Assembly (NCBI GenBank): GCA_964487045.1
Contig: CAZAOT010000003.1
Span: forward strand, 72,983-136,982
Direction of reading: 5' to 3'
From: an uncultured Candidatus Saccharibacteria bacterium
GTDB taxonomy: Bacteria; Patescibacteriota; UBA1384; DTJR01
DNA length: 64,000 nucleotides
In this document: one piece after another, positions 1-64,000 of the stretch
How the letters are laid out: each line of letters opens with the position of its first letter
How positions within the stretch are numbered: position 1 is the first letter of the stretch
Notes under the pieces: generated by a model
What the model was told of the DNA's origin: nothing
The model's database searches: none
The model's input: only the letters and a program-made list of their open reading frames with translations
Position numbers and translations under genes: made by a program

Positions 1-1010
1 ATTCAATTCCCCAAAAAATTTAAGCTCGTAAGGTATTTCAATCACAAAAGCGAGGAATAATTTTGTAAGTAAAATGAAAAAGATACCCCTGACAACCCCG
101 CGAAGCACTTTCTTGCGAATATTATCATTTCTTCTTGTTATCTCAGAGCGGACAAGAGCATTAAATCCATCTTTAGAGTTTAAGTTGTGCTCAAAATTGC
201 TAGTTCCGCGATGAATCGACTCGTAGATTATATTAAAAGCAGGCGAGGTCTTCTTGATATATTTATTAATCGGGGACTTCTTGTTGTAAATGATTTGCTT
301 TTCTACTTGCTCAAAATAACTTGGAAAATTCACTATAAACTCTTGACCTTCATTTTTCGGAACTTTCGGCCAAGACTTATAGTATCTAGAGAGGAGTTTA
401 TAGCGAAGCTGTTCCCAATCTTCTTTTACAATTACTTTTCTAATAGATATTTCGATTTGTATATCAACCAAATCCTCGGGCAATTCTTCGGAAAGATTAA
501 TATTTTGCGAATATATCTGCTTGCAGAAGGTCATATATTCATCTCTCTCGTCTGAATTGGAGAGCAGCTCTTCGATTTCGCAAGCAGCGAAGCTAACAAA
601 AAGGTCGGTAGAGGCTGTTTTAGAAAGATTGAGTTTGGCGTTTTCTCTAAAATAAGTATATTTGCGCAAGATACTGTCGATTTCTTCTGCTAAAGAGATC
701 GGTATAGTTTCGTTTTCGAAATATTTTGCCCAGACTAGCTCCTTGAGAAGAGCCAAGCCATTGCCTTGAGCGCCTAGATAGGTGCGTCTTTTGAGAATTC
801 GCTTTATCGCGTTTTTCAAAAATAAGTGCTCGTCTTGATATTCAATAGCATTTCGAAGTTTTTCGTAGTAAAAGGCCGCTTGGCCGACTGATTCATTTAC
901 TTTAATCTTTGCTTCTTGAGAGTCTTTATACTTAAGTGTCTTTTTTCCCTTGATGGCAGCTATAGTTTTTTGTAGATGGGCGTTCACCCCGTTAGAGAAA
1001 ATATTATTCA
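1..1010 (-). CDS. Hypothetical protein, 3'-truncated by the window edge (start ATG at 1010, reads off position 1); C-terminal TM helix; the plus-strand ORF 187..555 is its antisense shadow
   Basis: Open minus-strand frame with no stops from 1010 to 1; it begins MNNIFSNGVNAHLQK...; low GC matches the backbone. Confidence 0.5.
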
Positions 1011-1204
1011 TAAGTTTTTTTGATTTATTTATTTTGTATTATATTTGCTGACTTCTCTAACGGGGTTCATTGTTCTATTATTCGCCCCGTTAGAGATTGC
1101 GCAATCATTTTTCCTAACCTTTTGCTATCTTTATAAGATAGGCTTTATAATATGACTATTGGTTTGGTTTTTACGAAAGCTATGCTTTCTATCTCTAACG
1201 GGGT
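985..1204. repeat. Four copies of the 12-mer TCTCTAACGGGG / CCCCGTTAGAGA in the divergent intergenic region, at 987-998(rc), 1056-1067, 1085-1096(rc) and 1192-1203; the middle pair forms a 12-bp inverted repeat with a 17-nt spacer
   Basis: Direct reading; motif 1 overlaps codons 4-8 of the minus gene, and motif 4 lies just upstream of the ATG at 1211. Confidence 0.7.
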
Positions 1205-1210
1205 TAAATT

Positions 1211-1747
1211 ATGCTTATTCTATTAATTATTTTAGATTTATTTTGGTCGGGGGCAGCTTGGGTATATGACATGAGCAAACTCATAACACTCTCGCCCTTA
1301 ATTTGGCCGTTTGTGGCAGTCTGCCCGGTCTTTCCGCTTCTACTAGCCCTTGTTCTCCTGCAATTGTATCGCAAAAAATCCCCAAATCAATTTTTACTAG
1401 CTTTTGCGGCAGTTGGGAGTGTCATTTATGGATTGATAGCAATCCTGTTTTATCCAGTTGCAATGATATATCAAGGATTTTCTTGGAATGGTCTTGGGCA
1501 AATATTTTGGGTACTGGTTTATGGCGTGCAAGGAGCTTGGCTGATAAAAAAATACAAAATTAAAAAATTGCCTCTGTACACCTCTACTATTTTTTTTGGA
1601 GTGCAGATAATAGTGATAGATCTCTGGCAGAAAAGCTTTGGTTATTTCGATTTTTCAAATATTCCCTTTTTGATCTTAATTCTTGTAGTAATCTTAAGTT
1701 TTCTATTTTTTTCTATACTCCTTGATGTTTTAATGAGAAAGTGCTAA
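1211..1747 (+). CDS. Polytopic membrane protein, function unknown
   Basis: 178 aa, several hydrophobic helices, backbone composition. Confidence 0.5.
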   Translation: MLILLIILDLFWSGAAWVYDMSKLITLSPLIWPFVAVCPVFPLLLALVLLQLYRKKSPNQFLLAFAAVGSVIYGLIAILFYPVAMIYQGFSWNGLGQIFWVLVYGVQGAWLIKKYKIKKLPLYTSTIFFGVQIIVIDLWQKSFGYFDFSNIPFLILILVVILSFLFFSILLDVLMRKC

Positions 1748-1787
1748 AATTCCCACAGCGATATTATTCTGATTGCGGAGGCCTACT

Positions 1788-2111
1788 ATGTCCGACCTTT
1801 CTGCTGTCGCTAGTCGTGTTGTTGGGGGTGTTCTTCTGACTCGGACTCCAGGCAATATCTTGCGCTGGGGGGCATTCCGGGTCGTAAATGCTACGACCAA
1901 CCCGGTTGGGTCGTTGCAGTTGGAGATTGAAGCAGTAGAGCCCCCTTTCAAGCAGTTTGAAGGGCGCTCGGTGGCGAAGGGGGTTTACGGCATGGGGCGG
2001 ATGTTCCGAAACCGAGGCAATCCGCCCAAGTATGACGGGAAGATAATTCGGCTGGAGGATCCTCTGCTGATCGCTGGCTATGATCCGGCGCCGATGATCT
2101 TTCTGATCTAG
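1788..2111 (+). CDS. Hypothetical protein on GC-rich foreign-composition cassette a (ATG at 1788 after RBS GCGGAGG; the track start at 1773 is TTG)
   Basis: Abrupt GC jump at ~1750; promoter-like TTGATG-N17-TAAAAT at 1725-1753; strong hairpin terminator follows. Confidence 0.45.
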   Translation: MSDLSAVASRVVGGVLLTRTPGNILRWGAFRVVNATTNPVGSLQLEIEAVEPPFKQFEGRSVAKGVYGMGRMFRNRGNPPKYDGKIIRLEDPLLIAGYDPAPMIFLI

Positions 2112-2132
2112 GGCAGCACCCGCTGACCTACA

Positions 2133-2170
2133 AAGGGGCATCCGCACTCACGTGTGGATGCCCCTTTCTC
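2133..2170. terminator. GC-rich hairpin (AAAGGGGCATCCGCAC..GTGTGGATGCCCCTTT), probably a bidirectional intrinsic terminator for 1788..2111(+) and 2186..2509(-)
   Basis: 15-bp near-perfect stem, 4-nt loop, T-run on the plus side. Confidence 0.6.
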
Positions 2171-2185
2171 TTTATCTTCTAGTAT

Positions 2186-2509
2186 TTACTTCTTTGCGGC
2201 TTTTTTGACTTTGTCGTAGCCTTCTTCTAGCTCTGCCTGAATCTCTTTAGCTTGTTTAATGGTAATTTTCTTACCTTTTTCGTATGTTCCTACTACTTTC
2301 TTGACCGCGTCCTTGTAAGTGTCCTTGGTAAAATCTCCAGCTTTTTCAAGCTCAGCAGCGATTTTATCTTTCATTTCCTCTAGATAGTTAGCGATATCAG
2401 CTCGAGTCTCTTTGCCCGACTTTGGAGCAAACAAAATACCGGCGACTGCTCCGGCCAATGCGCCAACTGCTAGTCCTACTCCTACACCCTTCATCGTTTT
2501 CTTGTCCAT
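2186..2509 (-). CDS. YtxH-family protein (N-terminal TM helix, APKSGKETR motif, C-terminal KE-rich coiled region)
   Basis: Motif FAPKSGKETRADI is characteristic of the YtxH/DUF948-type general stress family. Confidence 0.6.
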   Translation of the reverse strand: MDKKTMKGVGVGLAVGALAGAVAGILFAPKSGKETRADIANYLEEMKDKIAAELEKAGDFTKDTYKDAVKKVVGTYEKGKKITIKQAKEIQAELEEGYDKVKKAAKK

Positions 2510-2583
2510 CGTTTCCTTTCGTTAATTGATTTGATTATAGCACAATAGTCAAAGGCCGCCTCGTTTATGAAAACTCGGCGGCC

Positions 2584-3657
2584 CTAGGATTTGCCCCAAT
2601 CGAGATCGGGGTCTTCGAGGTCGAATGATCGTCCGCGGATGAATGGATAGATGCGGGTGATCGAGAGGTTGAGGTGCTCAATGGTTTCACGGCTGAGGAT
2701 TGGCTTGGGCTTGTTGCGAAGTGCCCCGAACAACCGATGGACTTCATAGTCATTCATCTGCAGCAGCAGAAGCGTTGGATTGGCGTCTTGGAAATGCTCA
2801 GAAGACGAGATGAACTCATAACAGCGTTCAAGCTCGCTGGCAAACGGCTTGCGATTAGCGTTGAGCGGTACGTAACAGTTAGCGTACATCCAATCGCGTA
2901 GTCGCCAGAATTCCTTGGCTTCGTCGCTCTTAGAGAAACTGATCCGACCTACCGATGCCGATTCCCTTACCAGGGCATTTGCGAAGTTGAGCAGCCTCTC
3001 TTCCTTGGTTCGTCCGAAGCACATCGCTTGATGGTCGGCCTCTTCGAAGCCTGCTCCGATCCGCAAACCATCCTCGATGTCAGAGAACATGTAGATTTTG
3101 TCTACGATGTTCACCAGGCGAAACTCCTGAGGAAGCCATATGTACTTCTGCCGAGAAGTGCCTGAGTGGTGGTAGATTCCAAGCAGAGTTTCATAGGCCA
3201 GGTCGAGACCTTTGCCCGAGTGTTCAATTCTCTGTAGGTTCAGGCAGGCGATAATGCGGTGGTCGATCGTCAAACCACACAGCTTCGAGATTGTCTCCTC
3301 TCCAAAATGACCGAAGGGTGCGTGGCCGGTGTCATGCCCTAGCCCAACCGCTTCTGTCAAGTACTCATTTAGCTTGAGGAACCAGGCTATGAGCTTAGCG
3401 AGACTTGCAACCTCCATGATGTGAAGCAGTCGATCATTACTGGTCGATTCTTCTCTTCCGATGAAGACTTGGGTCGTTCCATGCTTGCGAAACAGGGACT
3501 CGCTATTGCCGACCCAGTAAGCATCCTCAATGAAGCCTCGCTTACCGGTTGGTCTCCTTCGCCCTCCCTCTTTCTTTGGTCGTCGTCCGCGACTCATCTC
3601 TTCTTGGAACCGTAGGTGCGCCAAGCACCCACGATATCTCTTGTCGAGGTTTAACAC
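2584..3657 (-). CDS. HD-domain phosphohydrolase, dGTP triphosphohydrolase-like (GTG start at 3657 after AAGGAGG); GC-rich cassette b
   Basis: Motif LGHDTGHAPFGHFGEE preceded by HIMEVASLAKLIA (dGTPase-like HD signature); promoter-like TTGAAT-N17-TACAAT upstream (minus) at ~3675-3705; GGCCGCC hairpin downstream at ~2530-2575. Confidence 0.6.
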   Translation of the reverse strand: MLNLDKRYRGCLAHLRFQEEMSRGRRPKKEGGRRRPTGKRGFIEDAYWVGNSESLFRKHGTTQVFIGREESTSNDRLLHIMEVASLAKLIAWFLKLNEYLTEAVGLGHDTGHAPFGHFGEETISKLCGLTIDHRIIACLNLQRIEHSGKGLDLAYETLLGIYHHSGTSRQKYIWLPQEFRLVNIVDKIYMFSDIEDGLRIGAGFEEADHQAMCFGRTKEERLLNFANALVRESASVGRISFSKSDEAKEFWRLRDWMYANCYVPLNANRKPFASELERCYEFISSSEHFQDANPTLLLLQMNDYEVHRLFGALRNKPKPILSRETIEHLNLSITRIYPFIRGRSFDLEDPDLDWGKS

Positions 3658-3728
3658 TAGGACGCACCTCCTTATCGTGGGCTGCCTAGGATTGTAGAGA
3701 ACTTATATTCTTAATTCAAGACCAAGTA

Positions 3729-4154
3729 TTATGAAGCGTCTTCTTTCGTTTCAACGTATCTGCCAAGATCATCACGATCTTCAGCCTTGGCGCCCTTTGG
3801 CAATAGTTTTACTGAAATTTTAAATTTTCGAGTCGAGCCGTCTTGATCGGTGATCATGTCAGTTTTCTTTTCATTATAAAAATCCATCAACTCGACCGAG
3901 AGAATATCTCTTAGGGTCTTTATCTCATCCAGGTTTTCCCTAATGTCTTCGGCGAGCTTGGCATTTCCTTCTTGATTAAAAATTGCATCTCTGACTTCTT
4001 TGCGTTTTTTTGCAGCCGATTTTGCCTCCTCGGCAATTTGAGTGTAGGAGGCATCATTTTCAAGGGCGGAGCGAAGTAGCTCTTTAGCTTTTTTATTTTC
4101 TTCTTCTAGTTTTTCAATAATTCCGATTCTTTCTTTGATGACCGATAAATCCAT
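3729..4154 (-). CDS. Hypothetical KE-rich protein (likely start MDLSV at 4154, RBS GGAGG 5 nt upstream)
   Basis: ORF; the internal ATG has a good SD; the upstream part of the track ORF overlaps a GC-rich palindrome. Confidence 0.4.
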   Translation of the reverse strand: MDLSVIKERIGIIEKLEEENKKAKELLRSALENDASYTQIAEEAKSAAKKRKEVRDAIFNQEGNAKLAEDIRENLDEIKTLRDILSVELMDFYNEKKTDMITDQDGSTRKFKISVKLLPKGAKAEDRDDLGRYVETKEDAS

Positions 4155-4175
4155 AATTGCCTCCGCTCCTTGTCC

Positions 4176-4197
4176 AGCCCTTCGCGAAGGGCTGGAC
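4176..4197. promoter_or_regulatory. Perfect 22-bp GC-rich palindrome CCAGCCCTTCGCGAAGGGCTGG, 20 nt upstream of the 4154 start; candidate operator
   Basis: Direct reading; no flanking T-run, so not a canonical terminator. Confidence 0.4.
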
Positions 4198-4326
4198 CGG
4201 AAGTCCACCTGGAGCGAAATCTATTTGCAGATTTCTTAAATTAAGAATACTGCAAGAGATTATGCGAAGGTGGACACGCTTATTTTTTACCTTAAGATTG
4301 TAACACTATTTTCTTTACGCCAAAAA

Positions 4327-4932
4327 TTATTTTTCTTTTTCTGGCTTTTCGTGTTCCTGATAGTCGATTGGTCTTGAAAGGTCGATTTCTTTCTTGTCTT
4401 CTTCGATCAACTTAATTACTTTTTCAATTAATTTTTTGGGATCATCGTCATAGACAATTTTGGGGTTTGGCCGACCGCATTCCTGAACTATCTCATTGAT
4501 TTCTTCGGCAATTCCCCCGGTACCAGTGAGGATTCCAATCGGTTTATGATCTTCAAAAGCAATCGTAAATTCGTTTAGAGTTCCGATTCTTCCACAGACC
4601 GTTATAACCGCATCAGCTGATCTGATCAGAAGAAGGTTTCTTCCTGAATAGCCAAAGCCGGTGTAAATAATGATATCGAACTCTTCAGTCGGTAATTTAT
4701 ATTTTTTAACATGTTCAAGCTCACTTGAAGCAGGTGAGATCCCGATCGAAAAACCTTCCTTAAGCGACTTACATCCCTTGGCAGCCCAGAGCGGTGCTCC
4801 AATTGTAGCTCCAGTTACCAGCACTCCTTCTTGACGAACGATCTCGCGACCTAGTTCTGTAGTCATCTCTTCAGCTTCCGGCGAGCAAGTTCCGGTTACT
4901 GCTGAACCTGATACACAAATTTTATACTTCAT
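4327..4932 (-). CDS. TIGR00725/LOG-like (SLOG) Rossmann-fold nucleotide-binding protein
   Basis: GxGxxG-like N-terminus, motifs GYSGRNLLLIRSADAVITVCGRIGTLNE typical of the LOG/DprA-related family. Confidence 0.45.
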   Translation of the reverse strand: MKYKICVSGSAVTGTCSPEAEEMTTELGREIVRQEGVLVTGATIGAPLWAAKGCKSLKEGFSIGISPASSELEHVKKYKLPTEEFDIIIYTGFGYSGRNLLLIRSADAVITVCGRIGTLNEFTIAFEDHKPIGILTGTGGIAEEINEIVQECGRPNPKIVYDDDPKKLIEKVIKLIEEDKKEIDLSRPIDYQEHEKPEKEK

Positions 4933-6298
4933 TGTTCTCCTTTGATTCGCCCGAAAATTCGATCGATTCAGAATTCTTGGGGATATCTATTTCAATATTC
5001 ATCGTTTCTTTAATTTTGGCCATTAAAGCCTCTTTAGCTTCAGGCTCGCCGTGAACTAGAACGATTTTCTTAACATTTTTAATCTGCGAGACCCACTCGA
5101 CAAGTTTTGGTTGGTCAGCATGCGCGGAGTATGATTGTATCGGGATGATTTTTGCTTTGGAGAAAATTTCACTGCCTCTTATTTTAACTTCCTTATCTCC
5201 GTCAAGCAATCTTCGCCCAAGAGTGCCTTTTACCTGATAACCGACGATCAAAAGCGTTGTATTTTCCTTTGGCAAAAATGCTTTTTCGTGCCATTGAATT
5301 CTACCGCCATTCGACATTCCTGAGCCAGCAATGATGATTTTGGTCGATTCGTCCTTATCTAACTTCATTGAATCTTCGCTTTCTTCAATCATCTTTAGAC
5401 CTTTAAACTCGAAGAAGTCGTCGCCTGATTTTAAAAGGGCCGTAGCTTCGGCATTATAATACTGAGGATATTTAGCGTAAACTTCAGTCGCCTTAATCGC
5501 CAGCGGACTATCAAGATAAACAGGTATAAATGGAATGCTTCCGCCTTCAACTAGGCCGTTTAGTTCATATAGGATCTCTTGAGTTCTTTCCATTGCAAAT
5601 GATGGCATTAGAATAGTTCCATTTTCGCTAATCGAGTCTTTGATAATCTTCGTGAGCTGCTCTTTACGTTTTTCCATCGGTTCATGTTCTCGATCGCCAT
5701 AGGTCGATTCCATAATTACTAAGTCTGCTGATTCAATAAATTCAGTTTTCTTAAGCAGGGGAACTGGAGGATTGCCGAGATCACCCGAAAAAATAATTGT
5801 TTTTCCTTCTGCCTGGATTTTGACAATTGCTGATCCAAGAATATGACCCGCATCATAAAATTCGACTTCCACGCCTTCAATAGGTGAGAATTTCTCGTGA
5901 TAATTTTTTTCTTCAATTAAGGCAACTGTTTTAGCGACATCATCTAGATCATATAATGGTTGTTTATTAACGTACTCGGCTTCATTTTCCATTAAGTGGC
6001 ATGAGTCTTCGAGGAAAATTTTGGCAAATTCTTGAGTTGGCCCAGTAGCATAAATTTTTCCGCCAAATCCCATTTTTACCAGGTGTGGTGTTCGACCAAT
6101 GTGGTCAATGTGAGAGTGGGTCATGATCATCGCACCGACGTCTGCTGGGTTATAGGGGAACTCCTGCCAGTTTAAGACTGTTTCATCGTCCCCACCTTGA
6201 AACAGACCGCAGTCGATAATCAGTTTGCCAGCGCTAGTTTCAAGTAGATAATTTGATCCTGTCACACCTTCGGTAGCTCCACAGAATGTAATTTTCAT
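4922..6298 (-). CDS. Metallo-beta-lactamase fold beta-CASP family hydrolase, likely RNA-metabolising (RNase J/CPSF-like)
   Basis: THSHIDHIG (HxHxDH) motif, beta-CASP-type C-terminal region, 458 aa. Confidence 0.6.
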   Translation of the reverse strand: MKITFCGATEGVTGSNYLLETSAGKLIIDCGLFQGGDDETVLNWQEFPYNPADVGAMIMTHSHIDHIGRTPHLVKMGFGGKIYATGPTQEFAKIFLEDSCHLMENEAEYVNKQPLYDLDDVAKTVALIEEKNYHEKFSPIEGVEVEFYDAGHILGSAIVKIQAEGKTIIFSGDLGNPPVPLLKKTEFIESADLVIMESTYGDREHEPMEKRKEQLTKIIKDSISENGTILMPSFAMERTQEILYELNGLVEGGSIPFIPVYLDSPLAIKATEVYAKYPQYYNAEATALLKSGDDFFEFKGLKMIEESEDSMKLDKDESTKIIIAGSGMSNGGRIQWHEKAFLPKENTTLLIVGYQVKGTLGRRLLDGDKEVKIRGSEIFSKAKIIPIQSYSAHADQPKLVEWVSQIKNVKKIVLVHGEPEAKEALMAKIKETMNIEIDIPKNSESIEFSGESKENNEV

Positions 6299-6990
6299 TC
6301 GTTGCTCCCTGCTTTATCTTTTTCTTCTTCCGTCTCAATCCCTATGATCTTGAGCGCCGAGCTTGTTCCAATTCGAGTGGCGCCTGCTTCAATCATACCC
6401 TTAGCCTCTTCGAATGTATGGATTCCGCCCGATGCTTTGACCTTTACCTCGTCCCCCACAGAAGCACGCATCGTCTTAATATCATCGATGGTCGATGGTC
6501 TTGGGCCGTAGCCAGTCGATGATTTCACAAATGCTGCTCCTGCTTTCTCGGCTCTCTTGCATGCTTCGGTTAGCTCTTCTTCTGTTAGAAAGCCAACTTC
6601 CATAATAACTTTGAGGCCAATTGGCTGAATCGCTGTTGCGATTTCCCTGATTTCTTCTTCGATAAAATCAAATTTCTTCTCTTTAATTGCTCCAATGTTA
6701 ACAACCATATCAATCTCGGTTGCGCCATCTTCTACAGCGAGCTTGGCTTCGGCTACTTTAATTTCGGTTTTTGAAATACCAAATGGAAAGCCAATTACAC
6801 TAATTACTTCAATATCGGCTCCTTCGAGATATTCTTTTGCGGCTGCTACGCGGTAGGTAGTGACGCAAACACTATGAAAACCATATTCCTTAGCTTCAGA
6901 GCAAAGCTTTTTGATGTCTTCATTTGTAGCATCTGCTTTGACACAAGTGTGGTCAATATAAGAAACGATATTTTCTTTTGTAATATTCAT
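6295..6990 (-). CDS. deoC: Deoxyribose-phosphate aldolase
   Basis: N-terminal YIDHT..KADAT and the KxSTGY region typical of DeoC; 231 aa. Confidence 0.8.
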   Translation of the reverse strand: MNITKENIVSYIDHTCVKADATNEDIKKLCSEAKEYGFHSVCVTTYRVAAAKEYLEGADIEVISVIGFPFGISKTEIKVAEAKLAVEDGATEIDMVVNIGAIKEKKFDFIEEEIREIATAIQPIGLKVIMEVGFLTEEELTEACKRAEKAGAAFVKSSTGYGPRPSTIDDIKTMRASVGDEVKVKASGGIHTFEEAKGMIEAGATRIGTSSALKIIGIETEEEKDKAGSNE

Positions 6991-7130
6991 TAAATCTCCT
7001 CAAGTTTAGGTCCTTCGATTCCTGCCCCTCTACCTGACGCACTGCAATAACAGGACGGAGTCAGTTTTGCAGTAAGGAATGGTGTGGGGTGGTCAATATA
7101 TTTTCTAATTGATTGTTGATCTAGTTCCAT
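6988..7130 (-). CDS. Orphan leader ORF of 46 aa: displaced deoC-like N-terminus (MELDQQSIRKYIDH) fused in frame to the repeat-encoded peptide PTPFLTAKLTPSCYCSASGRGAG...; its stop overlaps the deoC ATG (TAATG)
   Basis: Strong SD AAGGAGGG 3 nt before the ATG at 7130; frame read directly. Confidence 0.45.
7022..7089. repeat. Copy B (reverse orientation) of a ~68-bp structured repeat, about 89% identical to 13989..14056
   Basis: The reverse complement reads CCCCACACCATTCCTTACTGCAAAACTGACTCCGTCCTGTTATTGCAGTGCGTCAGGTAGAGGGGCAGG; flanked by the 12-bp direct repeat TATATTGACCAC at 7089-7100 and 6949-6960 (minus sense). Confidence 0.8.
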
Positions 7131-7245
7131 TTTCCCTCCTTATAACGATACAAATGCATTATAACATAATAACTTAAGTGTAAATGAAAAGAGAAAGGGC
7201 CGCCGTGTCGAATGACATGGCGGCCCTGGTTGTGCAGTGAGAGCT

Positions 7246-7968
7246 CTAGCTTGGTAGCTGAAGCGGAGTTAGATACTCAGCAGCTCTGGGAGTCGCCTTG
7301 ATGTCAGCTTTGTATCCATAGGTTCTCGCTGTCTCCAGATCCCAAGCGTAACTACCAGCGGGCTGAGTGGGCCTTGCGATGATTCGCGGGTCAAACCCTA
7401 TCTCATTTCCGGTCGTTGCCCAGTCGATATATGGGTTGATGTCAACTTCATACCGGAAAGGATCGGTCCGATCGCCGGCAGCAAGTGTAGCCAGCTCATC
7501 TAGACGATCGTCTGGCCAGTAAACCTTGCTTGTTGTCTGGCGGTTTTCGATCTCGACCCATTCATCGCCAACTGAGATGACTTCCGCTTCGTCGAAATGG
7601 ACAAATGCCTCTTGCGGAATCTCAATCTCCGGAAACATCAACTCCTCGGGACAGAGCTGTTCGAAGAAGGTCGTGCCAAGTAGCGTTATGCTGTCATCCC
7701 CACGTGGGATGACAAAGTAGGGCTGGTTTTCGTATGCGCCCCACTTCTGGCCAGGCCAGAGATAGCCAAGCGCCCAATCACCGTCTTTTTGCTGATAGAC
7801 GAGCCATGCCGCGCCGCTTCGAACTTCCCACGCTACTGAGCAAAAGTTGTGAAAAGCTGGTTCGGCTGGCCGCTCCGGTGATATCCTTAGCAGGAAAGAG
7901 CAGCACATGTCGGCTTTGTACATGAACGAGTCGATGATCCTTGGCCTAAACTGAAGCCGGTTTGGCAT
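7246..7968 (-). CDS. Hypothetical protein on GC-rich cassette c (ATG at 7968 after AAGGAGG-N5)
   Basis: GC-rich ORF; promoter-like TTGACT-N17-TACTAT upstream (minus) at ~8020-8050; hairpin AGGGCCGCC..GGCGGCCCT plus T-run downstream at ~7195-7240. Confidence 0.45.
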   Translation of the reverse strand: MPNRLQFRPRIIDSFMYKADMCCSFLLRISPERPAEPAFHNFCSVAWEVRSGAAWLVYQQKDGDWALGYLWPGQKWGAYENQPYFVIPRGDDSITLLGTTFFEQLCPEELMFPEIEIPQEAFVHFDEAEVISVGDEWVEIENRQTTSKVYWPDDRLDELATLAAGDRTDPFRYEVDINPYIDWATTGNEIGFDPRIIARPTQPAGSYAWDLETARTYGYKADIKATPRAAEYLTPLQLPS

Positions 7969-8059
7969 GTCTGCCTCCTTTTGTTCTTTCAAATGCTACA
8001 GGGTTGCATAAAGCTTGCCACTTTGCAGATAGTAAACGGGTCTTCTTATCTAGTCAAGA

Positions 8060-8581
8060 TTATTTATAAATATAGATCTTCGGAGAAGTATTCTTTTTTA
8101 ATGGTTTGCGCCCTGTGAAATTAAAGGTTAGGGACACAACGGAAGCATTTCGCTTTAAATTTTTAAAAATAATAGGTTCAATCTTAGCTAAGAGTTTTTC
8201 AAGTAGATAGACATAAATCAAATCAGCTTTGTTTATTAGGTTTTCGTATTTTAATATATTGCCGTAATAAATTTTAATATTTTTGGTTTGATGGTGAAGC
8301 GCAACATTTAATTTGGCGAGTATGAAATAGAAAGGGGAGATTTCGATGCCGATACCTTTTGCTCCAAACTCTTTGGCAGCAATAATCAAGCTTCGCGCAT
8401 TGCCACAGCCGAGATCGATGACCACTTGTCCAGATTTTAAGTAGGCCATCTCAAAAGCCTTTTTAATAATTTTTTCTTTAGCGTAAACCGTCGGTGCACC
8501 TGAAAAGGCGGAGATTAACAGAGAAATTTGCCAAATAAGTGCGATCAAAGCTAGAGTGATAAATAATATAGAAATAGTCAT
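8060..8581 (-). CDS. Class I SAM-dependent methyltransferase with an N-terminal TM helix
   Basis: Motif VIDLGCGNARSLIIAA (SAM-binding motif I); backbone composition. Confidence 0.55.
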   Translation of the reverse strand: MTISILFITLALIALIWQISLLISAFSGAPTVYAKEKIIKKAFEMAYLKSGQVVIDLGCGNARSLIIAAKEFGAKGIGIEISPFYFILAKLNVALHHQTKNIKIYYGNILKYENLINKADLIYVYLLEKLLAKIEPIIFKNLKRNASVVSLTFNFTGRKPLKKNTSPKIYIYK

Positions 8582-8678
8582 ATTTATCTAAGATTAACAT
8601 TTTGTTTCATAAATAAAAAAGAAAGCCCGGGCGCTCCACTGGGGAGGGCTCGGGCTTGATGAGGCGTGGTAGCGGGTG

Positions 8679-8939
8679 CTACCGGAGGTTTCGGCGCTGA
8701 TCCGCGGTGGGGTTCTTGCCCACGTTTGAGTTGCCGACCGTCCGCTTTCGCACGATCCAGTCGGCAAGGAGCACGAAGGCGCTGATCGTGGCAGTGATGG
8801 CAGTCATGTAGAGCGTCGGCTTGCTCTTAAACATGATGCCAAAAGCGATGAAAAGCGGGGTAGTGGGGAAGAGGAAGAATTTGAACAATCTCCTCTTTCC
8901 CTTGGTGAGAAAAGACTTCGGCTTGAGTGACTTCATCAT
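8679..8939 (-). CDS. Small 2-TM membrane protein on GC-rich cassette d1
   Basis: 86 aa, two hydrophobic segments; a terminator hairpin follows on the minus strand at ~8600-8640. Confidence 0.4.
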   Translation of the reverse strand: MMKSLKPKSFLTKGKRRLFKFFLFPTTPLFIAFGIMFKSKPTLYMTAITATISAFVLLADWIVRKRTVGNSNVGKNPTADQRRNLR

Positions 8940-8953
8940 AGTCCTCCCTGTTT

Positions 8954-9523
8954 CTAGCCCTTGCAGTCAGGGCATACGATCGTGATTTGGTTTCCTACGC
9001 CGGACCCTGTGTCCGGAATGAAGGGATCTCCACAGCGGAAGCAGTATCTGGGTTCACCTGCAACCAGCTTCTTGTCTGCATCCGAGCAGACCTTGCACTT
9101 GCGGGGATTCCAGAGGTTGCGTCTGCTTGGGGTATAAGCACCGCAATGTGGGCAGTAGAAGTGTGTCATTAGGCGTTGCCCAGTGCTCTTGGCGACAGGC
9201 GGGATCCAGCGCTTGATCGTGAAGCGCTGCTCCAAACCAGGGTGCAACTCTACCGTAGCGCCGTGGCCGCTGGTAGCTCGGACAGCAAAGCCGTTTTCCA
9301 GAAAGAGGTTCGCTATCTGCGCGAGTTCGCCCAGAGGTTCCTGGTTGAGGGCAGTTGCCAACTCAACATAGCATAGTTCTTCTGGAATGCTAGCGGCAGG
9401 CTGGTTGATTTCGACAGCGATACGAGCTTGCTGCTCCTCGGGTAGATTTGCCAATAAGGCAGTAATCCGCCCCTTGAGCGCGTCTGCTTCTTGGCTTGTA
9501 CTGGTGACTCGGGCGCGGATCAT
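8954..9523 (-). CDS. Zinc-ribbon protein with four CxxC pairs (CPHC..CKVC..CFRC..CPDC), GC-rich cassette d1
   Basis: Cys motifs read from the translation; a perfect TTGACA-N17-TATAAT promoter sits upstream (minus) at ~9555-9585. Confidence 0.45.
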   Translation of the reverse strand: MIRARVTSTSQEADALKGRITALLANLPEEQQARIAVEINQPAASIPEELCYVELATALNQEPLGELAQIANLFLENGFAVRATSGHGATVELHPGLEQRFTIKRWIPPVAKSTGQRLMTHFYCPHCGAYTPSRRNLWNPRKCKVCSDADKKLVAGEPRYCFRCGDPFIPDTGSGVGNQITIVCPDCKG

Positions 9524-9611
9524 GGTTGCTCCCTATCCTTTTTGGTATGTAAAGGTTCGAACGAACGTTTGATTATATTTGAATTACGTCCGAATGTCAA
9601 TAATTAAGTAC

Positions 9612-9633
9612 AAGGGACGCCGGAGGGGCGTCC
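9612..9633 (-). terminator. Hairpin AGGGACGCC-GGAG-GGCGTCCCT just downstream of the 9638 stop (minus), followed by T-rich sequence
   Basis: Perfect 9-bp stem. Confidence 0.45.
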
Positions 9634-9637
9634 CTGA

Positions 9638-9919
9638 TCAGAGCCAGCAGTCGTGGCGAGTGATGATATTTCCGTCATCGCCAATACTGCCAACTTTGCA
9701 TGTTCTTCCGAGACGGCGAAAGCCTCTCATTGCAGGAGCAAATGCGGCTGCACCTAACAATATATAGAAGCTGGTACCAGATATGCCCGAGATGGTAGCG
9801 AAAAGCCAGAACATCTTGGGGTAGCAGATCGCTACAGTCGTTGAAGTGTACGCAACCCCTTTGAGAAGGGGAGCGAGAACGATCGGTCGTGAAACTAATG
9901 ACAGAATTCGACTGATCAT
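9638..9919 (-). CDS. Small hydrophobic protein on GC-rich cassette d2
   Basis: ORF with RBS GGAAGGAG and promoter-like TTGAAA-N17-TAATTT upstream; its own terminator. Confidence 0.35.
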   Translation of the reverse strand: MISRILSLVSRPIVLAPLLKGVAYTSTTVAICYPKMFWLFATISGISGTSFYILLGAAAFAPAMRGFRRLGRTCKVGSIGDDGNIITRHDCWL

Positions 9920-10023
9920 GCGCTTCTCCTTCCGAGGGATATGGTTAAATTATCCTAAAACAAGTTTGTTTTCAACCTGATAGATTGATTTTTTGTCTCA
10001 TTTGGGCTATAATAATAAGTGCC

Positions 10024-10041
10024 TGCCTGCCGGTAGGCAGG
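10024..10041. promoter_or_regulatory. 18-mer TGCCTGCCGGTAGGCAGG (16-bp palindrome, 6-bp arms) at the +1 region of the tRNA-Lys promoter (TTGATT-N17-TATAAT at ~9990-10018)
   Basis: The identical 18-mer occurs inverted at 12387-12404. Confidence 0.5.
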
Positions 10042-10074
10042 GCTTTCCGCCTGTTCTTTTCTGTTATAAAGTTT

Positions 10075-10149
10075 GGGCCTGTAGCTCAGTGGTAGAGCAG
10101 TTGCCTTTTAAGCAACGTGTCGTGGGTTCGATACCCACCAGGCCCTCCA
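10075..10149 (+). tRNA. tRNA-Lys (anticodon UUU at 10107-10109), CCA encoded
   Basis: Cloverleaf folded by hand: acceptor GGGCCUG/CAGGCCC, D-arm GCUC/GAGC, anticodon stem GUUGC/GCAAC with loop CUUUUAA, T-arm GUGGG-UUCGAUA-CCCAC. Confidence 0.85.
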
Positions 10150-10161
10150 ATGAAAAAAAAT

Positions 10162-10188
10162 ATCCACCCGTGCGGTGGATGTTTTTGT
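10162..10188 (+). terminator. Intrinsic terminator after the tRNA (ATCCACC-CGTG-CGGTGGAT followed by GTTTTTGTT)
   Basis: Hairpin plus T-run. Confidence 0.6.
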
Positions 10189-10341
10189 TATTTGGAGTCA
10201 CTTAAGAGCGCGAAAGGCGTAGGCCGAGCTAAGGTCGAGAAAAAAAATCAGCAAAAATTGTCCAACATCTTGATTTTTTGAAAAATAAGTGAATAATGTA
10301 TTATTAATTTGGAATACGTACATTGAAAGAGGTAGGTAGCG

Positions 10342-10761
10342 ATGAGTAAGCGCATCCTGGTGGTTGATGATGAGCGCCACATCGTCCGTCTGGTTAAGCT
10401 CAACCTGGAACGCGCCGGCGGCTATGACGTCCTGACAGCGTACGACGGGATCGAGGCTCTGGGCAAAGTCAAGACCGAGAGCCCCGATATGGTGGTGCTC
10501 GACATCATGATGCCCCGGATGGACGGTTACGAAGTACTGCGTAACTTGCAAGCAGATCCCAGCTGCCAGAACATACCCGTGATCATGCTGACCGGCAAGG
10601 ACCAGGACGCCGACTTCTTCAAGGCCTGGGCCAGTGGGTTGAGGGCATATATGACAAAGCCCTTTGATCCCCAAGAATTGCTGACATTCATCCAACGGAT
10701 CTTCGAGGCCGATCAAATCGGGTATGGGGATGATACAGATGATTCGTGCTTTGAAGTGTAA
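10342..10761 (+). CDS. Stand-alone response-regulator receiver (CheY-like) domain protein, GC-rich cassette e
   Basis: VVDDE...D...DIMMP..DG...LTGK receiver signature; 139 aa; no output domain; no kinase in the window. Confidence 0.7.
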   Translation: MSKRILVVDDERHIVRLVKLNLERAGGYDVLTAYDGIEALGKVKTESPDMVVLDIMMPRMDGYEVLRNLQADPSCQNIPVIMLTGKDQDADFFKAWASGLRAYMTKPFDPQELLTFIQRIFEADQIGYGDDTDDSCFEV

Positions 10762-10787
10762 TGTAGCTTGCCCCTCTCGATTCCCAT

Positions 10788-10826
10788 GCCCGCATCTGCT
10801 CCGGAGGCTTTGCGGGCATTCTTTTT
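10788..10826 (+). terminator. Intrinsic terminator GCCCGCA..TGCGGGC followed by ATTCTTTTTCT
   Basis: Hairpin plus T-run directly after the receiver gene. Confidence 0.6.
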
Positions 10827-11003
10827 CTAAATAGTTAACACCCATTTTATAAAGTCCAAACACAAATTTTTCAAAATTAGTTCAATCTGAGCCACAGGTG
10901 AAATTTCGCGTTCCACCCGCGAAATCCCCAGAAATAAAATTGCCCCGTTAGGGGCTATTTTAATTATTTAGAGATGTTTCCAGTCGTGTGATATATTAGT
11001 CCT

Positions 11004-11453
11004 ATGGTCAAATCTCATCCAAAAGTAGGTGTTGGCATTATCGTCATCAAGAAAGAAAATGGCAAAGATTTTGTAATGCTCCATCAGCGCAAAGGAAGAA
11101 ATGGGCTAGGCAAGGACTATTGGGGCAGTGGTGGAGGACACCTGGAATTGGGTGAATCGCTGGAGGCCGGTGCGCTTCGGGAGCTCAAAGAGGAAGCAGG
11201 AGGCAAACTGAAGGTAAAAAATGTGAGATTCTTAGGTGTGATTAACTTTACCGAAATGAATCCAAAACACTATGTCGATGTCAGTTTTGTAGCCGATTGG
11301 GTGTCCGGGGAACCAATTAACAATGCTCCCGAGGAAACAACCGACTGGAAGTGGTTTGCGCTGGATGAGCTACCAAGCCCGCTCTTTCCGCCAGTAGAGC
11401 ATTATCTGGAAGCGCTCGAGACAGGGCAAAGTTTTTTTGATTCGTCGTTTTAG
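11004..11453 (+). CDS. NUDIX hydrolase
   Basis: Nudix box GGGHLELGESLEAGALRELKEEAG. Confidence 0.7.
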   Translation: MVKSHPKVGVGIIVIKKENGKDFVMLHQRKGRNGLGKDYWGSGGGHLELGESLEAGALRELKEEAGGKLKVKNVRFLGVINFTEMNPKHYVDVSFVADWVSGEPINNAPEETTDWKWFALDELPSPLFPPVEHYLEALETGQSFFDSSF

Positions 11454-11466
11454 TTAAAGGTGCAAC

Positions 11467-12216
11467 ATGAAAATGCTTGAGTCAATTACAATCCGTCTAC
11501 CTCGAAAAGATCGAGATTTTGAGAATAAATTTCTTAACTTTTTGGGTCAATTTGGAATAAAAAAGGGCGATAAAATCACTTTTCAGCGTTCCAGTGATAA
11601 ATATCTTCCAAGAACTGCCTTTGAATTTAGCGATTGCCAGACTGCTGAAGCGATATTTTGTAGTTCGACAGAGCATAAGGTTAAGATTGCCAATACTACC
11701 GGTCAGGAGAAAAAGAGCCCTCTTGCATATACTCCAATCAAGCTAGGAGAATTTTTAGAACGCGTGAAGAATCTGAATTTTGAATTTGTGGATCATATTG
11801 GTTTTGACATTTTTTGGCCTAGGGGTGCTCATCCGGCAATTCAACAAGCCAGAGAGGTTTTATCCAAGGAGTGTTTGTATTATCTTTATCCAACAGGAGA
11901 AGACTGGGATTTTATTATTCCCGCCACTCCAGAAGAGATTGTTTCAAAAGCGTTAGATTACAAAGCCATTCGCAGGCCAAAATTCGAAATAGTCTCGCTC
12001 GACTATACTTCAACCCCGATTATCCAATTTGATATATCGGTTAAAGAAAATTTTGATCAAATTAAAGGTTTATTTCCTGAAGGTTATCCGGATAATTATT
12101 TGAAAAATGTTTGGGTTTATATAGAGAACCCCTACGAATTATTTATTTGTGTGGTAATTGGTCATCGCAACAAAGGCGACTGGTACCGATTTCTTAAAAA
12201 AGGACTAATCAAGTAG
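11467..12216 (+). CDS. Hypothetical protein
   Basis: 249-aa ORF, backbone composition, no recognisable motif. Confidence 0.4.
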   Translation: MKMLESITIRLPRKDRDFENKFLNFLGQFGIKKGDKITFQRSSDKYLPRTAFEFSDCQTAEAIFCSSTEHKVKIANTTGQEKKSPLAYTPIKLGEFLERVKNLNFEFVDHIGFDIFWPRGAHPAIQQAREVLSKECLYYLYPTGEDWDFIIPATPEEIVSKALDYKAIRRPKFEIVSLDYTSTPIIQFDISVKENFDQIKGLFPEGYPDNYLKNVWVYIENPYELFICVVIGHRNKGDWYRFLKKGLIK

Positions 12217-12386
12217 GACGACTCTGTTTTAAAAGTGAAGATTACGGAACTTTTTTTATAATAATTAGGATTGACTTTTTTGTAATAAACACAAGAATTG
12301 GGATATCATTAAGTTATTAGTAATAATAAAATATCCCAGTCACATTTCACCCTCTCGCAATATTCTTAATCTAAGAAATTTGCGAA

Positions 12387-12404
12387 CCTGCCTACCGGCA
12401 GGCA
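12387..12404. promoter_or_regulatory. Inverted copy of the 18-mer (CCTGCCTACCGGCAGGCA) upstream of the 12478 gene
   Basis: Reverse complement identical to 10024-10041. Confidence 0.5.
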
Positions 12405-12477
12405 AGTAGGGATCAAAGTGACGGGACTTCCGGAATTGCTTCCTGCCTTGGAGCGCAATTCTCGGAGCGGAGGAAAT

Positions 12478-12975
12478 ATGGCAAAGCCAACTAAATACGC
12501 AACTCTAATCTGTTTTGTGCTCATGATAGTCGCTGCGATATGCGCCTATATTGGTTATCGCAATCAATCAGCGATTGTTATTGTCCTAGGTCTATTGCCA
12601 ACGGTTATTTATGAAGTCTATCGAACAGAAGGCGAATCAACCCGTGCTTCAAGTTGGCTGATGTTGTTTGTGCTGGTAGCCGAAGCAATCTTAATTTTGT
12701 TTAAGATCAATTTTGATCTCGGGCAATATCTTGGACAATCTGATGCAATAATTGGTGGATCAGTAGTGCCACTTGGCGATATAAAGATTTTGGCTCCAGC
12801 AATTATGGCTCTACTCTCAGTAATTTTATTTACCCGAACAGCCGGAATATATACAAAGTGGTTATCGGTGATAATTTTTGCAGTATCTTTCGTGCTTATT
12901 TATGTTATTTCTCCCGAAGGGTTTTCGGGACTTATAAAATCTGCCATTAATCAGGTTATTTATTGGGGATTCTAA
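12478..12975 (+). CDS. Polytopic membrane protein (likely start MAKPTKY)
   Basis: Hydrophobic helices; the upstream 60 nt of the track ORF is GC-rich leader. Confidence 0.45.
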   Translation: MAKPTKYATLICFVLMIVAAICAYIGYRNQSAIVIVLGLLPTVIYEVYRTEGESTRASSWLMLFVLVAEAILILFKINFDLGQYLGQSDAIIGGSVVPLGDIKILAPAIMALLSVILFTRTAGIYTKWLSVIIFAVSFVLIYVISPEGFSGLIKSAINQVIYWGF

Positions 12976-13773
12976 TTATCTTACAGCGAAATAGTAACCC
13001 TTGTAGGAAAAATAATTGCCTCGAGGGCTTTGGGCCGGCTTGGATAGGTCTAGTTTTCCGTAAATTTTAAATTTATTGGCAATGGCAAAATGATATTCGG
13101 TAAGTGAATCAACCGCTGAACCATTTTCAATGAAAGTTCCTCCAGTTAGGCCGAATAAAAACAATGCTTTGATTCCACTCTCAATGCAGATGTTGTCAGT
13201 GCTGATAAATTTATAGTCTTCGTCTAATAACATTTTATAAGTCTTTGAGTCAGTCTTTTGCGGGCCAAGTTTGCCGGGTCTGTCCCAGTAGGTAATTAAT
13301 TTTGTTGCATCTTCAACCTGCATTTTTATTTCTGGAGATTTTCCGAGATACTCAATTTTATCTTCAACAATTTTTATTCCATATTTGATCGCCGGATAAT
13401 AACAGAAAGTGTAAATAGGTTTTTTCTTGTCGTGGATAGTGACAACGACTGAAAACATTTTCTTTCCTTCGGCATACAACTTAGTTCCATCTATTGGGTC
13501 TAGAGTCAAAACATATTTAGACGTTTTTGCAAATAAATGGGCGCTTGGAGTTTCTTCCTCGCCAATAAGCTCACACTCCTTTAGATCGCTTTGAATTAGG
13601 CGACTGAGAATGAACTCCTGCACCGCAAGATCGGCGGAGGTAACTATATCAACTTCGCTAAAACCGGTATTATGTTTCTGATTGGAAGTAAAACTGCTAC
13701 GCATCTTTAATGCTAATTCTCCTGCCTTGATAAAGTCTTGTTCAAATTTTTGAACTTCTTCTATTATATTCAT
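12976..13773 (-). CDS. Inositol monophosphatase / FIG-family phosphatase
   Basis: DPIDGT motif and upstream TSADLAVQ metal-binding region. Confidence 0.6.
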   Translation of the reverse strand: MNIIEEVQKFEQDFIKAGELALKMRSSFTSNQKHNTGFSEVDIVTSADLAVQEFILSRLIQSDLKECELIGEEETPSAHLFAKTSKYVLTLDPIDGTKLYAEGKKMFSVVVTIHDKKKPIYTFCYYPAIKYGIKIVEDKIEYLGKSPEIKMQVEDATKLITYWDRPGKLGPQKTDSKTYKMLLDEDYKFISTDNICIESGIKALFLFGLTGGTFIENGSAVDSLTEYHFAIANKFKIYGKLDLSKPAQSPRGNYFSYKGYYFAVR

Positions 13774-13816
13774 AAGCCAATCATATCTAATCTAGATTGA
13801 GAGTAAAGATTGAAGA

Positions 13817-13845
13817 TTGACTAATCGGCGAAAATAGTGTATATT
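13817..13845 (+). promoter_or_regulatory. Sigma70-like promoter TTGACT-N17-TATATT driving the orphan leader ORF / typA
   Basis: Hexamers and 17-bp spacing read directly. Confidence 0.45.
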
Positions 13846-13953
13846 CTATTGGTTGTAAACAGCCAAAGAAGGCTTTTTGATCTATTTCGCATAGCGAAGA
13901 GATCAACCCTTCCATAGCTCTTTGAGCGAAGGAGGGTATTCTTTTTAAAAATT

Positions 13954-14070
13954 ATGATTCGAAACGTTGCGATTATTGCTCATGTAGACCCCACACCGCT
14001 CCTTACTGCAAAACGGATTCCATCCTGTTATTGCAGTGCGTCAGGTCGAGGGGCGAGAGATGACAAATAA
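13954..14070 (+). CDS. Orphan leader ORF of 38 aa: displaced typA-like N-terminus (MIRNVAIIAHVD) fused in frame to the repeat-encoded peptide PTPLLTAKRIPSCYCSASGRGARDDK
   Basis: SD AAGGAGGG upstream; codons differ from the real typA N-terminus only at synonymous positions (6 of 6 differences). Confidence 0.45.
   Translation: MIRNVAIIAHVDPTPLLTAKRIPSCYCSASGRGARDDK
13989..14056. repeat. Copy A of the ~68-bp structured repeat: CCCCACACCGCTCCTTACTGCAAAACGGATTCCATCCTGTTATTGCAGTGCGTCAGGTCGAGGGGCGAG
   Basis: Flanked by the 13-bp direct repeat GCTCATGTAGACC at 13978-13990 and 14118-14130. Confidence 0.8.
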
Positions 14071-14081
14071 AATTTTGCCAA

Positions 14082-15902
14082 ATGGATATGAATAAAATTA
14101 GAAATGTAGCTATCATAGCTCATGTAGACCACGGAAAGACCACGCTTGTCGATGGTCTATTAAAGCAGTCCCATACTTTTCGTGACAACCAAGCCGAGAT
14201 GAATCAGACGCTCATTATGGACTCAAACGATCAGGAGAGAGAGCGCGGAATTACAATTTTGGCTAAAAATACCGCAGTAAATTACAAAGATACTAAAATT
14301 AATATTATTGATACTCCTGGCCACGCCGATTTCGGTGGGGAGGTGGAGCGAACGCTCAATATGGCAGATGGCGCGATCCTTGTAGTTGATGCTCAAGAAG
14401 GACCAATGCCTCAAACAAAGTTTGTTTTGAAAAAAGCGCTTGATTTAGGGCTAAAGATTATTGTAGTAATAAACAAAATTGATAAGAAAAATGCGCAAGT
14501 TGAAAGTGTTATAGAAAGAACTTCAGATCTATTTCTTGATTTAGCTTCTGATGAGTCACAGCTCGAATTTCCAATTTTGTTTTCAATTGCCAAGCAAGGT
14601 AAGGCTTGGAGCGAAATGCCACAGAATTTTGAAGAAGACGGTGATCTTTCGAAAATTTTTGAAGCAATTTTGCAGTATATTCCTGCGCCAAAAGTCGAAG
14701 AGGGTCCATTTCAGATGCTTGTATCGGCCTTGGATTGGGATAGCTATCAGGGAAAATACGCAATCGGAAAAATTTCAAGAGGAAAAGCGATGGCTGGTCT
14801 TCAGGTGAGTTTGGTAAATGAAGATGGCGTAAAAGAAAATACTCGAATTGATAAGATTTTTGTTAGCAGCGGTTTGGTCAAACAAGAAGTTAAGGAAGCC
14901 GTGTGTGGCGACATTGTTTCAATTACCGGAATTAAGAACGCTGGAATTGGCGAAACAATCGCTGATCAGACGAGTCCCGAGGCTCTGCCGGGCATAAGTA
15001 TAGAAGAGCCGACCCTTTCGATGGCAATTTCAGCCAATACTTCGCCATTTGCTGGCAAGGAAGGTAAGTTTGTTACTGGCCGACAAATTTTAGACAGAAT
15101 TAAAAAAGAACTAGAGACAAACGTTTCGCTAAAATTTAAACAGGGCGAGGAAGGCGAATATATTCTCTCTGGCCGAGGCGAACTTCACTTGTCCGTCTTT
15201 ATTGAAACTCTTCGTAGAGAAGGTTTTGAGCTTCAAGTTGGTAAGCCACAGGTTATTATCAAAGAGATTGATGGCATTAAGAGCGAACCACTTGAAGAAT
15301 TAACGGTTGATGTCGAAGATCAGTATGTAAATAACGTGATCGCCGAGGTTATAAGACGAAAAGGTGTTTTGCATCATCAGAACCCACTTCTTGATGGCAC
15401 GACCAGGCTTATTTTTGAAATTACAACGCGTGGAATGCTCGGTCTTAGAAGCCAACTAATGACTCTTTCGCGCGGAACAGCTGTCGCTAACTCGATATTT
15501 TTAAGATTTGAAAAAGTTATGAGCGAAATTCCAAGACTTCGAAACGGAGTTTTGATCGCTTCTGAAGATGGCAAGGCTGTAACTTATGGGCTTGATATAG
15601 CTCAGGGCCGAGGAATCACATTTATCGAGCCACAACAGCAAGTCTATAAAGGTATGATTATCGGGCTTAATTCAAAAGAGTCTGATATCGAAATCAATGT
15701 AGCCAAAGAGAAGCATTTGACCAATATTCGAGCTGCTTCTTCTGATATGACCACGGTTTTGACCCCAGCAACAATTTTGTCACTTGAACAATGTATTGAC
15801 TTTTTGGAAGATGACGAGCTTCTTGAGGTTACTCCAACGTCACTTCGACTTCGAAAGAAGATACTCGATCCAACGCAGCGAAATAGAGCTAGAATTCGCT
15901 AA
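14082..15902 (+). CDS. typA: Translational GTPase TypA/BipA (the true start may be ATG 14088, MNKIRNV...)
   Basis: AIIAHVDHGKTTLVD G1 motif, DTPGHADF, NKID; 606 aa. Confidence 0.85.
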   Translation: MDMNKIRNVAIIAHVDHGKTTLVDGLLKQSHTFRDNQAEMNQTLIMDSNDQERERGITILAKNTAVNYKDTKINIIDTPGHADFGGEVERTLNMADGAILVVDAQEGPMPQTKFVLKKALDLGLKIIVVINKIDKKNAQVESVIERTSDLFLDLASDESQLEFPILFSIAKQGKAWSEMPQNFEEDGDLSKIFEAILQYIPAPKVEEGPFQMLVSALDWDSYQGKYAIGKISRGKAMAGLQVSLVNEDGVKENTRIDKIFVSSGLVKQEVKEAVCGDIVSITGIKNAGIGETIADQTSPEALPGISIEEPTLSMAISANTSPFAGKEGKFVTGRQILDRIKKELETNVSLKFKQGEEGEYILSGRGELHLSVFIETLRREGFELQVGKPQVIIKEIDGIKSEPLEELTVDVEDQYVNNVIAEVIRRKGVLHHQNPLLDGTTRLIFEITTRGMLGLRSQLMTLSRGTAVANSIFLRFEKVMSEIPRLRNGVLIASEDGKAVTYGLDIAQGRGITFIEPQQQVYKGMIIGLNSKESDIEINVAKEKHLTNIRAASSDMTTVLTPATILSLEQCIDFLEDDELLEVTPTSLRLRKKILDPTQRNRARIR

Positions 15903-15917
15903 AACGCACTATCTCGA

Positions 15918-15946
15918 TTGACCTTTTTTGAAAAAATAGGTATAAT
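15918..15946 (+). promoter_or_regulatory. Consensus-like promoter TTGACC-N17-TATAAT for GC-rich cassette f
   Basis: Read directly. Confidence 0.5.
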
Positions 15947-15988
15947 TTTCTATTGCTCTTTAACAAACAGGGAAAACGAAAGGAAGAC

Positions 15989-16219
15989 ATGCCGACGTCA
16001 ATCGAGACTAAGGCGAGGAATATCGATAGACACTTGCCGGAGATGATGTGCTTGGCGCACTCGTCCGGCTTGCCTTCGATCATCCTTCCGTTTGGCACTT
16101 TTGACCAGCCAACTCAGGAGAAGCTGCGTGACCTAGTGGCCGAGTACGCCAAAGGCAAGGGCCACAAGACGCGCAAGTTCTTGCATCAGACGCGCCTCTA
16201 TCTCGAGGTGAGTATCTAA
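15989..16219 (+). CDS. Small hypothetical protein, cassette f gene 1 (start MPTSIETK)
   Basis: RBS AAGGAAG; GC-rich. Confidence 0.4.
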   Translation: MPTSIETKARNIDRHLPEMMCLAHSSGLPSIILPFGTFDQPTQEKLRDLVAEYAKGKGHKTRKFLHQTRLYLEVSI

Positions 16220-16226
16220 GGAGGGC

Positions 16227-16448
16227 ATGATGCCCAGGATAACCAGAACTGATTCGGCCGGCAATGCTTTGGAGATCGACGGCGCCAAGGTCGTCGCCGG
16301 GCCTTACGGCTCTCGGGCTGAGGTTGTTGTTGCGCACGCAGAGGTTGGGATGGAGTTGGCTTGTCGTTCGGGACGAATTTCAAGCGGGGTCTTTATTGAG
16401 CTCAATGGAAAGCACTATGCTGTCGAGGTCGCGACACAATTGATGTAA
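16227..16448 (+). CDS. Small hypothetical protein, cassette f gene 2
   Basis: 73-aa ORF tightly spaced within the operon. Confidence 0.4.
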   Translation: MMPRITRTDSAGNALEIDGAKVVAGPYGSRAEVVVAHAEVGMELACRSGRISSGVFIELNGKHYAVEVATQLM

Positions 16449-16473
16449 GTTGGCCAAAATAGGGAGGCAGATT

Positions 16474-17739
16474 GTGGACAAAGAAGCGATCCAAGGCGCC
16501 CGCAGGGCGCTTCTGCTCAAGAAGCTTGAAGTAGCATCAACGACCAAGGAATGCACCCTTGCGTTCCAGGGTCTCAAGCTCTACAGAGATGACCTTTCGA
16601 TTGTCGCCACTCGTAAGAGAGCGATTGAGCTCGCAGCTTCGGCAGGCGACATGGATGAGGTTCGTCGCTTTCCGTATGATGTGGGTATCTTCTCTCTGGG
16701 AGATCAGGCTTCCGAGTTCTTTCGTAAGGCCATGCTGCTTTGCAGGCCTGAAGAAGTATACGACTTCACAGGCAACTTCGGCTATTACGCCGATGAAGTT
16801 GTTAGCTTCCTTGTCGAGGGGCTTACCGATCCGCTCAAGCTGACTCGACTAGCGATGCGACTCGGAGCGGAGGGTCTGCTTGAGCGCGGACAGGAAGTGA
16901 TCGCTCGGGCTGCTGAACTGGCTGCAAGCTGGGAAGTGTGCGGTTATGTCGGGACGATACACTATGCGCCGCTTCCGACAGGGTTTCTGACCATGGCCGT
17001 CCTTCTCGCTGAGGGGCAGAAGGGTTACGATGCTCCTCTCGAAGTTTGTGGGTGGATGAAGGCTTCGCTCAACGACCCGCTCGAATTCAGACAAGCAGCG
17101 GCTGTTGCCGAGCTGCTTGATGCGCCAAACAAGCGTATCAGGCGGGTAGCCGGAGAGCGGATCAGGCAGGCTTACCAGGAGAAACTGAGCGGCCAAGATG
17201 GCGACTTCTATATCCAAAGCGCCTGGAACGTCGTTTGCGATGCCCGCGATGCGCTTCCGGAACTGGCTGCAGAGCTGACCGCTGATCTCGTGGTGCGTCT
17301 GACAGATGCGGTACCAGCCTGTCAGGACTTTTCGGAGGCAAAGTCGCATCTTGAAGTCGCTTCCGCAATGGAGGACTTCGGGATCGATGGAGTCTACTGG
17401 CCGGCAGCCATGCGTGCGATGGAGCTGGCAGAGGGCTGTGATGATATCCTGGCGTTGGTGCGCCTTGGCATTCATGTCCAGGAGCTCACCGAGGCTGTCC
17501 TGGTAATGGCTGCAACCGAAGATGATATCATTGCAGTCATACAGCGCAACCCGAACTTCTCTGGTGAGTGGACGTTGCCTCTTTGCGAGCGGATCTTCGA
17601 CTATCGGCGCCAGAGGGCGCAGACGATCGAGGACTTCATGATTCTGCATCACCTGACCAAGGACCCGGTCAAACTGGCCGAGGTCGAGGATCGCATCCAG
17701 GAGCTCATCGCTCCATACCATACCGAGCCTGAGGAGTAA
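16474..17739 (+). CDS. Hypothetical alpha-helical 421-aa protein, cassette f gene 3 (likely GTG start after AGGGAGG)
   Basis: Long GC-rich ORF; the antisense ORF 16849..17754 is judged spurious. Confidence 0.45.
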   Translation: MDKEAIQGARRALLLKKLEVASTTKECTLAFQGLKLYRDDLSIVATRKRAIELAASAGDMDEVRRFPYDVGIFSLGDQASEFFRKAMLLCRPEEVYDFTGNFGYYADEVVSFLVEGLTDPLKLTRLAMRLGAEGLLERGQEVIARAAELAASWEVCGYVGTIHYAPLPTGFLTMAVLLAEGQKGYDAPLEVCGWMKASLNDPLEFRQAAAVAELLDAPNKRIRRVAGERIRQAYQEKLSGQDGDFYIQSAWNVVCDARDALPELAAELTADLVVRLTDAVPACQDFSEAKSHLEVASAMEDFGIDGVYWPAAMRAMELAEGCDDILALVRLGIHVQELTEAVLVMAATEDDIIAVIQRNPNFSGEWTLPLCERIFDYRRQRAQTIEDFMILHHLTKDPVKLAEVEDRIQELIAPYHTEPEE

Positions 17740-17765
17740 CTTCCCCTGGTTCATGGCTCTACAAC

Positions 17766-17800
17766 GGCTCCCGGCCTAGTGCTTGGGAGCCGTTTTCTTT
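17766..17800 (+). terminator. Intrinsic terminator GGCTCCC..GGGAGCC followed by GTTTTCTTT
   Basis: Hairpin plus T-run. Confidence 0.6.
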
Positions 17801-17852
17801 ACCCTATTACCTTGACAAATGATTCTGATCAGCTAGAATCATACTCGTCTAT

Positions 17853-18962
17853 ATGGATAATATTCTCGAGCCTCCCAGTACGCATAGGCGAGGCCTAAAA
17901 ATAAATAGAATACGACAAAGCGCTCCAAGCGCTTTTGCCGGTTTTGGATTAAAAATCCTCAATAATTTGGAAAACTTGCGTCTATCGATCAGGAAACTGA
18001 TCTTTTTTATTAGGGGTCATATTATTTCGTTTAAAGAATTTGCTAAATTGCACGGTGTTAACCGCTCGCTTGCTTATAAATTTGCGATTGTAGCGGCCAT
18101 TGCACTTCTTCCAGTTCTCTCTAAAGTCACAGCTGAAGATCAGGCTTATGAAGATGTAATTCACTATAGTCAGACAATTGACCCGGTTGAGTCTGCTCGA
18201 TTCGCAGTTTATTTTTCCGGCTATACTCCTGGGCTTTATATTGATGCCGACCAAGTTGCCCTAAATGCAGTTACTAATAACGAGTCATATACTCTGGAGC
18301 AGCAGTTAGCGGTGAATCAAGGTAAGGATTACGCGGTTGAGGGTCGTCAGGAACCGACATATGTTCTAAAATCAGGCGAAACGATTGCTGACGTTGCTTC
18401 TAAGTTTGACTTACATGTCGGAACTCTAGTTGATGCCAACGGACTTGATCCGGTGAATTTGAAGAATGTGAGACCAGGTACAACCTTGATGATTCCTTCA
18501 TCGGATACCAATACTTCAAATGACTGGCTGATTGCAATCAACAAAGATGAAGCTGAGAAGAAGCAAAAAGCGGCTGAGGAAGCAGCCAAAAAGAAAGCGG
18601 AACAGGCCAAGAAGGTAGCTTCAGCGAGCAACAATGTAACAGCTACTGGAACGGTTGCCGGAGCAACGACAAGAAGGCAGGTCAGTTCTGAAGTGACCGT
18701 TATCGGAACTTCTTATTCACAGTGTGTTCCTTGGGCGAGAGAAAATTCCGGAATTGCAATTCAAGGATATGCGGGCAATATTTCTGCTACTCAATCAGAG
18801 CCGAGGGTTGGGGGAGTAGCTCTTGATCGATTTTATGGCCATGCCTCGGTGGTAGTAGAGGTTGGCTCTGATTATATAGTTGTACATGAAGCCAACTGGA
18901 TCCATGGCAAGATTACCAAAAGAAAAGTTTCTAAAGATGCTATCCGCGGATACGTGTATTAG
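17853..18962 (+). CDS. Peptidoglycan hydrolase with LysM and C-terminal CHAP domains (signal anchor)
   Basis: LysM-like YVLKSGETIADVASKF..GL; CHAP-like C..PWAREN...GHASVVVEV..H; promoter TTGACA-N17-TAGAAT at ~17812-17840. Confidence 0.55.
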   Translation: MDNILEPPSTHRRGLKINRIRQSAPSAFAGFGLKILNNLENLRLSIRKLIFFIRGHIISFKEFAKLHGVNRSLAYKFAIVAAIALLPVLSKVTAEDQAYEDVIHYSQTIDPVESARFAVYFSGYTPGLYIDADQVALNAVTNNESYTLEQQLAVNQGKDYAVEGRQEPTYVLKSGETIADVASKFDLHVGTLVDANGLDPVNLKNVRPGTTLMIPSSDTNTSNDWLIAINKDEAEKKQKAAEEAAKKKAEQAKKVASASNNVTATGTVAGATTRRQVSSEVTVIGTSYSQCVPWARENSGIAIQGYAGNISATQSEPRVGGVALDRFYGHASVVVEVGSDYIVVHEANWIHGKITKRKVSKDAIRGYVY

Positions 18963-19009
18963 TAAGTTTTCAGTAAAAATTAAGAAATTACCTGGTATAA
19001 TCAAGCTCG

Positions 19010-20209
19010 ATGAAAAAAATTGCTTTAAGTTTACTTGCGATATTTGTATTATTTTCTTTTGTTGCAATTAAGCCAGTTCTAGCCGAGGATAGCCAAAATA
19101 CGATAAAGATCTATGAATTTTGGAGTAAATATTGTCCTCACTGCAAGGCCGAAAATGAATTTTTAACTAAGATTTCTAAGGAGAGAGGGGACTTTGAAGT
19201 AATTTCTTATGAAGTTACCTCAGATCAAGGTAGCGCAGCTTTATTTAAAAAATTCTCCGATGCGTGTGGTAACAAGGGCTATGGTGTCCCAGCGCTCTAT
19301 ATTGGAGATCGATCGGTAATAGGATTTGAGAGTGCCGAAACAACGGGTAAGGAGATCGTTACGGTGCTTGATTCATTTAAAGGCAAAGATTATCCAGATC
19401 CACTGAAAATTGTCGAGAGTGGGGGAGGCTTCAAGTCGGGGAGTGAGCTCTGCAGCAAAGAATCTATTGAGACAAAAAGAAAAATTCCGCTACTTGGCGA
19501 GGTGGATTTAGCTAAATTTTCTGCACCGGCTTTAGCGGTGGTTCTTGGAACGGTCGATGGATTTAACCCATGCGCAATGTGGGCGCTAGTGGCTCTGCTT
19601 ACTCTGCTCGTCTCGCTTGGTAGCCGAAAAAGGTTATTACTGGTCGGAGGTACTTTCCTAATCACCTCTTGGCTGATCACCTTCTTCTTCTTGTCGGCCT
19701 TTATGAATGCATTTACATTTGTAAAATTTGATTTAGCGATGAGGATTGTGATTGGGGTTGTAGCGATCTATACCTCATATCAATTATTTAAAAGTTATCA
19801 GAAAGAAACCGAAGAGTGTAAAGTTAATTCAGGCAAGGGAAGAATTTATAAACAGATAGAAAAGCTCTCTAGCTCCAAGGTGATCCCCTTCTTGATCTTT
19901 GGTGCGATCGCTCTTGCGCTGATGGTCAATGTCGTAGAATTTATGTGCTCGATCAATCTTCCGGTTGTTTTCACTAAAGTTCTCTCAATGGTGAATGTTA
20001 GTCCTCTGGGACGATATCTGTATATCGCTCTGTACGACGTTTTTTATATGCTCGACGATATCATCGTATTCTTGATCGCTCTTTTCTCGATGAAGGCTTT
20101 TACTGGATTTAATCAAAAATACACCCGTTTTACGAAATTAGTGGGTGCTATCGTGATGTTTATTTTGGCTGTGATGTTACTGTTCTTTCCGAGGCTATTG
20201 GCGTTTTAG
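19010..20209 (+). CDS. Thioredoxin-like (CPHC) domain fused to a CcdA/DsbD-type transmembrane thiol-disulfide transporter domain
   Basis: Signal peptide, WSKYCPHCKAE, then membrane domain with the DGFNPCAMW motif. Confidence 0.6.
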   Translation: MKKIALSLLAIFVLFSFVAIKPVLAEDSQNTIKIYEFWSKYCPHCKAENEFLTKISKERGDFEVISYEVTSDQGSAALFKKFSDACGNKGYGVPALYIGDRSVIGFESAETTGKEIVTVLDSFKGKDYPDPLKIVESGGGFKSGSELCSKESIETKRKIPLLGEVDLAKFSAPALAVVLGTVDGFNPCAMWALVALLTLLVSLGSRKRLLLVGGTFLITSWLITFFFLSAFMNAFTFVKFDLAMRIVIGVVAIYTSYQLFKSYQKETEECKVNSGKGRIYKQIEKLSSSKVIPFLIFGAIALALMVNVVEFMCSINLPVVFTKVLSMVNVSPLGRYLYIALYDVFYMLDDIIVFLIALFSMKAFTGFNQKYTRFTKLVGAIVMFILAVMLLFFPRLLAF

Positions 20210-20390
20210 TACTATCTTAAAAATTTTTATTTATTATTTTCAATTTTTAATTGATTGGCCCATTTAGCTATTGAAATATTTAAAATAAGTCAATAACTCA
20301 ATCAATAACAAATATAAAATATTAAATCTTAAATAAAGAGAAGCGCATGATGTGCTTCTCTTCTTCCCGAAGTTGTTATCGTTCTAACAT

Positions 20391-20419
20391 TGACTTGTCT
20401 GCTGATTTTGTCTAATATC
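20391..20419 (+). promoter_or_regulatory. Consensus-like promoter TTGACT-N17-TAATAT for GC-rich cassette g
   Basis: Read directly. Confidence 0.45.
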
Positions 20420-20476
20420 TGCTTATCGGAGGCTTTGATCCTTCGGTATTTCTTCAAATCGGCAGGAGGGAGCGTC

Positions 20477-20851
20477 ATGCCGAGGGATTCGATTCTCTAC
20501 GAAAAAGCCAGGGCGAGGTGGGAGTATGCTTCACATCTTCCATCTCGCAGTACAGTCAGGCAGTATTCGCTCAAGTGTTTCGCATTAGTATACCCGGTCG
20601 AAGTTTTGCGGGAATACTGGCGTGTAGACGCGTTGTCGCGCCAGAGTCTAATGGTATCGTCTCACAGCTTTGCCCCTTCTCCCGCTGAACTTGCAGCCAT
20701 GGCAGAAGGGCGTGACCGTAATGAACGGCGCGCAAATCAAGCCAGGGCGAGACTCGAAAGGATGGCGACGGAGCACGGGGTGGACCTAGATGCGATGGCT
20801 GATGATATCGCATTCGTTTGGCACAACTGGAGTCTGCTTGAGCTCGAGTAG
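20477..20851 (+). CDS. Hypothetical protein on GC-rich cassette g (start MPRDS after GGAGGG)
   Basis: GC-rich ORF; terminator AAGGCGA..TCGCCTT plus T-run at 20868-20900. Confidence 0.4.
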   Translation: MPRDSILYEKARARWEYASHLPSRSTVRQYSLKCFALVYPVEVLREYWRVDALSRQSLMVSSHSFAPSPAELAAMAEGRDRNERRANQARARLERMATEHGVDLDAMADDIAFVWHNWSLLELE

Positions 20852-20918
20852 CTCAAACCAGTTGCGTCTCAAGGCGAGCGCTATGCGTTCGCCTTCATTT
20901 TTAGTAGATGATAAAAAG

Positions 20919-21476
20919 TTATATTCTTCTTCTGGAGCTTAGAATAACAATTACGATAATCGGTGCGAGGAGCCAAAGGGTATAATAATCTTTTAGGAAA
21001 TGAACGAAGTGAGTTTGGGAGATAATTTGTGCTTGTGAGGCATCTGGCATGTATTTAAAGATTGTGGCAGAGATTAAAATGCCAGTAATGACTGAATAGA
21101 AGAAGGTCTCGAGCGGTGCCATTAAGGAGTGATCTCTTCCTACTGAGATATCAGCTTTAGAGGCTACCAAGGATACTACGAGCAGAAATAATACTATTTT
21201 GATTGTTGCTGGCGATGCGTCAGAAGTGATCCAGGTATTAGCAACGGTGAGCTTGCCTTCAAAAAACTGCTTGATCGGGTCCGCCCATACCGAAACGATC
21301 ACCATTCCCATATAACAGGCTAGAAGAGCGGACATAATCTTGTCCCGCTGCATCATAAAACCATATAAAACGGTGATAGCAACAAATATACCTAAAAACA
21401 AATCCCAAGTTGGTACGGTTGACGCTACTTGAATATTCCCCTCCGCTCCGTGAATTGCGCTCTTCGTCGGAAGCAA
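20919..21476 (-). CDS. Polytopic membrane protein
   Basis: Hydrophobic helices. Confidence 0.45.
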   Translation of the reverse strand: MLPTKSAIHGAEGNIQVASTVPTWDLFLGIFVAITVLYGFMMQRDKIMSALLACYMGMVIVSVWADPIKQFFEGKLTVANTWITSDASPATIKIVLFLLVVSLVASKADISVGRDHSLMAPLETFFYSVITGILISATIFKYMPDASQAQIISQTHFVHFLKDYYTLWLLAPIIVIVILSSRRRI

Positions 21477-21620
21477 TTCCGGAAGCCCCGCATCAATTCA
21501 CGAAGCGAAACACGAATGAATAATTCGAGTGGAGCATTCGAGAATTCGGTGCTGGGGCATTTCATTATTTTCCCTAACAAAAACATTATACCAAATTCTT
21601 ATATAACTTTTACAATAGTG

Positions 21621-23942
21621 CTATTTAGATTCAATAAATATTGGTGATTGAGTGATGTTTATTGATTTTGAATTGGCTTCTTTTATGTTGCCTAGCTTGT
21701 CGGTTATTGTAACTAGTCCGCTTAAAACGCTGGATAGATCGATATCTGTAGAACAAGTTCGATCTTCATATCTCCATGCTTTGTTGATCTCGTTGTGAGC
21801 ATCGCTGTCTGTTGGGTTTTTAACATTCCAATACGGTTCACACCAAGCAGAGTATTTTTTCTTACCATCGTTGTCGGTAATTTTTATGATAAATAACGGG
21901 TTAACTTCCTCGTGGTTATTTGCAGGTTTCTGGATAAATTCAATTTTTGAAGCATATTTTATATTATTAGCTAAGATCCTATATGCATCAAATGATAACT
22001 TTTTCTGATAACCGTTATTTTGAATCGAATATATACCTTTTAGGAGGTGGTGGCATAATGAATTCTGATTGTTGATTTCGTAATATCCTTCGGAATTTGT
22101 TTGAGATGGGCACGTTCTTTCTTGTATTGTGTCAGCAGAACTATTGCGATATCCATTCCATGATAATCCGCTTATCCCAAGCGATGAAATTGTTAAAAAT
22201 CTTTTAATTAGATCATCTGATTGAAAATTTTGCGAAAATGTCATCGAAAAACCAGTTGCTACACCATTATTATCATCGATATATTTACTATCGCTTGGAG
22301 ACCCGATTTCTGTAGCGAATATTGGCTTATTGCAATTATTTCTTCCTGAGCAAAGGGTGTCGTAAATTTCCATATTTTTCTGCGTTCTATCCCAATATTG
22401 TGTATAGCCCATGAATCTATTTGGATGAAGGTTGATATGAAATTCATGAGCATCGACAAAGTTATTGTATGAATTTTGTTTTAATACTTCGAAATATGAA
22501 AGGTTATTCATACTAGTCTTGTCCGGGTTCATAAATCCGGCGCTTACCACCCGACAGTCACTGCACATTTTTTTGACAACTGAGCGCAGGCCCTGGCTGA
22601 GATCATAAGCTACTCCTTCATAAATGACTTGCTCTCCCTCCAGGCTAGCTAGTATATTTCCTTGAGTATCTTTGTATGAGCCTGTAGTGATAAGCGAAAG
22701 TGCTTCTGCCGGTATGCCAAAGGCGCTGTCGGAATTAAAGTTGCCATCGGGTTCGTTCCATATTTGCCAATACTTGATGCTATCTTTATATAAATTAAGT
22801 CTAGGTAAAACCATTCCCTTAAAATAATGCTCTCTTACTAATGCCTCTAACTTATTCCAGTCGGCGTTTGCTGGTCGAGTGTTGATATTCCCGTTTGGAG
22901 AATACCCACTATATAGCCTAATATCTTGCCTAACCTTGTCGTAATGTGTATATTTTTGTCCTGAACTGTCCAGAATATCGCTACCCCTATCGGTTTGAAT
23001 TGTAATTCGAGGGAGGAAGTTTCCCATCAAAATCCGTCCATCTCGTTTAAAATTTTGGGCGGCAGCTAGGTCATTATTTCTTTCTGATCTTTTTTCGTCA
23101 AAGTTGATATATCTTAAAAAATTTACTTGTAGCTCTGAAATGTCGCTAGTGAAATTTGTTCCTTGGGTGTCAGTATTGAGTACGGGGGAAGGGTTGAACC
23201 CAATTAAATATTTACGATTTAAGTATGATTCAGATGCATCTGATATTTCTGTTATTTTTACATTTGGCGTAAAGAAATAAACCCAAACATTAGATGCGCT
23301 AGTCAGTCTCTGAGCGTTATATTCGTTTGCAATTGTAATCTTTTTAAAAACAATTGACTTATTTTCGCTAACTGCGCTGTAAATATTTGAAGAAATTGCT
23401 TTTTGATCAATAAGGGCATCTGCTGAGAAGATATTTCCACTGGATAATTTAAAGCTGGTTTTTTTAAGGAAATCCTGTTTTGTTTCTGGCTTAGAGGGAG
23501 AAACTATATGCCAACCAGGTCGATAGTTACTCTGAATATTAGATAGAGTTGTTTTATTTATCTTTGGAAAAGTCCGACCAGAATTTTTATTATATGTTAG
23601 ATATGAGAGTTTAGGATTTAGGCCAATATCTGAGATACAGGGCATCTCCTGAACTACGGCATAACCCTGGCAGTTATTTGATAGATAAGTCCACCCGGTG
23701 TTGTTAGTATTTGGATCGTTGTAAGTGTATATTAAAACGCCTGAATCAAGAACCTCTCTTTGCGTAATAGAATTTAGATCCTGCCCGTTTATCACGCTCC
23801 ACCCAGGTGGAATAGATACAGAGTTGGAGTCTGAATCAGCAAAGATATTGTTTTTTAACAAGAAATGAATCCCGATTAAAAGAATTAGGACGACAGAAGC
23901 CAATAAAACCGATTTCCTAAAAATTTTCTTTTTAACTATCAC
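21621..23942 (-). CDS. Large secreted/anchored protein, putative clan GH-A glycoside hydrolase
   Basis: N-terminal signal anchor; YWQIWNEPD (NEP acid/base-type motif); 773 aa. Confidence 0.4.
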   Translation of the reverse strand: MIVKKKIFRKSVLLASVVLILLIGIHFLLKNNIFADSDSNSVSIPPGWSVINGQDLNSITQREVLDSGVLIYTYNDPNTNNTGWTYLSNNCQGYAVVQEMPCISDIGLNPKLSYLTYNKNSGRTFPKINKTTLSNIQSNYRPGWHIVSPSKPETKQDFLKKTSFKLSSGNIFSADALIDQKAISSNIYSAVSENKSIVFKKITIANEYNAQRLTSASNVWVYFFTPNVKITEISDASESYLNRKYLIGFNPSPVLNTDTQGTNFTSDISELQVNFLRYINFDEKRSERNNDLAAAQNFKRDGRILMGNFLPRITIQTDRGSDILDSSGQKYTHYDKVRQDIRLYSGYSPNGNINTRPANADWNKLEALVREHYFKGMVLPRLNLYKDSIKYWQIWNEPDGNFNSDSAFGIPAEALSLITTGSYKDTQGNILASLEGEQVIYEGVAYDLSQGLRSVVKKMCSDCRVVSAGFMNPDKTSMNNLSYFEVLKQNSYNNFVDAHEFHINLHPNRFMGYTQYWDRTQKNMEIYDTLCSGRNNCNKPIFATEIGSPSDSKYIDDNNGVATGFSMTFSQNFQSDDLIKRFLTISSLGISGLSWNGYRNSSADTIQERTCPSQTNSEGYYEINNQNSLCHHLLKGIYSIQNNGYQKKLSFDAYRILANNIKYASKIEFIQKPANNHEEVNPLFIIKITDNDGKKKYSAWCEPYWNVKNPTDSDAHNEINKAWRYEDRTCSTDIDLSSVLSGLVTITDKLGNIKEANSKSINITQSPIFIESK

Positions 23943-23966
23943 TTATCTAATAGTAACAGACTAGAT

Positions 23967-24599
23967 TTATCTCTGCCACCAAGATGATTTCTTTTGTTTA
24001 TCGAGATCTTTGAGCTTTTGCCATAAATCTTTTTGTTCTTTAGTAAGACGCTCTGGGAAACGGATTCTAATAATTATAATTAAATCACCTTTCTGACCAT
24101 TTCTGGTTGCTCGTCCTTTTTCTTTGATTCGGTATTGTGTTCCGTCTTGAGTCCCAGGATGTATCTGGAGGGTGATTTTCTCGTCCCCTACTTGAAGGTC
24201 GAATTCATCTCCAAGTACAGCTTGGGCAGGAGAGATTTCAACTTCTGCTTGTACGGTAGCGAAAGCATTTGAAAAAAAGTCTCCGAAAATGTCGCCTAAG
24301 CCACCCATATTGCCAAAATTGAATTCAAAACCTTCACCGCCAAAGTCATAACCACCAGATTGATAACCACTAAATCCGCCTTGGCCGCCGCTACCAGAGA
24401 AGCCACTTTGGCCAAAACGATCATATTGGGCTCTTTTTTGGGGATCGGAAAGAACCTGGTATGCTTCGTTAATTTTTTTAAATTCGGCCTCATCGCCTCC
24501 TTTATCCGGATGATGCTTCAAAGCAAGCTTTCGATAAGCTTTTTTTATCTCGTCTGCGGAGGCGTTTTTGTCTATGCCGAGTAGTTTGTAGTAATCCAT
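23967..24599 (-). CDS. J-domain co-chaperone (short DnaJ/CbpA-like, no zinc-finger domain)
   Basis: [13 protein letters not shown]-domain, G/F-rich linker, 210 aa. Confidence 0.7.
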
Positions 24600-24708
24600 T
24601 TTTATATTATTTTTGGGTGTTAAAATTAATTAATCCGCATCTGCGGATAACCTACTGCCAAAGCTAATTTTACCTATTTAGGAGCGGGATGTAAAGAGGG
24701 CTTTACTT

Positions 24709-25512
24709 TTAGAACATATCTTCTTGACGGGTAGGGGTCTCGCTTAGCAACGCCTGAGCAGTTGAAGTTGCAGTGGCCTGAGCATTGGCCGCTACTGATC
24801 CAGAAACTGATGGCTGAGTGTTTAGAATCTCATTAGCAGCGGTATTTCCGGCATTATCGATAACATTTATGCTCCAGCCAGTATCCATAGGATAAAGCTT
24901 AGTCTGAGCAATTATTCCAGGATCGATGAGTTTAAATTTCTCAGTCTGAGTAAATTGCTCATAAGCTGCTGAGAATAGATTTAAGCTACCCGTTTGGTTT
25001 GTCTGACACTTAAGATCGGATGCAATGTCACGTCTAGCGATAAAACTTCTAGTTTTTTTAACCGAACCATAGGAATTAAGTTCAACTAACCAATAATAAT
25101 CCTTAGAAAAATCGTCGTTATAGAATAGGAAACCCTGAATATTCTGGCTTGTTAATTGTGCGCCGTAGAATGTAATAATCGTTCCACAATATTTTGCTCC
25201 ACCCTTTAAAGCTCTCTGCGCGTCTTCTAGGGCTAATTGATAATTTGTCTTGTAAGTATCGTCAATTTGAGTCTTCTCTTCGACAAAACTATCAATTTGC
25301 TGATAGCTTTTAGGCTGACTAGAATTCTGATTGCTTGCATTAGAAACGGAGGAGCTTGTCGCCGTTGCCGCCAGGCTGCCGGCTGCAGCAGGCAGAGCTT
25401 CAGAAGCAATATTAGAACTATTAACCTTGGACGTCGTATCTGATTTTTTAGTGCAGGCGCTCAAAGAAAGCGATATCACTACTACAGCAAAAACAAACAC
25501 AAATTTTTTCAT
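24709..25512 (-). CDS. Lipoprotein (lipobox LSACT), function unknown
   Basis: Signal peptide plus Cys; S/T/N-rich. Confidence 0.45.
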   Translation of the reverse strand: MKKFVFVFAVVVISLSLSACTKKSDTTSKVNSSNIASEALPAAAGSLAATATSSSVSNASNQNSSQPKSYQQIDSFVEEKTQIDDTYKTNYQLALEDAQRALKGGAKYCGTIITFYGAQLTSQNIQGFLFYNDDFSKDYYWLVELNSYGSVKKTRSFIARRDIASDLKCQTNQTGSLNLFSAAYEQFTQTEKFKLIDPGIIAQTKLYPMDTGWSINVIDNAGNTAANEILNTQPSVSGSVAANAQATATSTAQALLSETPTRQEDMF

Positions 25513-25540
25513 TATTTATATTCTACCAAAAGACCCCGGA

Positions 25541-25606
25541 ACCTGCACACGGCCTGGAAGCGGCTACAACCAGCTCGATAATGCAGGATTCCGGGGTCTT
25601 TCTTTT
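25541..25606. terminator. Long GC-rich nested hairpin (AGACCCCGGAA..TTCCGGGGTCT with inner CCTGCA..TGCAGG) plus T-runs on both strands; terminator after dnaK
   Basis: Read directly. Confidence 0.45.
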
Positions 25607-25613
25607 AAAGAAC

Positions 25614-27512
25614 TTACTTTTCTTCTTTGGTTTCCTCAGTCTTTTCTTCTGCTTTGTCAGATTTTTCCTCTGACTCTTCAGCCTTCTCCTCTGCTTTTTC
25701 TTCAGGAGCAGCGGCTGAGTAAAGCTCTTGCCCAACCTTCTGGATAGTTTCAGAAAGTGCATCTGTTGCCGACTTGATCTTGTCGGACTCTTCGCCCTTC
25801 AAAGCTTCTTTAACTGCTTCAACTTTCTCTTCAACTTCCTTCTTGGTTTCGGCTTTGACTTTATCGCCAGCGTCTTTTAGGGCTTTTTCACTAGAATAGA
25901 CAAGTGTCTCGGCAGTATTTCTAGTTTCTATCTCTTCCCTTTTCTTTTTATCTTCCTCGGCGTGGGTTTCAGCATCTTTGCGCATTTTTTCTACTTCTTC
26001 TTCTGAGAGACCACTTGAAGCGGTAATGGTAATTTTTTGTTCTTTTCCGGTTGCCTTATCCTTGGCCTTAACGTTTAGGATTCCATTTGCGTCTATATCG
26101 AAGCTGACCTCAATTTGTGGTACACCACGAGGTGCTGGGGGAATGCCATCGAGAGTGAATCTTCCTAGAGTCCTATTGTCAGCAGCCATCTCTCTTTCAC
26201 CTTGAAGGACATGGATTTCTACTTGTGGTTGATTGTCAGCTGCAGTAGAAAAGACCTGGCTTTTCGATGTTGGGATGGTTGTATTTCTCTCAATAAGCTT
26301 AGTCATAACTGATCCTAGAGTCTCAATTCCAAGCGATAGAGGAGTGACATCTAGTAGGAGGATATCTTTAACTTCTCCTGCTAAGACTCCACCCTGAATG
26401 GCAGCACCGAGGGCAACTGCTTCGTCTGGGTCAACGCCCTTAGATGGTTCTTTGCCGAATATTTCCTTAACCTTGTCTTGAACTGCTGGCATTCTAGTCA
26501 TACCTCCGACCAAGATTACCTCATCGATATCCTTGGCTTCGACACCGGCATCTTTCATTGCTTTCTGGCAAGGTTTGGTGGTTTTTTCAATGAGGTCGCC
26601 AACTAGAGAAAGAAGCTTGGCTCTATTGATAGTCATGACCAAATGTTTTGGTCCAGAAGCGTCAGCGGTGATAAATGGAAGGTTTATTTCGGCTTCTTGC
26701 TTGCTTGAAAGCTCAATCTTGGCTTTTTCGGCTGCTTCTCTGATTCTTTGAAGTGATGCGGCATCAGCTGTTAGGTCGACACCTTGATCTTTTTTGAACT
26801 CATCAACAATGAAGTCCATAATCTTTTGGTCAAAGTCATCTCCTCCTAAGTGAGTGTCTCCGTTAGTTGCTTTGACTTCTAGGACATCGCCGCCAACTTC
26901 TAGAATAGTGATATCGAAAGTTCCGCCTCCAAGGTCGAAGACAGCTACTTTACCTTCTTGTTTCTTATCAAGTCCATATGCAAGAGCTGCAGCAGTTGGT
27001 TCGTTTATAATTCTCTTTACATCAAAACCAGCAATTTTACCTGCATCTTTGGTAGCTTGACGCTGAGAGTCATTGAAATAGGCCGGTACGGTGATAACTG
27101 CTTCTGTTACCGCCTCACCCAAGTAGTCCTCTGCGTCCTTTTTAATTTTTTGCAAAATAAAGGCTGAGACCTCCTGAGGTGAATAGTCCTTACCAGCAAT
27201 TTTTACTTCAACCGAATTGTTCTTGCCTTCTACGATTTCATAAGGCATTAATTTTTTGTCTCTTGTCACCTCTTCGTCGTCAAAACGTCGTCCGATCAAA
27301 CGCTTGACCGAAGACACGGTGTTTTTTGGGTTGGTAACTGCTTGGCGCTTAGCTAGTTGGCCAACCAGTCTTTCTCCCGACTTAGTTTCCGCGACCATAG
27401 AAGGAACCAGCTTCCCGCCTTCTGCTGATGGCATGAGCTTGGGCTTTCCGCCTTCGATAACAGCGGCAGCCGAGTTGGTCGTTCCGAGGTCGATTCCGAT
27501 TATTTTACCCAT
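25614..27512 (-). CDS. dnaK: Chaperone DnaK (Hsp70); start at [14 protein letters not shown]
   Basis: Canonical Hsp70 motifs throughout. Confidence 0.9.
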
Positions 27513-27639
27513 ATTGCTTCCTTTCTTCGCTTTAGGATTAGGTTTGCGCTGCTTATGCAACCCACCTATAAATTTTTATTAACTAAAATAATTGTAAAGT
27601 AGACTTTACATTTTGTCAAGAGTCAGTTACTTAATAGGT

Positions 27640-28551
27640 TTAAATTCTTTCGAGTTCAATTGAACTAGCACCAGCTTTGATGGTAAGTTCAATTTTTTTA
27701 CTAGATGAGTCAAAATTGTCAGAAGTATAATCGTCACCCGACTTCTTTAGTCCAACTTCAGTGAAATTATTAGAGCTGGCACCAGATTTTGAGTTTACTT
27801 TAAGCCCAGAGGACTTTGGCACTTTGATTTTAAGAGAGCTTGCTCCAATATCAAACTGACCAGAAAGCTTATCTAGCTTATCGCCAAGCCTAATATTGTA
27901 TGAAGATACTCCGCTTTTTACGATCAGATTTTCCAGATTTACTTCTTGAAGTTCAAGATTTCCGTCGACCGCTCCAGTGTTTAGCTCGAGGGAGGTTCGC
28001 AATGACTTATTAAGGCTTAGTTGCCAATCATTTTTAATTCGATTAAAGAAGCTAATTCTATTTGATGAAGTGCTAAGCTCAATATTTTCTTCGCCATCAC
28101 TAATACTTCGATTAACGTCAACAGGAAAATTTCCATCGATAGTTCCACTGATCAGTTGATCGGAATCTCCATCAATGTTTAATTTTGCCGCTCCTGTTTT
28201 GATGGTTACCTTGGCGCTTTTGGACTGATCGGAGGCACTTTCATCAATATATTGGGTAGCTGAAGCTTGGTTGTAAGTAGATGAATTCTTATCAAAGGAG
28301 TAATTGCCGGAAGTAATGACCCAAGCAAGTCCAGCGATAATCATAATTACTACAACAATATTTAAGATGATTTGACCAATAGTTGAGAGGGATTTAGAGA
28401 TTATTGAGAGTCCGGCAACAATTAAGATAAGTGGCCAAAGCTTCCAGATACTAGCCCAAATTGTTGGACTCAAAACGCCATAATTTATAAGCAGGAAGAT
28501 CAGTCCTATGAAGATGACTATTAGGCCCCAAATTAATTTGCCTATGTTCAT
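27640..28551 (-). CDS. Membrane-anchored DUF4097/LiaG-like beta-rich protein
   Basis: Two N-terminal TM helices, then repetitive beta-strand-like S/G/N-rich segments; partner of PspC. Confidence 0.4.
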   Translation of the reverse strand: MNIGKLIWGLIVIFIGLIFLLINYGVLSPTIWASIWKLWPLILIVAGLSIISKSLSTIGQIILNIVVVIMIIAGLAWVITSGNYSFDKNSSTYNQASATQYIDESASDQSKSAKVTIKTGAAKLNIDGDSDQLISGTIDGNFPVDVNRSISDGEENIELSTSSNRISFFNRIKNDWQLSLNKSLRTSLELNTGAVDGNLELQEVNLENLIVKSGVSSYNIRLGDKLDKLSGQFDIGASSLKIKVPKSSGLKVNSKSGASSNNFTEVGLKKSGDDYTSDNFDSSSKKIELTIKAGASSIELERI

Positions 28552-29015
28552 TTCTTCTCCTTTTTTGATTTTTCTTCTATTTTTTTATTAGGTGACTTTG
28601 ACAAGATTGCGATTCCTACGGCGATGATAATTAGAGGCCAGAGTTTATCAAACCCCACGTGCCAGAAAGGAAAGAATTCTTGAAGAAGAAACGAAACACC
28701 AAGCAAGATGATAATTAATCCGCCCACTAGCCTAAAATTGTTTGTTCCCGAAGCTTCTTTGAGCTCGGAAGCCATTTTGTCGGCACCTGATTTAATATTT
28801 TCACCGACTTCTTTGGATCTTTTTTCTCCTTTTTCAGGAATTAGGATCCACATAACTAGGTAGACGACGACTCCGCTAGCACCAAATACGGCAAGCAAAA
28901 TAAAAATTAATCTAAATACTATCGGGTCGATCTCAAAATATTCACCAAGTCCGCCACAAACACCTCCAATTACTCGGTCAGTGCTTGATCGATAAAGTTT
29001 TTTATCTTCCTGCAT
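28548..29015 (-). CDS. PspC-domain membrane protein
   Basis: RSSTDRVIGGVCGGLGEYFEIDPIVFRLIFIL signature. Confidence 0.65.
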   Translation of the reverse strand: MQEDKKLYRSSTDRVIGGVCGGLGEYFEIDPIVFRLIFILLAVFGASGVVVYLVMWILIPEKGEKRSKEVGENIKSGADKMASELKEASGTNNFRLVGGLIIILLGVSFLLQEFFPFWHVGFDKLWPLIIIAVGIAILSKSPNKKIEEKSKKEKK

Positions 29016-29023
29016 ATTGTTCC

Positions 29024-29485
29024 TTATTTTTTGCCCGAGGATGTTATCACCTGGGCTGCTCTTATAATTTTATCGCCAATTTTATAGCCTGGCTTTTGAA
29101 TTCTTACAATTGATTCTTCTGGTAAATCAGATGGTTCGACAGCAATTGCCTCGTGGTTATTTGGGTCAAAGGCAGAGCCAATCTCGGGTGCTATCTTTAC
29201 AATATTCTGGTCCGATAGAGTCGTTTCAATTTGACCCACTATGATATCGACACCTTTAACCCACCCGTTTTCTTTGAGCTCTTCAGGGGTATGGTGGGTC
29301 ATCAAGGTCAGATTGTCGAGAAGTGGAATAATCTGCGAAAGCAAATCGATCTTGGCTTGGTCGGTCCAGTTTTTTTTATCAGACTCGGTTCTTTTTTTGT
29401 AATTTTCAAAATCAGCAGAGACTCTTAAGTAAAGCTTCTGAAAATCATCTTGTTTAATATCTTGAGATTTTTTTGTTTTTTCCAT
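29024..29485 (-). CDS. grpE: Nucleotide exchange factor GrpE
   Basis: ADFENYKKR motif, size, position upstream of dnaK. Confidence 0.75.
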   Translation of the reverse strand: MEKTKKSQDIKQDDFQKLYLRVSADFENYKKRTESDKKNWTDQAKIDLLSQIIPLLDNLTLMTHHTPEELKENGWVKGVDIIVGQIETTLSDQNIVKIAPEIGSAFDPNNHEAIAVEPSDLPEESIVRIQKPGYKIGDKIIRAAQVITSSGKK

Positions 29486-29540
29486 GCTTATTACCTCGAC
29501 AGAAATACTAGCATATTAACAAAAAAAAGAAAGTTTCGAA

Positions 29541-30113
29541 CTAGAGAATTTGAAGATCGCCAGGAGTTACAATTGTGCCAGTTTGAGTAGTATCAGCCGC
29601 AGGTGTTTGTGTGGTAGTAGGCGATTCATATACAATAGATTCTTCTGCAACAGGTGTAGTGTAGCTGTCAGCACTGTTACCTGGTTCTGTAGAAGGTTCG
29701 CCCAAGTTGAGTTCGAATTCGGCGGTTTCATTTACTTGATCGTTTATAAAATTAACTTCGACAGGAGAGCCAGAAAGTTCATTGTTGGCCGAATAAAGAG
29801 TTACCCTATACTGCCCTTGAGGAATTTTTCTGATATACCACTCTACTGTGTTTAGTCCAGCTGTTTCGAAGGTAAAACTACGATTTTTAAAATAATAATT
29901 AGCTCCTCCATTTACAGGAGTAAATCTAATCGCGAAGGGGATGCTTCTGGCGTCTGGAACGGTGACGTTTAGTCCGACATGAGCGGTAGCGTAGCCGGGT
30001 AAGATAGTATCTGCTTGAATTTTTGACTGATAGGCAAAATAGCCCAAGGCTAGCACTCCGATCGCAAGTAAGCCGGCAATTGAAAGATTAGATATTTTCT
30101 TAATATTTTTCAT
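29541..30113 (-). CDS. Secreted hypothetical protein
   Basis: Signal peptide. Confidence 0.4.
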   Translation of the reverse strand: MKNIKKISNLSIAGLLAIGVLALGYFAYQSKIQADTILPGYATAHVGLNVTVPDARSIPFAIRFTPVNGGANYYFKNRSFTFETAGLNTVEWYIRKIPQGQYRVTLYSANNELSGSPVEVNFINDQVNETAEFELNLGEPSTEPGNSADSYTTPVAEESIVYESPTTTQTPAADTTQTGTIVTPGDLQIL

Positions 30114-30137
30114 AAATACTGCTTATAATTATAGTAA

Positions 30138-31556
30138 ATGAAAAAAGGTTTAGCGTCAAAGCTTAATCTATTGGCGCACCCTACTTATTTGTTGATCTTT
30201 TTGACTCTAGGGTTGATTGTCAGTGTAAATTTACCCTTATGGCTAATTTATTTATCTTTTTACCTCACTTTTATTGGCATTTTGTTGGTTCTATTTAAAA
30301 TTAAAAGTGGTGCTTGTTTAGTTTTTCTTGGTTTTGGAATTTTGATCGGAAGCTATCATTTATATAGTGTCGATCATCCCCTTCCAAGCGGTTGTGATGA
30401 TGCGAAAGTTCTTTCAAGGGCAAAGAAATTTAAGACAGGGTTTGTATATAAAATCAAGGGTTCTAAAGAAGTTCTTCTCTACAGCCAAAGCGATGATTTC
30501 AAGATCGCTGATAAAGTGCGAGTATGTTTTGGTAAGCCACTTTTACTCGAGGCAAGGGATCGCAGATATCTTCTATCTCAACTACATAGCCAAAACCTGA
30601 TGGATGCAAGTGAAATAAAGTTACTTGAGCCGGGCAAGGGGGTGAAGAATTATTTAGAACTTCTTAGCGATAAATTTGCAGGCGATGCTGCAAAACTTTT
30701 CTCGGGAGATCAGGGCACTTTAGCTTATGGTGTGATTTTTGGCGGCGGTGATTTTTCAAAAGAGCTCAAGAATGACTTTAAGCGAAGTGGCACAACTCAC
30801 ATCGTTGCAGTCTCGGGTTACAACGTATCGATTATCACTGCTTGGATGTTTGATTTTCTGCGCCAAATAAGTAAGAATTTTTCGGGAATATTTTCTGTCT
30901 TGGCGCTAGTGGGGTTTTATTTTATTACTGGCGGATCGGCTTCGGTTCTTCGCGCTTCGGTCATGGGAGTGATTATTCTTCTTACTAAATTTATAGGTCG
31001 CAAGGTTTCGCCTCTTCATTTATTAATGCTAGCGGCGAGTTTGATTTTAGCTTTTAATCCTTTTGCTCTTTATGATTGGGGATTTCAACTTTCCTTCTTG
31101 GCAACAGCCGGATTATTTTTTCTTGCACCTGCGATTGAAAGCTTGCTCTCTAGAGTAAAATTCAATAAAAGTTTAATTAAGACTTTTAGCGAAACGATCG
31201 GTGCACAAATTTTTGTCCTGCCGATACTTGTGGCAAATTTTGGTTCATTTTCTATCATCTCGCCACTTACTAATCTTTTGATCCTGCCCCTTATTCCCCT
31301 TTTAATGAGCTTAGTCTTTATTTCACTTATAGGTTTTACCCTCTATCATCCGCTGGGAATATTTTTATCTGGAATAACAAAAATATTATTAGCTTATGTA
31401 ATTTGGATCGTAAAATTAAGTTCACTGCTGCCGTTTGCGAGTCTTAATTATAAACTTGATCCCTTGATCGCTATTCCTTTTGGATATGGCATAATCATAC
31501 TATTAACTTATTACTTAAGAAGAAGATATCTTGTTAAATCAAAACAAAATATTTGA
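30138..31556 (+). CDS. comEC: ComEC/Rec2 DNA-uptake channel, membrane (DUF4131 plus competence) part
   Basis: Polytopic; GTTHIVAVSGYNVSIITAW competence-domain region. Confidence 0.65.
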   Translation: MKKGLASKLNLLAHPTYLLIFLTLGLIVSVNLPLWLIYLSFYLTFIGILLVLFKIKSGACLVFLGFGILIGSYHLYSVDHPLPSGCDDAKVLSRAKKFKTGFVYKIKGSKEVLLYSQSDDFKIADKVRVCFGKPLLLEARDRRYLLSQLHSQNLMDASEIKLLEPGKGVKNYLELLSDKFAGDAAKLFSGDQGTLAYGVIFGGGDFSKELKNDFKRSGTTHIVAVSGYNVSIITAWMFDFLRQISKNFSGIFSVLALVGFYFITGGSASVLRASVMGVIILLTKFIGRKVSPLHLLMLAASLILAFNPFALYDWGFQLSFLATAGLFFLAPAIESLLSRVKFNKSLIKTFSETIGAQIFVLPILVANFGSFSIISPLTNLLILPLIPLLMSLVFISLIGFTLYHPLGIFLSGITKILLAYVIWIVKLSSLLPFASLNYKLDPLIAIPFGYGIIILLTYYLRRRYLVKSKQNI

Positions 31557-32394
31557 CTACCTGCTGCTAGCAGTTGTTTTAGTTGGTCTTTTTCTGTATT
31601 CGACAATATATCAAAATGCTCAAGCCAACATTGACCCTGCCTCAGCCAAAATTAGTTTTTTGGATGTCGGCCAAGCGGATTGCGCATTAGTTAATTTGCC
31701 AAATAATAAGCAAATTCTGATCGATGCAGGCAAATCGTCAGACGTTGTCTCGAAAATAAGATCGAGGATGCCGGCCTTTGATTCGGAGATAGAAGCGGTT
31801 TTCTTGAGTCATCCAGATAGTGACCATGTTGGAGGGTTTGTCTCGGTTCTTAATTCTTACAAAGTCGACAAAGTTTATCTGAACACCGATCAATCTGACT
31901 CTAAGACTTTTGACGCGATTTTAGCTGAAATGGATAAGCAAAAAATTTCTCACGAAGTGATCGGCTCTGGACGAGACGTGTATATAGAAGATCTGCGAAT
32001 CAAAACGCTTTGGCCTTCGGAAAATAGTGGTTCCTTAAGTGAAAATAATCGCTCCTTGGTGCTAAAGCTAATGATCAAATCGGGAGTCGCTCTTTTTACG
32101 GGAGATCTCGAGATAGAAGGGCAGAATAAATTAATGAGTGAATATAAGGAAGAAGATCTTTTGGCAGATTTGTATAAAGTTCCACATCACGGAGCCTCTG
32201 GAGCGTGGAATGAAAGCTTTGCCCAGAAGGTTAAACCCAAAAATGCTGTGATTTCGGTAGGTAATAATTCATATGGTCATCCTGGGCAAAGTACAATTAC
32301 GGGACTTGAGAAGATAGGAAGTAAGGTTTATCGCACAGATCAGCTAGGTACGATTGATTTTGTCCTAAGTGAAGCGGGATTTGTGTCAAAATAA
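31531..32394 (+). CDS. ComEC-type metallo-beta-lactamase domain protein with its own N-terminal anchor (separate ORF, overlaps the previous one by 26 nt)
   Basis: ISFLDVGQADC..HPDSDHVGG MBL motifs as in the ComEC C-terminal domain. Confidence 0.6.
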   Translation: MLNQNKIFDYLLLAVVLVGLFLYSTIYQNAQANIDPASAKISFLDVGQADCALVNLPNNKQILIDAGKSSDVVSKIRSRMPAFDSEIEAVFLSHPDSDHVGGFVSVLNSYKVDKVYLNTDQSDSKTFDAILAEMDKQKISHEVIGSGRDVYIEDLRIKTLWPSENSGSLSENNRSLVLKLMIKSGVALFTGDLEIEGQNKLMSEYKEEDLLADLYKVPHHGASGAWNESFAQKVKPKNAVISVGNNSYGHPGQSTITGLEKIGSKVYRTDQLGTIDFVLSEAGFVSK

Positions 32395-32404
32395 TACTTA
32401 AAAA

Positions 32405-32440
32405 AGAGGAAAGCCCCCCGCCATGCGGCAGGGGGCCTTG
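32405..32440 (-). terminator. Terminator for cassette h on the minus strand (GGCCCCCTGCCGCATGGCGGGGGGC followed by TTTCCTCTTTTTT)
   Basis: Read on the reverse complement. Confidence 0.55.
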
Positions 32441-32461
32441 TTTCCCGGTGCGATGAAAGTC

Positions 32462-32908
32462 TCACCAGCGTCCCCCCGGGTAGGGGTTGTTGGCGCGCTC
32501 GAAGTTCCGCTGAGCGCGCTCCAGGTCTCGGTAGCCGCTCGACAGGTAGCCGAGCCGCCGCCGCTCCGCTTCGATGGCGGAGATTTGGTTGTTGTACCCA
32601 CCCTGAGGCAGGTACCCGCCTTGGTAGCTGTAGCCACCCTGGGCGACGTAGCCGTTGCCGCAGCCATAGTTGCGCTGCTGGCAACCGCAGATAGTGCCGA
32701 TCGGCCTGATTTGGAAGCAGGCCGAACAGCGGACGAGCTGCGCCTGCGGGGCGAAGTAACCGCCACCGCAGGTGGGCATCGGCATCGGGCGATAGCCCGG
32801 GCCGCACCCACCACCGCTGCCACCGACCGAGAGGATCACGGTGATCCTGGGGCCGGCGCTCGCCGTCGAAACGGCGGCGATTACGACGAGAACGATTGGC
32901 ATCGTCCT
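32462..32908 (-). CDS. Small secreted Gly/Cys/Tyr-rich protein (signal MRTMPIVLVVIAAVSTASA), GC-rich cassette h
   Basis: Chosen among overlapping frames in GC-rich DNA by signal peptide, downstream terminator, and CGCQQ/GGY repeats. Confidence 0.4.
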   Translation of the reverse strand, partial: RTMPIVLVVIAAVSTASAGPRITVILSVGGSGGGCGPGYRPMPMPTCGGGYFAPQAQLVRCSACFQIRPIGTICGCQQRNYGCGNGYVAQGGYSYQGGYLPQGGYNNQISAIEAERRRLGYLSSGYRDLERAQRNFERANNPYPGGRW

Positions 32909-32988
32909 CATTTTGGACACCTCTTTCAAAGGTGCTGGAATTGACTGATTCGGGTAACTATACCACAATTACCCGAGAAAGTCAAGGT

Positions 32989-33348
32989 TCAGACCCTCAG
33001 CATCGCTCCCACGCTCAGCTCCATCTGAGTCTCGAGCCTATCAAGTGAGCAATATGCCCTCTGGATCGAAACCTCCCGAAGATCTCTCGGCTTTGCCAGG
33101 GAGATGACGTGTATCTCGCCGAGTTCATGCTCCTCAAGTGTATCAACAGCAGTTGTGTGACCTTCATTGCAGATAATCAGGTAAGGTCCTTCGCACTTGA
33201 GAGCGAAGATCTCCCGAATATCTCTTCCGTGGAATTCGTGAAGCAGGTATGTCAGCTCGAGGCGTTCAAGTACCGCCTTTACTTTTGAGCCGATCATCCG
33301 CTGATCCTCGACTGCCACGGCCGATACAACACAGATTTGCCTTTTCAA
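32989..33348 (-). CDS. Hypothetical protein, cassette h (TTG start at 33348 after AAGGAGG, or ATG at 33297)
   Basis: GC-rich ORF. Confidence 0.35.
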   Translation of the reverse strand: MKRQICVVSAVAVEDQRMIGSKVKAVLERLELTYLLHEFHGRDIREIFALKCEGPYLIICNEGHTTAVDTLEEHELGEIHVISLAKPRDLREVSIQRAYCSLDRLETQMELSVGAMLRV

Positions 33349-33425
33349 ACCCTTCGCCTCCTTTGCGAAAGATGTGGTTCTAAGATATAATCTAGTCCGA
33401 AATTAAGGAAAAGCAAGAGGTTTAT

Positions 33426-34139
33426 ATGTCGGGACATTCTAAATGGGCTTCAATCAAACACCAAAAGGCAGCCACTGATAAAAAACGAAGCAATGTTTTT
33501 ACAAAACTTGCCAATAACATTTCGGTTGCCGCCAGGGGTGGTGGCGATCCAGCAATGAACTATTCATTAAGGTTAGCTATCGAGAAGGCCAAAGGGGCTA
33601 ATATGCCCAAGGACAATATCGAGAGGGCAATCAAGAGAGGTACCGGTGAACTCGGTGGGGCTTCTATCAGTGAAGACTTATTTGAAATTTATGGCCCAGC
33701 GCAAACAGCAATCTTGGTTGAAACAATTACTGATAATAAAAATAGAACTTCGGCCGAAATAAAAGCAGTCATCAATAAAATGGGTGGTAAGCTAGCTAGT
33801 GCAAATGCAGTCTCATATATGTTTGATCGAAAGGGTGAAATAAAAGTAAGCATTGATGGTCAAGGTGAGGAAGATTTAGAGCTAAAAATTATTGAATCAG
33901 GCGCTGAAGATTATCAGCTCATCGATGACGGGTATTTGATCTATTGCAAACCAAACGAACTCAAGCAGGTTGCGGATATTCTGCTTGATCAAGGACTAAA
34001 AGTTGAATCATCAGAGTTGGTTTGGTTACCCAAAGAAACTATTTCTGTTCCAGAAGAAGATTCGGCTAAAGTAATTAGGTTGCTTGAGGCACTGGATGAT
34101 CTCGACGATGTTGCAAATGTAAGCTCGAATTTAGGTTAA
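33426..34139 (+). CDS. yebC: YebC/PmpR-family transcriptional regulator
   Basis: MSGHSKWASIKH N-terminus; promoter TTGCGA-N17-TATAAT at ~33363-33391. Confidence 0.8.
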   Translation: MSGHSKWASIKHQKAATDKKRSNVFTKLANNISVAARGGGDPAMNYSLRLAIEKAKGANMPKDNIERAIKRGTGELGGASISEDLFEIYGPAQTAILVETITDNKNRTSAEIKAVINKMGGKLASANAVSYMFDRKGEIKVSIDGQGEEDLELKIIESGAEDYQLIDDGYLIYCKPNELKQVADILLDQGLKVESSELVWLPKETISVPEEDSAKVIRLLEALDDLDDVANVSSNLG

Positions 34140-34141
34140 TA

Positions 34142-34618
34142 ATGAAAATTATTGGTATTGATCCGGGTACGGGTCGGCTTGGCTGGGCGGTTGTAGAAAA
34201 AAATAATTCTAAAATTGAACTTTTAGATTGCAGTCTTGTCGAAACTAAAGCAAACACTCCGCTTGCAGATCGGCTGGAAAAAATTTATTTAGTTTTAAAC
34301 GAAGTTATCAAGAAATTCAAACCAGAAGAAATGGCTATCGAAGAACTATTCTTTGTTAAAAATGTAAAAACCGGTATATCTGTGGCACATGCCCGAGGGG
34401 TGGCGATGCTTGTGGCGCGTCTAGCCAAGATGGAAATTTTTGAATACAAACCAAATGAAATAAAACTCGGTATTTGTGGATACGGGCATGCCGACAAGAA
34501 ACAGATGTCAAAGATGGTTGAACTTCATATTAGAGGATGTAAGATAGAACAAGACGACACTGCCGATGCTGTTGCAATTGCTCTTTACCATTTGCAGTGC
34601 CAAAGATATAAAAAATAA
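34142..34618 (+). CDS. ruvC: Holliday-junction resolvase RuvC
   Basis: IIGIDPGTGRLGWAV and C-terminal DTADAVAIAL. Confidence 0.8.
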   Translation: MKIIGIDPGTGRLGWAVVEKNNSKIELLDCSLVETKANTPLADRLEKIYLVLNEVIKKFKPEEMAIEELFFVKNVKTGISVAHARGVAMLVARLAKMEIFEYKPNEIKLGICGYGHADKKQMSKMVELHIRGCKIEQDDTADAVAIALYHLQCQRYKK

Positions 34619-34626
34619 GGAGGGGT

Positions 34627-35628
34627 ATGCCTCAGCTTAGACAAAATATCATTACTGGTGAATGGGTCGTTTTTGCTCCAGAGCGAGCTAAAAGACCGAC
34701 TGACTATGTTTCTATAAACAAGGAGAGGAAGCAGAAGAAAGAAGATTGCCCGTTTTGTATTGATTCAAAAAATAGTGAATACTCAAAGCAAAAAAAAGAG
34801 TTTGAGACAGATAATACCTATGTAATCACTAATAAATATCCTGTGTTTATTGAACAGCCTGAAGAGAAATCGGCTAAACTTTTCAGACTCGAGGATGAAT
34901 TCTACAAAATGAAAATTGCTCTTGGCGGTCATGATGTTGTGGTAGTTAAGAACCATGACGTTGATCTATGTGATTTTTCCAAGGATACTTTCGCCGATTT
35001 GCTTAGCACCTTTAAACACAGGGCTGAATATTTTAAGAAAAATGAGAACATTGAGTATGTAATGCCGATCTACAACCATGGCCCGGCTGCTGCTGCTTCA
35101 ATAGAGCATCCACACGCTCAAATTGTCGCTTCAGCAGTTGTACCGAACCAAGTTTTAAGGGAAATCCAGTATACTCAAAAGCATTTTGACGAACATAGCA
35201 AATGCGCATTTTGCGAGCTAGTCGCACACGAAATTGAGCAAAATACCCGGGTAGTGGTAGAAAATGAAGATTTCATCGCTTTTAACTTCTATGCTGCACG
35301 ATTCCCATTTGAGACTTGGATTTTACCGAAAAATCATCAGTGTAAATATGAAGACATAACTAAAGAGCAAATATCTTCTCTCGCCTCCTTATGCAAGGAT
35401 TTATTTGGCAAGATGGGTGTGGTACTAAATGATCCAGATCTTAACTTCTTTATTCACTCCGGTCCTCTTAAAGAAGAGAGTTTGAAATCATATCATTGGC
35501 ATATTGAGATTACTCCTCGACTTTCGACTTATGGTGGGTATGAGCTTGGCTCGGGAATGGTTATCGACATCATAACTCCAGAGCAATCAGCCGAGTTTTT
35601 ACGTCAGGGTAAGATAGAGAAAAACTGA
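34627..35628 (+). CDS. galT: Galactose-1-phosphate uridylyltransferase family (GalT, HIT-like)
   Basis: GEWVVFAPERAKRP, CPFC, HPHAQIV motifs. Confidence 0.65.
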   Translation: MPQLRQNIITGEWVVFAPERAKRPTDYVSINKERKQKKEDCPFCIDSKNSEYSKQKKEFETDNTYVITNKYPVFIEQPEEKSAKLFRLEDEFYKMKIALGGHDVVVVKNHDVDLCDFSKDTFADLLSTFKHRAEYFKKNENIEYVMPIYNHGPAAAASIEHPHAQIVASAVVPNQVLREIQYTQKHFDEHSKCAFCELVAHEIEQNTRVVVENEDFIAFNFYAARFPFETWILPKNHQCKYEDITKEQISSLASLCKDLFGKMGVVLNDPDLNFFIHSGPLKEESLKSYHWHIEITPRLSTYGGYELGSGMVIDIITPEQSAEFLRQGKIEKN

Positions 35629-35730
35629 ACTATTAAAACCTTGAATTTTTATTCTAGTTAGGGTATATTAACAATCAATCAGGTTAAAGTATCAATTAAG
35701 AGACCTTCAGGTTGATTGTTGGGGTGTAAA

Positions 35731-36993
35731 ATGAAAGTGATGATTCTTCTTAAATTTCCTCTATATGGAGGCGGAAGCGGAACGTACACTAGGAAGCTCG
35801 CTGAGCTTCTGGCTAAAGAGAAGGGGTATCAAGTTGCGGTTGTTTCTCCTGATACTAGAACTATAAAAGGTTGCAAGCACTATCAGATTAAACCTGCTTT
35901 CAAAGCGGTATTCGAGGCTCACCCCGAGATGAAGCGAGCCAAAAAATATTCTCGGCTTTCTGGCAGTGAATTTTCGAGACAATATTCGGCCTACTTACGT
36001 GACATTACTAATGCGGTTGCTGATTTTAAACCAGATGTTATTCATGTTAATCACGCTTCATTTTTAACATGGATAGCTTCATTTATTCGCTCAATGTTTG
36101 GAATAGCGTTTGTAACCACTATACATGGGACTGGTGTGTATAATGCAACTATCGATCAAAGATATAGGCTCTTAACAAAACAAGCTCTTGAGAGATCTGA
36201 AAGCTTGATTGCTGTTTCTCCTCATACCAAAAAATGGTTCTTAAAAGTTTTTGGTAAGAGCTTGATCAAAAAAACAAGAATAGTTCCAAATAGTATTGTT
36301 TTGGATGAGTATATTAAGAAACCATCAGTCGTTAAAATTGAGAAAGAATATAATCTAAAGGGTAAAAAAGTGGTTCTCTTTGCGGGAAGGTTGACCTGGG
36401 AAAAAGGTGTCGAATACTTAATTCGAGCAGCAAAGACAATTAAAGGAAATGTTTATATAGTTGGTGGTGGACCCCATGAGAAAGCCCTGAAGAATCTAGT
36501 AAAGCTAACTGGTGTTAAGAACGTTCATTTTCTTGGGTATATCGGCAAAGACAAGTCAGATGTTTTAAAAGCTCTCTTCTATCGTGCCAATGTTTTAGTA
36601 TTACCTTCAGTGGTAGATGAATCTACTGGTTTGGTTTTGCTTGAGGCAATGGCTTGTAAAACACCCGTAGTTGCATCGGACAAAGGTGGAATTCCTATAG
36701 TTATCAAAAATGGACATAATGGTTTTTTGGTCAGAGCTAGAAGCTCAAAGGCAATATCTCAAGCCGTGAATAATATCCTAACCGATGACATACTGGAGCA
36801 GCGGTTAGGTGAAAATGCTCGCATCACTATCGAAAACAAATTTAGATGGAAGGTTATCTTGCCTCAATTTACTGCGATATACGAAAAAGCTGCTGATGTT
36901 ACACACAAACTACAGAATCAGAAATATAGAGCACTATTCGATAAAGAAGATATTATAAGAGAAAAGGAAGAATTGCAGAAGAAAATTGTTTAG
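35731..36993 (+). CDS. Glycosyltransferase family 4
   Basis: EAMACKTPVVASDKGGIPIVI..GFL C-terminal GT4 signature. Confidence 0.7.
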   Translation: MKVMILLKFPLYGGGSGTYTRKLAELLAKEKGYQVAVVSPDTRTIKGCKHYQIKPAFKAVFEAHPEMKRAKKYSRLSGSEFSRQYSAYLRDITNAVADFKPDVIHVNHASFLTWIASFIRSMFGIAFVTTIHGTGVYNATIDQRYRLLTKQALERSESLIAVSPHTKKWFLKVFGKSLIKKTRIVPNSIVLDEYIKKPSVVKIEKEYNLKGKKVVLFAGRLTWEKGVEYLIRAAKTIKGNVYIVGGGPHEKALKNLVKLTGVKNVHFLGYIGKDKSDVLKALFYRANVLVLPSVVDESTGLVLLEAMACKTPVVASDKGGIPIVIKNGHNGFLVRARSSKAISQAVNNILTDDILEQRLGENARITIENKFRWKVILPQFTAIYEKAADVTHKLQNQKYRALFDKEDIIREKEELQKKIV

Positions 36994-37006
36994 GATATAG
37001 TTTTGA

Positions 37007-37681
37007 TTGATGAATAAATCACTCAAGCTTAATGGTATCGAAGATATTAATCTACTGGCGGTTTTGGGGCATTCGAATAAGTCGGCAAAAATTGACGATC
37101 CGATGACTTTTGATGCGAGAGTAAGGTGCCGCGCGGCTGGAGTTTTGTATAAAGAAAAGAAGGTTAAGCAAATTGCACTCCTTGGCGGGGGTAACGATAA
37201 GGTTATGAAAGTGGCCGAAGGAGAAAGAATGCGCAATTATCTTAAGGATTCTTTCGACATTCCCGATGATTTGATGACAACCGAAAGTGAAGGCGTTAAC
37301 ACCATTACGGATATTGTTTCAATCCTTTTGAATATAAAAAAAGAGAAGATCGATCCAGAAAAAGTTGTATTTGTAACCTCTGACTACAATTCAGTTAGGG
37401 TCAAAATGGTGCTCGAAATATTAGGCGCTGCTAAGATGGCCGTATTTTCCTCTGAGAGAATATTGCTCGAGTCAGGAGATTATTATTCTCATCAAGCCGG
37501 GGAATATATGGAAAGTAAAGAATATCAAAAACGTCTTTTATATGAATCATACTGGATTGCCAAGACTGTCTTTGATGCAAAATACACCGAACAGGCCAGG
37601 GAAATTCTTGAAATTAAAAAAAATCCGTTAGAACTATACAAAGATTTGCCACGACGAGAGATGGATAACATTGATACTTAG
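37007..37681 (+). CDS. DUF218 (YdcF/ElyC-like) domain protein
   Basis: LLGGGNDKV and FVTSDYNSVRVKMVLE-type motifs. Confidence 0.4.
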   Translation: MMNKSLKLNGIEDINLLAVLGHSNKSAKIDDPMTFDARVRCRAAGVLYKEKKVKQIALLGGGNDKVMKVAEGERMRNYLKDSFDIPDDLMTTESEGVNTITDIVSILLNIKKEKIDPEKVVFVTSDYNSVRVKMVLEILGAAKMAVFSSERILLESGDYYSHQAGEYMESKEYQKRLLYESYWIAKTVFDAKYTEQAREILEIKKNPLELYKDLPRREMDNIDT

Positions 37682-37689
37682 GAGGAATC

Positions 37690-39642
37690 TTGAACAAAGA
37701 ATATGAGGGTATTTCTCCTGAAATTGAAGAAGATGAAAGACGGGAGAGCCAAGCAGATGCACTCATTGTGTTTGGATTTGGAATTAAAGATCCAAACTGG
37801 ATGCAGAAACGCAAAGAAGCTGAAGAAGCCGGTGTTGATCCTGAAACAATTTCAGATCAGTCGGAGGGTTGGATGCTTTCTCTGGGCGCAAAAATGCGAG
37901 TGCAAGCAGCGGCAGAATTATATTTAAAGGGTGCGACTCGAGAAGTTATTTTTACAGGTGGAGCTACTAGAACTAAAGATGGTTTGCAGCAAACGGAAGC
38001 CCAGGTTATGGAAGATTATTTTCTGCATATCCTTCGAAAGCGAAAATTTGAACAATTAAAGGGCGATAGAGTGCAGCTTTCCGAAACGGAAAGACGTGAT
38101 ATTGATGTTGTCTCTACTGCTTATATTCAGGAAGCTAAAACCCATATTATTAAAGAGGATAAAGCCAGCAATACAATCGAAAATTTTTCCAGAACACTTG
38201 CGATGTTTGATAATAATCCTAATAAATATAAAAAAATCGCACTTCTTTCCAGTAAATTTCATATTGACCGGATTGGACAGCTTTCAGAACAATTTTTATT
38301 ACCTGCTGATGAAGAGTATGGTGCCGAAGAGGTAATGGCAGAATCGAGAAAAGGAAAGAGGCATGAAGCTTTATATACTGATGTGTTAAATGATTATCTC
38401 GAATCCGAGGAATATTATAATTTTACTCTGCGAGAGAACCAATGGAGGGGAGGTTTGAGGAAGGTACCTGAATATTTTCTTCCTCAAACTATTTTTGTAG
38501 ATATAGATCGATTTCGAGAAATACTTAGAAGCATGGCATTGCAGGATGAAGTATATGCAAATAAACTTTCTGAGCTTGGTATAAATCCGGATTCTCTAGA
38601 TGATCTTAGCGAAGAGCAGTTAAATGATATCAAGAATAAGATAGAGTCTATTGAAAGAATCCTACCTCCGCAGAGTTGGGCCGAAGTTAATCCCGAGCAA
38701 ATATTTGCTACACCGCCAGCTAGGTTTGAAAAGAGATCCGAGTATACTGATCCTCTTGAAAGAGCAAGGCATTTAGAAACATTGATTTTTAGTGATGTAG
38801 ATGGCACTTTGCGCGGCGAGGGAGCAAATGATCGCCTGGTAGGTGAATACATTAGGCTCGCCGAACGTTGTTCGGGTGAAATAATTTTAACTTCTAGTCG
38901 CTCGAGAGGAGATCTGGAGACGCTTAAGGATCTATACAGGATGAATGAACTTGCCCCGGTTATTTTTGAAAATGGCGCCGGTGTAGCTTTCGATAATAGG
39001 CTAGTTGATATTGGCATGCTAAAACAAATTGCATCTGAAGAGGGTTTTTCTCATGTTAATTTTGTATCAAGCGCAAATACGACAATAGTGGAATTTTCAC
39101 CGAGTCGGCAGAGTTTGAGGCCTGTTTTTGACGAAGTCGCTAAGGAGACGGGGTTGAAATATCATTATGTATTGGATTTACCTGCTCAGGATATAGCTGA
39201 GCTATATAATATCAGTCTCGAGCAAGCTGAGGATATTAAACAGCAAGTTCCTCGCGAGGAAAAATTATTCATGGAAAATATCGTTTTCGAGGAGTCTGCT
39301 TCGGAAGATGAGATCCAGGAATTTGCGCTAAAAGCAAAAGATAGAGGTCTTCACCTAACCAGGGCAAGGATAACTTGGCATTTGATGAGTTCTAATGTCA
39401 ATAAAGGCGAGGCAGTTAGATTTGTACAAAAGGTTTATAAGCATTTGAGTCAAAATTATCGCTTATCGGTAGCGGTTGGAGATGCTCCTAATGATTTTGA
39501 AATGTTTAAACAATGTGATGAGGCGTATTATGTCGGTGATGATAAGTACGTGGTAGAGGGGAGCCATGAGACAGAAAAGAAGAGGTCTGAAGGTGTAATA
39601 GAGTTAATTAGAAATAAATTTCTTAATATGAGGGAACAATGA
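37690..39642 (+). CDS. Fusion protein: N-terminal DUF218-like domain plus C-terminal HAD-IIB-type phosphatase domain
   Basis: ALIVFGFG..IFTGGATR; HAD motif I IFSDVDGTL and C-terminal GDAPND. Confidence 0.45.
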   Translation: MNKEYEGISPEIEEDERRESQADALIVFGFGIKDPNWMQKRKEAEEAGVDPETISDQSEGWMLSLGAKMRVQAAAELYLKGATREVIFTGGATRTKDGLQQTEAQVMEDYFLHILRKRKFEQLKGDRVQLSETERRDIDVVSTAYIQEAKTHIIKEDKASNTIENFSRTLAMFDNNPNKYKKIALLSSKFHIDRIGQLSEQFLLPADEEYGAEEVMAESRKGKRHEALYTDVLNDYLESEEYYNFTLRENQWRGGLRKVPEYFLPQTIFVDIDRFREILRSMALQDEVYANKLSELGINPDSLDDLSEEQLNDIKNKIESIERILPPQSWAEVNPEQIFATPPARFEKRSEYTDPLERARHLETLIFSDVDGTLRGEGANDRLVGEYIRLAERCSGEIILTSSRSRGDLETLKDLYRMNELAPVIFENGAGVAFDNRLVDIGMLKQIASEEGFSHVNFVSSANTTIVEFSPSRQSLRPVFDEVAKETGLKYHYVLDLPAQDIAELYNISLEQAEDIKQQVPREEKLFMENIVFEESASEDEIQEFALKAKDRGLHLTRARITWHLMSSNVNKGEAVRFVQKVYKHLSQNYRLSVAVGDAPNDFEMFKQCDEAYYVGDDKYVVEGSHETEKKRSEGVIELIRNKFLNMREQ

Positions 39643-40727
39643 AGATATTGATGGTAGCACCACTTCGTCGACCAATTGACCCAGATATAACTGCCTCGAG
39701 GCCGAGAGTTATATTGGATTTAATTGAGGGTCTGATAAAAGAGGGTCATGAGGTTTCAGTTCTTGGAACAGGCGACTCCGAAATTCCAAATGCTAAGTTG
39801 ATTCCATTAATTGATAAAGCGATTAATTTTATGCCCGCTTTTGAAAATCCTTTTTATGCAGAAACAGGCTTTTTGGTCAGATGTGCAAAAAAACTTGAGG
39901 AATTATCTGGTGAGTTCGATATTATCCACAATCATCAATTTCCGGAATTTATTAATTTATTAATTGAAGACAAATTAAAATGTCCAATGATAACAACGGT
40001 ACATGCTCAGATGACTCCGGAGATGGATGAAGCACTTGCCTGTTTTCCGGATTCTAATCTTGTAGCAATATCCGAATCTGCAAGTAGCTTGGCTAAAAAA
40101 GCGAAAATGTTAAAAGTCGTTTATAACGGAGTTGACACCAATCTTTATTCTTTTACTGAAGATAAAGAGGACTATCTACTTTGGATTGGAAGGCTTGCAA
40201 AATCAAAGGATGACAATGGTGAGTTTATTGATCCAAAAGGTGTTAAGTGGGCAATAAAATTGGCTGAGGCGACAGGTAGTCGACTAAAATTAGGCGGAAA
40301 TGTAGAAGATCAAGATTTCTATGATCAGGAAGTTAAGCCTCATCTGAACGATAAAATTGAATGGATCGGACCGATTTCCGCAGAGCAACCGCTATCAAAA
40401 GCTGAAGTAGCAGGCCTGATGCAAAAAGCTAAAGCATTTCTAATGACGATAAATTGGGAAGAGCCATTTGGATTAGTTATGGCAGAGTCGATGAGTTGTG
40501 GAACTCCTATTATTGCATTTAGGCGCGGGTCAGTACCTGAGATTATTGAAGATAGGAAAACGGGATTTATTGTGGAGCCTGAAAAAGGAGTTGATGGTCT
40601 AGTCGAAGCTTATGAAAAGATCAAGCAAATAAATCCAACTGATTGCAGAGATCTAGTGCTTAATAAATTCTCAATTCAAAAAATGGTTGAAAATTACGAG
40701 AAGGCATATATTGAACTTGTAAAATAA
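39639..40727 (+). CDS. Glycosyltransferase family 4
   Basis: EPFGLVMAESMSCGTPIIAFRRGSVPEII. Confidence 0.65.
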   Translation: MKILMVAPLRRPIDPDITASRPRVILDLIEGLIKEGHEVSVLGTGDSEIPNAKLIPLIDKAINFMPAFENPFYAETGFLVRCAKKLEELSGEFDIIHNHQFPEFINLLIEDKLKCPMITTVHAQMTPEMDEALACFPDSNLVAISESASSLAKKAKMLKVVYNGVDTNLYSFTEDKEDYLLWIGRLAKSKDDNGEFIDPKGVKWAIKLAEATGSRLKLGGNVEDQDFYDQEVKPHLNDKIEWIGPISAEQPLSKAEVAGLMQKAKAFLMTINWEEPFGLVMAESMSCGTPIIAFRRGSVPEIIEDRKTGFIVEPEKGVDGLVEAYEKIKQINPTDCRDLVLNKFSIQKMVENYEKAYIELVK

Positions 40728-40736
40728 AGAAAAAAT

Positions 40737-41807
40737 ATGAAAAAACCAAAAATAGTTTATTATACGACACCGTATGGATACGGGCATGTTGTAAGAGCGA
40801 ACGCAATTATACAGGCGATTGGAGGTCGTGCTGACGTACATTTGATAGCGGCGATTGATATTATTTTTGATCTAGCTAAAAATATTCATTTTCATAAAAT
40901 TGATGAAATTCCTGGCTCGGTAAGGTTTGATTGTCCAATATATTATGAAGATAAAGAGGGGAAAACTCCAAGTACAAGTTCGGGAAAGCATATTGAAGAA
41001 TTTCGAACTCATACGCGAAAATTCGTTGATCTTCTTTGTGATATTAATCCCGATCTAGTCATTATTGATGTAACTCCGGAATTTGCGATTTTTGCGAAGA
41101 TATTGGGTTTTGAAAGCGCCCAGGTTTTAATCACCGGCAAAAGAGATGATTTACGAAATAAAGTGTCTTTGTGCAGCGTTGATCATGTGATAGTTCCATA
41201 CCCGGAAAATTTTGTTGATTTGTCTTACTTACCTGCTGAAGCTCGAAAAAATATATTTTATAGTGGCGCTTTCTCTAGGTTTGATGGCAAGCGAATTATT
41301 TCAAAAGATGATGCAAAAAAGAAACTTGGAATTCCAAGTGATAAGAAATTAGTTGTTTGTGCTTTTGGCCGAGGCGATTTAGGGGGCAAGGTAGTCAAAA
41401 AGGTTGAAGAAATCGCAAAATCTAAAGAATTTGCCGACTGCCAGTTTAAAATATTCGGCAATATTCCGAACGTTGATGAATATCTTAATGCAGCTGATTT
41501 TGCGATTTCAGGTGCTGGAGATAATACAGTGATGGAAAATTGTTATTATCGGGTTCCGATGATAATGATTCCGCTTAAAAGGCGTTATGATGAGCAGGTT
41601 CTCAAAGCTGAAGCGCTAGAGAAAATAGGAGCGGGAAAAATTATTTTAGAGGATGAAATAGATAGCAAGTTACAAGATGAATTACGTCGACTGATATCAG
41701 ACGAGGGGTATCGTGAAGAAGCTGCCAAAGCTGAAGGAAAGTTTGTTGACGGCCATGGAGCTGAGAGACTTGCTGATGAAATAATACGGTGGACTAAGCT
41801 TAGCTAA
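40737..41807 (+). CDS. GT28/GT1-type (MurG-like fold) glycosyltransferase
   Basis: C-terminal ADFAISGAGDNTVMEN..P.I.IP motif. Confidence 0.5.
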   Translation: MKKPKIVYYTTPYGYGHVVRANAIIQAIGGRADVHLIAAIDIIFDLAKNIHFHKIDEIPGSVRFDCPIYYEDKEGKTPSTSSGKHIEEFRTHTRKFVDLLCDINPDLVIIDVTPEFAIFAKILGFESAQVLITGKRDDLRNKVSLCSVDHVIVPYPENFVDLSYLPAEARKNIFYSGAFSRFDGKRIISKDDAKKKLGIPSDKKLVVCAFGRGDLGGKVVKKVEEIAKSKEFADCQFKIFGNIPNVDEYLNAADFAISGAGDNTVMENCYYRVPMIMIPLKRRYDEQVLKAEALEKIGAGKIILEDEIDSKLQDELRRLISDEGYREEAAKAEGKFVDGHGAERLADEIIRWTKLS

Positions 41808-41901
41808 TAGTTGACTCTTGATTCAATTTGATGTATAGTAATTGCCTCGGTTAAAGTATATGATATTATCATAAATAGTTATTTTAACCTTCGGAGGAAG
41901 T

Positions 41902-42996
41902 ATGAATTATGCCGTTATAATGGCTGGTGGATCTGGTACAAGACTTTGGCCCATGAGCCGAAAACAGAAGCCTAAACAGCTTCATAATTTAGTTTCTGAT
42001 AAAACCCTTATTCAAGAAACATATAATAGATTGCTTAAGGCGTTACCCGAGGAAAATATCTATGTTTCTACGACTAGTTCATATGTAGATGAGATTAGAA
42101 AGCAGCTTCCTAAAATTCCGCGAGAAAATTTTATTATTGAGCCTTCTTCTCGCAATACTGGACCAGCGCTCGCCTATTTGGCAAAAGTTATTGCGATGAA
42201 GGACCCGGAGGCTATTATTGCCACTATTGCTTCTGATCATATAGTTAAAAATATTGATGTTTTCGCCAATACTGTCAAAACGGCTTTTGAAGCAGCTAAA
42301 AAATTTCCTGATCATTTGATTGCGGTTGGGATTAATCCTACTAAACCAGATACCGGACTGGGTTATATCAAAATGGGCTCGATGAAGGTAGAGATTAACG
42401 ATGAGAAGGTTTTTGAAGTCGATACGTTTGTAGAAAAACCAGATCACAAAACAGCGGAAAAGTATTTACAGAGCTGGGAATATTTATGGAATGGTGCTTA
42501 TTATTTCTTCTCGGCCAAATCGATGCTCGGATGGATAAAGAAGTATCGTCCAGAGATGCTCAAGACAATCGAAGAGATCGGCGAGCTTATAGCGCAGGGT
42601 GCTAATGGTACTACGCAAACTAAGATTAAGTCCCTTTATGAGTCACTCGAAAATGAACAATTCGAGAACGCAATTATCGAGCAGGAAGATTTCACTAAAG
42701 TCTTAGTTATTCCTGCAGATCTTGGCTGGTCCGATATTGGCAACTGGGGAACTCTTCACGATGTATTAACTGAAACATATGGAAGTGAGATGATTTCGAG
42801 GGGTTATCATATAGATGTTGATTCGAAAGGTTGCTTGATTTATGGTGGTGAAAAAATGGTTGCTACCCTTGGACTAGAGAATATTATTGTTATTGATACT
42901 CCTGATGTAATGCTGATTGCAGACAAGAGAAGGGCTCAGGACGTTAAAAAGTTACTAGAAAAACTTAAAGACGAAGGTAAGCACTTATATTTGTAA
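41902..42996 (+). CDS. Mannose-1-phosphate guanylyltransferase-type sugar nucleotidyltransferase
   Basis: AVIMAGGSGTRLWP N-terminus. Confidence 0.65.
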   Translation: MNYAVIMAGGSGTRLWPMSRKQKPKQLHNLVSDKTLIQETYNRLLKALPEENIYVSTTSSYVDEIRKQLPKIPRENFIIEPSSRNTGPALAYLAKVIAMKDPEAIIATIASDHIVKNIDVFANTVKTAFEAAKKFPDHLIAVGINPTKPDTGLGYIKMGSMKVEINDEKVFEVDTFVEKPDHKTAEKYLQSWEYLWNGAYYFFSAKSMLGWIKKYRPEMLKTIEEIGELIAQGANGTTQTKIKSLYESLENEQFENAIIEQEDFTKVLVIPADLGWSDIGNWGTLHDVLTETYGSEMISRGYHIDVDSKGCLIYGGEKMVATLGLENIIVIDTPDVMLIADKRRAQDVKKLLEKLKDEGKHLYL

Positions 42997-42997
42997 G

Positions 42998-43864
42998 ATG
43001 AAGATTCTTGTTCACCGAGTCCCGCTATGCGTAAAAAATGACAAGTTAGTTGAAAGCGGTGAATTGAACTCTCCAGAGTTTGATTTTAAGGGTCATTTTG
43101 CGAAAGAGACGATTGTCACTCTTGGTAGGTTTATGGTTTGCTACAAAGCCAAACCTTGGATGATTAATGATCTCATGATTATCGATGGTGACAAGGAGTA
43201 TGTAAAAAGTCCATCCGAGCTTGATGAGGAAGACTCAAATATTTTGAATTCTATTATTAATATTGCTATTGCGGAATTATCTAGTAATTCACAGATTAGC
43301 AAGATCGTCGTCGGAGCCAATATTAATCCCCTTCCTGAGAAAGAAGATCATGAATCGATCTGGCGTCTTCATGTGCATGTTTGTGGTTTGACAAAGGGTG
43401 AAGTCGAAAAAATGGAGATTTTAGACGAAGAAACAAATATTTATGAAGATGAAATAATCGAGCAATTTAAAAAAGAAATCGCCCAGCTCGATGGTTTTGA
43501 AGAATATGCCTATGGGGCAAGAAAAGATTTGGAAAATATAAAAGATGGTAATTTTATGGATGAAATTAAGTACATAGATATCAAGGTTAAAGAAATACTT
43601 TCTAAATTTGTAAGTAAATTTTCAGTAATTTCTTATTCTTTTTCTATAATAATAGAAGACGACCGGGCAAGTATGTACGTTTCCCCTAAGTCCAGAGATG
43701 GACGAGGGGTGCTTGAAGCAGTTGGAATTATACTTGATCGAGAAGAAAATCTTGAAATTGATAAAGATTTTATTGATGGAAGGAATAAATTTTTGAAAAG
43801 AGTGCAGGACAAACTAATTCAAATAGATGGCGCCAAAATTGGAAAGCTAAAATTGGAGGAATAA
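42998..43864 (+). CDS. Hypothetical protein (possible HIT-like HVHV motif)
   Basis: ORF only. Confidence 0.35.
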   Translation: MKILVHRVPLCVKNDKLVESGELNSPEFDFKGHFAKETIVTLGRFMVCYKAKPWMINDLMIIDGDKEYVKSPSELDEEDSNILNSIINIAIAELSSNSQISKIVVGANINPLPEKEDHESIWRLHVHVCGLTKGEVEKMEILDEETNIYEDEIIEQFKKEIAQLDGFEEYAYGARKDLENIKDGNFMDEIKYIDIKVKEILSKFVSKFSVISYSFSIIIEDDRASMYVSPKSRDGRGVLEAVGIILDREENLEIDKDFIDGRNKFLKRVQDKLIQIDGAKIGKLKLEE

Positions 43865-45756
43865 TGAAAAGCAGTGAAAATCTTATAAATATTGTTAAGA
43901 AACTTGGCCGAAGAGGAGAAGAAGTAATTCCAGTTGGCGAGGATCTTACTGACGTTTTTGGTAGGAGACTGAAATTCGAAGGGCAGGCAATTGATCTTGA
44001 GAAGAACCAGTTGAACAAGGCGGCGCAAGATTTGCTCAAAGAGCTTCAAACTGAGGGCTCGGAGATAGAGAAAGTTCTTAGAGGACAAGTAATGTGGTAT
44101 GACGTTCGGTCTTCGGTTTGGAAAGAGCATCCTGAACTTTCTGCTCTTATGGCACTTGCCTACGCTAAAGTCTTGATTGAAAGAACTGGAAAAACTACTG
44201 GTCATACGCTTAATATCGCGGTTGATTGTTACAAGAAGCATTATGAGTCAATGTCGGTGTTTGCGGATACAATTATTAGAACTGGAATCGTACGAGATGG
44301 TGGTGGCGTGATTTATTGGGGCGTTCAAAATGGAGGGTCTATTAGAAATGTTGCTCAGGCAGAGCGAGCATTTACTGGTGAAAATGGAAACTGGATTTTT
44401 GGAACAATGAGTCATAGAGCCGAGGATTATGTCGGTGCTAAATTTGGAATGCAGGGCAAGGTTTTTTGCGGTCCTGATCTAATGAATGATTTATATGGAA
44501 AAATAATTTCTGGAGACTTTCCTGAATTAATTGAGATAGCATCTCCTGAAGAATATGCTGTTACGGTTGGTGATTTAACTGCAAATAATATTGATATTGT
44601 TGAGGACTTGGTCAGAGCTAGAACTGGTACGAAAAAGCCGAAAGAAGAAATTCTTGCTGGTATGAAGGTTGGTATGAATATGTGCGGTAGCCCAGTTGGC
44701 AAAAACCTACTTGATATTCTCAAGGCGTTTGGAGCGGATGTAGTAGCTATGAATGATGTTTTGAATGAGAATTATTCAACTGCTAATATTGTTGACCCAA
44801 ATGAACATGAATCTGAAGCGATGGAGGATATGAAAGAAAAAGCTAAAGAAAATGGAAGAATCTATCTAGCGCTTGACCCAGACGGAGATAGGGGGACTGT
44901 GATTGCGCTTGATTCAAATGGTAAGCCAGAGTCGTTGACAGGTACTGAGCTACTTCTTCTGGCGACTGAGAATCTTGCTACTTATAATCCAAATAAACTA
45001 CAGGCGGACGTTATCTACGACATGAGAACTGGTATTTCAATCTCTATGCTCCAAGAAGCACTCACTAAAGCTGGATTTCCGATAAAGACTCTCGCGGCCG
45101 AACCTGGATATCCATTCTTTATGGAAATGATGGGAAATAACGAAGGGGCAGTTATAGCTGTTGAGAATACTAGCCATCAATTTCTTACGCCGATGACCAA
45201 TCCAATCTGGGGTGCACCAAAATATTATCCTGGGGTTCAAGGTGGAGACGATGGTGCAATCTTCTTGGTTTATATTCTCTCGCTTTGTCATGAAAAGTGG
45301 GAAGGAAGAAATCCGATTGAACAACTTGAGTTCTTGAGAGAGAAGTATAAAATGCCGAAAACTTTGATCCGGGAGTTCAAACCGACAGTGGATAAAAAAG
45401 ATGCTATGAGAAAATATGATCTTGCTGAGGCGATGTGCAACATTGTAAATGATGAGATCGATGGTAGTAAATATCAGATCGATACTATGAATAGTGGAGT
45501 AAGGTTAACCGATCATAGCAAGCAAGCGATGGTTCTTATCAGATACTCTAACACCGGTCCATCGTTTACCGCTTCAGGAGAAGCGGTGAGCAAGGAGGAT
45601 AGTGATTTCATGTTCTCTTTAGGTGGGGCGATTATGGCCAAAGCTGTCGCAAAAGTAAAAAAAGAAAAAGGTGACTTTGAATTTGACTTTGCTAACTATA
45701 GCGAATTCGGTAATATCGATGAAGCTAAGTACAATAAAATAATTAGCGAGGTATAA
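43864..45756 (+). CDS. Divergent alpha-D-phosphohexomutase-like protein
   Basis: GTMSHR (phosphoserine loop-like), LDPDGDRG metal loop, IRYSNTGPS phosphate-binding-like motif. Confidence 0.45.
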   Translation: MKSSENLINIVKKLGRRGEEVIPVGEDLTDVFGRRLKFEGQAIDLEKNQLNKAAQDLLKELQTEGSEIEKVLRGQVMWYDVRSSVWKEHPELSALMALAYAKVLIERTGKTTGHTLNIAVDCYKKHYESMSVFADTIIRTGIVRDGGGVIYWGVQNGGSIRNVAQAERAFTGENGNWIFGTMSHRAEDYVGAKFGMQGKVFCGPDLMNDLYGKIISGDFPELIEIASPEEYAVTVGDLTANNIDIVEDLVRARTGTKKPKEEILAGMKVGMNMCGSPVGKNLLDILKAFGADVVAMNDVLNENYSTANIVDPNEHESEAMEDMKEKAKENGRIYLALDPDGDRGTVIALDSNGKPESLTGTELLLLATENLATYNPNKLQADVIYDMRTGISISMLQEALTKAGFPIKTLAAEPGYPFFMEMMGNNEGAVIAVENTSHQFLTPMTNPIWGAPKYYPGVQGGDDGAIFLVYILSLCHEKWEGRNPIEQLEFLREKYKMPKTLIREFKPTVDKKDAMRKYDLAEAMCNIVNDEIDGSKYQIDTMNSGVRLTDHSKQAMVLIRYSNTGPSFTASGEAVSKEDSDFMFSLGGAIMAKAVAKVKKEKGDFEFDFANYSEFGNIDEAKYNKIISEV

Positions 45757-45758
45757 CT

Positions 45759-46394
45759 GTGGGTAAGACGAAAGTATTTATAGATCTTGACGATACGTTG
45801 ATTGACACCGCTCAGATCAAGCATGATATTTTTGGCAAAATCGCTCTTATGGGTGTGCCTATGGCAGAAATAGCGTCAAGCTACAGCGAAGCGCGCAAAC
45901 AATTCGGCGCTGACTATCTTAAGCCTTTTGCTGAGTCATTTCAGGAATTTGGGATTGATGGCGAGATTTTGTACAATGGTCTGCAGCAAATGATTCTGCA
46001 ACATATGGATAAATATTTACTAGAAGATCGTCTTGTGTGGCTAGATCGGTTTCAGAGTGATCAATATGAAATGTACTTGCTCACTCACGGTAACCCTGAT
46101 ATTCAGGAGAGAAAGGTTCAGGGCCTTCATTTAGAAAATCTCTTTGAAGATAGAGTGATTTATGTGCAAGACAATAAGGCCGACTACATAAAGAAACTTC
46201 TAGGGCCTGGTGAGAAATTTATTTTGGTTGATGATAAAAAGGAAGTACTGGATGAAATTATCAATGAATACCCAGAACAAGCCGAAGTTTGGGAAGCAAC
46301 CAAAAGCGTAGACGATCAAGGCGAAATTACATACAATGATCCAGAAGGGTATTATAGTCCGCTTGATATTGCCCGAGAAGGAAAAAATTATTAA
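45759..46394 (+). CDS. HAD-superfamily hydrolase
   Basis: VFIDLDDTLIDT motif I. Confidence 0.55.
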   Translation: MGKTKVFIDLDDTLIDTAQIKHDIFGKIALMGVPMAEIASSYSEARKQFGADYLKPFAESFQEFGIDGEILYNGLQQMILQHMDKYLLEDRLVWLDRFQSDQYEMYLLTHGNPDIQERKVQGLHLENLFEDRVIYVQDNKADYIKKLLGPGEKFILVDDKKEVLDEIINEYPEQAEVWEATKSVDDQGEITYNDPEGYYSPLDIAREGKNY

Positions 46395-46406
46395 TAAGGA
46401 GTCTTT

Positions 46407-47330
46407 ATGGCAAAAATTTTAGTTACCGGTGGAGCTGGCTTTATTGGTTCGAACTTTTCCAATCTAATGAGTCAAAAAGGGCATGAAGTTGTTGCTTTTG
46501 ATAACCTTTCTCTTGGAAAAAAGGACAATCTTTCCGAAAAAGTAAAATTTGTTGAAGGTGACGTTAATAAAGAAGAAGATCTGCTTAGTGCTGGAGAAGA
46601 TTTTGATTATATTATTCATTTAGCTGCTTCCTCCTCTGCTCCAATGTTCGCCGAAAATATGTACTGGGCTTATCAGAATAATGTTTCGGGTCATGTCAGG
46701 GTCATGCAATATGCGAAAAAAATTGGTGTTAAGAAAATGTTGTTTGCCTCTACTTCTTCAATTTACGGCAACAATCCGACACCACTTACCGAAGACCAAG
46801 AAGTGATTCCTCCGAACCATTATTCGGTGACAAAGTTTGCTCAAGAAGGTGCTTCCCGTGTTTTTTCTAAAGCGGAGGGCTTAGAGATAATTGCTTTCAG
46901 ATTTATGTCGATTTACGGGTTAAACGAAGGTCACAAAACATATTTCGCTAATCTAGTTTCGCAATTTATTTGGTCAATGGCTAAAGACGAAGAGCCGGTT
47001 CTGTATGGTGATGGTACGCAGGAGAGGGATTTTACTAACGTAAAAGACGTTTGCCAGGGTATTGAAAAGGCGATGGAAACAGAAAAAAAATACGGATTTA
47101 CAATCTTCAATATCGGTACGCACAAGGCGATTAATCTATTGGAATTAGTTGAAATGATCAATAAGGCGCTTGGCAAAAATATTAAGCCGAAACTTATCCC
47201 GAATCCAGTTAAGGAAGGTTATGTGAAAAGCCAACTTGCCAGTATTGATAAGATATCAAGTGAACTTGGGTATGAACCGACGGTAGAACTCGAGGACGGA
47301 ATTAAAGAAATTGTTGATAACCTAAAGTAA
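46407..47330 (+). CDS. NAD-dependent nucleotide-sugar epimerase/dehydratase (GalE-like)
   Basis: ILVTGGAGFIGSN; YxxxK region. Confidence 0.7.
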   Translation: MAKILVTGGAGFIGSNFSNLMSQKGHEVVAFDNLSLGKKDNLSEKVKFVEGDVNKEEDLLSAGEDFDYIIHLAASSSAPMFAENMYWAYQNNVSGHVRVMQYAKKIGVKKMLFASTSSIYGNNPTPLTEDQEVIPPNHYSVTKFAQEGASRVFSKAEGLEIIAFRFMSIYGLNEGHKTYFANLVSQFIWSMAKDEEPVLYGDGTQERDFTNVKDVCQGIEKAMETEKKYGFTIFNIGTHKAINLLELVEMINKALGKNIKPKLIPNPVKEGYVKSQLASIDKISSELGYEPTVELEDGIKEIVDNLK

Positions 47331-47387
47331 ACTTGTTTCGCACTAATAATTAGGTTAGAATTTAACTGAACAATAACAGGAGGGTTT

Positions 47388-48710
47388 TTGCGTAAAGGCA
47401 AAACAAGAGTTCTCTTTCTAGCTTTGGTTGGGGTTGTTGTTTTAGTAAGTCTTTTTGCAATTTTTAGGAAGCAGATCTTTGCTGACACCATCACGATGCC
47501 AAGCTGGATTGATAGCGCCACGGTAACTAAATATAATACCTGGACTGCAGGCCAGAAACTTTCTTTTGACAGATGTGCGTCGAATGGTGTTAATACTAAA
47601 TCCACCCTTACTCCTCAGGAGATCAATCAGTTCGGTTCGAGTTCGGTAGCTTTTAATATTAGACCAATCGTAAATGTATCTTCGAGTAGTCCTTACTGGC
47701 CATGGTATCAGAGTAGCTATAGGTTAATTGTCACACCTCTAAAATACGATCTTCAAGCCGATGGATCACGAACTCTGAAAATGAGGCTAACGCTTGGTAA
47801 TCCTGGCACTAGTCCTGTGATTGTTGCTAATCCAGAAGCTCGCTATTATTTCTGGTCTTTTAGCAACTCAGTTCCAAAAGTTGGCAATGTAATATTTACA
47901 AGGGGAGTTGATTATACCTATACATTGTTGCCTGGCGAATATGTGAGTCAAGATACGCTTGAACTCAGCGGAGTAAAGGATCCGGCTTACTGGGGAATCG
48001 AGTTCTCGAATATGAAATATACCTTATCTGGAACGACGCCAAATTTTGAGCAGCCAATTTGGGATCCAGTGGCGCAAAAAACTGATGCTACGCTTAGTTG
48101 TATAATCAATCCTCTTCCCTTAGCAGGGTTGGTTCCAGGCTCAATTCCGTCAGTAACTCCTTCGACAGAAGTTCCTGGTAGTAGAGCGGTTACCTTTAGA
48201 AGAGGATTTTCGACTTTTGGTAATAGTGGAATGACGAACGGCACAATGTTTAAAGACGCTGGATTATTTCTCTATGCTTTTGATGGACCAACTAATTCTT
48301 GGAAAATTTATCCTGGGGGACCGGAGATAAATACTGATTTAAAAAAAGGCTATTACGTTTATAATCCTAGTGCTGAGAAAACTATTAGGTTCGGTTTCGG
48401 TAATCCTACAGTGACTACTTTTGAGCTCACCAAGGGTTGGAATATGCTTTGGACTGCGATGGACAAAAGATTAAGCGATTTAAATTTATTTTATAACGGT
48501 CAGACTTTGTCCGCTCAAGATATGATTAATCTAAGGACGATTAGCAATAACATATTTATCATTCAGGATGATACTGCCACTACGGCTTGTACCTACTTTA
48601 AACTTCTGTCTAATACCGATACTCAAGCGACATGCTCTGGTGGATCTGCAGGACTCGGAAGTTCTAGCAAGATTCCAGGTGGTAAAGCATTCTGGATTTA
48701 TGTCAATTAA
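47388..48710 (+). CDS. Anchored/secreted protein, paralog 1 of a tandem pair, unknown family
   Basis: N-terminal TM; conserved PSWIDSAT..KSTLT N-module and LTKGWNML..C..YFKLL..C..KAFW C-module shared with 48787..50217. Confidence 0.5.
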   Translation: MRKGKTRVLFLALVGVVVLVSLFAIFRKQIFADTITMPSWIDSATVTKYNTWTAGQKLSFDRCASNGVNTKSTLTPQEINQFGSSSVAFNIRPIVNVSSSSPYWPWYQSSYRLIVTPLKYDLQADGSRTLKMRLTLGNPGTSPVIVANPEARYYFWSFSNSVPKVGNVIFTRGVDYTYTLLPGEYVSQDTLELSGVKDPAYWGIEFSNMKYTLSGTTPNFEQPIWDPVAQKTDATLSCIINPLPLAGLVPGSIPSVTPSTEVPGSRAVTFRRGFSTFGNSGMTNGTMFKDAGLFLYAFDGPTNSWKIYPGGPEINTDLKKGYYVYNPSAEKTIRFGFGNPTVTTFELTKGWNMLWTAMDKRLSDLNLFYNGQTLSAQDMINLRTISNNIFIIQDDTATTACTYFKLLSNTDTQATCSGGSAGLGSSSKIPGGKAFWIYVN

Positions 48711-48786
48711 TTTTTTTAAATTGTTTTTGATTGTTAAAAAAGTAAAATTGTAATAGTAGTTTGATTACTTATCATTAGGAGGATGT

Positions 48787-50217
48787 GTGAAGACAAAAAA
48801 TAACCAAAAGCTTAAATTAATAGTATTTTTGGTGCTAGTTATTGGTCTTGCAGCACTTGCAGGTTTCTATATATATAAAAGGACGGTATCTGCTGATACT
48901 ACTCTTCCTTCTTGGATAGATTCGGCTACAGCTACTAAATATAATAGCGTTTGGTCGACTGCTCAGAAACAGCAGTTTCTTGGTTGTATGTCGAATGGTT
49001 ATACTACCAAAAGCACTTTGACTGCCGCCGAACAGTCGCAGTTTGGTGCAAATTCGGTAGTATTTGAGGGTCAGGCAGCTCCTCCAAATGACCCTGCTTA
49101 TCAGATACCATTCTATCAAAGTAAATATCGAATAGTTGTAACTCCCCAAATGTATACAACTAATAATGGATCTACGAGTGCTAAATTTAAATTTAATGTT
49201 TCTAATCCTACTTCAAGCACCTACCCAATGAGAAAGACTTCGATCAGGTTAAGCTTTTGGCATGTCGAGCAATTCGACTATTATGTCGATGGAGTCACTC
49301 CGCATTATTGGGCTGCCGATCAGGTATTATATTTCCCGAATCAGGACAATCAATCATCGCTTGCGCCTGGCCAACAGATGACAATTGAATCAAACGTCTT
49401 AAATATGACTAATGAAAGTTTTTATACCGTTAGCTTTGCTACAGAGATGTATGGTGTTAATACCTCAACCGGGGCAATTACATGGACCGGAGGGGGAACG
49501 GCAAGCTCGGTAAATTGTATAGTAAACCCAATTCCTATTGCATCGCTTAGGACTATGGCTTTTGCCTCTGTCACGCCGACTCAAACTACAACAAGCACCG
49601 CCACTTCCACGGTGACAGCAAGTGCAACTAGGACGGTTGCGCCTCCAACTGTAACGCCAACTCCTTCGGTCACATCAACTACCGCGGGACCGGGAGACTC
49701 TACTTATAATTTTCCTCGTGGTTTTAGTGTATTTGGAGCTACAGCTAATTTCCCATCAAGTCGGTTTGCTGATAATGGGTTATATGTCTACAAGTTTGAT
49801 GGTGTCTCGAACAGCTGGGTATATTGGCCGGGTATGACTCAATTTAATTTAGAAACAGGCAAGGGTTATTATGCCTATGCTGCTTCAGCGAAGTCCGCAA
49901 GCCTTCCTCTAGCCGCTGTTCCTACGGGTACGTATTCGCTGACAAAGGGTTGGAATATGCTTTATAACATTGGGGATAAATCGCTTAGTTCATTGCAGCT
50001 TAGCTATAACGGGGTAACCAAGTCAGCCCAGGAGATGATAAATAGTGGCACGATCCATTCAAGAGTTTTTATTATTGATAACGATCAAGCTACTCAGGCT
50101 TGCAGCTACTTTAAGCTACTTGGGTCAACTAACTCTGTTGCTAATTGTAGCTCAAACACTTTAGCGGTAACGGCTACTTTAAATTCCGCCAAGGCCTTCT
50201 GGGTTTACGTATTCTGA
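48787..50217 (+). CDS. Anchored/secreted protein, paralog 2, with a Thr/Ser/Pro-rich insert (TPTQTTTSTATSTVTASATRTVAPPTVTPTPSVTSTT)
   Basis: As above. Confidence 0.5.
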   Translation: MKTKNNQKLKLIVFLVLVIGLAALAGFYIYKRTVSADTTLPSWIDSATATKYNSVWSTAQKQQFLGCMSNGYTTKSTLTAAEQSQFGANSVVFEGQAAPPNDPAYQIPFYQSKYRIVVTPQMYTTNNGSTSAKFKFNVSNPTSSTYPMRKTSIRLSFWHVEQFDYYVDGVTPHYWAADQVLYFPNQDNQSSLAPGQQMTIESNVLNMTNESFYTVSFATEMYGVNTSTGAITWTGGGTASSVNCIVNPIPIASLRTMAFASVTPTQTTTSTATSTVTASATRTVAPPTVTPTPSVTSTTAGPGDSTYNFPRGFSVFGATANFPSSRFADNGLYVYKFDGVSNSWVYWPGMTQFNLETGKGYYAYAASAKSASLPLAAVPTGTYSLTKGWNMLYNIGDKSLSSLQLSYNGVTKSAQEMINSGTIHSRVFIIDNDQATQACSYFKLLGSTNSVANCSSNTLAVTATLNSAKAFWVYVF

Positions 50218-50259
50218 TCTATAGGTTGATAATTGTCAGTTTTGAGCTAAAATCTTTTC

Positions 50260-52026
50260 GTGGCTAAGAAAAAGAAGAAAACTACAAGGCAGCGCTCACC
50301 CTTATTGACACCAAGGGTTCGGCTATTGGTTATCTATGCGGTAATTGGTGTAATTTTTTTATCTTTAGCTGTCTGGCTAACCTGGCCTCTTAGTAAGTTC
50401 ATTAATTCTGCTATCATCTCCCAACCCGACTTTACTGACGGACCGTTTTTTATTTGGAATCTGTGGTGGGTGAAAAAAGCGATTTTGAATCTATCAAATC
50501 CATTCTTTAGTGATTTTGTATATTTTCCCTCGCGATCTAATCTTGCTCTTCATACCCTTACATTTACTTCAGGGATAATCTATTTGCCACTTAGTCTTTT
50601 TTTCAGGCCTCTTACTTCGTTGAATATAATTCAGCTCTTGTCTTTTATAGCGAGTGGGCTAGGGATTGTTTTATTTTCGAGTTATCTAACTAAACCAAAA
50701 TCAATATTGGAATATTTAAGCCTAGTGCCAGGGGCCATTATTTTCGCTTTCTCCCCTTTCGTTTTTTCTCACCTTCTGGCGGGACACTATAACTTAAGTA
50801 TGATTTGGCCGATTCCATTTGTCGCATATTTCTTGATAAGGACACTAGATGAGAAAAAATATACGCCGGCAATAGGCTTAGGGATATTTGCTTCAGCTCT
50901 CGCCTATCTTGACTTGCAACTGATATTCTTTGCTGGCATTGTATGTCTGCCGATTTTTTTCTCACACATGATTTTTAAGTGGAGAGAATTTTTTACCAAG
51001 CAATCGGTGCTCAGTTTGGCTCTAGCTGTTTTAGTTTTTGCAATTATTTTTGCTCTTCCATATGGATATCTGATGAGCGAATTCTGGGGGACGAAAGATG
51101 CATTTTCTACATATAATAATGGCGATATAAAGATTTTATTTGGTTTTAATCCACTAAATCCACTATTTAAATATCAAAATTACAAACTTCTTCTTTCATT
51201 GATTGGATCATATCGCGAAAACACAATTTCAATCGGTTTTACTGGTCTATTTGTAACTTTAGGAGGGTTTGCGTTGTTTGCGCGGCAACATTGGAAACAG
51301 AAATTTATTTATTTTTTCGTTCTTATCGTTGGAATAGCTTTATCGCTTGGCCCCAACCTTCAATATAACAATCATGTTTATGAGCATATTAGATTGCCCT
51401 ATTATTATCTTCAAAATCTACCATTCTTTAATCTAGGTTTAGTGCCGAGCCGATTTATTTTAATCGCTTATTTTGCTCTAGCTGTGCTTGTGAGTTTGAG
51501 CATGTTCTCTGTCGTAAGATTTTTTCAAAACAAAAAATTGTTTATTCCGGCCATCTGCTTACTTGTGATTGTTCCAATGTTTATTTTAGTCGAAAATTAT
51601 TCTGGCAAAATGATGATTGATCCACTTTATGATATCAAGCAGGTTCAAGAAATTGCACGAGAGGAAGGCGATTTTACTATCTTGCCTTATGAAGCCGGTC
51701 AAAGAGACGCGTATATTCAGGTTCTGCATCAAAAGAAAGTAGTGACGGGATTCTTGGGTAGGAGGATACATGATTATTATATGTCCAAGTATGGTAGCGT
51801 TTATCCAATAAACAAATTTTCTAGAGGACTCGCAGATGAGCTTAATCAATCTGACACTAAGCAATCAGTTGTTTCGGTATTCAGCGAATACAAGATAAGG
51901 TATATAGTTATTGAGAAAAATTTTAAGGATGATCAAGAGCTTGCGAAATTGAGGAGCTATTTAAAAAATATTCAGGCAGATTTGACTTATGAATCTAGCC
52001 AAGTGATGATTTACAAGGTTAATTAA
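50260..52026 (+). CDS. Large polytopic membrane protein with C-terminal soluble domain, possibly GT-C-fold glycosyltransferase-like
   Basis: More than 10 predicted TM helices by eye; no firm motif. Confidence 0.3.
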   Translation: MAKKKKKTTRQRSPLLTPRVRLLVIYAVIGVIFLSLAVWLTWPLSKFINSAIISQPDFTDGPFFIWNLWWVKKAILNLSNPFFSDFVYFPSRSNLALHTLTFTSGIIYLPLSLFFRPLTSLNIIQLLSFIASGLGIVLFSSYLTKPKSILEYLSLVPGAIIFAFSPFVFSHLLAGHYNLSMIWPIPFVAYFLIRTLDEKKYTPAIGLGIFASALAYLDLQLIFFAGIVCLPIFFSHMIFKWREFFTKQSVLSLALAVLVFAIIFALPYGYLMSEFWGTKDAFSTYNNGDIKILFGFNPLNPLFKYQNYKLLLSLIGSYRENTISIGFTGLFVTLGGFALFARQHWKQKFIYFFVLIVGIALSLGPNLQYNNHVYEHIRLPYYYLQNLPFFNLGLVPSRFILIAYFALAVLVSLSMFSVVRFFQNKKLFIPAICLLVIVPMFILVENYSGKMMIDPLYDIKQVQEIAREEGDFTILPYEAGQRDAYIQVLHQKKVVTGFLGRRIHDYYMSKYGSVYPINKFSRGLADELNQSDTKQSVVSVFSEYKIRYIVIEKNFKDDQELAKLRSYLKNIQADLTYESSQVMIYKVN

Positions 52027-52064
52027 AATTTGTAAATTGTAAATTAAGAGAATATATTGAATCA

Positions 52065-52928
52065 ATGAGCCATAAGTATTTGATTGGAGCTAGTTTAGGA
52101 TACTCTGGAATTGAAGCGATCACTTCCGATCAAAATTTTAATATACTGGAAAAGAAGTCCAATCCTTTCCCGGGCAAGTTAGGCAAGGATACAATAGTCG
52201 CAAAATTATCTAAAACCATTACTTCGCTTGCTGAATATCACAACTCTTTTGCGGTAGGGATAAGTTTGCCTGCGGTTTTCGATCAAAGTAATAAAAAAAT
52301 CATTTCTTCTCAAATCGAAGGACTTGAAGGTGTGGATATTTATAGTCTGCTCTCGCGAAAAATTGATAAGCCAATTTTTTTCTTCCGAAGAAACTTCTCG
52401 ATTATGCTTTCTGAGCAAGCTTTTGGCGCGGCTAAAGATCTTAAAAACGCAGTATTGGTTGAAATTGGTAGAGATATCTCATGCGCGCTTCTCATCGGCG
52501 GGAAGATCTACAAAGGATCAAATAACGCCGCTGGACTAATTGACGAAACAATAGTCGATATTACTAGGGAAAAGAGGAATGAAGGAGGGACATTCTCAAG
52601 TTTAATTTCCGGTGAGGGTATTGAATCATTAACCGGAAAATCTGTGTATGAAATTCTAAAAGATTCCAAGGACTCAAACTTAGTTAGCAAACAGATAATC
52701 AGAGACCTCAAAGAAACATTACTTACTGGTTTTATTAATGCTAAGCTTTTGCTGGACCCCGAAGCTTTTATAGTAAGTGGGGAAATATTACAAAATTACG
52801 CTTTATTTGAAGCCGCTTTTAAAGACCTTGGAGTAGAGGTAAAAAAAGGAGAAATTGGCTCATCGGCCCCGGCACTTGGTGGGGCAATTGCCCTGTATAA
52901 TAAAGTAAATAAGAAGGACGTTAAATGA
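52065..52928 (+). CDS. ROK/sugar-kinase-like protein (weak)
   Basis: Gly-rich N-terminus and an ALLIGGKIYKGSNNAAG region reminiscent of ROK. Confidence 0.35.
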   Translation: MSHKYLIGASLGYSGIEAITSDQNFNILEKKSNPFPGKLGKDTIVAKLSKTITSLAEYHNSFAVGISLPAVFDQSNKKIISSQIEGLEGVDIYSLLSRKIDKPIFFFRRNFSIMLSEQAFGAAKDLKNAVLVEIGRDISCALLIGGKIYKGSNNAAGLIDETIVDITREKRNEGGTFSSLISGEGIESLTGKSVYEILKDSKDSNLVSKQIIRDLKETLLTGFINAKLLLDPEAFIVSGEILQNYALFEAAFKDLGVEVKKGEIGSSAPALGGAIALYNKVNKKDVK

Positions 52929-53485
52929 TTGGATACGTTAAAGGAAAGATCATAGCTAAAAGCAGCAACTCATTAATACTAGAGAACCAGGGATTGGGTT
53001 ATAAAATAAACACTGGCAATTTTCCCAAGGGCGAGATCGGTCAAGAGGCGGAATTTTATTGTTATCACTATGTCAGAGAAGACATAAATGATTTATTCGG
53101 TTTTCAAAATTATGAATCGCTCGAATTCTTTGAGCTTTTACTAAGTGTTTCAGGAGTTGGGCCAAAGGTTGCACAAACGATACTTAATAATTTATCTAAA
53201 CAGAAAATAATTCAGGCAATCGATACTAATGATCTGAATTTATTTAAAAGTATTCCCGGAATTGGCACTAAAGTAGCCGCTAAAATCATAGTCGAACTCA
53301 AAAGTAAGCTTAGTAAGAATGATATAGATCTCAATTCGATTGAAAATGACGAGACGGTTGATGCTCTTTTGGCTCTTGGACTTAAAAAAGCAGAAATTCT
53401 TCCCGCTCTTAAAAATATACCACCAGATATGGATAGCGTTCAGGAAAAAGTTAAATTCGTTCTCAAGAATGTCTCCAAATCCTGA
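52925..53485 (+). CDS. ruvA: Holliday-junction branch-migration protein RuvA
   Basis: MIGYVKGKI start, HhH motifs GVGPKVAQ / IPGIGTKVAAKII. Confidence 0.8.
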   Translation: MIGYVKGKIIAKSSNSLILENQGLGYKINTGNFPKGEIGQEAEFYCYHYVREDINDLFGFQNYESLEFFELLLSVSGVGPKVAQTILNNLSKQKIIQAIDTNDLNLFKSIPGIGTKVAAKIIVELKSKLSKNDIDLNSIENDETVDALLALGLKKAEILPALKNIPPDMDSVQEKVKFVLKNVSKS

Positions 53486-55463
53486 AATAGAGTTAAAAAA
53501 TATTTCTGGAATTGGACCTAAGTATCAACTAGCCTTAAATAAACTCGGTATTTTTAGCGTGCATGATTTGATCTATTTTTTGCCAAAAAGAATAATTGAT
53601 CTTACGAATATAACCCCAATTGATAAAGTTAAATCTTTAGTTGACAAAGAAGTGGTGATCGAGGCTAGGGTTAGAAGTGTTAACGTCGTTAGAACTAAAA
53701 TTAAAAAGATGTGGGTTGTCGAAGCGATTCTGGAAGATGAATCCTCGGCGATCCAGGCGATTTGGTTTAATCAGCCATATCTTTTTAAATTCCTCAAGCA
53801 AAATAAAGACTTAAAGATCTATAAAGCAACTGTTAATCTCTCTAGCAAGAAAATATTTTTAAATAATCCGGAAATTTATCCTAAAAAAGGTCTCTATCCA
53901 ATATATAGACAGACTAAGAATTTATCTTCCAGGATTATTAGCAGAATAATCAATAAAATTTTAATCGAAAGTCTTTTGAAAAAAGATCTCTTGCCAGCAC
54001 CTGTTCGCAAAAAAAATAATTTGCCAATATTGTTTGATGCTGCGAAACTCGTACACTTTCCTGGCAGTATTGCTGATTATAAATTAGGAAAATATCGTTT
54101 TTTGTTTGAAGAATTATTTCTGTTTATGTTAGTTAATCTAAAAATTAAGACAGAATTTGATAGCCAAAAGTCCCCAGTAATTAAAAGCTCTGGAGAGCTA
54201 AAAAAACTTTCTGAAAAACTTCCATTTAAACTTACTCAAGATCAAAATGAAACACTAGCAGATATTCTGGAAGATTTTAAGAAGAAACGTCCAATGAATA
54301 GAATAATTCAGGGAGATGTGGGCTCTGGGAAAACGGTGGTTGCGTTTTTGGCGGCGCTAGAGGCTGTATTGTCTGGTTTTCAAGTTGCGGTTCTGGCTCC
54401 TACTGAAATATTGGCGATGCAACACTTTGAAACGTTTCAATCTTTGGCTACAGGTCTTAATTTCAAAATTAATCTAAGTCTAGTTACATCCAAAACAAAA
54501 AAGATAGCCAGTAATGAAAATATAATTATAGGTACTCACTCGCTTTTTAATTATAAATTCAAAAATCTTGGTCTAATCATTATTGACGAACAGCAGCGAT
54601 TTGGGGTCGAGCAGCGTTCCCTATTGCTCGAGTCACATGGTTATATGCCACATTATTTAAGTTTGTCCGCTACGCCAATTCCAAGAACACTTGCCCACGT
54701 AGTTTTTGCTAATTGTGATTTGTCGGTAATTAAGGAAAAACCTAAGGGCCGCCAGAAAGTAGATAGTTTCTTGATTCCGGAAAACAAGAGGCAATCAGCG
54801 TACGAATTTGTAGATAAATTGTTAGCAAGGGGCCAACAAGCTTTTGTTATCTGTCCTTTAATTGTCGCTGACGGTCTATACGACGATAAGAAATCTGTGG
54901 AGTCAGAGATGCGTAATATTAAGAAGTCTATTCTCGGAAAAAGAAGGATCGCTTCGCTGCACGGCAAGATGAAAATAAAAGACAAGGAAAAAGTTATCCT
55001 AGACTTTAGACGAGGAGAAATAGATATATTGGTTTCCACGAGTGTAGTTGAGGTTGGAGTAGATATTCCAAAGGCTACTGCAATGATAATCGAAGATGCT
55101 CAAATGTTTGGACTTTCTCAACTCCATCAATTTAGAGGGAGGGTGGGTAGGTCGGATTTGAAGTCATATTGTTTTTTATTTGCAAAAATTGAAAATGAAA
55201 TTACCAAAAAACGCTTAAAAGCTTTTATCCAAAATGATGATGGATTCGAGCTATCAAGCTATGATTTAAAGCTAAGGGGTCCTGGATCAATGTTTGATAT
55301 AAGTCAATCAGGATTTTCAAATATTAATCCTTTATGGTTTGAGAATTCTAAATTACTTGATGAGTGCTCTAGGTCAGCCAAGGAAGTTTTAGATGAACTT
55401 GATAAATATCCTAATCTTAAAGAAGAAATTAATTCTAAAATATCAGTTACGCATCTTGACTAA
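53469..55463 (+). CDS. recG: ATP-dependent DNA helicase RecG (start at MSPNPE; the track ORF extends upstream in another register)
   Basis: GDVGSGKT, DEQQRFGV, wedge/HhH N-terminus, 665 aa. Confidence 0.8.
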   Translation: MSPNPEIELKNISGIGPKYQLALNKLGIFSVHDLIYFLPKRIIDLTNITPIDKVKSLVDKEVVIEARVRSVNVVRTKIKKMWVVEAILEDESSAIQAIWFNQPYLFKFLKQNKDLKIYKATVNLSSKKIFLNNPEIYPKKGLYPIYRQTKNLSSRIISRIINKILIESLLKKDLLPAPVRKKNNLPILFDAAKLVHFPGSIADYKLGKYRFLFEELFLFMLVNLKIKTEFDSQKSPVIKSSGELKKLSEKLPFKLTQDQNETLADILEDFKKKRPMNRIIQGDVGSGKTVVAFLAALEAVLSGFQVAVLAPTEILAMQHFETFQSLATGLNFKINLSLVTSKTKKIASNENIIIGTHSLFNYKFKNLGLIIIDEQQRFGVEQRSLLLESHGYMPHYLSLSATPIPRTLAHVVFANCDLSVIKEKPKGRQKVDSFLIPENKRQSAYEFVDKLLARGQQAFVICPLIVADGLYDDKKSVESEMRNIKKSILGKRRIASLHGKMKIKDKEKVILDFRRGEIDILVSTSVVEVGVDIPKATAMIIEDAQMFGLSQLHQFRGRVGRSDLKSYCFLFAKIENEITKKRLKAFIQNDDGFELSSYDLKLRGPGSMFDISQSGFSNINPLWFENSKLLDECSRSAKEVLDELDKYPNLKEEINSKISVTHLD

Positions 55464-55501
55464 CTTGAAACTAAGTAAGATTAGGCACATAATTTTAATA
55501 A

Positions 55502-55996
55502 ATGAGGTCTTCAAAAAAAGTAGGATCTGAGTTATCGAGAGTAAAACTTTATCTTTTAATTTTTCTTGGTCTAGCCATTATGTTTGGTAGTGGAATATTA
55601 TTTTGGCAGATTCAGAAACAGAACTCAGCTTCTTCGAATACCGAGAATTTAGCGTTAAAAAATCAAATAGATGATCTAAATAAAAGGATCGACGAGTTAA
55701 ATAAAACCATTTTAGAAGCAAAAAATGCTTCACCGATAGTGGAGACTCGCTCTTACACAAAATCTTCTGGTCAGGTAGCTGGCGAACAATCGAGTAGGGT
55801 TAATGGAAAAATAAATATAAATTCTGCCAGTAGCTCTGAGCTTGACTCCCTGCCTGGAATAGGCGCTTCTTATGCTGCGCGAATTATCGAATATCGTGAA
55901 TCAAATGGCGGATTTAAGTCAATTGATGAGATAAAAAATATTAAAGGTATCGGGGATAAGACTTTTGATAAATTAAAAGATCTAATTAGCGTTTGA
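55502..55996 (+). CDS. comEA: ComEA-like DNA receptor (TM plus tandem helix-hairpin-helix)
   Basis: ININSASSSELDSLPGIGASYAARIIEYRESNGGFKSIDEIKNIKGIG. Confidence 0.7.
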   Translation: MRSSKKVGSELSRVKLYLLIFLGLAIMFGSGILFWQIQKQNSASSNTENLALKNQIDDLNKRIDELNKTILEAKNASPIVETRSYTKSSGQVAGEQSSRVNGKININSASSSELDSLPGIGASYAARIIEYRESNGGFKSIDEIKNIKGIGDKTFDKLKDLISV

Positions 55997-56109
55997 TAGT
56001 GCCTTGGGGCTATAGCTAGAATGCCTTCTTTGATTTATAATGTGATAGTGATAAGTAAGGAGGGAAAATTAGAAATAATTTTCTAGTTATTGTATTAGGT
56101 CTATCTTTT

Positions 56110-59100
56110 GTGGCATTTACTTCTTGTATTTCTGTTTCTCAAGCCGCAGCCGATGAAGATATAACAATTTCTTCAAATACTACCTGGGTTGCTGGGACAT
56201 ATACTTATAGAGATATCACTGTCACCAACAATGCAACATTAACTCTAGGTGGAACTTATACAACCGATACCAACGGTACGGGTGTAATTATTAATGCTAG
56301 GAGCGTTACTGTAAATTCAGGCTCTACAATCTCCGCTACCGGTCAGGGTTATGCTGCTAATGCTGGAATTGGTAAGGGAACGAATGTTAGTGCTTATGGC
56401 GGCGGCGGCAGCCACGCTAACAATGGTGGAAATCATGCTATTGGCTCTGGTGGTGGTACTACTTTATACGGCTCAACAACTGCTCCGACAACACTCGGCT
56501 CTGGCGGCGGAAATGGAGGAGCAGGTGGAGGGGCGATTCAGCTTAATTTATCTGGAAATTTATCTCTTGCTGGGAATATATACGCAAAAGGAAATAATGG
56601 TGGCACTAATACTGGTTCAGGTGCTGGCGGTTCAATTTATATAAGCGCTGTCGATTTATCTGGCGCTGGAAATATTAGTGTTAATGGGGGTAGCTCAGGA
56701 TCAGGTGGCGGCGGCGGTAGCGGCGGAAGAATTATGATTTATCACACAGGAACAAATTCTTTAACTGATGGTAACATTACAGCCGCTGGCGGAACTGGTT
56801 ACGCATCTGGCGGAGTTGGTTCTAAGCTGATCTATAACAAGACAACTAAAGACGTAACAATTGCTTCTGATATTACAATCGATTCGACAATGGGAATTGA
56901 TGAAAATGGAGACCCATCAACAGACGGAATATTTCACTTTAATGATTTAACTATTAATAATAATGCAAACCTATATTCAAAAGCTTATTACACTACTGAC
57001 ACAAACGGAACAGGTATTGAGCTAAGTTTGACTGGCGACTTGAATGTTGCCTCTGGGGCAAAAATTAATGGTATCGGTAAGGGTTATGCCTATCAGGCAG
57101 GGGACGGAAAGCCTACTGGAGTAAGCAATACTTATGGCGGAGGTGGAGCTCACGGGGGTAATGGTGGACGTGGCGATCCTGCTGGAAGCGGCGGAACAAA
57201 ATACGATTCAACCCTTTTTCCTGTAAAACCTGGGAGTGGAGGTTACACTACTCGTGGAGGTGCAGGAGGAAGTGCAGTTAAGATCACGGCAAGTGCGATA
57301 ACGGTAGATGGCTCGATCGACCAATCTGGCGCGGTTGTTGTGGCGAATGCTTCAAATAACGGTGGTGGTGGTGCTGGTGGATCGGTATATGTTGTTGCTG
57401 ACTCGCTTTCTGGTGCTGGTACGATCAAAGCTGATGGGACAAATGGTTATGGATATAGTGGCGGTGGCGGTGGAGGAAGGATTGCGATTTATGCTGACAC
57501 TTCCGGATTTAATACTAACAATATAACTGCAGCCAAGGGTATCAAGGGTGGATCTGGTCTTTCTGCTGATGGAGATGTCGGGACTATCTTTTTATACGAT
57601 ACTGCATCCGGAAATGTTTCAGCTTCAAGCGATGTAACTTTTAATGCGGATCAAGGTGTGAGTCGTGATGGTTCAGCTAGAACTGACGGAGTTTTTTATT
57701 TTAATAATTTGACTGTTACGAATAATGCTACTGTGACAATTGGTGGTTACTATACCGATGACACTAATGGTCGCGGAGTAACTATAAATCTCGATGGAAG
57801 CTTAACGATAGATTCTGGATCAACTGTAACAGCAAGCGGACAGGGATACACGGCTGGAGCTGGTCCGGGCAAGGGTTCGGGAGGTTCTTCTACTTCTGGA
57901 TCAGGTGGTAGCTATGGAGGTGTCGGCGGCCAGTCGTACAACAACAACTTAGCCCCAGCGGTTTACGGTACCACCGAAGCTAATTTTCCTTATAAACTTG
58001 GTTCAAGTGGCGGCGCTGGTGATCAGGTCACGGGCCCTGCAGGCGGAGGGGCGGTGACATTCCGTGTTCTGGGAAATATTGTAAATAACGGAACTATTTC
58101 TGCTGACGGCTCAGTTGCTAAGGCCAGTCCAATTCCGGGTTGGTACACTGGGGGTGGATCTGGAGGAAGCGTCTTTCTTGTTTGTAACACCCTATCTGGC
58201 AGTGGAACGATAACCGCTAAAGGTGGCAATGGTGCAGGAACTGATTATGGATCTGGTGGCGGTGGAGGAGGAAGAATATCAGTTGTTTATTCAACTAGTC
58301 AAAATATCGCACTAGGAAACTTCTCAGCATCAGGCGGCACTGGCGGTGGCGGAGTATCTAACCGAAATGGAGCAGAAGGATCTGTTAACATTACGCAGAA
58401 AGTGTTGCCTGCCGCTGAATTTACTTTAAAAAATCCTAATAATGATTCAACCCAATTCACTAACACAGAGAACGTAGAAATTGTGCCGACTGATGAGACT
58501 GTCGAAAAATATAAGGAAGCCGCGTCAGTAAATGAATTAGTCCCTGCGTTTTACGCCGACGGTTGGGCAAATATCACGGATGGTAAGGATGTTGGAGCTT
58601 CAGAGGGGGCAAAAACTGTTAGAGCATGGTTTAAAGATTCAAATGAATTAATCTCGAGCTCTGTGGGAAGCGCTACAATTACGCTTGATAAAACTCAACC
58701 AGATATTACGATCTCAAATAATAATCAGTCAGTTTCAAATGCTTCAACTACAGTTCAGCTTGATTTATCCGATAATACTTCCGGAATAGATTACCTATTG
58801 ATCAATGGTCAAAGAGTTGAGGTTAGTGCTCTATCCATTGTTTCCAGGGTTCAACCCTCAAGTATAAAAGCCTATGCTGATAATATTACTTACGAGGCAA
58901 CCGTCTCTCTTGCTGAAGGAGAAAATTCAATTCCAATTGTTGTATATGATAAAGCTGGCAATTCTACTCAAACTACATTTATCGCGACAAGGACGACCCC
59001 AGTTGTCCCTTCGCCTACGCCAACTCCAGTTAACTCCAGCTTGCCTTCTAGCTCGGCTACCTCGACAGCATCTTCATCCGGTGAATCTTCATCAAGCGTA

Positions 59101-59367
59101 ACTGCCAGTGGCTCATCTACAGATTCGTCTGAAACCACAGAAGCTGAAGCTGGTGAAGGACTTATGTCATCTTTAGCCGAAAACATACAATCAGCGACAG
59201 AAAAAATTGCTGATGCCCTCAACCCATTTTCAAATAAATCTAGCATTGATGAGTCTGAAAATTCTGGATTGGAAAAATCTCCTTATTCTTCTCTAAAAAT
59301 CATTATTCTCATCATTCTTATGTTAACTGTTATCTTTAGCTACTTTGTCTTGAAGAATAAAAAGTAG
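56110..59367 (+). CDS. 1085-aa Gly-rich surface protein: N-terminal signal, three ~210-aa beta-helix-like tandem repeats, S/T-rich stalk, C-terminal TM anchor
   Basis: Repeats start at ~res 15, 250 and 495 (…TNNATLTLGGTYTTDTNGTGV… pattern); C-terminus LKIIILIILMLTVIFSYFVLKNKK. Confidence 0.55.
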   Translation: MAFTSCISVSQAAADEDITISSNTTWVAGTYTYRDITVTNNATLTLGGTYTTDTNGTGVIINARSVTVNSGSTISATGQGYAANAGIGKGTNVSAYGGGGSHANNGGNHAIGSGGGTTLYGSTTAPTTLGSGGGNGGAGGGAIQLNLSGNLSLAGNIYAKGNNGGTNTGSGAGGSIYISAVDLSGAGNISVNGGSSGSGGGGGSGGRIMIYHTGTNSLTDGNITAAGGTGYASGGVGSKLIYNKTTKDVTIASDITIDSTMGIDENGDPSTDGIFHFNDLTINNNANLYSKAYYTTDTNGTGIELSLTGDLNVASGAKINGIGKGYAYQAGDGKPTGVSNTYGGGGAHGGNGGRGDPAGSGGTKYDSTLFPVKPGSGGYTTRGGAGGSAVKITASAITVDGSIDQSGAVVVANASNNGGGGAGGSVYVVADSLSGAGTIKADGTNGYGYSGGGGGGRIAIYADTSGFNTNNITAAKGIKGGSGLSADGDVGTIFLYDTASGNVSASSDVTFNADQGVSRDGSARTDGVFYFNNLTVTNNATVTIGGYYTDDTNGRGVTINLDGSLTIDSGSTVTASGQGYTAGAGPGKGSGGSSTSGSGGSYGGVGGQSYNNNLAPAVYGTTEANFPYKLGSSGGAGDQVTGPAGGGAVTFRVLGNIVNNGTISADGSVAKASPIPGWYTGGGSGGSVFLVCNTLSGSGTITAKGGNGAGTDYGSGGGGGGRISVVYSTSQNIALGNFSASGGTGGGGVSNRNGAEGSVNITQKVLPAAEFTLKNPNNDSTQFTNTENVEIVPTDETVEKYKEAASVNELVPAFYADGWANITDGKDVGASEGAKTVRAWFKDSNELISSSVGSATITLDKTQPDITISNNNQSVSNASTTVQLDLSDNTSGIDYLLINGQRVEVSALSIVSRVQPSSIKAYADNITYEATVSLAEGENSIPIVVYDKAGNSTQTTFIATRTTPVVPSPTPTPVNSSLPSSSATSTASSSGESSSSVTASGSSTDSSETTEAEAGEGLMSSLAENIQSATEKIADALNPFSNKSSIDESENSGLEKSPYSSLKIIILIILMLTVIFSYFVLKNKK

Positions 59368-59431
59368 TTTTTCTTATTTATTTTACGCAATAATCTGCTA
59401 AAATTATATTTCTAATTGTTTAGGAGAATAT

Positions 59432-60631
59432 ATGGAAATATTAAGAAACATGTGGCGAAGAAAATTCAGAACACTTTTGACGATTTTCGGGATTGTTATA
59501 GGAATTTTTGCTTTTACGGTGATGGGATCGATGGCGCTCAAGCTAAACAAAATGATAGATGGTGGAAAAAAATACGTAACCGGGCAGATTACCATTTCTC
59601 CTAAGGGTTCCGCTGGATATGGCGCTGCAACAGGAACACTGCCAATAGATACTATTAACAAAATTTCTCAAATAGATGGTGTGGATAAAATTGCTCCAAT
59701 GGCTTCCCTGTTGGTAGAAGAGCCAGACTTAGACAATCCGTCGATGAATTTTGGTGAGCCACCAACTATTTATGGTGAGGATCTTGAGTCTGGGTTTAAA
59801 AATCGCAACTGGGCGAATATGTCAATGAAATCTGGAAAGATGCTTGATAATAGTTCATCTGACAATGAGATTGCGATTGGGATAACTATCGCAACTGACA
59901 AAAAGCTTAATGTGGGTGATTCATATACAATCAGAGGCCGTGAATTTAAAGTAATCGGAATTGTGGATAAGACCATGACGGGTCCAGATAGTTATGTATT
60001 TATGAATATAACTCCTGCCAGGGAAATGCTGATTGAGTCAAGCCCATTTATGAAATCTCTTTACCAGGGCGGAAGGCTAAAGATGGAAGATGTTAACTCG
60101 ATGGCGGGTGTTTCTTGGAAGGACGGTTATGACTCCGAAAAGGTAGCCAATGACATAAAGGATCAGTTTGGTAAGGACGTAAGTGTTATGTCGCCGGTTA
60201 AAATGGGTGAAATGATAGATAAAGCATCTAGCACAATGAATGCAATTATACTTGGGTCAGCAATGCTGGCACTTATAGTTGGGCTTTTCTCGATCGTCAA
60301 CACGATGGTAATGAGTATTTCAGAAAGAACTAAGGAAATTGGTATCAAGAAAGCGATGGGTGCTTCACCTGCTTCGATTGCCTGGGAATATACGATGGAG
60401 GCCGGAGTTATAGGTTTAGTTGGAGGAGCGATCGGCATGGGCTTCGGAGTACTGGCTGCGACACTAGTTAATAATAAAATGGCTGAAAAAGGCGCAGAGA
60501 TATTTCTACTCGAGTCAAACTTTCTAATCGCTGTTGTAGCATTTTCGTTCGTGATAGGAATAATCGCAGGTGTGATTCCAGCAATAAGAGCTTCTCGGTT
60601 AAAGGTTGTAGAAGCAATTAGAGAACTCTAA
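59432..60631 (+). CDS. MacB/FtsX-type ABC transporter permease with large extracytoplasmic domain
   Basis: TM1, ~230-aa periplasmic segment, three C-terminal TMs, FtsX-like motifs. Confidence 0.65.
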   Translation: MEILRNMWRRKFRTLLTIFGIVIGIFAFTVMGSMALKLNKMIDGGKKYVTGQITISPKGSAGYGAATGTLPIDTINKISQIDGVDKIAPMASLLVEEPDLDNPSMNFGEPPTIYGEDLESGFKNRNWANMSMKSGKMLDNSSSDNEIAIGITIATDKKLNVGDSYTIRGREFKVIGIVDKTMTGPDSYVFMNITPAREMLIESSPFMKSLYQGGRLKMEDVNSMAGVSWKDGYDSEKVANDIKDQFGKDVSVMSPVKMGEMIDKASSTMNAIILGSAMLALIVGLFSIVNTMVMSISERTKEIGIKKAMGASPASIAWEYTMEAGVIGLVGGAIGMGFGVLAATLVNNKMAEKGAEIFLLESNFLIAVVAFSFVIGIIAGVIPAIRASRLKVVEAIREL

Positions 60632-60643
60632 ATAAGGAATATT

Positions 60644-61327
60644 ATGAATAAAATAATTGTTCAAGCAAAAAAGATTGAAAAGACCTACAAGATGTCTAAA
60701 AAGAATATCGTTAAGGCCCTTGATGGGGTTGACCTGGAAGTTTTAGAAGGAGATTTTTCGGCAATAATTGGTCCTTCTGGCTGTGGCAAGTCAACATTGA
60801 TGCATATCCTAGGACTCCTCGATCGACCCGACTCTGGTTCTCTGATTATCGACGGAGTTGATATGACTAAGCTACCAGAGAAAAAAGCTTATAAAATGAG
60901 AGCTAAAAAAATAGGATTTATTTTTCAAGGATTTAATCTTATCCCTACTCTGACAGCTCTTGAAAATGTTGTCTTGGCCGGAAGATATGGTGGTCTGAGA
61001 AAACGAGAAAGAACTAGCCGAGCCAAGGAGCTTTTAAAGATGCTGGGCTTAGAAGGTAGAATGAACCATAAGCCCAATGAGCTTTCAGGTGGGCAGCAAC
61101 AGAGAGTAGCTATTGCTAGGGCGCTTATGAATGACCCTGCTATTATTCTGGCTGATGAGCCTACAGGCGAACTTGATACCAAGACGTCGTTAGAGATTAT
61201 GGATATTCTAAAAAAATTAAATAAAGAAAAAAATAAGACATTCGTGATTGTTACTCACAATATGGAAGTAGCTGAATCTTGCAAAAAAATCATACGCTTG
61301 AGGGACGGCAAGAACGTCAGCAAATAA
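60644..61327 (+). CDS. ABC transporter ATP-binding protein (MacB/LolD-like)
   Basis: GPSGCGKST, LSGGQQQRVAIARAL, ILADEPTG. Confidence 0.8.
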   Translation: MNKIIVQAKKIEKTYKMSKKNIVKALDGVDLEVLEGDFSAIIGPSGCGKSTLMHILGLLDRPDSGSLIIDGVDMTKLPEKKAYKMRAKKIGFIFQGFNLIPTLTALENVVLAGRYGGLRKRERTSRAKELLKMLGLEGRMNHKPNELSGGQQQRVAIARALMNDPAIILADEPTGELDTKTSLEIMDILKKLNKEKNKTFVIVTHNMEVAESCKKIIRLRDGKNVSK

Positions 61328-61338
61328 GGAAGAATAAT

Positions 61339-61686
61339 ATGATCGACCTACATAGTGCGATCCTCTACTCAAAAGATATAAAAAAGATAGTAGATTTCTA
61401 TCAAAATAAACTAGGTCTAGAGTTAGAATATAACGAAAATGATTATTTCGTGTCATTTATTTTTCCATCAGGCGGAAGGTTGGGCATTAGGCAGGAAAAG
61501 GGCGAGCGAGAAAAGGCTGGACACCAAACGGTCTTTTTGAGAGTTGAAAATATCGATGATTACTATAAAAAGATATCCCAAAGTGGGGAATACAATATCT
61601 ATCGTAAATTAGAAAAACATTCTTGGGGCAAAGCTTTCGCAATCCTTGATCCAGATCATAACAAAGTCGAATTTATCGAAAAATGA
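61339..61686 (+). CDS. VOC/glyoxalase-family protein
   Basis: Size and N-terminal beta-alpha-beta pattern; weak. Confidence 0.4.
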   Translation: MIDLHSAILYSKDIKKIVDFYQNKLGLELEYNENDYFVSFIFPSGGRLGIRQEKGEREKAGHQTVFLRVENIDDYYKKISQSGEYNIYRKLEKHSWGKAFAILDPDHNKVEFIEK

Positions 61687-62501
61687 GAAAAATTTATAAT
61701 AAGCTCATTAGAGATAATATTCCTGAGATTATTGCATCAAATGGCTCTACCCCAAAAATCCACAAGCTCAAGAAGTCGGAGTTTATCAGTGCACTCAAAC
61801 TAAAGCTTAGAGAAGAAGTGGATGAGCTTTTAGAGGCTAAGGGTGCTAATGAGATTATGAATGAGCTTACTGATATTTCAGAGGTTCTTGATACTATCCT
61901 AAAACTTAACAACATTTCTAAAAATAAATTGTACGGCGAGCAAAAACGAAAGAATGCGAAGCGGGGTGCTTTTGGCAAGCGTTTATTTTTAGAGTATGTA
62001 GATGAAGAAGAGGATATAGAAATTATCGATGTTATTGATAAAAACGACGAAGTTATTAAGAGTGTGCCTACAAATGAAATATATAAAAATAAATTATCTC
62101 ATCGGATCGTGCATGTGTTGATTTTTGATGAAAAGGATAGGCTAGCCTGCCAGGTCAGGTCTAAAGATAAGAGTTTCTGCCCAGGATGTATTTCTACATC
62201 AGTTGGTGGACACGTCCAGTCAGGAGAGTTACCCGAAGACGCCGCAAAAAGAGAAATGAAAGAAGAAATTGGTAAGTCGGGGAAACTTGAATTTATGTTT
62301 TCCGAGTGGTTCGAAGGAAGGGGCATAAAAAAGCTTCTTTATGTTTTTAGATCGAAAGTGAAGCCGCCCTTCAAATTAAATCCTAGAGAGGTTGAGTCGA
62401 TGAAACATCTATCTTATGATGAGATAGGCAAATTTAAAAATACAAAGATTCACCCGGAATTAAAATTTATTATTAATTTTTTAAAAGATGCCAAAAGTTA
62501 G
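61683..62501 (+). CDS. Fusion of a MazG-like nucleotide pyrophosphohydrolase domain with a NUDIX domain
   Basis: N-terminal EEVDELLEA..E.TDISEVL; C-terminal Nudix box GGHVQSGELPEDAAKREMKEEIG. Confidence 0.5.
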   Translation: MRKIYNKLIRDNIPEIIASNGSTPKIHKLKKSEFISALKLKLREEVDELLEAKGANEIMNELTDISEVLDTILKLNNISKNKLYGEQKRKNAKRGAFGKRLFLEYVDEEEDIEIIDVIDKNDEVIKSVPTNEIYKNKLSHRIVHVLIFDEKDRLACQVRSKDKSFCPGCISTSVGGHVQSGELPEDAAKREMKEEIGKSGKLEFMFSEWFEGRGIKKLLYVFRSKVKPPFKLNPREVESMKHLSYDEIGKFKNTKIHPELKFIINFLKDAKS

Positions 62502-62910
62502 AATATGCTCAGCTTGTCTGCTTGGCGTGAATTGCCGATATAATGGTAAGTGCAAGCCTTGCGAAAAAGTGATTGGTCTGGCAAAAAAAGAAATCTTGAT
62601 TCCTGTCTGTCCGGAAATACTAGGAGGTCAACCAACTCCCAGGCCTAATGCTGAGATTAAGGACGGGAAAGATAAAGTGTTTGAGCCAGATGGAACTGAT
62701 GTAACTGAGTTTTTTGAAAAAGGAGCTGAGGAAGTTTTGAAGATAGCAAAGCTGTATAATCGCTGTGAAGCAATCTTAAAACAACGCAGCCCTTCGTGCG
62801 GATCGGGCCAATTGAAGCAGATGGATGGTTCGATAATTAAAGGAGATGGAATTACTACGAGACTGCTTAAAAAGAATGGGATAAAAGTAATTTCCGAGGA
62901 AGATTTATGA
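62488..62910 (+). CDS. DUF523-family protein
   Basis: RICSACLLGVNCRYNGK N-terminus. Confidence 0.45.
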   Translation: MPKVRICSACLLGVNCRYNGKCKPCEKVIGLAKKEILIPVCPEILGGQPTPRPNAEIKDGKDKVFEPDGTDVTEFFEKGAEEVLKIAKLYNRCEAILKQRSPSCGSGQLKQMDGSIIKGDGITTRLLKKNGIKVISEEDL

Positions 62911-63425
62911 AATTAATTTGCGAAATAACCAATAAGGAGGTTGGTGAGGTGAGTGAAGTTTCAAATAAACCTTGTCTTGATCGTCACGCGGCTAGGGCGA
63001 TACTTATAGATGAAGATAAGAAAGTTGCGATAATCGAAGCTAAAAATATTAAAATTCATAAAATTTTAGGCGGTGGAATAGAAGAGGGTGAGGACATTGA
63101 GCTAGCTTTAGAGCGTGAAATTATGGAAGAGTCAGGTTGTAAGGGCGAAGTTTTCGAAGAGGTGGGAACGATAATTGAGCATCGCACAAACAGAAACTTC
63201 AAACAAACCAATTATTGTTATCTTGCAAAATTAGTTGGTGAAAAAGGAACCCCGACATTCACCGATAAAGAAATTGAAGAAGGTTTTAAATTAGTTTGGA
63301 TTGATTTAGATGATGCCATTAAGCGTTTTGAGATGGATGATCCCGACCAGTATTCGGCTAAATTTCAGGGTTACCGCGACCGTATTTTTTTGCAGACAGC
63401 TAAGGAAATATTGGAAAAGCAATAA
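62907..63425 (+). CDS. NUDIX hydrolase
   Basis: GGGIEEGEDIELALEREIMEESG Nudix box. Confidence 0.6.
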   Translation: MKLICEITNKEVGEVSEVSNKPCLDRHAARAILIDEDKKVAIIEAKNIKIHKILGGGIEEGEDIELALEREIMEESGCKGEVFEEVGTIIEHRTNRNFKQTNYCYLAKLVGEKGTPTFTDKEIEEGFKLVWIDLDDAIKRFEMDDPDQYSAKFQGYRDRIFLQTAKEILEKQ

Positions 63426-64000
63426 TGAAGCTGATTATCGTTCGTCATGGTGAGACGCCGGATAATATAAATGATATTTCTCAAGGTCAAAGAGATACTA
63501 TTTTGACCGAAGAGGGGAGAAGACAGGCTGTAAAGCTTGGCGAAAGACTAAAAAATGAAAAAATTGATTTCATCTATTCGAGTGATCTTACTAGGACAAA
63601 ACAGACTCTTCAGGAAATTTTAAAATATCACGACTCCCCTGTTGTTTATGATCAGCTTCTTAGGGAGAGAGCAAATGGTCATTACGAAGGAGGGTCGCGA
63701 AAAATTTTTATTAAAGAAAGAGAAAATAGCGGAATGTCTAAACTCGAGTTTAAATCCCCTTCTGGTGAAAGTGTAAATGACATGCTTGAGAGGATAAAAA
63801 TATTTTGGCAGAGATTAGAAAAAGATCATAAGCAAGGAGAGTCGATACTTATCTGCTCGCATGCGCTTTGGATTAATACTTTTCTAGCTTTTATATTTGA
63901 TAAGGTTAGCGAAGAAGAGATTTTCAAACCCATTTCAAATTGTTCAGTTTCTATTGTAGAAGTATCGGGAAGTCCAAAATCGATTCTTTCTAATTGCGTA
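63425..64000 (+). CDS. Histidine phosphatase (phosphoglycerate-mutase family), 3'-truncated by the window end
   Basis: LIIVRHGET N-terminus. Confidence 0.6.
   Translation, partial: MKLIIVRHGETPDNINDISQGQRDTILTEEGRRQAVKLGERLKNEKIDFIYSSDLTRTKQTLQEILKYHDSPVVYDQLLRERANGHYEGGSRKIFIKERENSGMSKLEFKSPSGESVNDMLERIKIFWQRLEKDHKQGESILICSHALWINTFLAFIFDKVSEEEIFKPISNCSVSIVEVSGSPKSILSNCV

What the first reader, a model, noticed from the sequence alone, without database searches (positions are those of the whole stretch)
985..1204. Fourfold 12-mer TCTCTAACGGGG array spanning a divergent promoter region
Four exact copies of TCTCTAACGGGG or its complement lie within 220 bp between divergently transcribed genes. 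They alternate in orientation as ←→←→. The central pair forms a 12-bp inverted repeat with a 17-nt spacer. The outer copies overlap codons 4-8 of the minus-strand gene and the SD region of the plus-strand gene. Four exact 12-mers are very unlikely by chance. This is an operator array for coordinated or autoregulated divergent transcription, or the ends of a degenerate miniature element.
Basis: seen in the sequence. Interest (0 to 1): 0.5.

Follow-up and report, generated by a model that had tools for sequence, protein, structure and literature searches.

The report
Two miniature GIY-YIG-type mobile elements
The four 12-base repeats are the inverted ends of two tiny, gene-less mobile DNA elements that inserted into a 17-base gap between two genes. 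In many unrelated bacteria the same ends flank a very small nuclease gene, which points to a mobile-element family I could not find described.

Summary
Four exact TCTCTAACGGGG copies lie at 987(-), 1054(+), 1085(-) and 1192(+), and no other copy with one mismatch or fewer occurs in the 64 kb.

They are not an operator array. They are the 12-bp terminal inverted repeats of two adjacent miniature elements: unit A (987-1065) and unit B (1085-1203).

Main evidence:
- **Link to a nuclease gene.** In Endomicrobia, Omnitrophota, Planctomycetota, Patescibacteria and metagenomes, the same inverted 12-mers bound an 86-aa GIY-YIG nuclease gene. The left repeat sits 7-11 nt before the ATG. The right repeat encodes the last four codons (SLTG). 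The whole element is about 279 bp.
- **Target-site duplications.** Eight of 28 such units carry perfect 4-nt direct repeats on their outer flanks (P = 3e-5). Unit A has TTCA on both sides.
- **Empty site.** The closest relatives have only 17 bp between the two start codons. Deleting both units plus one flank copy each restores a 17-bp spacer that aligns without gaps.
- **Remnant of the parent.** Unit B's right end keeps 24 nt of the nuclease gene's 3' end.

No GIY-YIG gene lies in the window, so both copies are non-autonomous.

The closest described system is Ssn/SRM (Chenal 2025), but the published SRM pattern is not met. How the elements transpose is inferred, not shown.

The parts
983..986 (.). 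TTCA, left copy of the 4-bp target-site duplication of unit A
   Evidence: The same TTCA abuts the other end at 1066-1069. Such matches are enriched across 28 units (8 observed, 1.35 expected, P=3e-5).
987..1065 (.). Unit A: 79-bp gene-less miniature element (12-bp TIR, 55-nt AT-rich interior, 12-bp TIR)
   Evidence: Perfect inverted 12-mers. Flanked by TTCA on both sides. Removing it restores the ancestral spacer.
987..998 (-). Copy 1 of TCTCTAACGGGG, left TIR of unit A
1054..1065 (+). Copy 2, right TIR of unit A
985..987 (-). GTG at the position of the ancestral ATG of the minus-strand gene. Its first base is the outermost base of copy 1.
   Evidence: Relatives read CAT where the window reads CAC. 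Homologous N-termini are MN(D/E)HLQ.. against window (V/M)NAHLQ.
1009..1011 (-). In-frame ATG inside unit A, a possible new start adding 8 residues (MNNIFSNG)
   Evidence: Translation. The extension is absent from homologues.
1066..1084 (.). Remnant of the ancestral 17-bp intergenic spacer. It contains the right TTCA copy (1066-1069), the orphaned ancestral start codon CAT (1068-1070) and the left flank TTCG of unit B (1081-1084).
   Evidence: Gapless alignment of the reconstructed empty site with L048 and L047.
1085..1203 (.). Unit B: 119-bp gene-less miniature element, probably an internally deleted GIY-YIG cassette
   Evidence: Perfect inverted 12-mers (13 nt). The left end matches the cassette consensus at 14 of 15 positions and the right end over 24 nt. 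Removing it plus one 4-nt flank restores a 17-bp spacer.
1085..1096 (-). Copy 3, left TIR of unit B
1177..1203 (+). Right end of unit B. It is homologous to the 3' end of GIY-YIG genes (AAGC..GCTTTCTA + TCTCTAACGGGG, corresponding to ..KRFLSLTG) and includes copy 4 (1192-1203).
   Evidence: nhmmer with a DNA profile of 7 full elements: model positions 255-278, E=3e-4.
1204..1207 (.). TTAA, right flank of unit B. The left flank is TTCG, so 2 of 4 bases match: a decayed or imperfect duplication.
1122..1151 (+). Sigma-70-like hexamers TTGCTA-18-TATAAT inside unit B, pointing at the DUF1405 gene
   Evidence: The number of such sites is not above the shuffle expectation, so this is a lead only.
1211..1747 (+). 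DUF1405 membrane protein gene (neighbour, not part of the elements)
1..987 (-). 5' part of a roughly 519-aa gene with no Pfam match (neighbour). It runs off the window start.

Best explanation
The four 12-mers are the terminal inverted repeats (TIRs) of two miniature, gene-less transposable elements: unit A (987-1065) and unit B (1085-1203). Each inserted separately, 11 bp apart, into what was a 17-bp spacer between the start codons of two divergent genes. Each insertion duplicated about 4 bp of target.

The elements are non-autonomous relatives of a cassette of about 279 bp found in several bacterial phyla. That cassette reads: CCCCGTTAGAGA, 7-11 nt, then an 86-aa single-domain GIY-YIG nuclease gene whose last four codons (TCT CTA ACG GGG = SLTG) are the other TIR. 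Its stop codon comes from the flanking target (TGA or TAA).

**Shown:**
- the TIR identity
- the link to the nuclease gene
- the flank duplications
- the empty site in relatives
- the absence of a nuclease gene in this window

**Inferred:**
- The 12-mer is the site recognised by the cognate GIY-YIG nuclease.
- That nuclease, made from a full copy elsewhere in the genome now or in the past, moved these units.
- Single-stranded DNA in which the two TIRs pair may be the substrate, by analogy with Ssn nucleases.

**Consequences for the host.** Unit A cut the minus-strand gene off from its original ATG. That gene must now start at a GTG or at an ATG carried by the element. Both genes' former promoter regions were pushed about 200 bp away, so transcription may now start inside the units.
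For: **Same 12-mer and layout next to GIY-YIG genes**
- A DNA scan of one genome per species for TCTCTAACGGGG-N5-35-CCCCGTTAGAGA gave 2 loci, where my own rough estimate of the chance expectation is about 0.1. A metagenome scan gave 14.
- Seven of the 14 metagenome loci (L010, L017, and four copies of one element, L012, L013, L019, L020) and the Endomicrobia genome locus L004 carry a GIY-YIG gene inside one '<- ... ->' interval.

**Unbiased test from the protein side**
- Five independent elements were chosen by protein similarity alone (L023, L024/25, L026, L027-36, L037-46).
- All five have the inverted 12-mer 7-11 nt before the ATG and as the last four codons.

**The 12-mer is constrained as DNA**
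- Across 7 full elements, third codon positions are 7% invariant and 46% pairwise identical, while both TIRs are 94% identical.
- TIR variants co-vary within a unit: GGGA/TCCC, CCTC../..GAGG, TTTC../..GAAA.

**The element ends exactly after GGGG**
- The stop codon lies in the flank.
- Proteins are extended beyond SLTG when the flank has no stop.

**Target-site duplication**
- Eight of 28 non-redundant units have perfect 4-nt direct repeats at their outer flanks against 1.35 expected (P=3e-5).
- Unit A has TTCA on both sides.

**Empty site**
- Relatives L048 and L047 have CAT-17 nt-ATG.
- The window with both units and one flank copy each removed gives a 17-nt spacer. It aligns without gaps, 13/17 and 12/17 identical.

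**Other points**
- Unit B's ends match the cassette beyond the TIRs: 24 nt at the right end (E=3e-4) and 14/15 at the left.
- L012 shows a full element plus a short unit interrupting a RhuM gene.
- No GIY-YIG ORF is in the window by tblastn or by family HMM.
Against: - No cognate GIY-YIG gene was found in the 64 kb. The rest of the genome (a 232.8-kb contig and more) could not be read, so action in trans is unproven.
- GIY-YIG nucleases are not known to do strand transfer. No transposition chemistry that gives 4-bp duplications is established for them.
- Only 8 of 28 units have perfect flank repeats. Unit B's flanks match at 2 of 4 bases.
- Unit A's interior shows no similarity to the cassette.
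- The DNA-pattern scans required an inner '-> <-' pair, so how often units lie adjacent to each other is biased by how they were found.
- The relatives used for the empty site are only 66-71% identical in the neighbouring protein.
Confidence: 0.82

Rival explanations
1. Operator array. A host transcription factor binds the four 12-mers as two inverted pairs and co-regulates or autoregulates the two divergent genes.
For: The sites span the whole divergent promoter region. Copy 4 sits at Shine-Dalgarno distance from the plus-strand gene, and a sigma-70-like promoter lies between copies 3 and 4.
Against: - Four orthologous intergenic regions lack the motif, and three of them are only 17-28 bp long.
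- The identical 12-mer bounds GIY-YIG genes in unrelated phyla.
- Flank duplications and an empty-site reconstruction are present.
- The motif occurs nowhere else in 64 kb.
- Neither neighbouring gene encodes a DNA-binding protein.
Confidence: 0.03
2. Invertible promoter switch. Copies 3 and 4 (a 13-bp perfect inverted repeat around 93 bp holding TTGCTA-18-TATAAT) are recombinase sites. Flipping the segment would redirect the promoter from the DUF1405 gene to the minus-strand gene.
For: An inverted repeat flanking a promoter-like segment is the classical inverton layout.
Against: - The repeats are the TIRs of a mobile cassette with target duplications.
- The promoter-like match is no more than shuffles give.
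- I saw no invertase among the ORFs I annotated, but I did not screen the window for one.
- The orientation pattern is explained by two adjacent insertions.
Confidence: 0.03
3. Domesticated nuclease-target repeats, like NTS/SRM repeats with Ssn nucleases. On this reading the copies are kept because a GIY-YIG single-strand nuclease cuts at them on incoming or replicating single-stranded DNA, which would modulate recombination or transformation around these genes.
For: Ssn nucleases cut single-stranded DNA next to repeats that flank their own genes and cluster around other genes (PMC11893778). The window encodes ComEC. The region folds strongly as single-stranded DNA (z=-6.6). This reading is compatible with a mobile origin.
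Against: - There is one cluster in 64 kb, not a dense genome-wide distribution.
- No nuclease gene is in the window.
- The 12-mer is not a hairpin in itself and fails the published SRM pattern.
- There is no evidence of selection to retain the copies.
Confidence: 0.08
4. The 12-mers are ends recognised by an unrelated transposase (for example an IS family that makes 4-bp duplications). On this reading the GIY-YIG gene is only cargo of a mobile insertion cassette, and the window copies are ordinary MITEs of that IS.
For: TIRs plus a 4-bp duplication are the hallmark of DDE transposition, which GIY-YIG enzymes are not known to perform (established knowledge). Gene-less units with unrelated interiors exist.
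Against: - In every full element the TIR is fused to the last four codons of the GIY-YIG gene and sits 7-11 nt before its ATG. This holds across phyla even though synonymous sites are saturated.
- No transposase gene bounded by the 12-mer was seen in any locus.
- The one Y1 transposase nearby (L017) has its own different palindromes.
Confidence: 0.07
5. A structured RNA (attenuator or small RNA) in which segments 1:2 and 3:4 pair, or alternatively 2:3 and 1:4.
For: Four mutually complementary 12-nt segments allow alternative foldings. The minimum-energy and centroid structures differ in exactly this way.
Against: - There is no Rfam match.
- The region is not conserved in orthologous loci.
- Exact 12-mers shared with protein-coding gene ends in other phyla point to a DNA-level origin.
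Confidence: 0.02

Closest known systems
Ssn single-strand nucleases with their SRM/NTS repeats (NTS-ssnA-NTS), Chenal et al., Nat Commun 2025, PMC11893778
   Same: A single-domain GIY-YIG protein of roughly 90 aa has its gene flanked on both sides by copies of a short repeat in inverted orientation. Gene-less copies of the repeat are scattered or clustered elsewhere. The layout resembles an insertion sequence, and the family spans many phyla (searches compared).
   Different: - The repeat here is a plain, non-palindromic 12-bp TIR, not a 20-50-nt hairpin with a GTCAT-type leader. The published SRM pattern gives no hit.
- The right repeat is part of the coding sequence.
- 4-bp flank duplications and an empty site are seen here. 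The parts of the Ssn paper I read propose mobility only as a hypothesis and mention neither.
- The protein's nearest solved relatives are UPF0213 proteins (1zg2, E=6.5e-9). Membership of cd10448 could not be tested.
Bacterial MITEs (for example Correia elements of Neisseria, or IS-derived MITEs)
   Same: Short (79 and 119 bp), non-coding, with terminal inverted repeats and short target duplications. They lie in an intergenic region next to gene starts and may carry outward promoters. They share their ends with a larger coding element.
   Different: The coding partner is only about 279 bp and encodes a GIY-YIG nuclease, not a DDE, serine or HUH transposase. The TIRs are very short (12 bp) yet essentially invariant across phyla.
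REP/BIME repeats and their RAYT (Y1 HUH) transposases
   Same: A small nuclease-type gene is flanked by inverted copies of a short repeat. Gene-less repeats form clusters with alternating orientation (BIME-like <- -> <- ->).
   Different: REPs are imperfect palindromes tagged by GTAG or CGTC and are handled by a tyrosine HUH enzyme. They show no target duplication. Here the repeat is not a palindrome and the enzyme is a GIY-YIG.
IS200/IS605 family (single-strand 'peel and paste')
   Same: Very small elements with tetranucleotide target preference (TTAC or TCAA type, compared with TNNA here). Single-stranded DNA intermediates are plausible.
   Different: IS200/IS605 elements have no TIRs and no duplications, use subterminal hairpins, and encode a Y1 transposase.
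Free-standing and intron-borne GIY-YIG homing endonucleases (I-TevI, Seg proteins)
   Same: Selfish GIY-YIG nuclease genes that spread between genomes. There is a weak profile hit to TIGR01453, below its cut-off.
   Different: Homing enzymes carry a separate DNA-binding domain, home to one allelic site by recombination, and have no TIRs, duplications or miniature derivatives.

Membership tests
MITE (miniature inverted-repeat transposable element) | Terminal inverted repeats at both ends | tested here: met
   Perfect repeats of 12 bp (unit A; 14 bp counting one extra base on each side) and 13 bp (unit B).
MITE (miniature inverted-repeat transposable element) | Short direct target-site duplication abutting the ends | tested here: met
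   Unit A has TTCA on both sides. Unit B matches at 2 of 4 bases. Across 28 units, 8 are perfect against 1.35 expected (P=3e-5).
MITE (miniature inverted-repeat transposable element) | Small size and no coding capacity | tested here: met
   The units are 79 and 119 bp. There is no GIY-YIG ORF in the region or the window.
MITE (miniature inverted-repeat transposable element) | Ends shared with a larger coding element | tested here: met
   The same 12-mers bound 86-aa GIY-YIG genes. Unit B's right end is homologous over 24 nt.
MITE (miniature inverted-repeat transposable element) | Presence/absence polymorphism (an empty site in relatives) | tested here: met
   The reconstructed 17-bp spacer aligns without gaps to L048 and L047.
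MITE (miniature inverted-repeat transposable element) | Multiple dispersed copies in the same genome | tested here: inconclusive
   Only these two adjacent units occur in 64 kb. The rest of the genome could not be fetched.
Ssn/SRM system (cd10448 GIY-YIG nuclease plus SRM repeats) | Repeat matches the SRM pattern HGTCWYN(0-2)YYVSBRHN(0-5)WNVSBRGN(0-2)RNCYNB (a hairpin with a GTC leader) | tested here: not met
   The regular expression gives 0 hits in the window, including 900-1300. The 12-mer is not a palindrome.
Ssn/SRM system (cd10448 GIY-YIG nuclease plus SRM repeats) | Associated protein is a single-domain GIY-YIG of about 90 aa whose gene is flanked 5' and 3' by the repeat | tested here: met
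   This holds for the parent cassette in other genomes: 86 aa, PF01541 only, repeat at both ends. It does not apply inside this window.
Ssn/SRM system (cd10448 GIY-YIG nuclease plus SRM repeats) | Protein assigned to cd10448, or blastp E<1e-10 to N. meningitidis SsnA (CAX49033.1) | not testable with these tools
   Neither CDD nor the SsnA sequence was available. The nearest solved relatives are UPF0213 proteins, which hints at a different GIY-YIG branch.
Ssn/SRM system (cd10448 GIY-YIG nuclease plus SRM repeats) | Site-specific cleavage of single-stranded DNA next to the repeat | not testable with these tools
   This needs a biochemical assay.
Transcription-factor operator array | Motif conserved at orthologous promoters and/or recurring at other promoters of the same genome | tested here: not met
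   Absent from L001, L003, L047 and L048 at the orthologous site. No other copy in 64 kb.
REP/BIME with RAYT | Imperfect palindromic unit with a GTAG/CGTC tag, associated with a Y1 HUH transposase | tested here: not met
   The 12-mer has no internal palindrome. The associated gene is a GIY-YIG. The single Y1 gene seen (L017) has different palindromes.
Invertible promoter (inverton) | Both orientations present in a population, with a nearby or dedicated invertase | not tested
   Read-level data were not available. I saw no invertase among the ORFs annotated, but I did not screen the window for one.

The most novel reading that the evidence does not exclude
The cassette of about 279 bp (12-bp TIR, 86-aa GIY-YIG gene ending in the other TIR, stop codon borrowed from the target) may be an autonomous transposon. 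Its only protein would be a GIY-YIG nuclease. It would insert at TNNA sites with a 4-bp duplication and spawn miniature derivatives such as the two in this window. That would make it the smallest autonomous-looking mobile element in bacteria and a new transposition chemistry, distinct from the described Ssn/SRM pairs.
Probability: 0.35. Interest if true: 0.85.

Novelty: new variant of a known kind. Interest (0 to 1): 0.62.

Why it matters
**For this genome.** An apparent regulatory motif is really two selfish insertions. They rebuilt a 17-bp divergent gene junction, cut one gene off from its original start codon, and probably supplied new start or promoter signals.

**More broadly.** The finding exposes a cross-phylum family of extremely small elements whose only gene is a single-domain GIY-YIG nuclease. 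The family has the classical signs of transposition: invariant TIRs, 4-bp duplications, empty sites and miniature derivatives.

The only related description I found (Ssn/SRM, 2025) raised mobility as a hypothesis and concerns different repeats. If the nuclease itself drives movement, that would be a new kind of transposase. It would also be a compact, sequence-specific DNA tool. Finally, it gives annotators a simple rule: 'TCTCTAACGGGG' pairs mark these elements, and many 'GIY-YIG nuclease family proteins' belong to them.

Tried and rejected
- **Fetching the source contig.** The exact DUF1405 protein is not in the contig index. Another window protein gave only short Logan contigs. So the 12-mer could not be counted genome-wide.
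- **Rfam and tRNA scans.** Nothing was found near the site.
- **Terminator scan.** No hits. The promoter-like hits are no more than chance.
- **Viral contigs.** No hairpin pattern and no relative of the GIY-YIG protein.
- **Plasmids.** No tblastn match.
- **Literature.** The exact 12-mer appears only in an unrelated arthropod paper. Searches on GIY-YIG combined with TIR, MITE, TSD, COG2827 or UPF0213 found no description of this element.
- **Published SRM pattern.** Applied to the window and to L001: no hits.
- **A Y1 (IS200/RAYT-like) transposase as the mobiliser.** I checked the one next to 12-mer units in L017. It carries its own, different palindromes.
- **The 2-mismatch hit at 10943.** It is an unrelated terminator-like hairpin.
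- **Similarity of unit A's interior to the cassette.** None beyond the TIR.
Full report
**1. The observation**

The window holds four exact copies of TCTCTAACGGGG at 987-998(-), 1054-1065(+), 1085-1096(-) and 1192-1203(+). No other copy with one mismatch or fewer occurs in the 64 kb. The three 2-mismatch hits elsewhere are what shuffles give (mean 2.9). One of them, at 10943, is an unrelated terminator-like hairpin. The 9-mers TCTAACGGG and CTCTAACGG occur only at the four sites.

The copies lie between the start of a minus-strand gene and the DUF1405 gene at 1211-1747(+). The minus-strand gene is about 519 aa in relatives and has no Pfam match.

Small corrections to the finding:
- The central spacer is 19 nt, not 17.
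- If the ATG at 1011 is the start, copy 1 covers codons 5-9.

**2. The motif is not conserved at the orthologous site**

The same divergent gene pair occurs in relatives found through the DUF1405 protein.

| Locus | Start-to-start spacer | 12-mer present? |
|---|---|---|
| L048 (71% identical protein) | 17 bp | no |
| L047 (66%) | 17 bp | no |
| L003 | 28 bp | no |
| L001 | 147 bp, filled with different GC-rich hairpin repeats | no |

A regulatory site shared by the two genes should be conserved at this position. It is not.

**3. The same 12-mer elsewhere**

I scanned one genome per species for TCTCTAACGGGG-N5-35-CCCCGTTAGAGA. My own rough estimate of the chance expectation is about 0.1 hits. 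The scan found an Endomicrobia MAG and an Oscillatoria MAG. A metagenome scan found 14 contigs. The viral collection gave none.

In these loci the 12-mer again forms clusters of alternating orientation. In L004, L010, L012/13/19/20 and L017, one '<- ... ->' interval holds a GIY-YIG nuclease gene of about 86-99 aa. CCCCGTTAGAGA lies 7-11 nt before the ATG. The last four codons, TCT CTA ACG GGG (SLTG), are the other copy, followed at once by TGA or TAA.

In L012 the whole structure (3527-3928) interrupts the 3' part of a RhuM-like gene. The C-terminal reading frame of that gene resumes after the last copy.

**4. Unbiased test from the protein side**

The L012 protein has more than 1,100 relatives at 90% clustering. 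Nearly all end in ..KRFLSLTG. Source names include Flavobacteriales, Omnitrophota, Patescibacteria and Planctomycetota. In the 50%-identity library, 723 clusters score E <= 1e-10.

I picked five independent elements by protein similarity alone:
- L023, Patescibacteria
- L024/25, Omnitrophota
- L026, Planctomycetota, wedged between lepA and a signal-peptidase gene
- L027-36
- L037-46

All five carry the inverted 12-mer at both ends, which gives an element of 277-281 bp.

Across seven full elements, third codon positions are only 7% invariant and 46% pairwise identical. Both repeats are 94% identical. The 12-mer is therefore constrained as DNA and not only as a coding sequence.

Variants co-vary between the two ends of one unit: GGGA with TCCC in L023 and L037, CCTC.. 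with ..GAGG, and TTTC.. with ..GAAA.

The element ends exactly after GGGG. The stop codon is flank sequence, and proteins run on past SLTG when the flank offers no stop.

**5. Signs of transposition**

I collected 28 non-redundant '<- X ->' units, with interiors of 5 to 257 nt. Eight have identical 4-nt direct repeats abutting both ends: TTCA, TTAA, TCAA, TTTA, TTGA, TGAA, TAAA. Shuffling the right flanks among units gives 1.35 on average (P = 3e-5). The flanks favour TNNA.

Gene-less units are diverse. One 65-bp subfamily (L004, L010, L017, L024) has two GC-rich hairpins with compensatory changes.

**6. The window copies are two such units**

- **Unit A** (987-1065) has TTCA on both sides.
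- **Unit B** (1085-1203) has TTCG on the left and TTAA on the right.

A DNA profile of the seven full elements matches unit B's right end over 24 nt (AAGC..GCTTTCTATCTCTAACGGGG, E = 3e-4). This is the 3' end of the nuclease gene. The same profile matches unit B's left end at 14 of 15 positions. Unit B therefore looks like an internally deleted cassette. Unit A shares only the repeats.

Removing unit A with one TTCA, and unit B with one 4-nt flank, gives CAT-TGTTCTATTATTAAATT-ATG. This 17-nt spacer aligns without gaps to L048 (13/17 identical) and L047 (12/17). That is an empty-site reconstruction for two precise insertions 11 bp apart.

No GIY-YIG gene is present in the 64 kb, by tblastn or by family HMM. 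Both units are therefore non-autonomous here.

DnaK places the organism among Candidatus Berkelbacteria, in the CPR/Patescibacteria.

**7. Consequences for the neighbouring genes**

These points follow from the sequence, but their effects are inferred.

Unit A inserted at TTCA, which overlaps the ancestral ATG of the minus-strand gene. The intact CAT now sits orphaned at 1068-1070. At the old position the gene reads GTG (987-985), whose first base is the outermost base of copy 1. An in-frame ATG inside unit A (1011-1009) would add MNNIFSNG.

Sigma-70-like hexamers lie in unit B (1122-1151). A TATAAT on the minus strand lies in unit A. The promoter scan is not above chance, so these are leads only.

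As single-stranded DNA the region folds far better than shuffles (z = -6.6). Two pairing schemes are possible: 1:2 with 3:4, or 1:4 with 2:3.

**8. Mechanism**

The following are shown:
- the repeats are TIRs of mobile units
- they are tied to a GIY-YIG gene
- the units insert with roughly 4-bp duplications

The following are inferred:
- The GIY-YIG protein recognises the 12-mer and drives movement. The argument is that the gene and the repeats have stayed fused across phyla despite saturated synonymous sites, and the element has no room for anything else.
- Single-stranded DNA with paired TIRs may be the substrate, by analogy with Ssn nucleases.

GIY-YIG enzymes are not known to join DNA. The integration step is therefore unexplained, and a helper such as host repair or another transposase cannot be excluded. 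I put about 0.85 on the identity as miniature elements of this family, and about 0.5 on the GIY-YIG protein being the mobilising enzyme.

**9. Comparison with what is known**

The nearest described system is Ssn/SRM (PMC11893778). In it, single-domain cd10448 GIY-YIG proteins cut single-stranded DNA beside hairpin repeats (NTS/SRM). Those repeats flank the nuclease gene and cluster elsewhere in the genome. The authors noted the resemblance to an insertion sequence and to REP/RAYT, but only as a hypothesis.

This case differs in four ways:
- The repeat is a non-palindromic 12-bp TIR and fails the published SRM pattern.
- One TIR is coding sequence.
- Duplications and an empty site are seen.
- The protein's nearest solved relatives are UPF0213 proteins.

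Membership of cd10448 could not be tested. I therefore say that it works like Ssn/SRM and like MITEs, but I file it only as a MITE-type element, whose defining features were tested and met apart from copy number in this genome.

Searches of the paper library found neither the 12-mer nor a description of TIR-bounded GIY-YIG cassettes.

**10. Verdict**

The operator reading is wrong, and the 'miniature element' alternative is right. The window feature itself is an ordinary kind of thing (two MITEs). Its family appears undescribed and unusual, so interest is moderate to high.

Noticed in passing
L001 8126-8272: In another relative, the same divergent-gene junction is occupied by different GC-rich hairpin repeats (GTCATCGCGAGC..GCGGCGATC, GTCATCCCGAC..GGAGGGATC, ..CGCTCGCAATGAC). 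By eye they resemble NTS/SRM-type repeats of the Ssn paper, but the published SRM pattern gives no hit. This junction seems to be a recurrent landing site for small repeats.
   Followed up: partly
L012 3527-3928; L027 1363-1640 (also L028-L036): Full GIY-YIG cassettes sit inside or at the 3' end of RhuM-family genes in two different element lineages, at different positions in the gene. Whether RhuM genes are a preferred target or merely share mobile islands with the cassettes is unknown.
   Followed up: partly
Proteins P0071, P0100, P0123 (C-termini ..FLSRTASLRDKSLTG): Some family members carry an extra 9-residue insert before SLTG. I have not examined its DNA. My guess is that it is a second, inverted, degenerate copy of the 12-mer, that is, a tiny hairpin inside the coding end.
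   Followed up: no
L004 4048-4112, L010 298-362, L017 1456-1520, L024 17896-17960: A 65-bp gene-less subfamily: TIR, 'taagac' hairpin 1, hairpin 2, TIR. The two hairpins keep their pairing through compensatory changes between loci, which suggests the structure itself is selected.
   Followed up: partly
L005 7719-7768 (Oscillatoria MAG): The 12-mer pair here is part of a longer 23-bp perfect palindrome (..TCTCTAACGGGGGAGCAAT..ATTGCTCCCCCGTTAGAGA..). No GIY-YIG gene lies in the 8 kb fetched. It may be a different repeat family or a chance relative.
   Followed up: no
window 10895-10960: Two adjacent hairpins lie in an intergenic region: GAAATTTCGCG-N7-CGCGAAATC, then GCCCC-GTTA-GGGGC followed by a T-rich run (terminator-like). 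The second is the 2-mismatch 'hit' to the 12-mer and is unrelated to it.
   Followed up: partly
window 16450-17739 and 32340-32968: GC-rich islands (about 55% and 49%, against about 40% elsewhere) with long overlapping ORFs on both strands. The 429-aa ORF at 16450 and the other three ORFs tested there (16849-17754, 32423-32944, 32340-32807) have no Pfam match. Possibly acquired genes.
   Followed up: partly
window 30138-31556: A ComEC competence protein gene. The organism can probably take up single-stranded DNA, which matters if the GIY-YIG family acts on single strands as Ssn does.
   Followed up: no
L017 623-1345: A 240-aa Y1 (IS200/RAYT-like, HUH motif HYHLL) transposase gene is flanked by its own palindrome, GGAGGTTGAACCTCC. 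It lies in a contig that is also crowded with 12-mer units and two MazF-like toxin genes.
   Followed up: partly

Follow-up and report, generated by a model that had tools for sequence, protein, structure and literature searches.

GC-rich gene units in the intergenic spacers of an AT-rich, Berkelbacteria-like chromosome

Gene units and their transcription signals

The window, i.e. the whole stretch of DNA analysed, comprises 64,000 nucleotides of contig CAZAOT010000003.1. Its backbone genes encode DnaK/DnaJ/GrpE, DeoC, ComEC and YebC, as well as a TypA with 81% identity to that of a Berkelbacteria MAG and 87% to that of the relative L128. The host is an AT-rich, Berkelbacteria-like CPR (ultra-small) bacterium, and the GC-rich blocks sit between housekeeping genes of its chromosome. 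The blocks hold 13 ORFs in ten transcription units, which are spread over at least seven intergenic sites from 1.7 to 33.4 kb.

Block 1: 1722..2167, plus strand; promoter-like TTGATG-17-TAAAAT (1722-1750), GGAGG, ORF 1788-2111 (107 aa), 16-bp hairpin terminator (2132-2167)
Block 2: 2550..3719, minus strand; promoter-like TTGAAT-17-TACAAT (3719-3691), AAGGAGG, ORF 2584-3657 (357 aa, HD-domain dNTP-triphosphohydrolase-like), hairpin (2550-2583)
Block 3: 7190..8057, minus strand; promoter-like TTGACT-17-TACTAT (8057-8029), AAAGGAGG, ORF 7246-7968 (240 aa; longest ORF to 7992), hairpin near 7190-7225
SAM-methyltransferase-like gene (Methyltransf_31/25): 8060..8581, minus strand; GC 34%, splits the block 3-5 island
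Block 4, two genes: 8612..9600, minus strand; perfect TTGACA-17-TATAAT (9600-9572), gene 1 at 8954-9523 (189 aa, C-terminal double zinc ribbon), gene 2 at 8679-8939 (85/86-aa two-TM protein), hairpin and T-run near 8612-8650
Block 5: 9606..9975, minus strand; GAAGGAG, ORF 9638-9919 (93-aa membrane protein), hairpin (9606-9630)
tRNA-Lys(UUU): 10075..10149, plus strand; between blocks 5 and 6
Block 6: 10270..10835, plus strand; promoter-like site (10270-10297), ORF 10342-10761 (139 aa, stand-alone CheY-like receiver), hairpin and T-run near 10790-10835
Block 7, operon: 15918..17794, plus strand; TTGACC-17-TATAAT (15918-15946), ORFs 15989-16219 (76 aa), 16230-16448 (72 aa) and 16474-17739 (421 aa), 12-bp hairpin (17763-17794)
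Block 8: 20390..20895, plus strand; promoter-like TTGACT-17-TAATAT (20390-20418), GGAGGGA, ORF 20477-20851 (124 aa), 11-bp hairpin (20871-20895)
Block 9a: 32405..32985, minus strand; TG-extended promoter TTGACT-17-TATAGT (32985-32957), ORF 32462-32911 (149 aa, GC 65%, Cys/Gly-rich, signal peptide), 13-bp hairpin (32439-32410)
Block 9b: 32989..33400, minus strand; AAAGGAGG, ORF 32989-33348 (119 aa)

In most units a Shine-Dalgarno site is present and a terminator of the GC-hairpin/T-run type follows; several have a strong sigma-70-like promoter. The hairpin and T-run, attributed to every block by an earlier note on this DNA, were found 3' of nine of the ten units, block 9b having no terminator of its own. 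The strongest such terminators between 1 and 40 kb are the 3' ends of blocks 1, 7, 8 and 9a (2132-2167, 17763-17794, 20871-20895 and 32439-32410), and the others, after blocks 2-6, are visible by eye. The near-consensus promoter said to precede each block stands for blocks 4 and 7 (11-12 of 12 consensus positions) and 9a (10 of 12), but blocks 1, 2, 3, 6 and 8 reach only 9 of 12, and none is clear for blocks 5 and 9b. A match of 9/12 turns up in the window about 50 times in every 20 kb, and ~31 to ~44 times when the two regions are shuffled with their dinucleotides preserved. The predicted promoters of blocks 3 and 4 are kept in the relative L090. Self-contained transcription units are supported by these predicted signals.

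An integron-cassette reading was rejected: unlike cassettes, which are promoterless and arrayed beside an intI integrase, the units bring promoter-like sites of their own, no integrase was found among the genes scanned, and the 3' hairpins share no motif. Being short, perfectly palindromic and followed by T-runs, these hairpins are terminators rather than attC sites.

Composition and encoded proteins

Computed GC and GC3 place the sharp composition switches where they had been seen by eye: at the start codon, and again just 3' of the terminator hairpin. GC3 is not uniform along the window (overall GC 40.9%), as it spans 50-83% in the block ORFs (n=13; GC 50-65%) and 27-47% in the backbone genes (n=50), with zero overlap (Mann-Whitney p = 3.6e-8). 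Pooled block genes have 55.2% GC (GC1/2/3 = 58.9/43.0/63.6) and pooled backbone genes 39.5% (48.0/36.3/34.2). The earlier estimate of ~60-65% GC was nevertheless too high; most blocks lie at 50-57%, and only 32400-32950 reaches 65-67%. The blocks stand apart from the backbone in codon choice (TTC 0.67 vs 0.24, ATC 0.71 vs 0.25, AAG 0.79 vs 0.35, TTA 0.02 vs 0.22), amino-acid make-up (GARP/FYMINK 0.7-1.95; backbone median 0.65) and dinucleotide signature (distance 0.10). As the earlier note had it, the distal 30 kb is free of blocks, with no GC3-rich gene beyond 33.4 kb in the window; a GC bump at 57-58 kb (GC2 0.55, GC3 0.29) is due to amino-acid composition. The Muto-Osawa check of codon-position GC in the blocks gave implied genome GC values of 52/60/57%, with no clear sign of disequilibrium. 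Measured against synonymous shuffles, the mean folding z-score is ~-1.6 in block genes and -0.35 in the backbone, a marginal difference; the mRNA of block 9a is more structured than its shuffles (z = -6.2).

The dGTPase-like HD protein of the earlier note was recovered in block 2, with matches to Pfam HD (5e-7), PDB 2dqb (1.5e-16) and the PADLOC dGTPase model (2.6e-21, covering only residues 31-179 of 357). The protein carries GHDTGHAPFGHFGEE, which agrees with the H..HD..PFGH motif. By homology it classes as an HD-superfamily dNTPase-like protein related to solved dNTPases. The C-terminal HD-associated domain PF13286 occurs in the distant matches P0011-P0013, and was not seen in the block 2 protein or in those closely related to it. 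The outgroup homologues closest to the HD protein (34-38% identity) have an AT-rich native composition, and one is named Candidatus Uhrbacteria; the closest of all comes from an AT-rich CPR bacterium.

Block 6 encodes an orphan receiver, as had been noticed before. It matches Pfam Response_reg (2e-29; 102 bits, cut-off 30.2) and has the acidic pocket D9 and D10, the phospho-acceptor D54 and the conserved Thr and Lys of a receiver, the motifs being VVDDE, VVLDIMMP, IMLTGK and MTKPF. Neither an output domain in the protein nor an adjacent kinase gene was found. The nearest relatives (57-78% identity, native composition) lie on contigs of 55-69% GC, some of which are named candidate division WS1 and Armatimonadota. 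By these sequence comparisons, CheY is the only one of the 13 genes shown to have a foreign, GC-rich, non-CPR origin.

The 421-aa protein of block 7 is an all-alpha repeat (AF2 model pLDDT 78.6) with only generic TPR-like matches. Its family counts three representatives among 1.84 billion, all of them GC-rich with AT-rich flanks in the Berkelbacteria-like clade and none outside it. The three proteins are only 37-41% identical to each other, yet in all of them both the codons and the amino-acid make-up are of the GC-rich type, and a backbone ORFan that is as diverged stays AT-rich. No family was found for the proteins of blocks 3, 8 (124 aa) and 9b, or for the 107-aa protein of block 1, which has no Pfam, PHROG or PADLOC match.

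Junctions, relatives and age of the blocks

The blocks are real chromosomal DNA. Over the junctions of blocks 1-5 and 7, the window is reproduced at 100% identity by Logan contigs from SRR11845623/24/25 and SRR29243437, and block 6, whose junction with a Nudix gene was assembled independently, is covered by contigs from SRR11845623/26. The independent assemblies with identical junctions come from several runs and at least three accession series. Likewise, the same 107-aa gene of block 1 and exactly the same 149-aa gene of block 9a were called in a Logan assembly.

Relatives sharing the arrangement differ by 6-25% in their backbone proteins. Blocks 2-5 are present, GC-rich and syntenic in L090 (order 93-190-81-241-DeoC...HD-YtxH; block genes GC 0.55-0.64 vs backbone 0.43-0.50), and the HD gene is found additionally in L086-L089, its orthologues in relatives being 71-75% identical, GC-rich and at the same site. 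In L090 the orthologue of block 3 is 54% identical, with promoter and terminator conserved; those of block 4 are 75% and 40% identical, with the same promoter; and that of block 5, which also adjoins tRNA-Lys in the window, is 57% identical and directly follows the tRNA. The methyltransferase-like gene, correctly described as separating blocks at backbone composition, is missing in L090, where the terminator of block 4 abuts the promoter of block 3. Because blocks 5-4-3 form one contiguous island adjoining tRNA-Lys in L090, the nine blocks first counted, all of which are real, are not nine independent events. Block 7 is present, GC-rich and syntenic in L099/L100 and L184 (in L099 and L184, GC 0.54-0.60 vs 0.29-0.43 in the flanks). 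The relatives' copies are therefore GC-rich in AT-rich flanks, and not at backbone composition.

The presence of other units varies among relatives, as is expected of accessory genes, and different GC-rich genes occupy equivalent spacers, e.g. next to typA. L128 is without blocks 7 and 8, the site of block 8 being an empty ~75 bp between homologues of 399 and 185 aa; there, further GC-rich genes follow typA or separate dnaK from grpE, and a CheY copy (72% identity) stands at a different site. L001, L002 and L007 carry, close to typA, GC-rich genes of their own that have hairpin terminators. In an ENA relative, block 3 is apparently missing between the methyltransferase-like gene and DeoC, and a 108-aa gene stands in the position of block 1, after YtxH (from a gene list, without DNA). 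A separate 67-nt element lies upstream of both deoC and typA, and may deserve its own look.

Within the block coding regions dN is well below dS (0.18 and 2.4 for the 189-aa gene of block 4), and these substitution patterns show that the blocks encode proteins under purifying selection. At 4-fold sites, the shared genes retain an identity to the window of 0.29-0.39, against 0.25-0.28 expected at saturation. The recent acquisition once proposed is thus unsupported for blocks 2-5 and 7, which are shared with relatives at near-saturated synonymous divergence; for block 1, sharing is read from the gene list only. On the window branch, third-position S>W:W>S changes number 35:16 in the HD gene and 35:19 in the 421-aa gene, where saturation bias alone gives ~1.3:1, and a net S>W excess is also seen on the ENA-relative branch. 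From these counts, the loss of GC in block genes looks ongoing and slow.

Origin of the blocks

We consider the blocks to be, with fair probability, old accessory protein-coding genes of foreign, GC-richer origin, placed in intergenic spacers of an AT-rich CPR chromosome. DNA of GC-richer organisms may have entered by transformation; uptake through ComEC is plausible, because the window encodes comEC. Illegitimate or homology-facilitated recombination in spacers could then have fixed the inserts, and streamlining may have trimmed them to ORF plus terminator, each driven by an AT-rich promoter of the recipient spacer. Expression would therefore be independent of the neighbours, as in phage morons. 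Several insertions would predate the split from the relatives, with their GC fading slowly. Atypical composition is common to all units, patchiness is seen for blocks 7, 8, the CheY position and possibly block 3, and, among the genes searched, the nearest homologue is foreign for CheY only, not for HD or block 7. The high-GC donor of the earlier note is accordingly shown for CheY, and not for the latter two. No integrase (among the genes scanned), flanking direct repeats or foreign non-coding flanks were found around the blocks.

Horizontally acquired genes and islets are reportedly recognised by their atypical composition, within the amelioration framework of Lawrence and Ochman. Like such islets, the blocks are gene-sized, deviate from the host in GC, codons and dinucleotides, vary in presence and are mostly accessory or ORFan genes, one of which (CheY) is traceable to a GC-rich donor group. 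Unlike typical islets, they are GC-rich in an AT-rich genome, an unusual polarity, are trimmed to ORF plus terminator, mostly have no donor found and keep their contrast beyond near-saturated synonymous divergence. In groundwater Patescibacteria MAGs, single genes and islands have been transferred mostly from CPR but also from unrelated phyla, and old transfers escape detection because their composition ameliorates (PMC12455944). Individually transferred genes and islands in a CPR genome would match that survey, whereas old transfers that remain compositionally obvious depart from its expectation.

Several observations, in addition to the lack of an integrase, repeats and foreign flanks, run counter to a foreign origin. 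A GC-rich donor is shown for just one of the 13 genes, the HD protein has its closest outgroup in an AT-rich CPR bacterium, the block 7 family does not extend beyond the clade and stays GC-rich at 37-41% protein identity, and Muto-Osawa disequilibrium is not evident. The last three of these also favour an unlikely alternative, namely that GC-richness is actively maintained in an autonomously transcribed, fast-evolving, clade-specific gene class and is not a fading foreign mark. The maintaining force might be transcript or codon selection (mRNA stability or structure, expression control, a GC-rich partner) or a local mutation or repair bias. Consistent with maintenance, the same genes are GC-rich in at least four lineages despite near-saturated 4-fold sites, the equally diverged backbone ORFan stays AT-rich, the switches fall exactly at the start codon and 3' of the terminator, and block genes fold marginally better. 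However, CheY clearly comes from GC-rich bacteria, third positions on both the window branch and that of the ENA relative show the net S>W excess that amelioration predicts, and the residual 4-fold identity extrapolates to a GC4 of ~0.8-0.9 at the split, ordinary for a 65% GC donor. Moreover, no known bacterial mechanism yields a gene-specific GC offset of 20-30 points, and biased gene conversion should raise the GC of the flanks too.

A derivation of the units from a GC-richer prophage, plasmid or integrative element of the clade, as morons or remnants, is rather improbable. A phage moron is transcribed autonomously, between a promoter and a factor-independent terminator of its own, and differs from its neighbours in GC content (PMC3594210). 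The blocks fit this architecture, and block 8 is inserted between genes that adjoin each other in relatives, as is block 7 when compared with L128. The HD protein has homologues of 33-36% identity in putative phage contigs and one PHROG match, and blocks 3-6 flank tRNA-Lys, with block 6 on the far side of the tRNA from blocks 3-5. On the other hand, the blocks lie in the chromosome, flanked by housekeeping genes (DeoC, TypA, DnaK/DnaJ/GrpE, ComEC, YebC) with no phage genes nearby. Genes for an integrase, capsid or terminase are lacking, and the blocks are not bracketed by att-like direct repeats; nine of ten ORFs tested have no PHROG match; the 248-, 421- and 189-aa proteins have no IMG/VR relatives, and the 421- and 248-aa proteins no plasmid relatives. 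Classical genomic islands exceed 10 kb, adjoin a tRNA gene, carry an integrase and are bracketed by direct repeats; the island of L090, by contrast, measures ~2-3 kb and the units 0.4-1.9 kb, and tRNA-Lys adjoins blocks 3-6 only.

That the blocks arose by chimeric assembly, by contamination during binning or by engineering is suggested only by the sharp switches and the textbook promoter/Shine-Dalgarno/terminator layout; the earlier note had raised a chimeric or engineered origin. This reading is refuted because independent assemblies reproduce the junctions and diverged relatives carry the same genes. Structured RNA genes, for which GC-rich intergenic islands are a known signature in AT-rich genomes and which the better-than-shuffled folding of some block mRNAs might recall, are equally remote given the long ORFs, the periodicity with GC2 below GC1 and GC3, the Pfam domains, protein-level conservation with dN < dS, and the absence of any Rfam match even at E <= 1.

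Moron-like, horizontally acquired islets that ameliorate slowly are therefore the best reading, and probably the correct one. The cargo does not form one non-native system, as was once suggested, since its units are transcribed separately, vary independently between relatives and have no known system in common. It is a mixed bag: the HD protein resembles dNTPases, the receiver is an orphan, and alongside them stand a zinc-ribbon protein, small membrane proteins, a Cys/Gly-rich protein that is secreted and, in an operon, a helical-repeat protein that evolves fast. We regard it as quite unlikely that the clade keeps fast-evolving, individually transcribed genes stably at ~55-60% GC, against a 40% backbone, past synonymous randomisation. 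If so, the force would act on the gene or transcript, through codon-dependent expression control, mRNA stabilisation or a match to the GC-rich host where the products or nucleic acids would act, and composition would be a functional signal instead of a scar of horizontal transfer.

Two gene classes and their boundaries

The window has a GC content of 40.9%, and computation of GC and GC3 (GC at the third codon position) showed that its composition is not uniform but consists of two separate gene classes. As given by a gene-by-gene table, the 50 AT-rich genes of the backbone have GC3 values of 27-47% (pooled: 39.5% GC; GC1/2/3 = 48.0/36.3/34.2), whereas the 13 ORFs of the GC-rich gene units, here called blocks 1-9, have values of 50-83% (pooled: 55.2% GC; GC1/2/3 = 58.9/43.0/63.6) and all lie between 1.7 and 33.4 kb. 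There was zero overlap in GC3 between the two classes (Mann-Whitney p = 3.6e-8). The block positions proposed in an earlier note were confirmed. The distal part was also as described there, with no gene of the GC-rich type past 33.4 kb. The proposed block GC of ~60-65% was too high, since most blocks have 50-57% and 65-67% is reached only at 32.40-32.95 kb.

Codon choice differs strongly between blocks and backbone for TTC (0.67 vs 0.24), ATC (0.71 vs 0.25), AAG (0.79 vs 0.35) and TTA (0.02 vs 0.22). Amino-acid usage differs too, the block genes having GARP/FYMINK ratios of 0.7-1.95 compared with a median of 0.65 for the backbone. The pooled dinucleotide signature distance is 0.10, and the larger blocks lie above the 95th percentile found in backbone controls. 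The rise in GC at 57-58 kb stems from a 1085-aa ORF (GC2 0.55, GC3 0.29) and is thus a matter of amino-acid composition. Together with ORFs of 440 and 476 aa, that ORF forms a set at 47388-50217 and 56110-59367 (+), with unusually high GC2 (0.47-0.55) and low GC3 (0.29-0.36), which gives a local GC bump separate from the blocks; the three ORFs gave no Pfam match and may encode surface proteins with many small or polar residues.

The composition switches at the start codon on one side of a block and, on the other side, where a GC-rich hairpin plus T-run ends. The best four terminator-like sites in 1-40 kb (2132-2167, 17763-17794, 20871-20895 and 32439-32410) are all block ends, the 3' hairpins of blocks 2-6 have longer loops, and no common motif was found among the block terminators. 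An AGGAGG-like Shine-Dalgarno (SD) site precedes every unit, as had been claimed. The claim of a near-consensus promoter for each unit held for blocks 4, 7 and 9a, which have perfect or near-perfect matches; five others reach only 9/12. Matches of this level are found ~50 times per 20 kb in the window, and shuffles of the two regions that preserve dinucleotides contain ~31 to ~44 of them. Blocks 5 and 9b have no clear promoter match. For blocks 3 and 4, promoter and terminator are both conserved in one relative.

Block 4 promoter: TTGACA-17-TATAAT
Block 7 promoter: TTGACC-17-TATAAT

In orthologue pairs of block genes dN is well below dS, and two block ORFs contain Pfam domains. Structured-RNA genes were rejected as a reading: the ORFs have coding periodicity, and Rfam, searched at gathering score and at E <= 1, gave nothing but tRNA-Lys and two terminator look-alikes.

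GC-rich genes in relatives

Contig L090, whose backbone proteins are 78-94% identical to those of the window, carries in order tRNA-Lys, genes for proteins of 93, 190, 81 and 241 aa, DeoC, beta-CASP, a LOG-like protein, a 138-aa protein, the HD protein (block 2) and YtxH. Its orthologues of blocks 5, 4, 3 and 2 share 40-75% protein identity with the window and have a GC of 0.55-0.64 vs 0.43-0.50 for its backbone; blocks 5-4-3 form a single island there, adjoining tRNA-Lys. An AT-rich SAM-methyltransferase-like gene (34% GC) at 8060-8581 (-), opposite in compositional polarity to the blocks, is absent from this contiguous island, so either it was inserted later in the window lineage or L090 has lost it.

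The 264-kb contig of a relative from ENA shares with the window the gene order HD, YtxH, 108-aa gene, and carries the block 7 operon ahead of a LysM gene. As measured from short contigs only, its HD gene has a GC of 0.50 vs 0.40-0.46 in the flanks, and its block 7 operon 0.52-0.54, followed by 0.29-0.42 past the terminator. In contig L184, TypA is followed by genes of 97, 429 and 117 aa (GC 0.54-0.60, GC3 up to 0.79) and then by a 399-aa homologue with a GC of 0.40. In contig L128, block 7, block 8 and the LysM gene are all missing. Here typA is followed by a different mini-gene, also GC-rich, a further GC-rich gene separates dnaK from grpE, and the CheY gene (block 6 in the window) lies between a 185-aa homologue and dnaJ. 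Each of the next relatives by TypA (L001, L002 and L007) has isolated GC-rich genes of its own near typA that end in hairpin terminators, namely an ORFan and radical-SAM enzymes. GC-high blocks make up 10-17% of these three sequences, against a median of 1.8% in loci of at least 8 kb among 80 fetched. Given these genes across the relatives, GC-rich units are a habit of the clade, some old and syntenic while others come and go.

The relatives' own GC-rich genes have SD sites and hairpin terminators, are often next to typA and include B12-binding and radical-SAM enzymes:

L128: 2583-2870 and 9272-9880
L002: 7849-9828 and 49-1671
L007: 5294-6586
L001: 8940-9761 and 21053-21484
L184: 2103-2456

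The surroundings of typA appear to be a hot spot of repeated insertion. A check of typA synteny in 80 GTDB genomes proved uninformative, as even the relative at 81% is rearranged.

A palindromic, hairpin-forming element of 67 nt occurs twice, one copy shortly before deoC and the other shortly before typA, each within a small, SD-preceded leader ORF:

7024-7090 (-): 67-nt element
13988-14054 (+): 67-nt element
6998-7138 (-): leader ORF
13955-14074 (+): leader ORF

The two copies are 91% identical, show one compensatory pair change between them and begin directly after GAC-CA (Asp-His) codons. The first 12-14 codons of the leader ORFs duplicate the N-terminus of the downstream deoC or typA, with six differences, all synonymous, in the typA duplicate. 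Because the element is absent from L090 (deoC) and L128 (typA), and TypA of L001/L002 begins like the leader copy of the window, the comparison suggests that the leader copies are the ancestral gene starts. The element, which had no match in Rfam or IMG/VR, may be either a scar of recombination or a small mobile element by which the 5' end of its target is restored.

Age, origin and composition of the block genes

At 4-fold sites of conserved codons, window and L090 are 29.4% identical in the backbone (25.3% expected at saturation) and 38.8% in the block genes (28.2% expected), and NG86 dS is undefined or > 1.5. Hence the shared blocks are far from recent, contrary to the earlier proposal of recent acquisition.

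A high-GC donor had been proposed as well. The closest out-of-clade relatives of CheY, at 57-78% identity, have native composition and lie on contigs of 55-69% GC, and two clusters of them carry the NCBI names candidate division WS1 and Armatimonadota. The CheY copies of the window and L128 branch with that of L101, a 64% GC contig; the window copy has a GC3 of 0.71 and the L128 copy one of 0.76, compared with 0.80-0.90 on the nearest donor-like contigs. Judged from these sequence relationships, an origin of CheY from GC-rich bacteria is clear. The nearest out-of-clade homologues of HD, at 34-38% identity, are AT-rich at native composition (one cluster is Candidatus Uhrbacteria), and for the large block 7 protein a set of 1.84 billion representatives contained just two homologues, both in relatives of the window organism. 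The donor claim thus stands for CheY and is not clear for HD or block 7.

Slow amelioration of old transfers is the best-supported explanation for the composition of the blocks. By three-taxon parsimony, changes at third positions from G/C to A/T and the reverse (S>W:W>S) number 35:16 (HD) and 35:19 (421-aa protein of block 7) for the window; the branch of the ENA relative has 48:20 and 44:6, respectively, and saturation alone would give about 1.3:1. This excess was counted for ordinary amelioration. An attempt to exclude ordinary amelioration quantitatively failed, as back-extrapolation from the residual 4-fold identity still permits, at the split, a GC4 (GC at 4-fold sites) of about 0.8-0.9, a value like that of a donor with 65% GC.

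Active maintenance of the GC-rich composition of the block genes is the less probable reading. Several observations count against ordinary amelioration. The block codon positions show no clear Muto-Osawa disequilibrium (implied genome GC 52/60/57%), and the three block 7 proteins at 37-41% identity are all still GC-rich with GC-type amino-acid usage, while a 267-aa backbone ORFan at 40% identity between window and L128 is AT-rich in both. Block mRNAs also fold slightly better than synonymous shuffles (mean z about -1.6 vs -0.35), a difference that is marginal apart from the 149-aa gene of block 9a. Biased gene conversion was set aside because the change in composition does not go beyond the ORF, whereas tracts of recombination would reach the flanks.

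Nature, cargo and meaning of the units

The region is a CPR chromosome and not a mobile element. TypA of the window is 81% identical to that of a Candidatus Berkelbacteria MAG and 87% to that of L128, a JGI contig, and the backbone encodes DeoC, an RNase-J-like beta-CASP protein, DnaK/DnaJ/GrpE, ComEC, YebC, RecG and glycosyltransferases. A phage or plasmid origin was rejected: 9 of the 10 tested ORFs had no PHROG match, no relatives were found in IMG/VR for the 248-, 421- and 189-aa proteins or in plasmids for the 421- and 248-aa proteins, and weak HD homologues are the sole such link. No direct repeats bracket any block. A defence island was likewise rejected, PADLOC matching the HD protein only.

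Separate assemblies exclude the engineered or chimeric origin that had been considered. Independent Logan contigs (SRR11845623/24/25, SRR29243437) match the junctions of blocks 1-5 (contigs of 10.1 kb and 7.2 kb) and of block 7 (5.4 kb and 4.5 kb) at 100%. Separate assemblies also contain the junction between block 6 and the Nudix gene, as well as the block 9 gene for the 149-aa protein, and database records exist at 100% identity for the HD protein and for the large protein of block 7.

A further Logan contig, L085 (SRR27710321), differs from the window by 7 SNPs, all within 150 bp (3830-3977) of the gene for a 159-aa backbone protein, with zero SNPs in the adjacent 1.07-kb HD gene; the cluster may be a short recombination tract. 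ComEC seems split into overlapping ORFs at 30138-31556 (+), with a Competence domain, and 31531-32394 (+), with a metallo-beta-lactamase domain. This may be a frameshift, a true split or a sequencing error, and bears on the idea of DNA uptake.

Phage morons resemble the blocks in having their own promoter and terminator, deviant GC and insertion between conserved neighbours, but are defined by location in a phage genome, which the blocks lack (PMC3594210). Nor do the blocks qualify as integron cassettes or classical genomic islands. In general terms they fit among horizontally acquired islets, of which Patescibacteria already provide examples (PMC12455944).

The proposed single non-native system was not borne out, as no link was found that ties the block genes together. 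The HD protein belongs to the dNTP triphosphohydrolase superfamily by its motif and homology to 2dqb; its match to the PADLOC dGTPase model is partial, and the C-terminal HD-associated domain was not detected. CheY is a complete stand-alone receiver, the 189-aa protein (block 4) has a double zinc ribbon with weak Pfam hints, and the 86-aa (block 4) and 93-aa (block 5) proteins are small membrane proteins. The 421-aa protein is predicted to be an all-alpha repeat protein (pLDDT 78.6 for a three-sequence model, 48 for a single-sequence one), the model finding only generic TPR-like helical-repeat matches in the PDB (TM < 0.3). The 149-aa protein has a signal peptide and then a Cys/Gly-rich region. 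The mRNA of its gene (32462-32911, -) has much more structure than shuffles of its synonymous codons (z = -6.2); a repeat scan of the gene found no inverted repeat and one 13-nt direct repeat at chance level.

For users of the MAG, the region is neither chimeric nor engineered nor a hidden multi-gene system. The clade offers an unusually legible record of gene gain, in which foreign genes remain conspicuous by composition even after long residence; the acquisition history can therefore be read gene by gene, which is useful for unculturable organisms. Because the contrast lasts, the clade is well suited as a natural test case for the rate of amelioration in streamlined genomes. The donor signal may also hint at the partners or hosts of Berkelbacteria, with CheY pointing to relatives in WS1 and Armatimonadota.

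What the first reader, a model, noticed from the sequence alone, without database searches (positions are those of the whole stretch)
2584..3657. Short dGTPase-like HD phosphohydrolase carried on a foreign-composition cassette
The 357-aa GC-rich ORF has the dGTP-triphosphohydrolase-type HD signature (HIMEVA...LGHDTGHAPFGHFGEE). It sits alone on its own promoter/terminator cassette in an otherwise AT-rich genome. By established knowledge, dGTPase-family enzymes can act as nucleotide-depletion anti-phage defence. A horizontally acquired stand-alone copy is therefore a candidate defence gene and not a housekeeping Dgt. It is flanked by the YtxH stress protein and another GC-rich small ORF.
Basis: partly seen in the sequence, partly recalled or inferred. 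Interest (0 to 1): 0.5.

Follow-up and report, generated by a model that had tools for sequence, protein, structure and literature searches.

The report
GC-rich dispensable dNTP hydrolase gene
This gene encodes an apparently intact enzyme of the known dNTP-hydrolysing (dGTPase/SAMHD1-like) class in what looks like a small-genome groundwater bacterium; it is compositionally odd and dispensable, but it is an old resident of its locus and shows no specific sign of being an anti-phage gene.

Summary
A 357-aa ORF lies at 2584-3657 (-). It has 52% GC (GC3 0.61) against a background near 38-40%. It carries the HD/dGTPase signature, an RBS, a promoter-like site and a stable terminator hairpin.

The protein belongs to a large family of short dNTP triphosphohydrolases whose closest solved structure is Thermus TT1383. 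All catalytic residues are intact. It is far from the characterised anti-phage dGTPases: 43 bits against a cut-off of 400.

Other family members sit in housekeeping contexts (next to rnpA-dnaA-dnaN, BipA or PolA) with native GC. The window's gene is not a recent import. The order DeoC-betaCASP-SLOG-...-HD-YtxH is kept in relatives whose flanking genes are synonymously saturated, and the gene is GC-rich in all of them.

The gene is nevertheless flexible. Two relatives have deleted it, one leaving a remnant. One relative carries an allele only 43% identical beside a 91%-identical YtxH. It is one of about ten GC-rich, mostly orphan, self-terminated ORFs in the window.

Most likely role: dNTP-pool control. 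Defence is not excluded.

The parts
2584..3657 (-). 357-aa short dNTP triphosphohydrolase (HD domain, TT1383/PRK01286-like). Proposed metal ligands are H79, H108, D109 and D186. The catalytic motif is G-H112-APFG-H117-FG-E120. The substrate motif is R57...T62-Q63-V64-F65.
3691..3719 (-). Promoter-like TTGAAT-17 nt-TACAAT upstream of the HD gene. The -10 box is conserved in the L101 remnant.
3667..3673 (-). Shine-Dalgarno AAGGAGG, nine nt before the GTG start. It is conserved in L101 and L098.
2551..2583 (-). Terminator-like hairpin with stem GGCCGCC...GGCGGCC plus an inner GUUU/AAAC stem, followed by UUU. It starts at the base after the stop codon.
2186..2509 (-). ytxH (107 aa). This conserved downstream neighbour has ordinary composition and its own extended -10 (TGCTATAAT) between the hairpin and its start. 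It was used as the anchor for the locus comparison.
3729..4154 (-). Conserved 141-aa hypothetical protein (called from 4154; the longest ORF runs to 4208). It is the upstream neighbour and has ordinary composition. In L100 and L101 it abuts ytxH directly.
1773..2111 (+). GC-rich orphan ORF (112 aa; 107 aa as called) convergent with ytxH. It shares a bidirectional terminator at 2132-2167. It is present with the HD gene in the window, the ENA contig and L098, and absent in L100 and L101.

Best explanation
The gene encodes a catalytically competent dNTP triphosphohydrolase (dNTP -> deoxynucleoside + triphosphate) of the short, probably hexameric TT1383/PRK01286 type. It belongs to a large, previously unnamed branch of that family. 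The few members with usable context come from Paceibacteria-titled genomes, contigs carrying bacterial housekeeping genes and one archaeal contig. The enzyme would use the H79/H108-D109/D186 metal site and the H112/H117/E120 catalytic residues, probably with allosteric control by dNTPs as in TT1383 (inferred). Its most likely job is trimming and balancing the dNTP pool. This would matter if, as reported for Patescibacteria in general, the organism lacks de novo nucleotide synthesis (not tested for this genome). At this locus it is a non-essential, fast-evolving 'flexible' gene with its own promoter and terminator. It has been resident since before the divergence of several relatives, it has been deleted in some, and it has been replaced or strongly diverged in one. 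Its high GC is a long-standing property shared with about ten other flexible ORFs in the window. It is not the mark of a recent import.
For: Enzyme identity. NCBIfam dGTPase models hit at up to 133 bits over residues 15-284. Pfam HD matches. The AlphaFold model has pLDDT 81 and pTM 0.86. Its best Foldseek match is full-length TT1383 2dqb, with TM 0.67 over 369 columns. All catalytic and metal residues are present in the window protein and invariant or nearly so across 157 family members.

Family size and contexts. The profile search found 1089 cluster representatives at E<=1e-30. Most of the 150 listed are ~350-370 aa matches over most of the profile. Members lie beside yidD-rnpA-rpmH-dnaA-dnaN, BipA/LeuRS and PolA, and in an archaeal contig with L15e/TBP/MCM. 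All of these have native GC.

Old residence. DeoC-betaCASP-SLOG-...-HD-YtxH is conserved in L094, the ENA 264-kb contig and L099, and HD-YtxH is conserved on the short contig L098. Four-fold sites of the flanking genes are at chance identity. The gene is GC-rich in every such locus, with GC3 0.58-0.69.

Dispensability. L101 keeps only the promoter, RBS, about 30 codons and half of the terminator, and L100 keeps nothing.

Housekeeping precedents. Caulobacter Dgt promotes cell-cycle progression (PMC11071499). Distant homologues of the defence dGTPase are not enriched in defence islands (10.1101/2021.04.26.441389).
Against: No biochemical data exist. Scores lie far below every NCBIfam equivalog cut-off (133 against 393), so substrate specificity is unknown. 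Loss in relatives, a hyper-divergent allele in L098 and faster protein evolution than most neighbours (dN 0.195 against 0.05-0.18) are what one expects of conflict genes rather than of a core homeostasis enzyme. I could not see the rest of the genome, so I cannot say whether a second dNTPase exists. The cause of the maintained GC-richness is unexplained.
Confidence: 0.55

Rival explanations
1. It is a stand-alone anti-phage nucleotide-depletion effector. A dNTPase is held in check in uninfected cells and activated on infection to starve phage DNA synthesis. Its rapid divergence would be driven by phage-encoded inhibitors of the T7 Gp1.2 type.
For: The catalytic machinery is intact. Single-gene dGTPase defence exists (10.1101/2021.04.26.441389). 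The PADLOC dGTPase model hits at 74 bits. Presence and absence vary among relatives. The L098 allele is 43% identical beside a 91%-identical YtxH, with conserved 5' and 3' ends. The protein evolves faster than most neighbours. It has its own promoter and terminator.
Against: It scores 43 bits against NF041026 antiphage_dGTPase (cut-off 400) and 35 bits against NF003701, in the N-terminal HD region only. The PADLOC match covers only residues 31-179. Foldseek ranks Sp-dGTPase 9p8w and CloA well below TT1383. No defence neighbours are present, only generic methyltransferase, receiver and NUDIX fold hits. No CloB-like nucleotidyltransferase is adjacent. Synteny is stable over deep divergence. Family members elsewhere sit in origin-of-replication and translation contexts. 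No close relatives occur in viral contigs.
Confidence: 0.25
2. It is a recently acquired foreign gene from a GC-rich donor outside the lineage that has not yet ameliorated. This is the literal 'foreign cassette' reading.
For: GC3 is 0.61 against about 0.35 for neighbours. The gene is a discrete unit ending in a GC-rich hairpin. A GC-richer contig with native-GC family members occurs in a sample numbered adjacent to one that holds the window protein (SRR29243436 against SRR29243437).
Against: The same gene sits at the same site in L094, L006, L098 and L099 and is GC-rich in each, although the flanks are synonymously saturated. No flanking direct repeats were found, and no integrase or transposase turned up among the neighbouring genes that were searched against Pfam. 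The best matches among species-representative genomes are two Paceibacteria-titled MAGs (39% and 33%), only slightly ahead of other phyla at 30-37%.
Confidence: 0.07
3. The alleles are periodically exchanged among members of the clade that differ in background GC, by homologous recombination in the conserved gene ends or flanks. The window's copy would then be a relatively recent import from a GC-richer sister lineage. This concerns the origin of the copy and is compatible with either physiological role.
For: Four-fold-site identity between the window and L094 is 0.45 against 0.28 by chance for HD (z=4.2), while bCASP, DeoC, YtxH and o159 are at chance. In L098, DNA similarity to the window stops about 45 nt inside the 3' end, and the 5' UTR and N-terminus are conserved. 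L094 and L098 have a higher background GC.
Against: SLOG also shows excess four-fold identity (z=2.9). Synonymous constraint would give the same signal. The gene is more GC-rich than its flanks even in the GC-richer relatives.
Confidence: 0.3

Closest known systems
Thermus thermophilus TT1383 dNTP triphosphohydrolase (PDB 2dqb) and the PRK01286-type short 'Dgt-like' proteins
   Same: Length is about 360 aa. The H...HD...D metal site, the GHxPFGHxGE catalytic motif and the N-terminal R...KTQV substrate motif are all present. The all-helical fold aligns end to end, with TM 0.67.
   Different: Sequence identity is only about 23%. The score of 133 bits lies far below the equivalog cut-off of 393. 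The C-terminal third does not match Pfam HD_assoc, although it aligns structurally. The N-terminus carries a basic Arg/Lys/Gly-rich stretch at residues 22-40. Oligomeric state and activators are untested.
Anti-phage dGTPase (Sp-dGTPase, PDB 9p8w; NCBIfam NF041026; PADLOC dGTPase)
   Same: It shares the same superfamily and catalytic residues. It is a single-gene unit and is patchily present among relatives.
   Different: It scores 43 bits against a cut-off of 400. It is about 14% identical with TM 0.52. It is about 100 aa shorter. It is not in a defence island. Tal et al. found defence-island enrichment only for homologues at least 45% identical to Sp-dGTPase (10.1101/2021.04.26.441389).
Clover system CloA dGTPase with CloB nucleotidyltransferase (PMC12265719)
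   Same: It has an HD dNTPase fold. It could in principle be nucleotide-regulated.
   Different: No nucleotidyltransferase partner is adjacent in the window. Structural similarity is lower than to TT1383.
E. coli Dgt and Caulobacter Dgt (housekeeping dNTP-pool control)
   Same: The chemistry is presumably the same. Family members sit next to dnaA-dnaN and PolA, which suggests a replication-linked role.
   Different: E. coli Dgt is 505 aa, and the sequence match is confined to the N-terminal part of the protein (E=6e-4). The window copy is dispensable in relatives.

Membership tests
dGTPase/SAMHD1-type HD dNTP triphosphohydrolases (TT1383/PRK01286-like short form) | HD-domain metal quartet H...HD...D | tested here: met
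   H79, H108-D109 and D186 are present and invariant in 157 family members. Pfam HD scores 30.4 bits against a cut-off of 22.
dGTPase/SAMHD1-type HD dNTP triphosphohydrolases (TT1383/PRK01286-like short form) | Catalytic His/Glu motif GHxPFGHxGE and N-terminal substrate motif R...KTQV | tested here: met
   GHAPFGHFGEE spans residues 111-121. R57 and T62-Q63-V64 are conserved.
dGTPase/SAMHD1-type HD dNTP triphosphohydrolases (TT1383/PRK01286-like short form) | Full-length fold including the C-terminal helical region | tested here: met
   Foldseek gives 2dqb as best hit, with 369 aligned columns and TM 0.67. The model has pLDDT 81. Pfam HD_assoc is not detected by sequence.
dGTPase/SAMHD1-type HD dNTP triphosphohydrolases (TT1383/PRK01286-like short form) | Score above the NCBIfam equivalog or subfamily cut-off | tested here: not met
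   The best score is 133.5 bits against 393 for NF002327. TIGR01353 scores 70 against 152. The protein is therefore a divergent branch, not an equivalog of a characterised enzyme.
dGTPase/SAMHD1-type HD dNTP triphosphohydrolases (TT1383/PRK01286-like short form) | dNTP -> deoxynucleoside + PPPi activity and hexameric assembly | not testable with these tools
   This needs enzyme assays and SEC or cryo-EM.
Anti-phage dGTPase (Tal et al.; NF041026) | Sequence membership of the defence clade (NF041026 cut-off, or at least 45% identity to Sp-dGTPase) | tested here: not met
   It scores 43.2 bits against 400. phmmer to 9p8w gives E=2e-4. Identity in the Foldseek alignment is 14%.
Anti-phage dGTPase (Tal et al.; NF041026) | Location among defence genes or on a mobile element | tested here: not met
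   PADLOC on 14 neighbouring proteins gives only weak generic-fold hits. No cassette-boundary repeats were found, and no integrase or transposase was found among the neighbours searched against Pfam. No close viral relatives exist.
Anti-phage dGTPase (Tal et al.; NF041026) | Variable presence among close relatives | tested here: met
   The gene is deleted in L100 and L101, and a divergent allele sits in L098.
Anti-phage dGTPase (Tal et al.; NF041026) | Phage-triggered dGTP depletion and protection | not testable with these tools
   This needs a phage challenge and dNTP measurements.
Clover (CloA-CloB) | Adjacent CloB nucleotidyltransferase | tested here: not met
   The neighbours are a 141-aa hypothetical protein and YtxH. 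Neither has a nucleotidyltransferase domain.
Recently acquired genomic island or cassette | Atypical composition | tested here: met
   GC3 is 0.61 against about 0.35.
Recently acquired genomic island or cassette | Absent from the syntenic site of relatives because of recent insertion, with mobility signatures | tested here: not met
   The gene is present at the same site in L094, L006, L098 and L099. Its absence in L101 is a deletion with a remnant. No flanking repeats were found.

The most novel reading that the evidence does not exclude
The dNTPase is one of a class of single-gene, self-terminated, GC-rich 'flexible modules' scattered through an AT-rich genome of probable Patescibacteria (CPR) affiliation. 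These modules stay GC-rich despite saturating synonymous divergence, evolve faster than the core, and are swapped or deleted at fixed sites. On this reading they form the clade's conflict or adaptation gene pool. The dNTPase would then be a previously unrecognised anti-phage (or phage-inhibitor-chased) dNTPase branch. The sustained GC would reflect recombination-linked biased gene conversion or selection.
Probability: 0.15. Interest if true: 0.6.

Novelty: new member of a known kind. Interest (0 to 1): 0.3.

Why it matters
In itself it adds a divergent, unannotated branch to the dNTP triphosphohydrolase family. Of the few members whose genomic context could be read, two lie in Paceibacteria-titled genomes and one in an archaeal contig. 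Patescibacteria are reported to lack known nucleotide biosynthesis pathways (PMC12455944). Knowing whether such an enzyme manages scavenged dNTPs or fights phage bears on how ultra-small symbionts run their nucleotide economy. There is also a practical point. Defence-finder pipelines may flag this protein on a partial HD-domain match. The evidence here says that call would be unsafe. The more intriguing by-product is the compositional mosaic: conserved, fast-evolving GC-rich single-gene units in an AT-rich genome. Ordinary amelioration theory does not predict this pattern.

Tried and rejected
1. Integron-like or repeat-bounded cassette. A window-wide direct-repeat search found no family marking the boundaries of GC-rich ORFs. 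Rejected.

2. RNA genes as the cause of the GC-rich patches. Rfam and ARAGORN find only tRNA-Lys at 10075-10149. Rejected.

3. Prophage origin. PHROGs on ten GC-rich ORFs gives only the generic HD and receiver-domain hits. The viral-contig scan gives only matches of 29-34% identity. Rejected.

4. Defence island. PADLOC on the neighbours gives only weak methyltransferase, receiver and NUDIX fold hits. Rejected.

5. Small orphan family. The word-indexed homologue search returned only 13 proteins. The exhaustive profile search showed more than 1000 cluster representatives. The first impression was an artefact of search sensitivity.

6. GC-rich donor. The NJ-tree neighbours P0155 and P0142 were looked up. 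One is AT-rich. The other is native in a contig of about 50% GC but is not close enough to be the donor. Inconclusive.

7. dN/dS for diversifying selection. dS is saturated, so the test is uninformative.

8. The organism's identity could not be pinned down. The window's own genome was not among the 80 loci returned from the species-representative collection. The CPR/Paceibacteria assignment therefore rests on the two best GTDB matches to this one gene and on the groundwater sample name of one related YtxH locus (L104). It remains an inference.

Full report
**1. The observation**

The ORF is real. It lies at 2584..3657 on the minus strand, is 357 aa long and contains HIMEVA...LGHDTGHAPFGHFGEE. 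It starts at GTG 3657, nine nt after AAGGAGG at 3673-3667.

- Its GC is 0.52, with GC1 0.56, GC2 0.39 and GC3 0.61.
- The AT-rich ORFs of the window have GC3 of 0.27-0.44, and the whole window is 40.9% GC.
- A sigma-70-like TTGAAT-17-TACAAT lies at 3719-3691. The scan count as such is not above chance.
- The -10 box, RBS and start codon are conserved in a relative's remnant.
- Directly after the stop codon comes a hairpin at 2554-2583, with stem GGCCGCC/GGCGGCC and an inner GUUU/AAAC stem. It folds at -28 kcal/mol with z=-4.4 and is followed by UUU.
- The extended -10 of ytxH (TGCTATAAT) follows the hairpin.

**2. What the protein is**

- Pfam sees only the HD domain, at 30 bits.
- NCBIfam places it nearest the PRK01286-type short dGTPase models. 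NF002327 scores 133.5 bits over residues 15-284, aligned to 19-294 of 345 model positions. This is far below every equivalog cut-off.
- The two anti-phage models score 43 and 35 bits, in the N-terminal region only.
- PADLOC's dGTPase model matches residues 31-179 at 74 bits.
- By sequence the best solved relative is Thermus thermophilus TT1383 (2dqb, E=1.5e-16). E. coli Dgt and the Shewanella anti-phage dGTPase are marginal.
- An AlphaFold model built on ten family sequences has pLDDT 81 and pTM 0.86.
- Foldseek aligns that model end to end with 2dqb (369 columns, TM 0.67). It ranks the Vibrio, Leeuwenhoekiella and E. coli enzymes, CloA and Sp-dGTPase well below.
- The metal ligands H79, H108, D109 and D186 are present in the window protein. 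So are H112, H117 and E120, the R57...T62-Q63-V64 motif, and D193/D196. All are invariant or nearly so in 157 aligned family members.

TT1383 is a dNTP triphosphohydrolase stimulated by dATP and dTTP (Kondo et al. 2004, as cited in PMC9257424). The enzyme assignment is therefore strong. The substrate range and regulation are inferred.

**3. The family**

The word-indexed search found only 13 relatives. The exhaustive profile search found 1089 cluster representatives at E<=1e-30. Most of the 150 listed are ~350-370 aa matches over most of the profile.

Among species-representative genomes, the two best matches are Candidatus Paceibacteria/Paceibacterota MAGs (39% and 33% identity). Ordinary short Dgt proteins of Thermoleophilia, Ruminococcaceae and others follow closely at 30-37%.

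Family members whose contigs I could read lie in these contexts:
- next to Sua5 ... yidD-rnpA-rpmH-dnaA-dnaN, in two lineages;
- directly after BipA and LeuRS;
- next to PolA, with a DGR nearby;
- in an archaeal contig with L15e, TBP, MCM and an ATP-dependent ligase.

In all of these the gene has the composition of its surroundings. No close relative is found in viral contigs. This is the profile of a chromosomal housekeeping-type gene family.

**4. The locus in relatives**

The window's arrangement is DeoC - beta-CASP nuclease - SLOG/LOG-like - 141-aa protein - HD - YtxH - (GC-rich ORF on the other strand).

| Locus | HD identity to window | Flank identity to window |
|---|---|---|
| L094 | 75.7% | 78-94% |
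| ENA 264-kb contig | 74% | not measured; extends on to LepA and MurJ |
| L099 | 37% | YtxH 64%, SLOG 65%, DeoC 62%, beta-CASP 57% |
| L098 | 43% | YtxH 91% |

Between the window and L094, synonymous sites of most flanking genes are saturated. NG86 dS is not computable, and four-fold-site identity is at chance for bCASP, DeoC, YtxH and o159. SLOG is an exception, with excess four-fold identity (z=2.9).

The HD gene is nevertheless GC-rich in every one of these loci. Its GC is 0.50-0.55 and its GC3 0.58-0.69, against flanks with GC3 of 0.32-0.59. A recent import that has simply not yet ameliorated is therefore excluded. No repeats mark the cassette boundaries, and no mobility gene turned up among the neighbouring genes that were searched.

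**5. The gene is nevertheless flexible**

I anchored a metagenome search on YtxH. It recovered two relatives, L100 and L101, with YtxH 77-79% identical, in which the 141-aa gene abuts ytxH with no HD gene between them.

- L101 still carries the HD promoter -10, the RBS, the GTG, about 30 codons and the 3' half of the terminator hairpin. This is an internal deletion of roughly 950 bp.
- L100 has lost everything up to the ytxH promoter.

In L098 the 5' UTR, the N-terminus (ERYRGCLAH...), the last ~45 nt and the terminator are recognisably the same as in the window. The body of the gene has no detectable DNA similarity and is 43% identical in protein, with all catalytic residues kept. This is either allele replacement by recombination in the conserved ends or strongly accelerated divergence.

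Between the window and L094 the HD gene shows higher dN than most flanks (0.195). It also shows residual four-fold-site identity of 0.45 against 0.28 by chance (z=4.2), while most flanks are at chance. That fits either more recent exchange of this gene among clade members or synonymous constraint. I cannot separate the two.

**6. The wider pattern**

The HD gene is one of about ten or eleven GC-rich ORFs in the window, with GC3 of 0.50-0.79. They lie at 1773-2111, 7246-7992, 8679-8939, 8954-9523, 9638-9919, 10342-10761, 15953-16219, 16450-17739, 20390-20851, 32423-32944 and 32989-33348.

- Apart from the HD protein and a stand-alone receiver domain, none matches Pfam, PHROGs or PADLOC.
- Those that can be compared are conserved in place in L094 but are mostly more diverged (40-75% identity) than the AT-rich neighbours (78-94%).
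- Most are followed by a strong GC-rich hairpin with a T run, whereas the AT-rich core genes mostly are not.
- Two of these hairpins share the stem GGCCGCC...GGCGGCC (2 observed, 0.01 expected).

The rest of the window is ordinary chromosome, with DnaK, BipA, ComEC and RecG. I have no tested explanation for why this flexible fraction stays GC-rich. Candidates are exchange with GC-richer sister lineages, GC-biased gene conversion at recombining loci, and selection.

**7. Function**

The most likely reading (about 0.55) is a dNTP triphosphohydrolase that controls the dNTP pool.
- Patescibacteria generally lack known nucleotide biosynthesis pathways (PMC12455944). Whether that holds for this genome was not tested.
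- Family members sit by dnaA-dnaN and PolA.
- A Dgt is known to affect cell-cycle progression in Caulobacter (PMC11071499).
- The neighbouring DeoC, beta-CASP nuclease, LOG-like protein and NUDIX gene would fit a nucleotide-salvage theme. The linkage is not universal in the family, so I treat it as weak.

The defence reading (about 0.25) draws on dispensability, allele turnover and rapid protein evolution.
- It is not supported by clade membership, by neighbourhood or by any partner gene such as CloB (PMC12265719).
- Tal et al. themselves found that homologues below 45% identity to Sp-dGTPase are not enriched near defence genes (10.1101/2021.04.26.441389).

**8. Verdict**

The gene is a new, divergent member of a known enzyme kind, and overall interest is modest. 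The compositional mosaic and the allele turnover at a fixed site are the unexplained parts worth following up.

Noticed in passing
window 1773-2111, 7246-7992, 8679-8939, 8954-9523, 9638-9919, 10342-10761, 15953-16219, 16450-17739, 20390-20851, 32423-32944, 32989-33348: About ten further GC-rich ORFs (GC3 0.50-0.79 against about 0.35) are scattered singly or in small groups through an AT-rich chromosome. Nearly all are orphans with no Pfam, PHROGs or PADLOC match. Those comparable in L094 are conserved in place, GC-rich there too, and mostly more diverged than the AT-rich neighbours. Most are followed by a strong GC hairpin plus T run. The cause of the maintained GC is unexplained.
   Followed up: partly
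window 2554-2583 and 7198-7225: Two terminator-like hairpins share the identical stem GGCCGCC...GGCGGCC. Each follows a GC-rich ORF, the HD gene and the 248-aa orphan respectively (2 found, 0.01 expected). They may have a shared origin, or this may be coincidence among GC-rich terminators.
   Followed up: no
L101 4372-4613; L100 1043-1078: Relatives from one metagenome show two stages of loss of the HD gene. One keeps a remnant with promoter, RBS, about 30 codons and half of the terminator. The other has a clean deletion down to the ytxH promoter. The GC-rich ORF beyond ytxH is absent in both as well, replaced by a 250-259-aa ORF of ordinary composition that was not searched against any family library.
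   Followed up: yes
L098 1-1093: The allele at the same site has a conserved 5' UTR, N-terminus, last ~45 nt and terminator. Its body is only 43% identical in protein, next to a YtxH 91% identical to the window's. The called start (320 aa) is too far downstream. A TTG after GGAGGTG gives a full-length protein of about 352 aa.
   Followed up: yes
window 10075-10149 with 8679-9919 and 10342-10761: The only tRNA in the window (tRNA-Lys, anticodon UUU) sits in the middle of the largest GC-rich block, between three GC-rich orphan ORFs and a GC-rich stand-alone response-regulator receiver protein. This position would be typical of island integration next to a tRNA. No integrase was seen.
   Followed up: no
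window 13957-13990 and 14097-14130: A 34-nt stretch encoding the G1 motif at the start of the BipA/TypA gene (IRNVAIIAHVD) is repeated at 82% identity 140 nt upstream, outside the ORF. It may be the remnant of a second translational GTPase gene or of a duplication.
   Followed up: no
L095 7001-8101; L181 6001-7134 and 8511-9899: Members of the same dNTPase family occur in an archaeal contig of about 27% GC (ribosomal L15e, TBP, MCM, ATP-dependent ligase). Another occurs next to PolA in a contig of about 50% GC carrying bacterial housekeeping genes, which also carries a diversity-generating retroelement (bAvd + RT) 1.4 kb away.
   Followed up: partly
window 8060-8581: An AT-rich 173-aa SAM-methyltransferase lies within the GC-rich block. 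It is absent from the corresponding position in L094. Its best PADLOC hit is mad2 (52 bits), which probably reflects only the shared methyltransferase fold.
   Followed up: no
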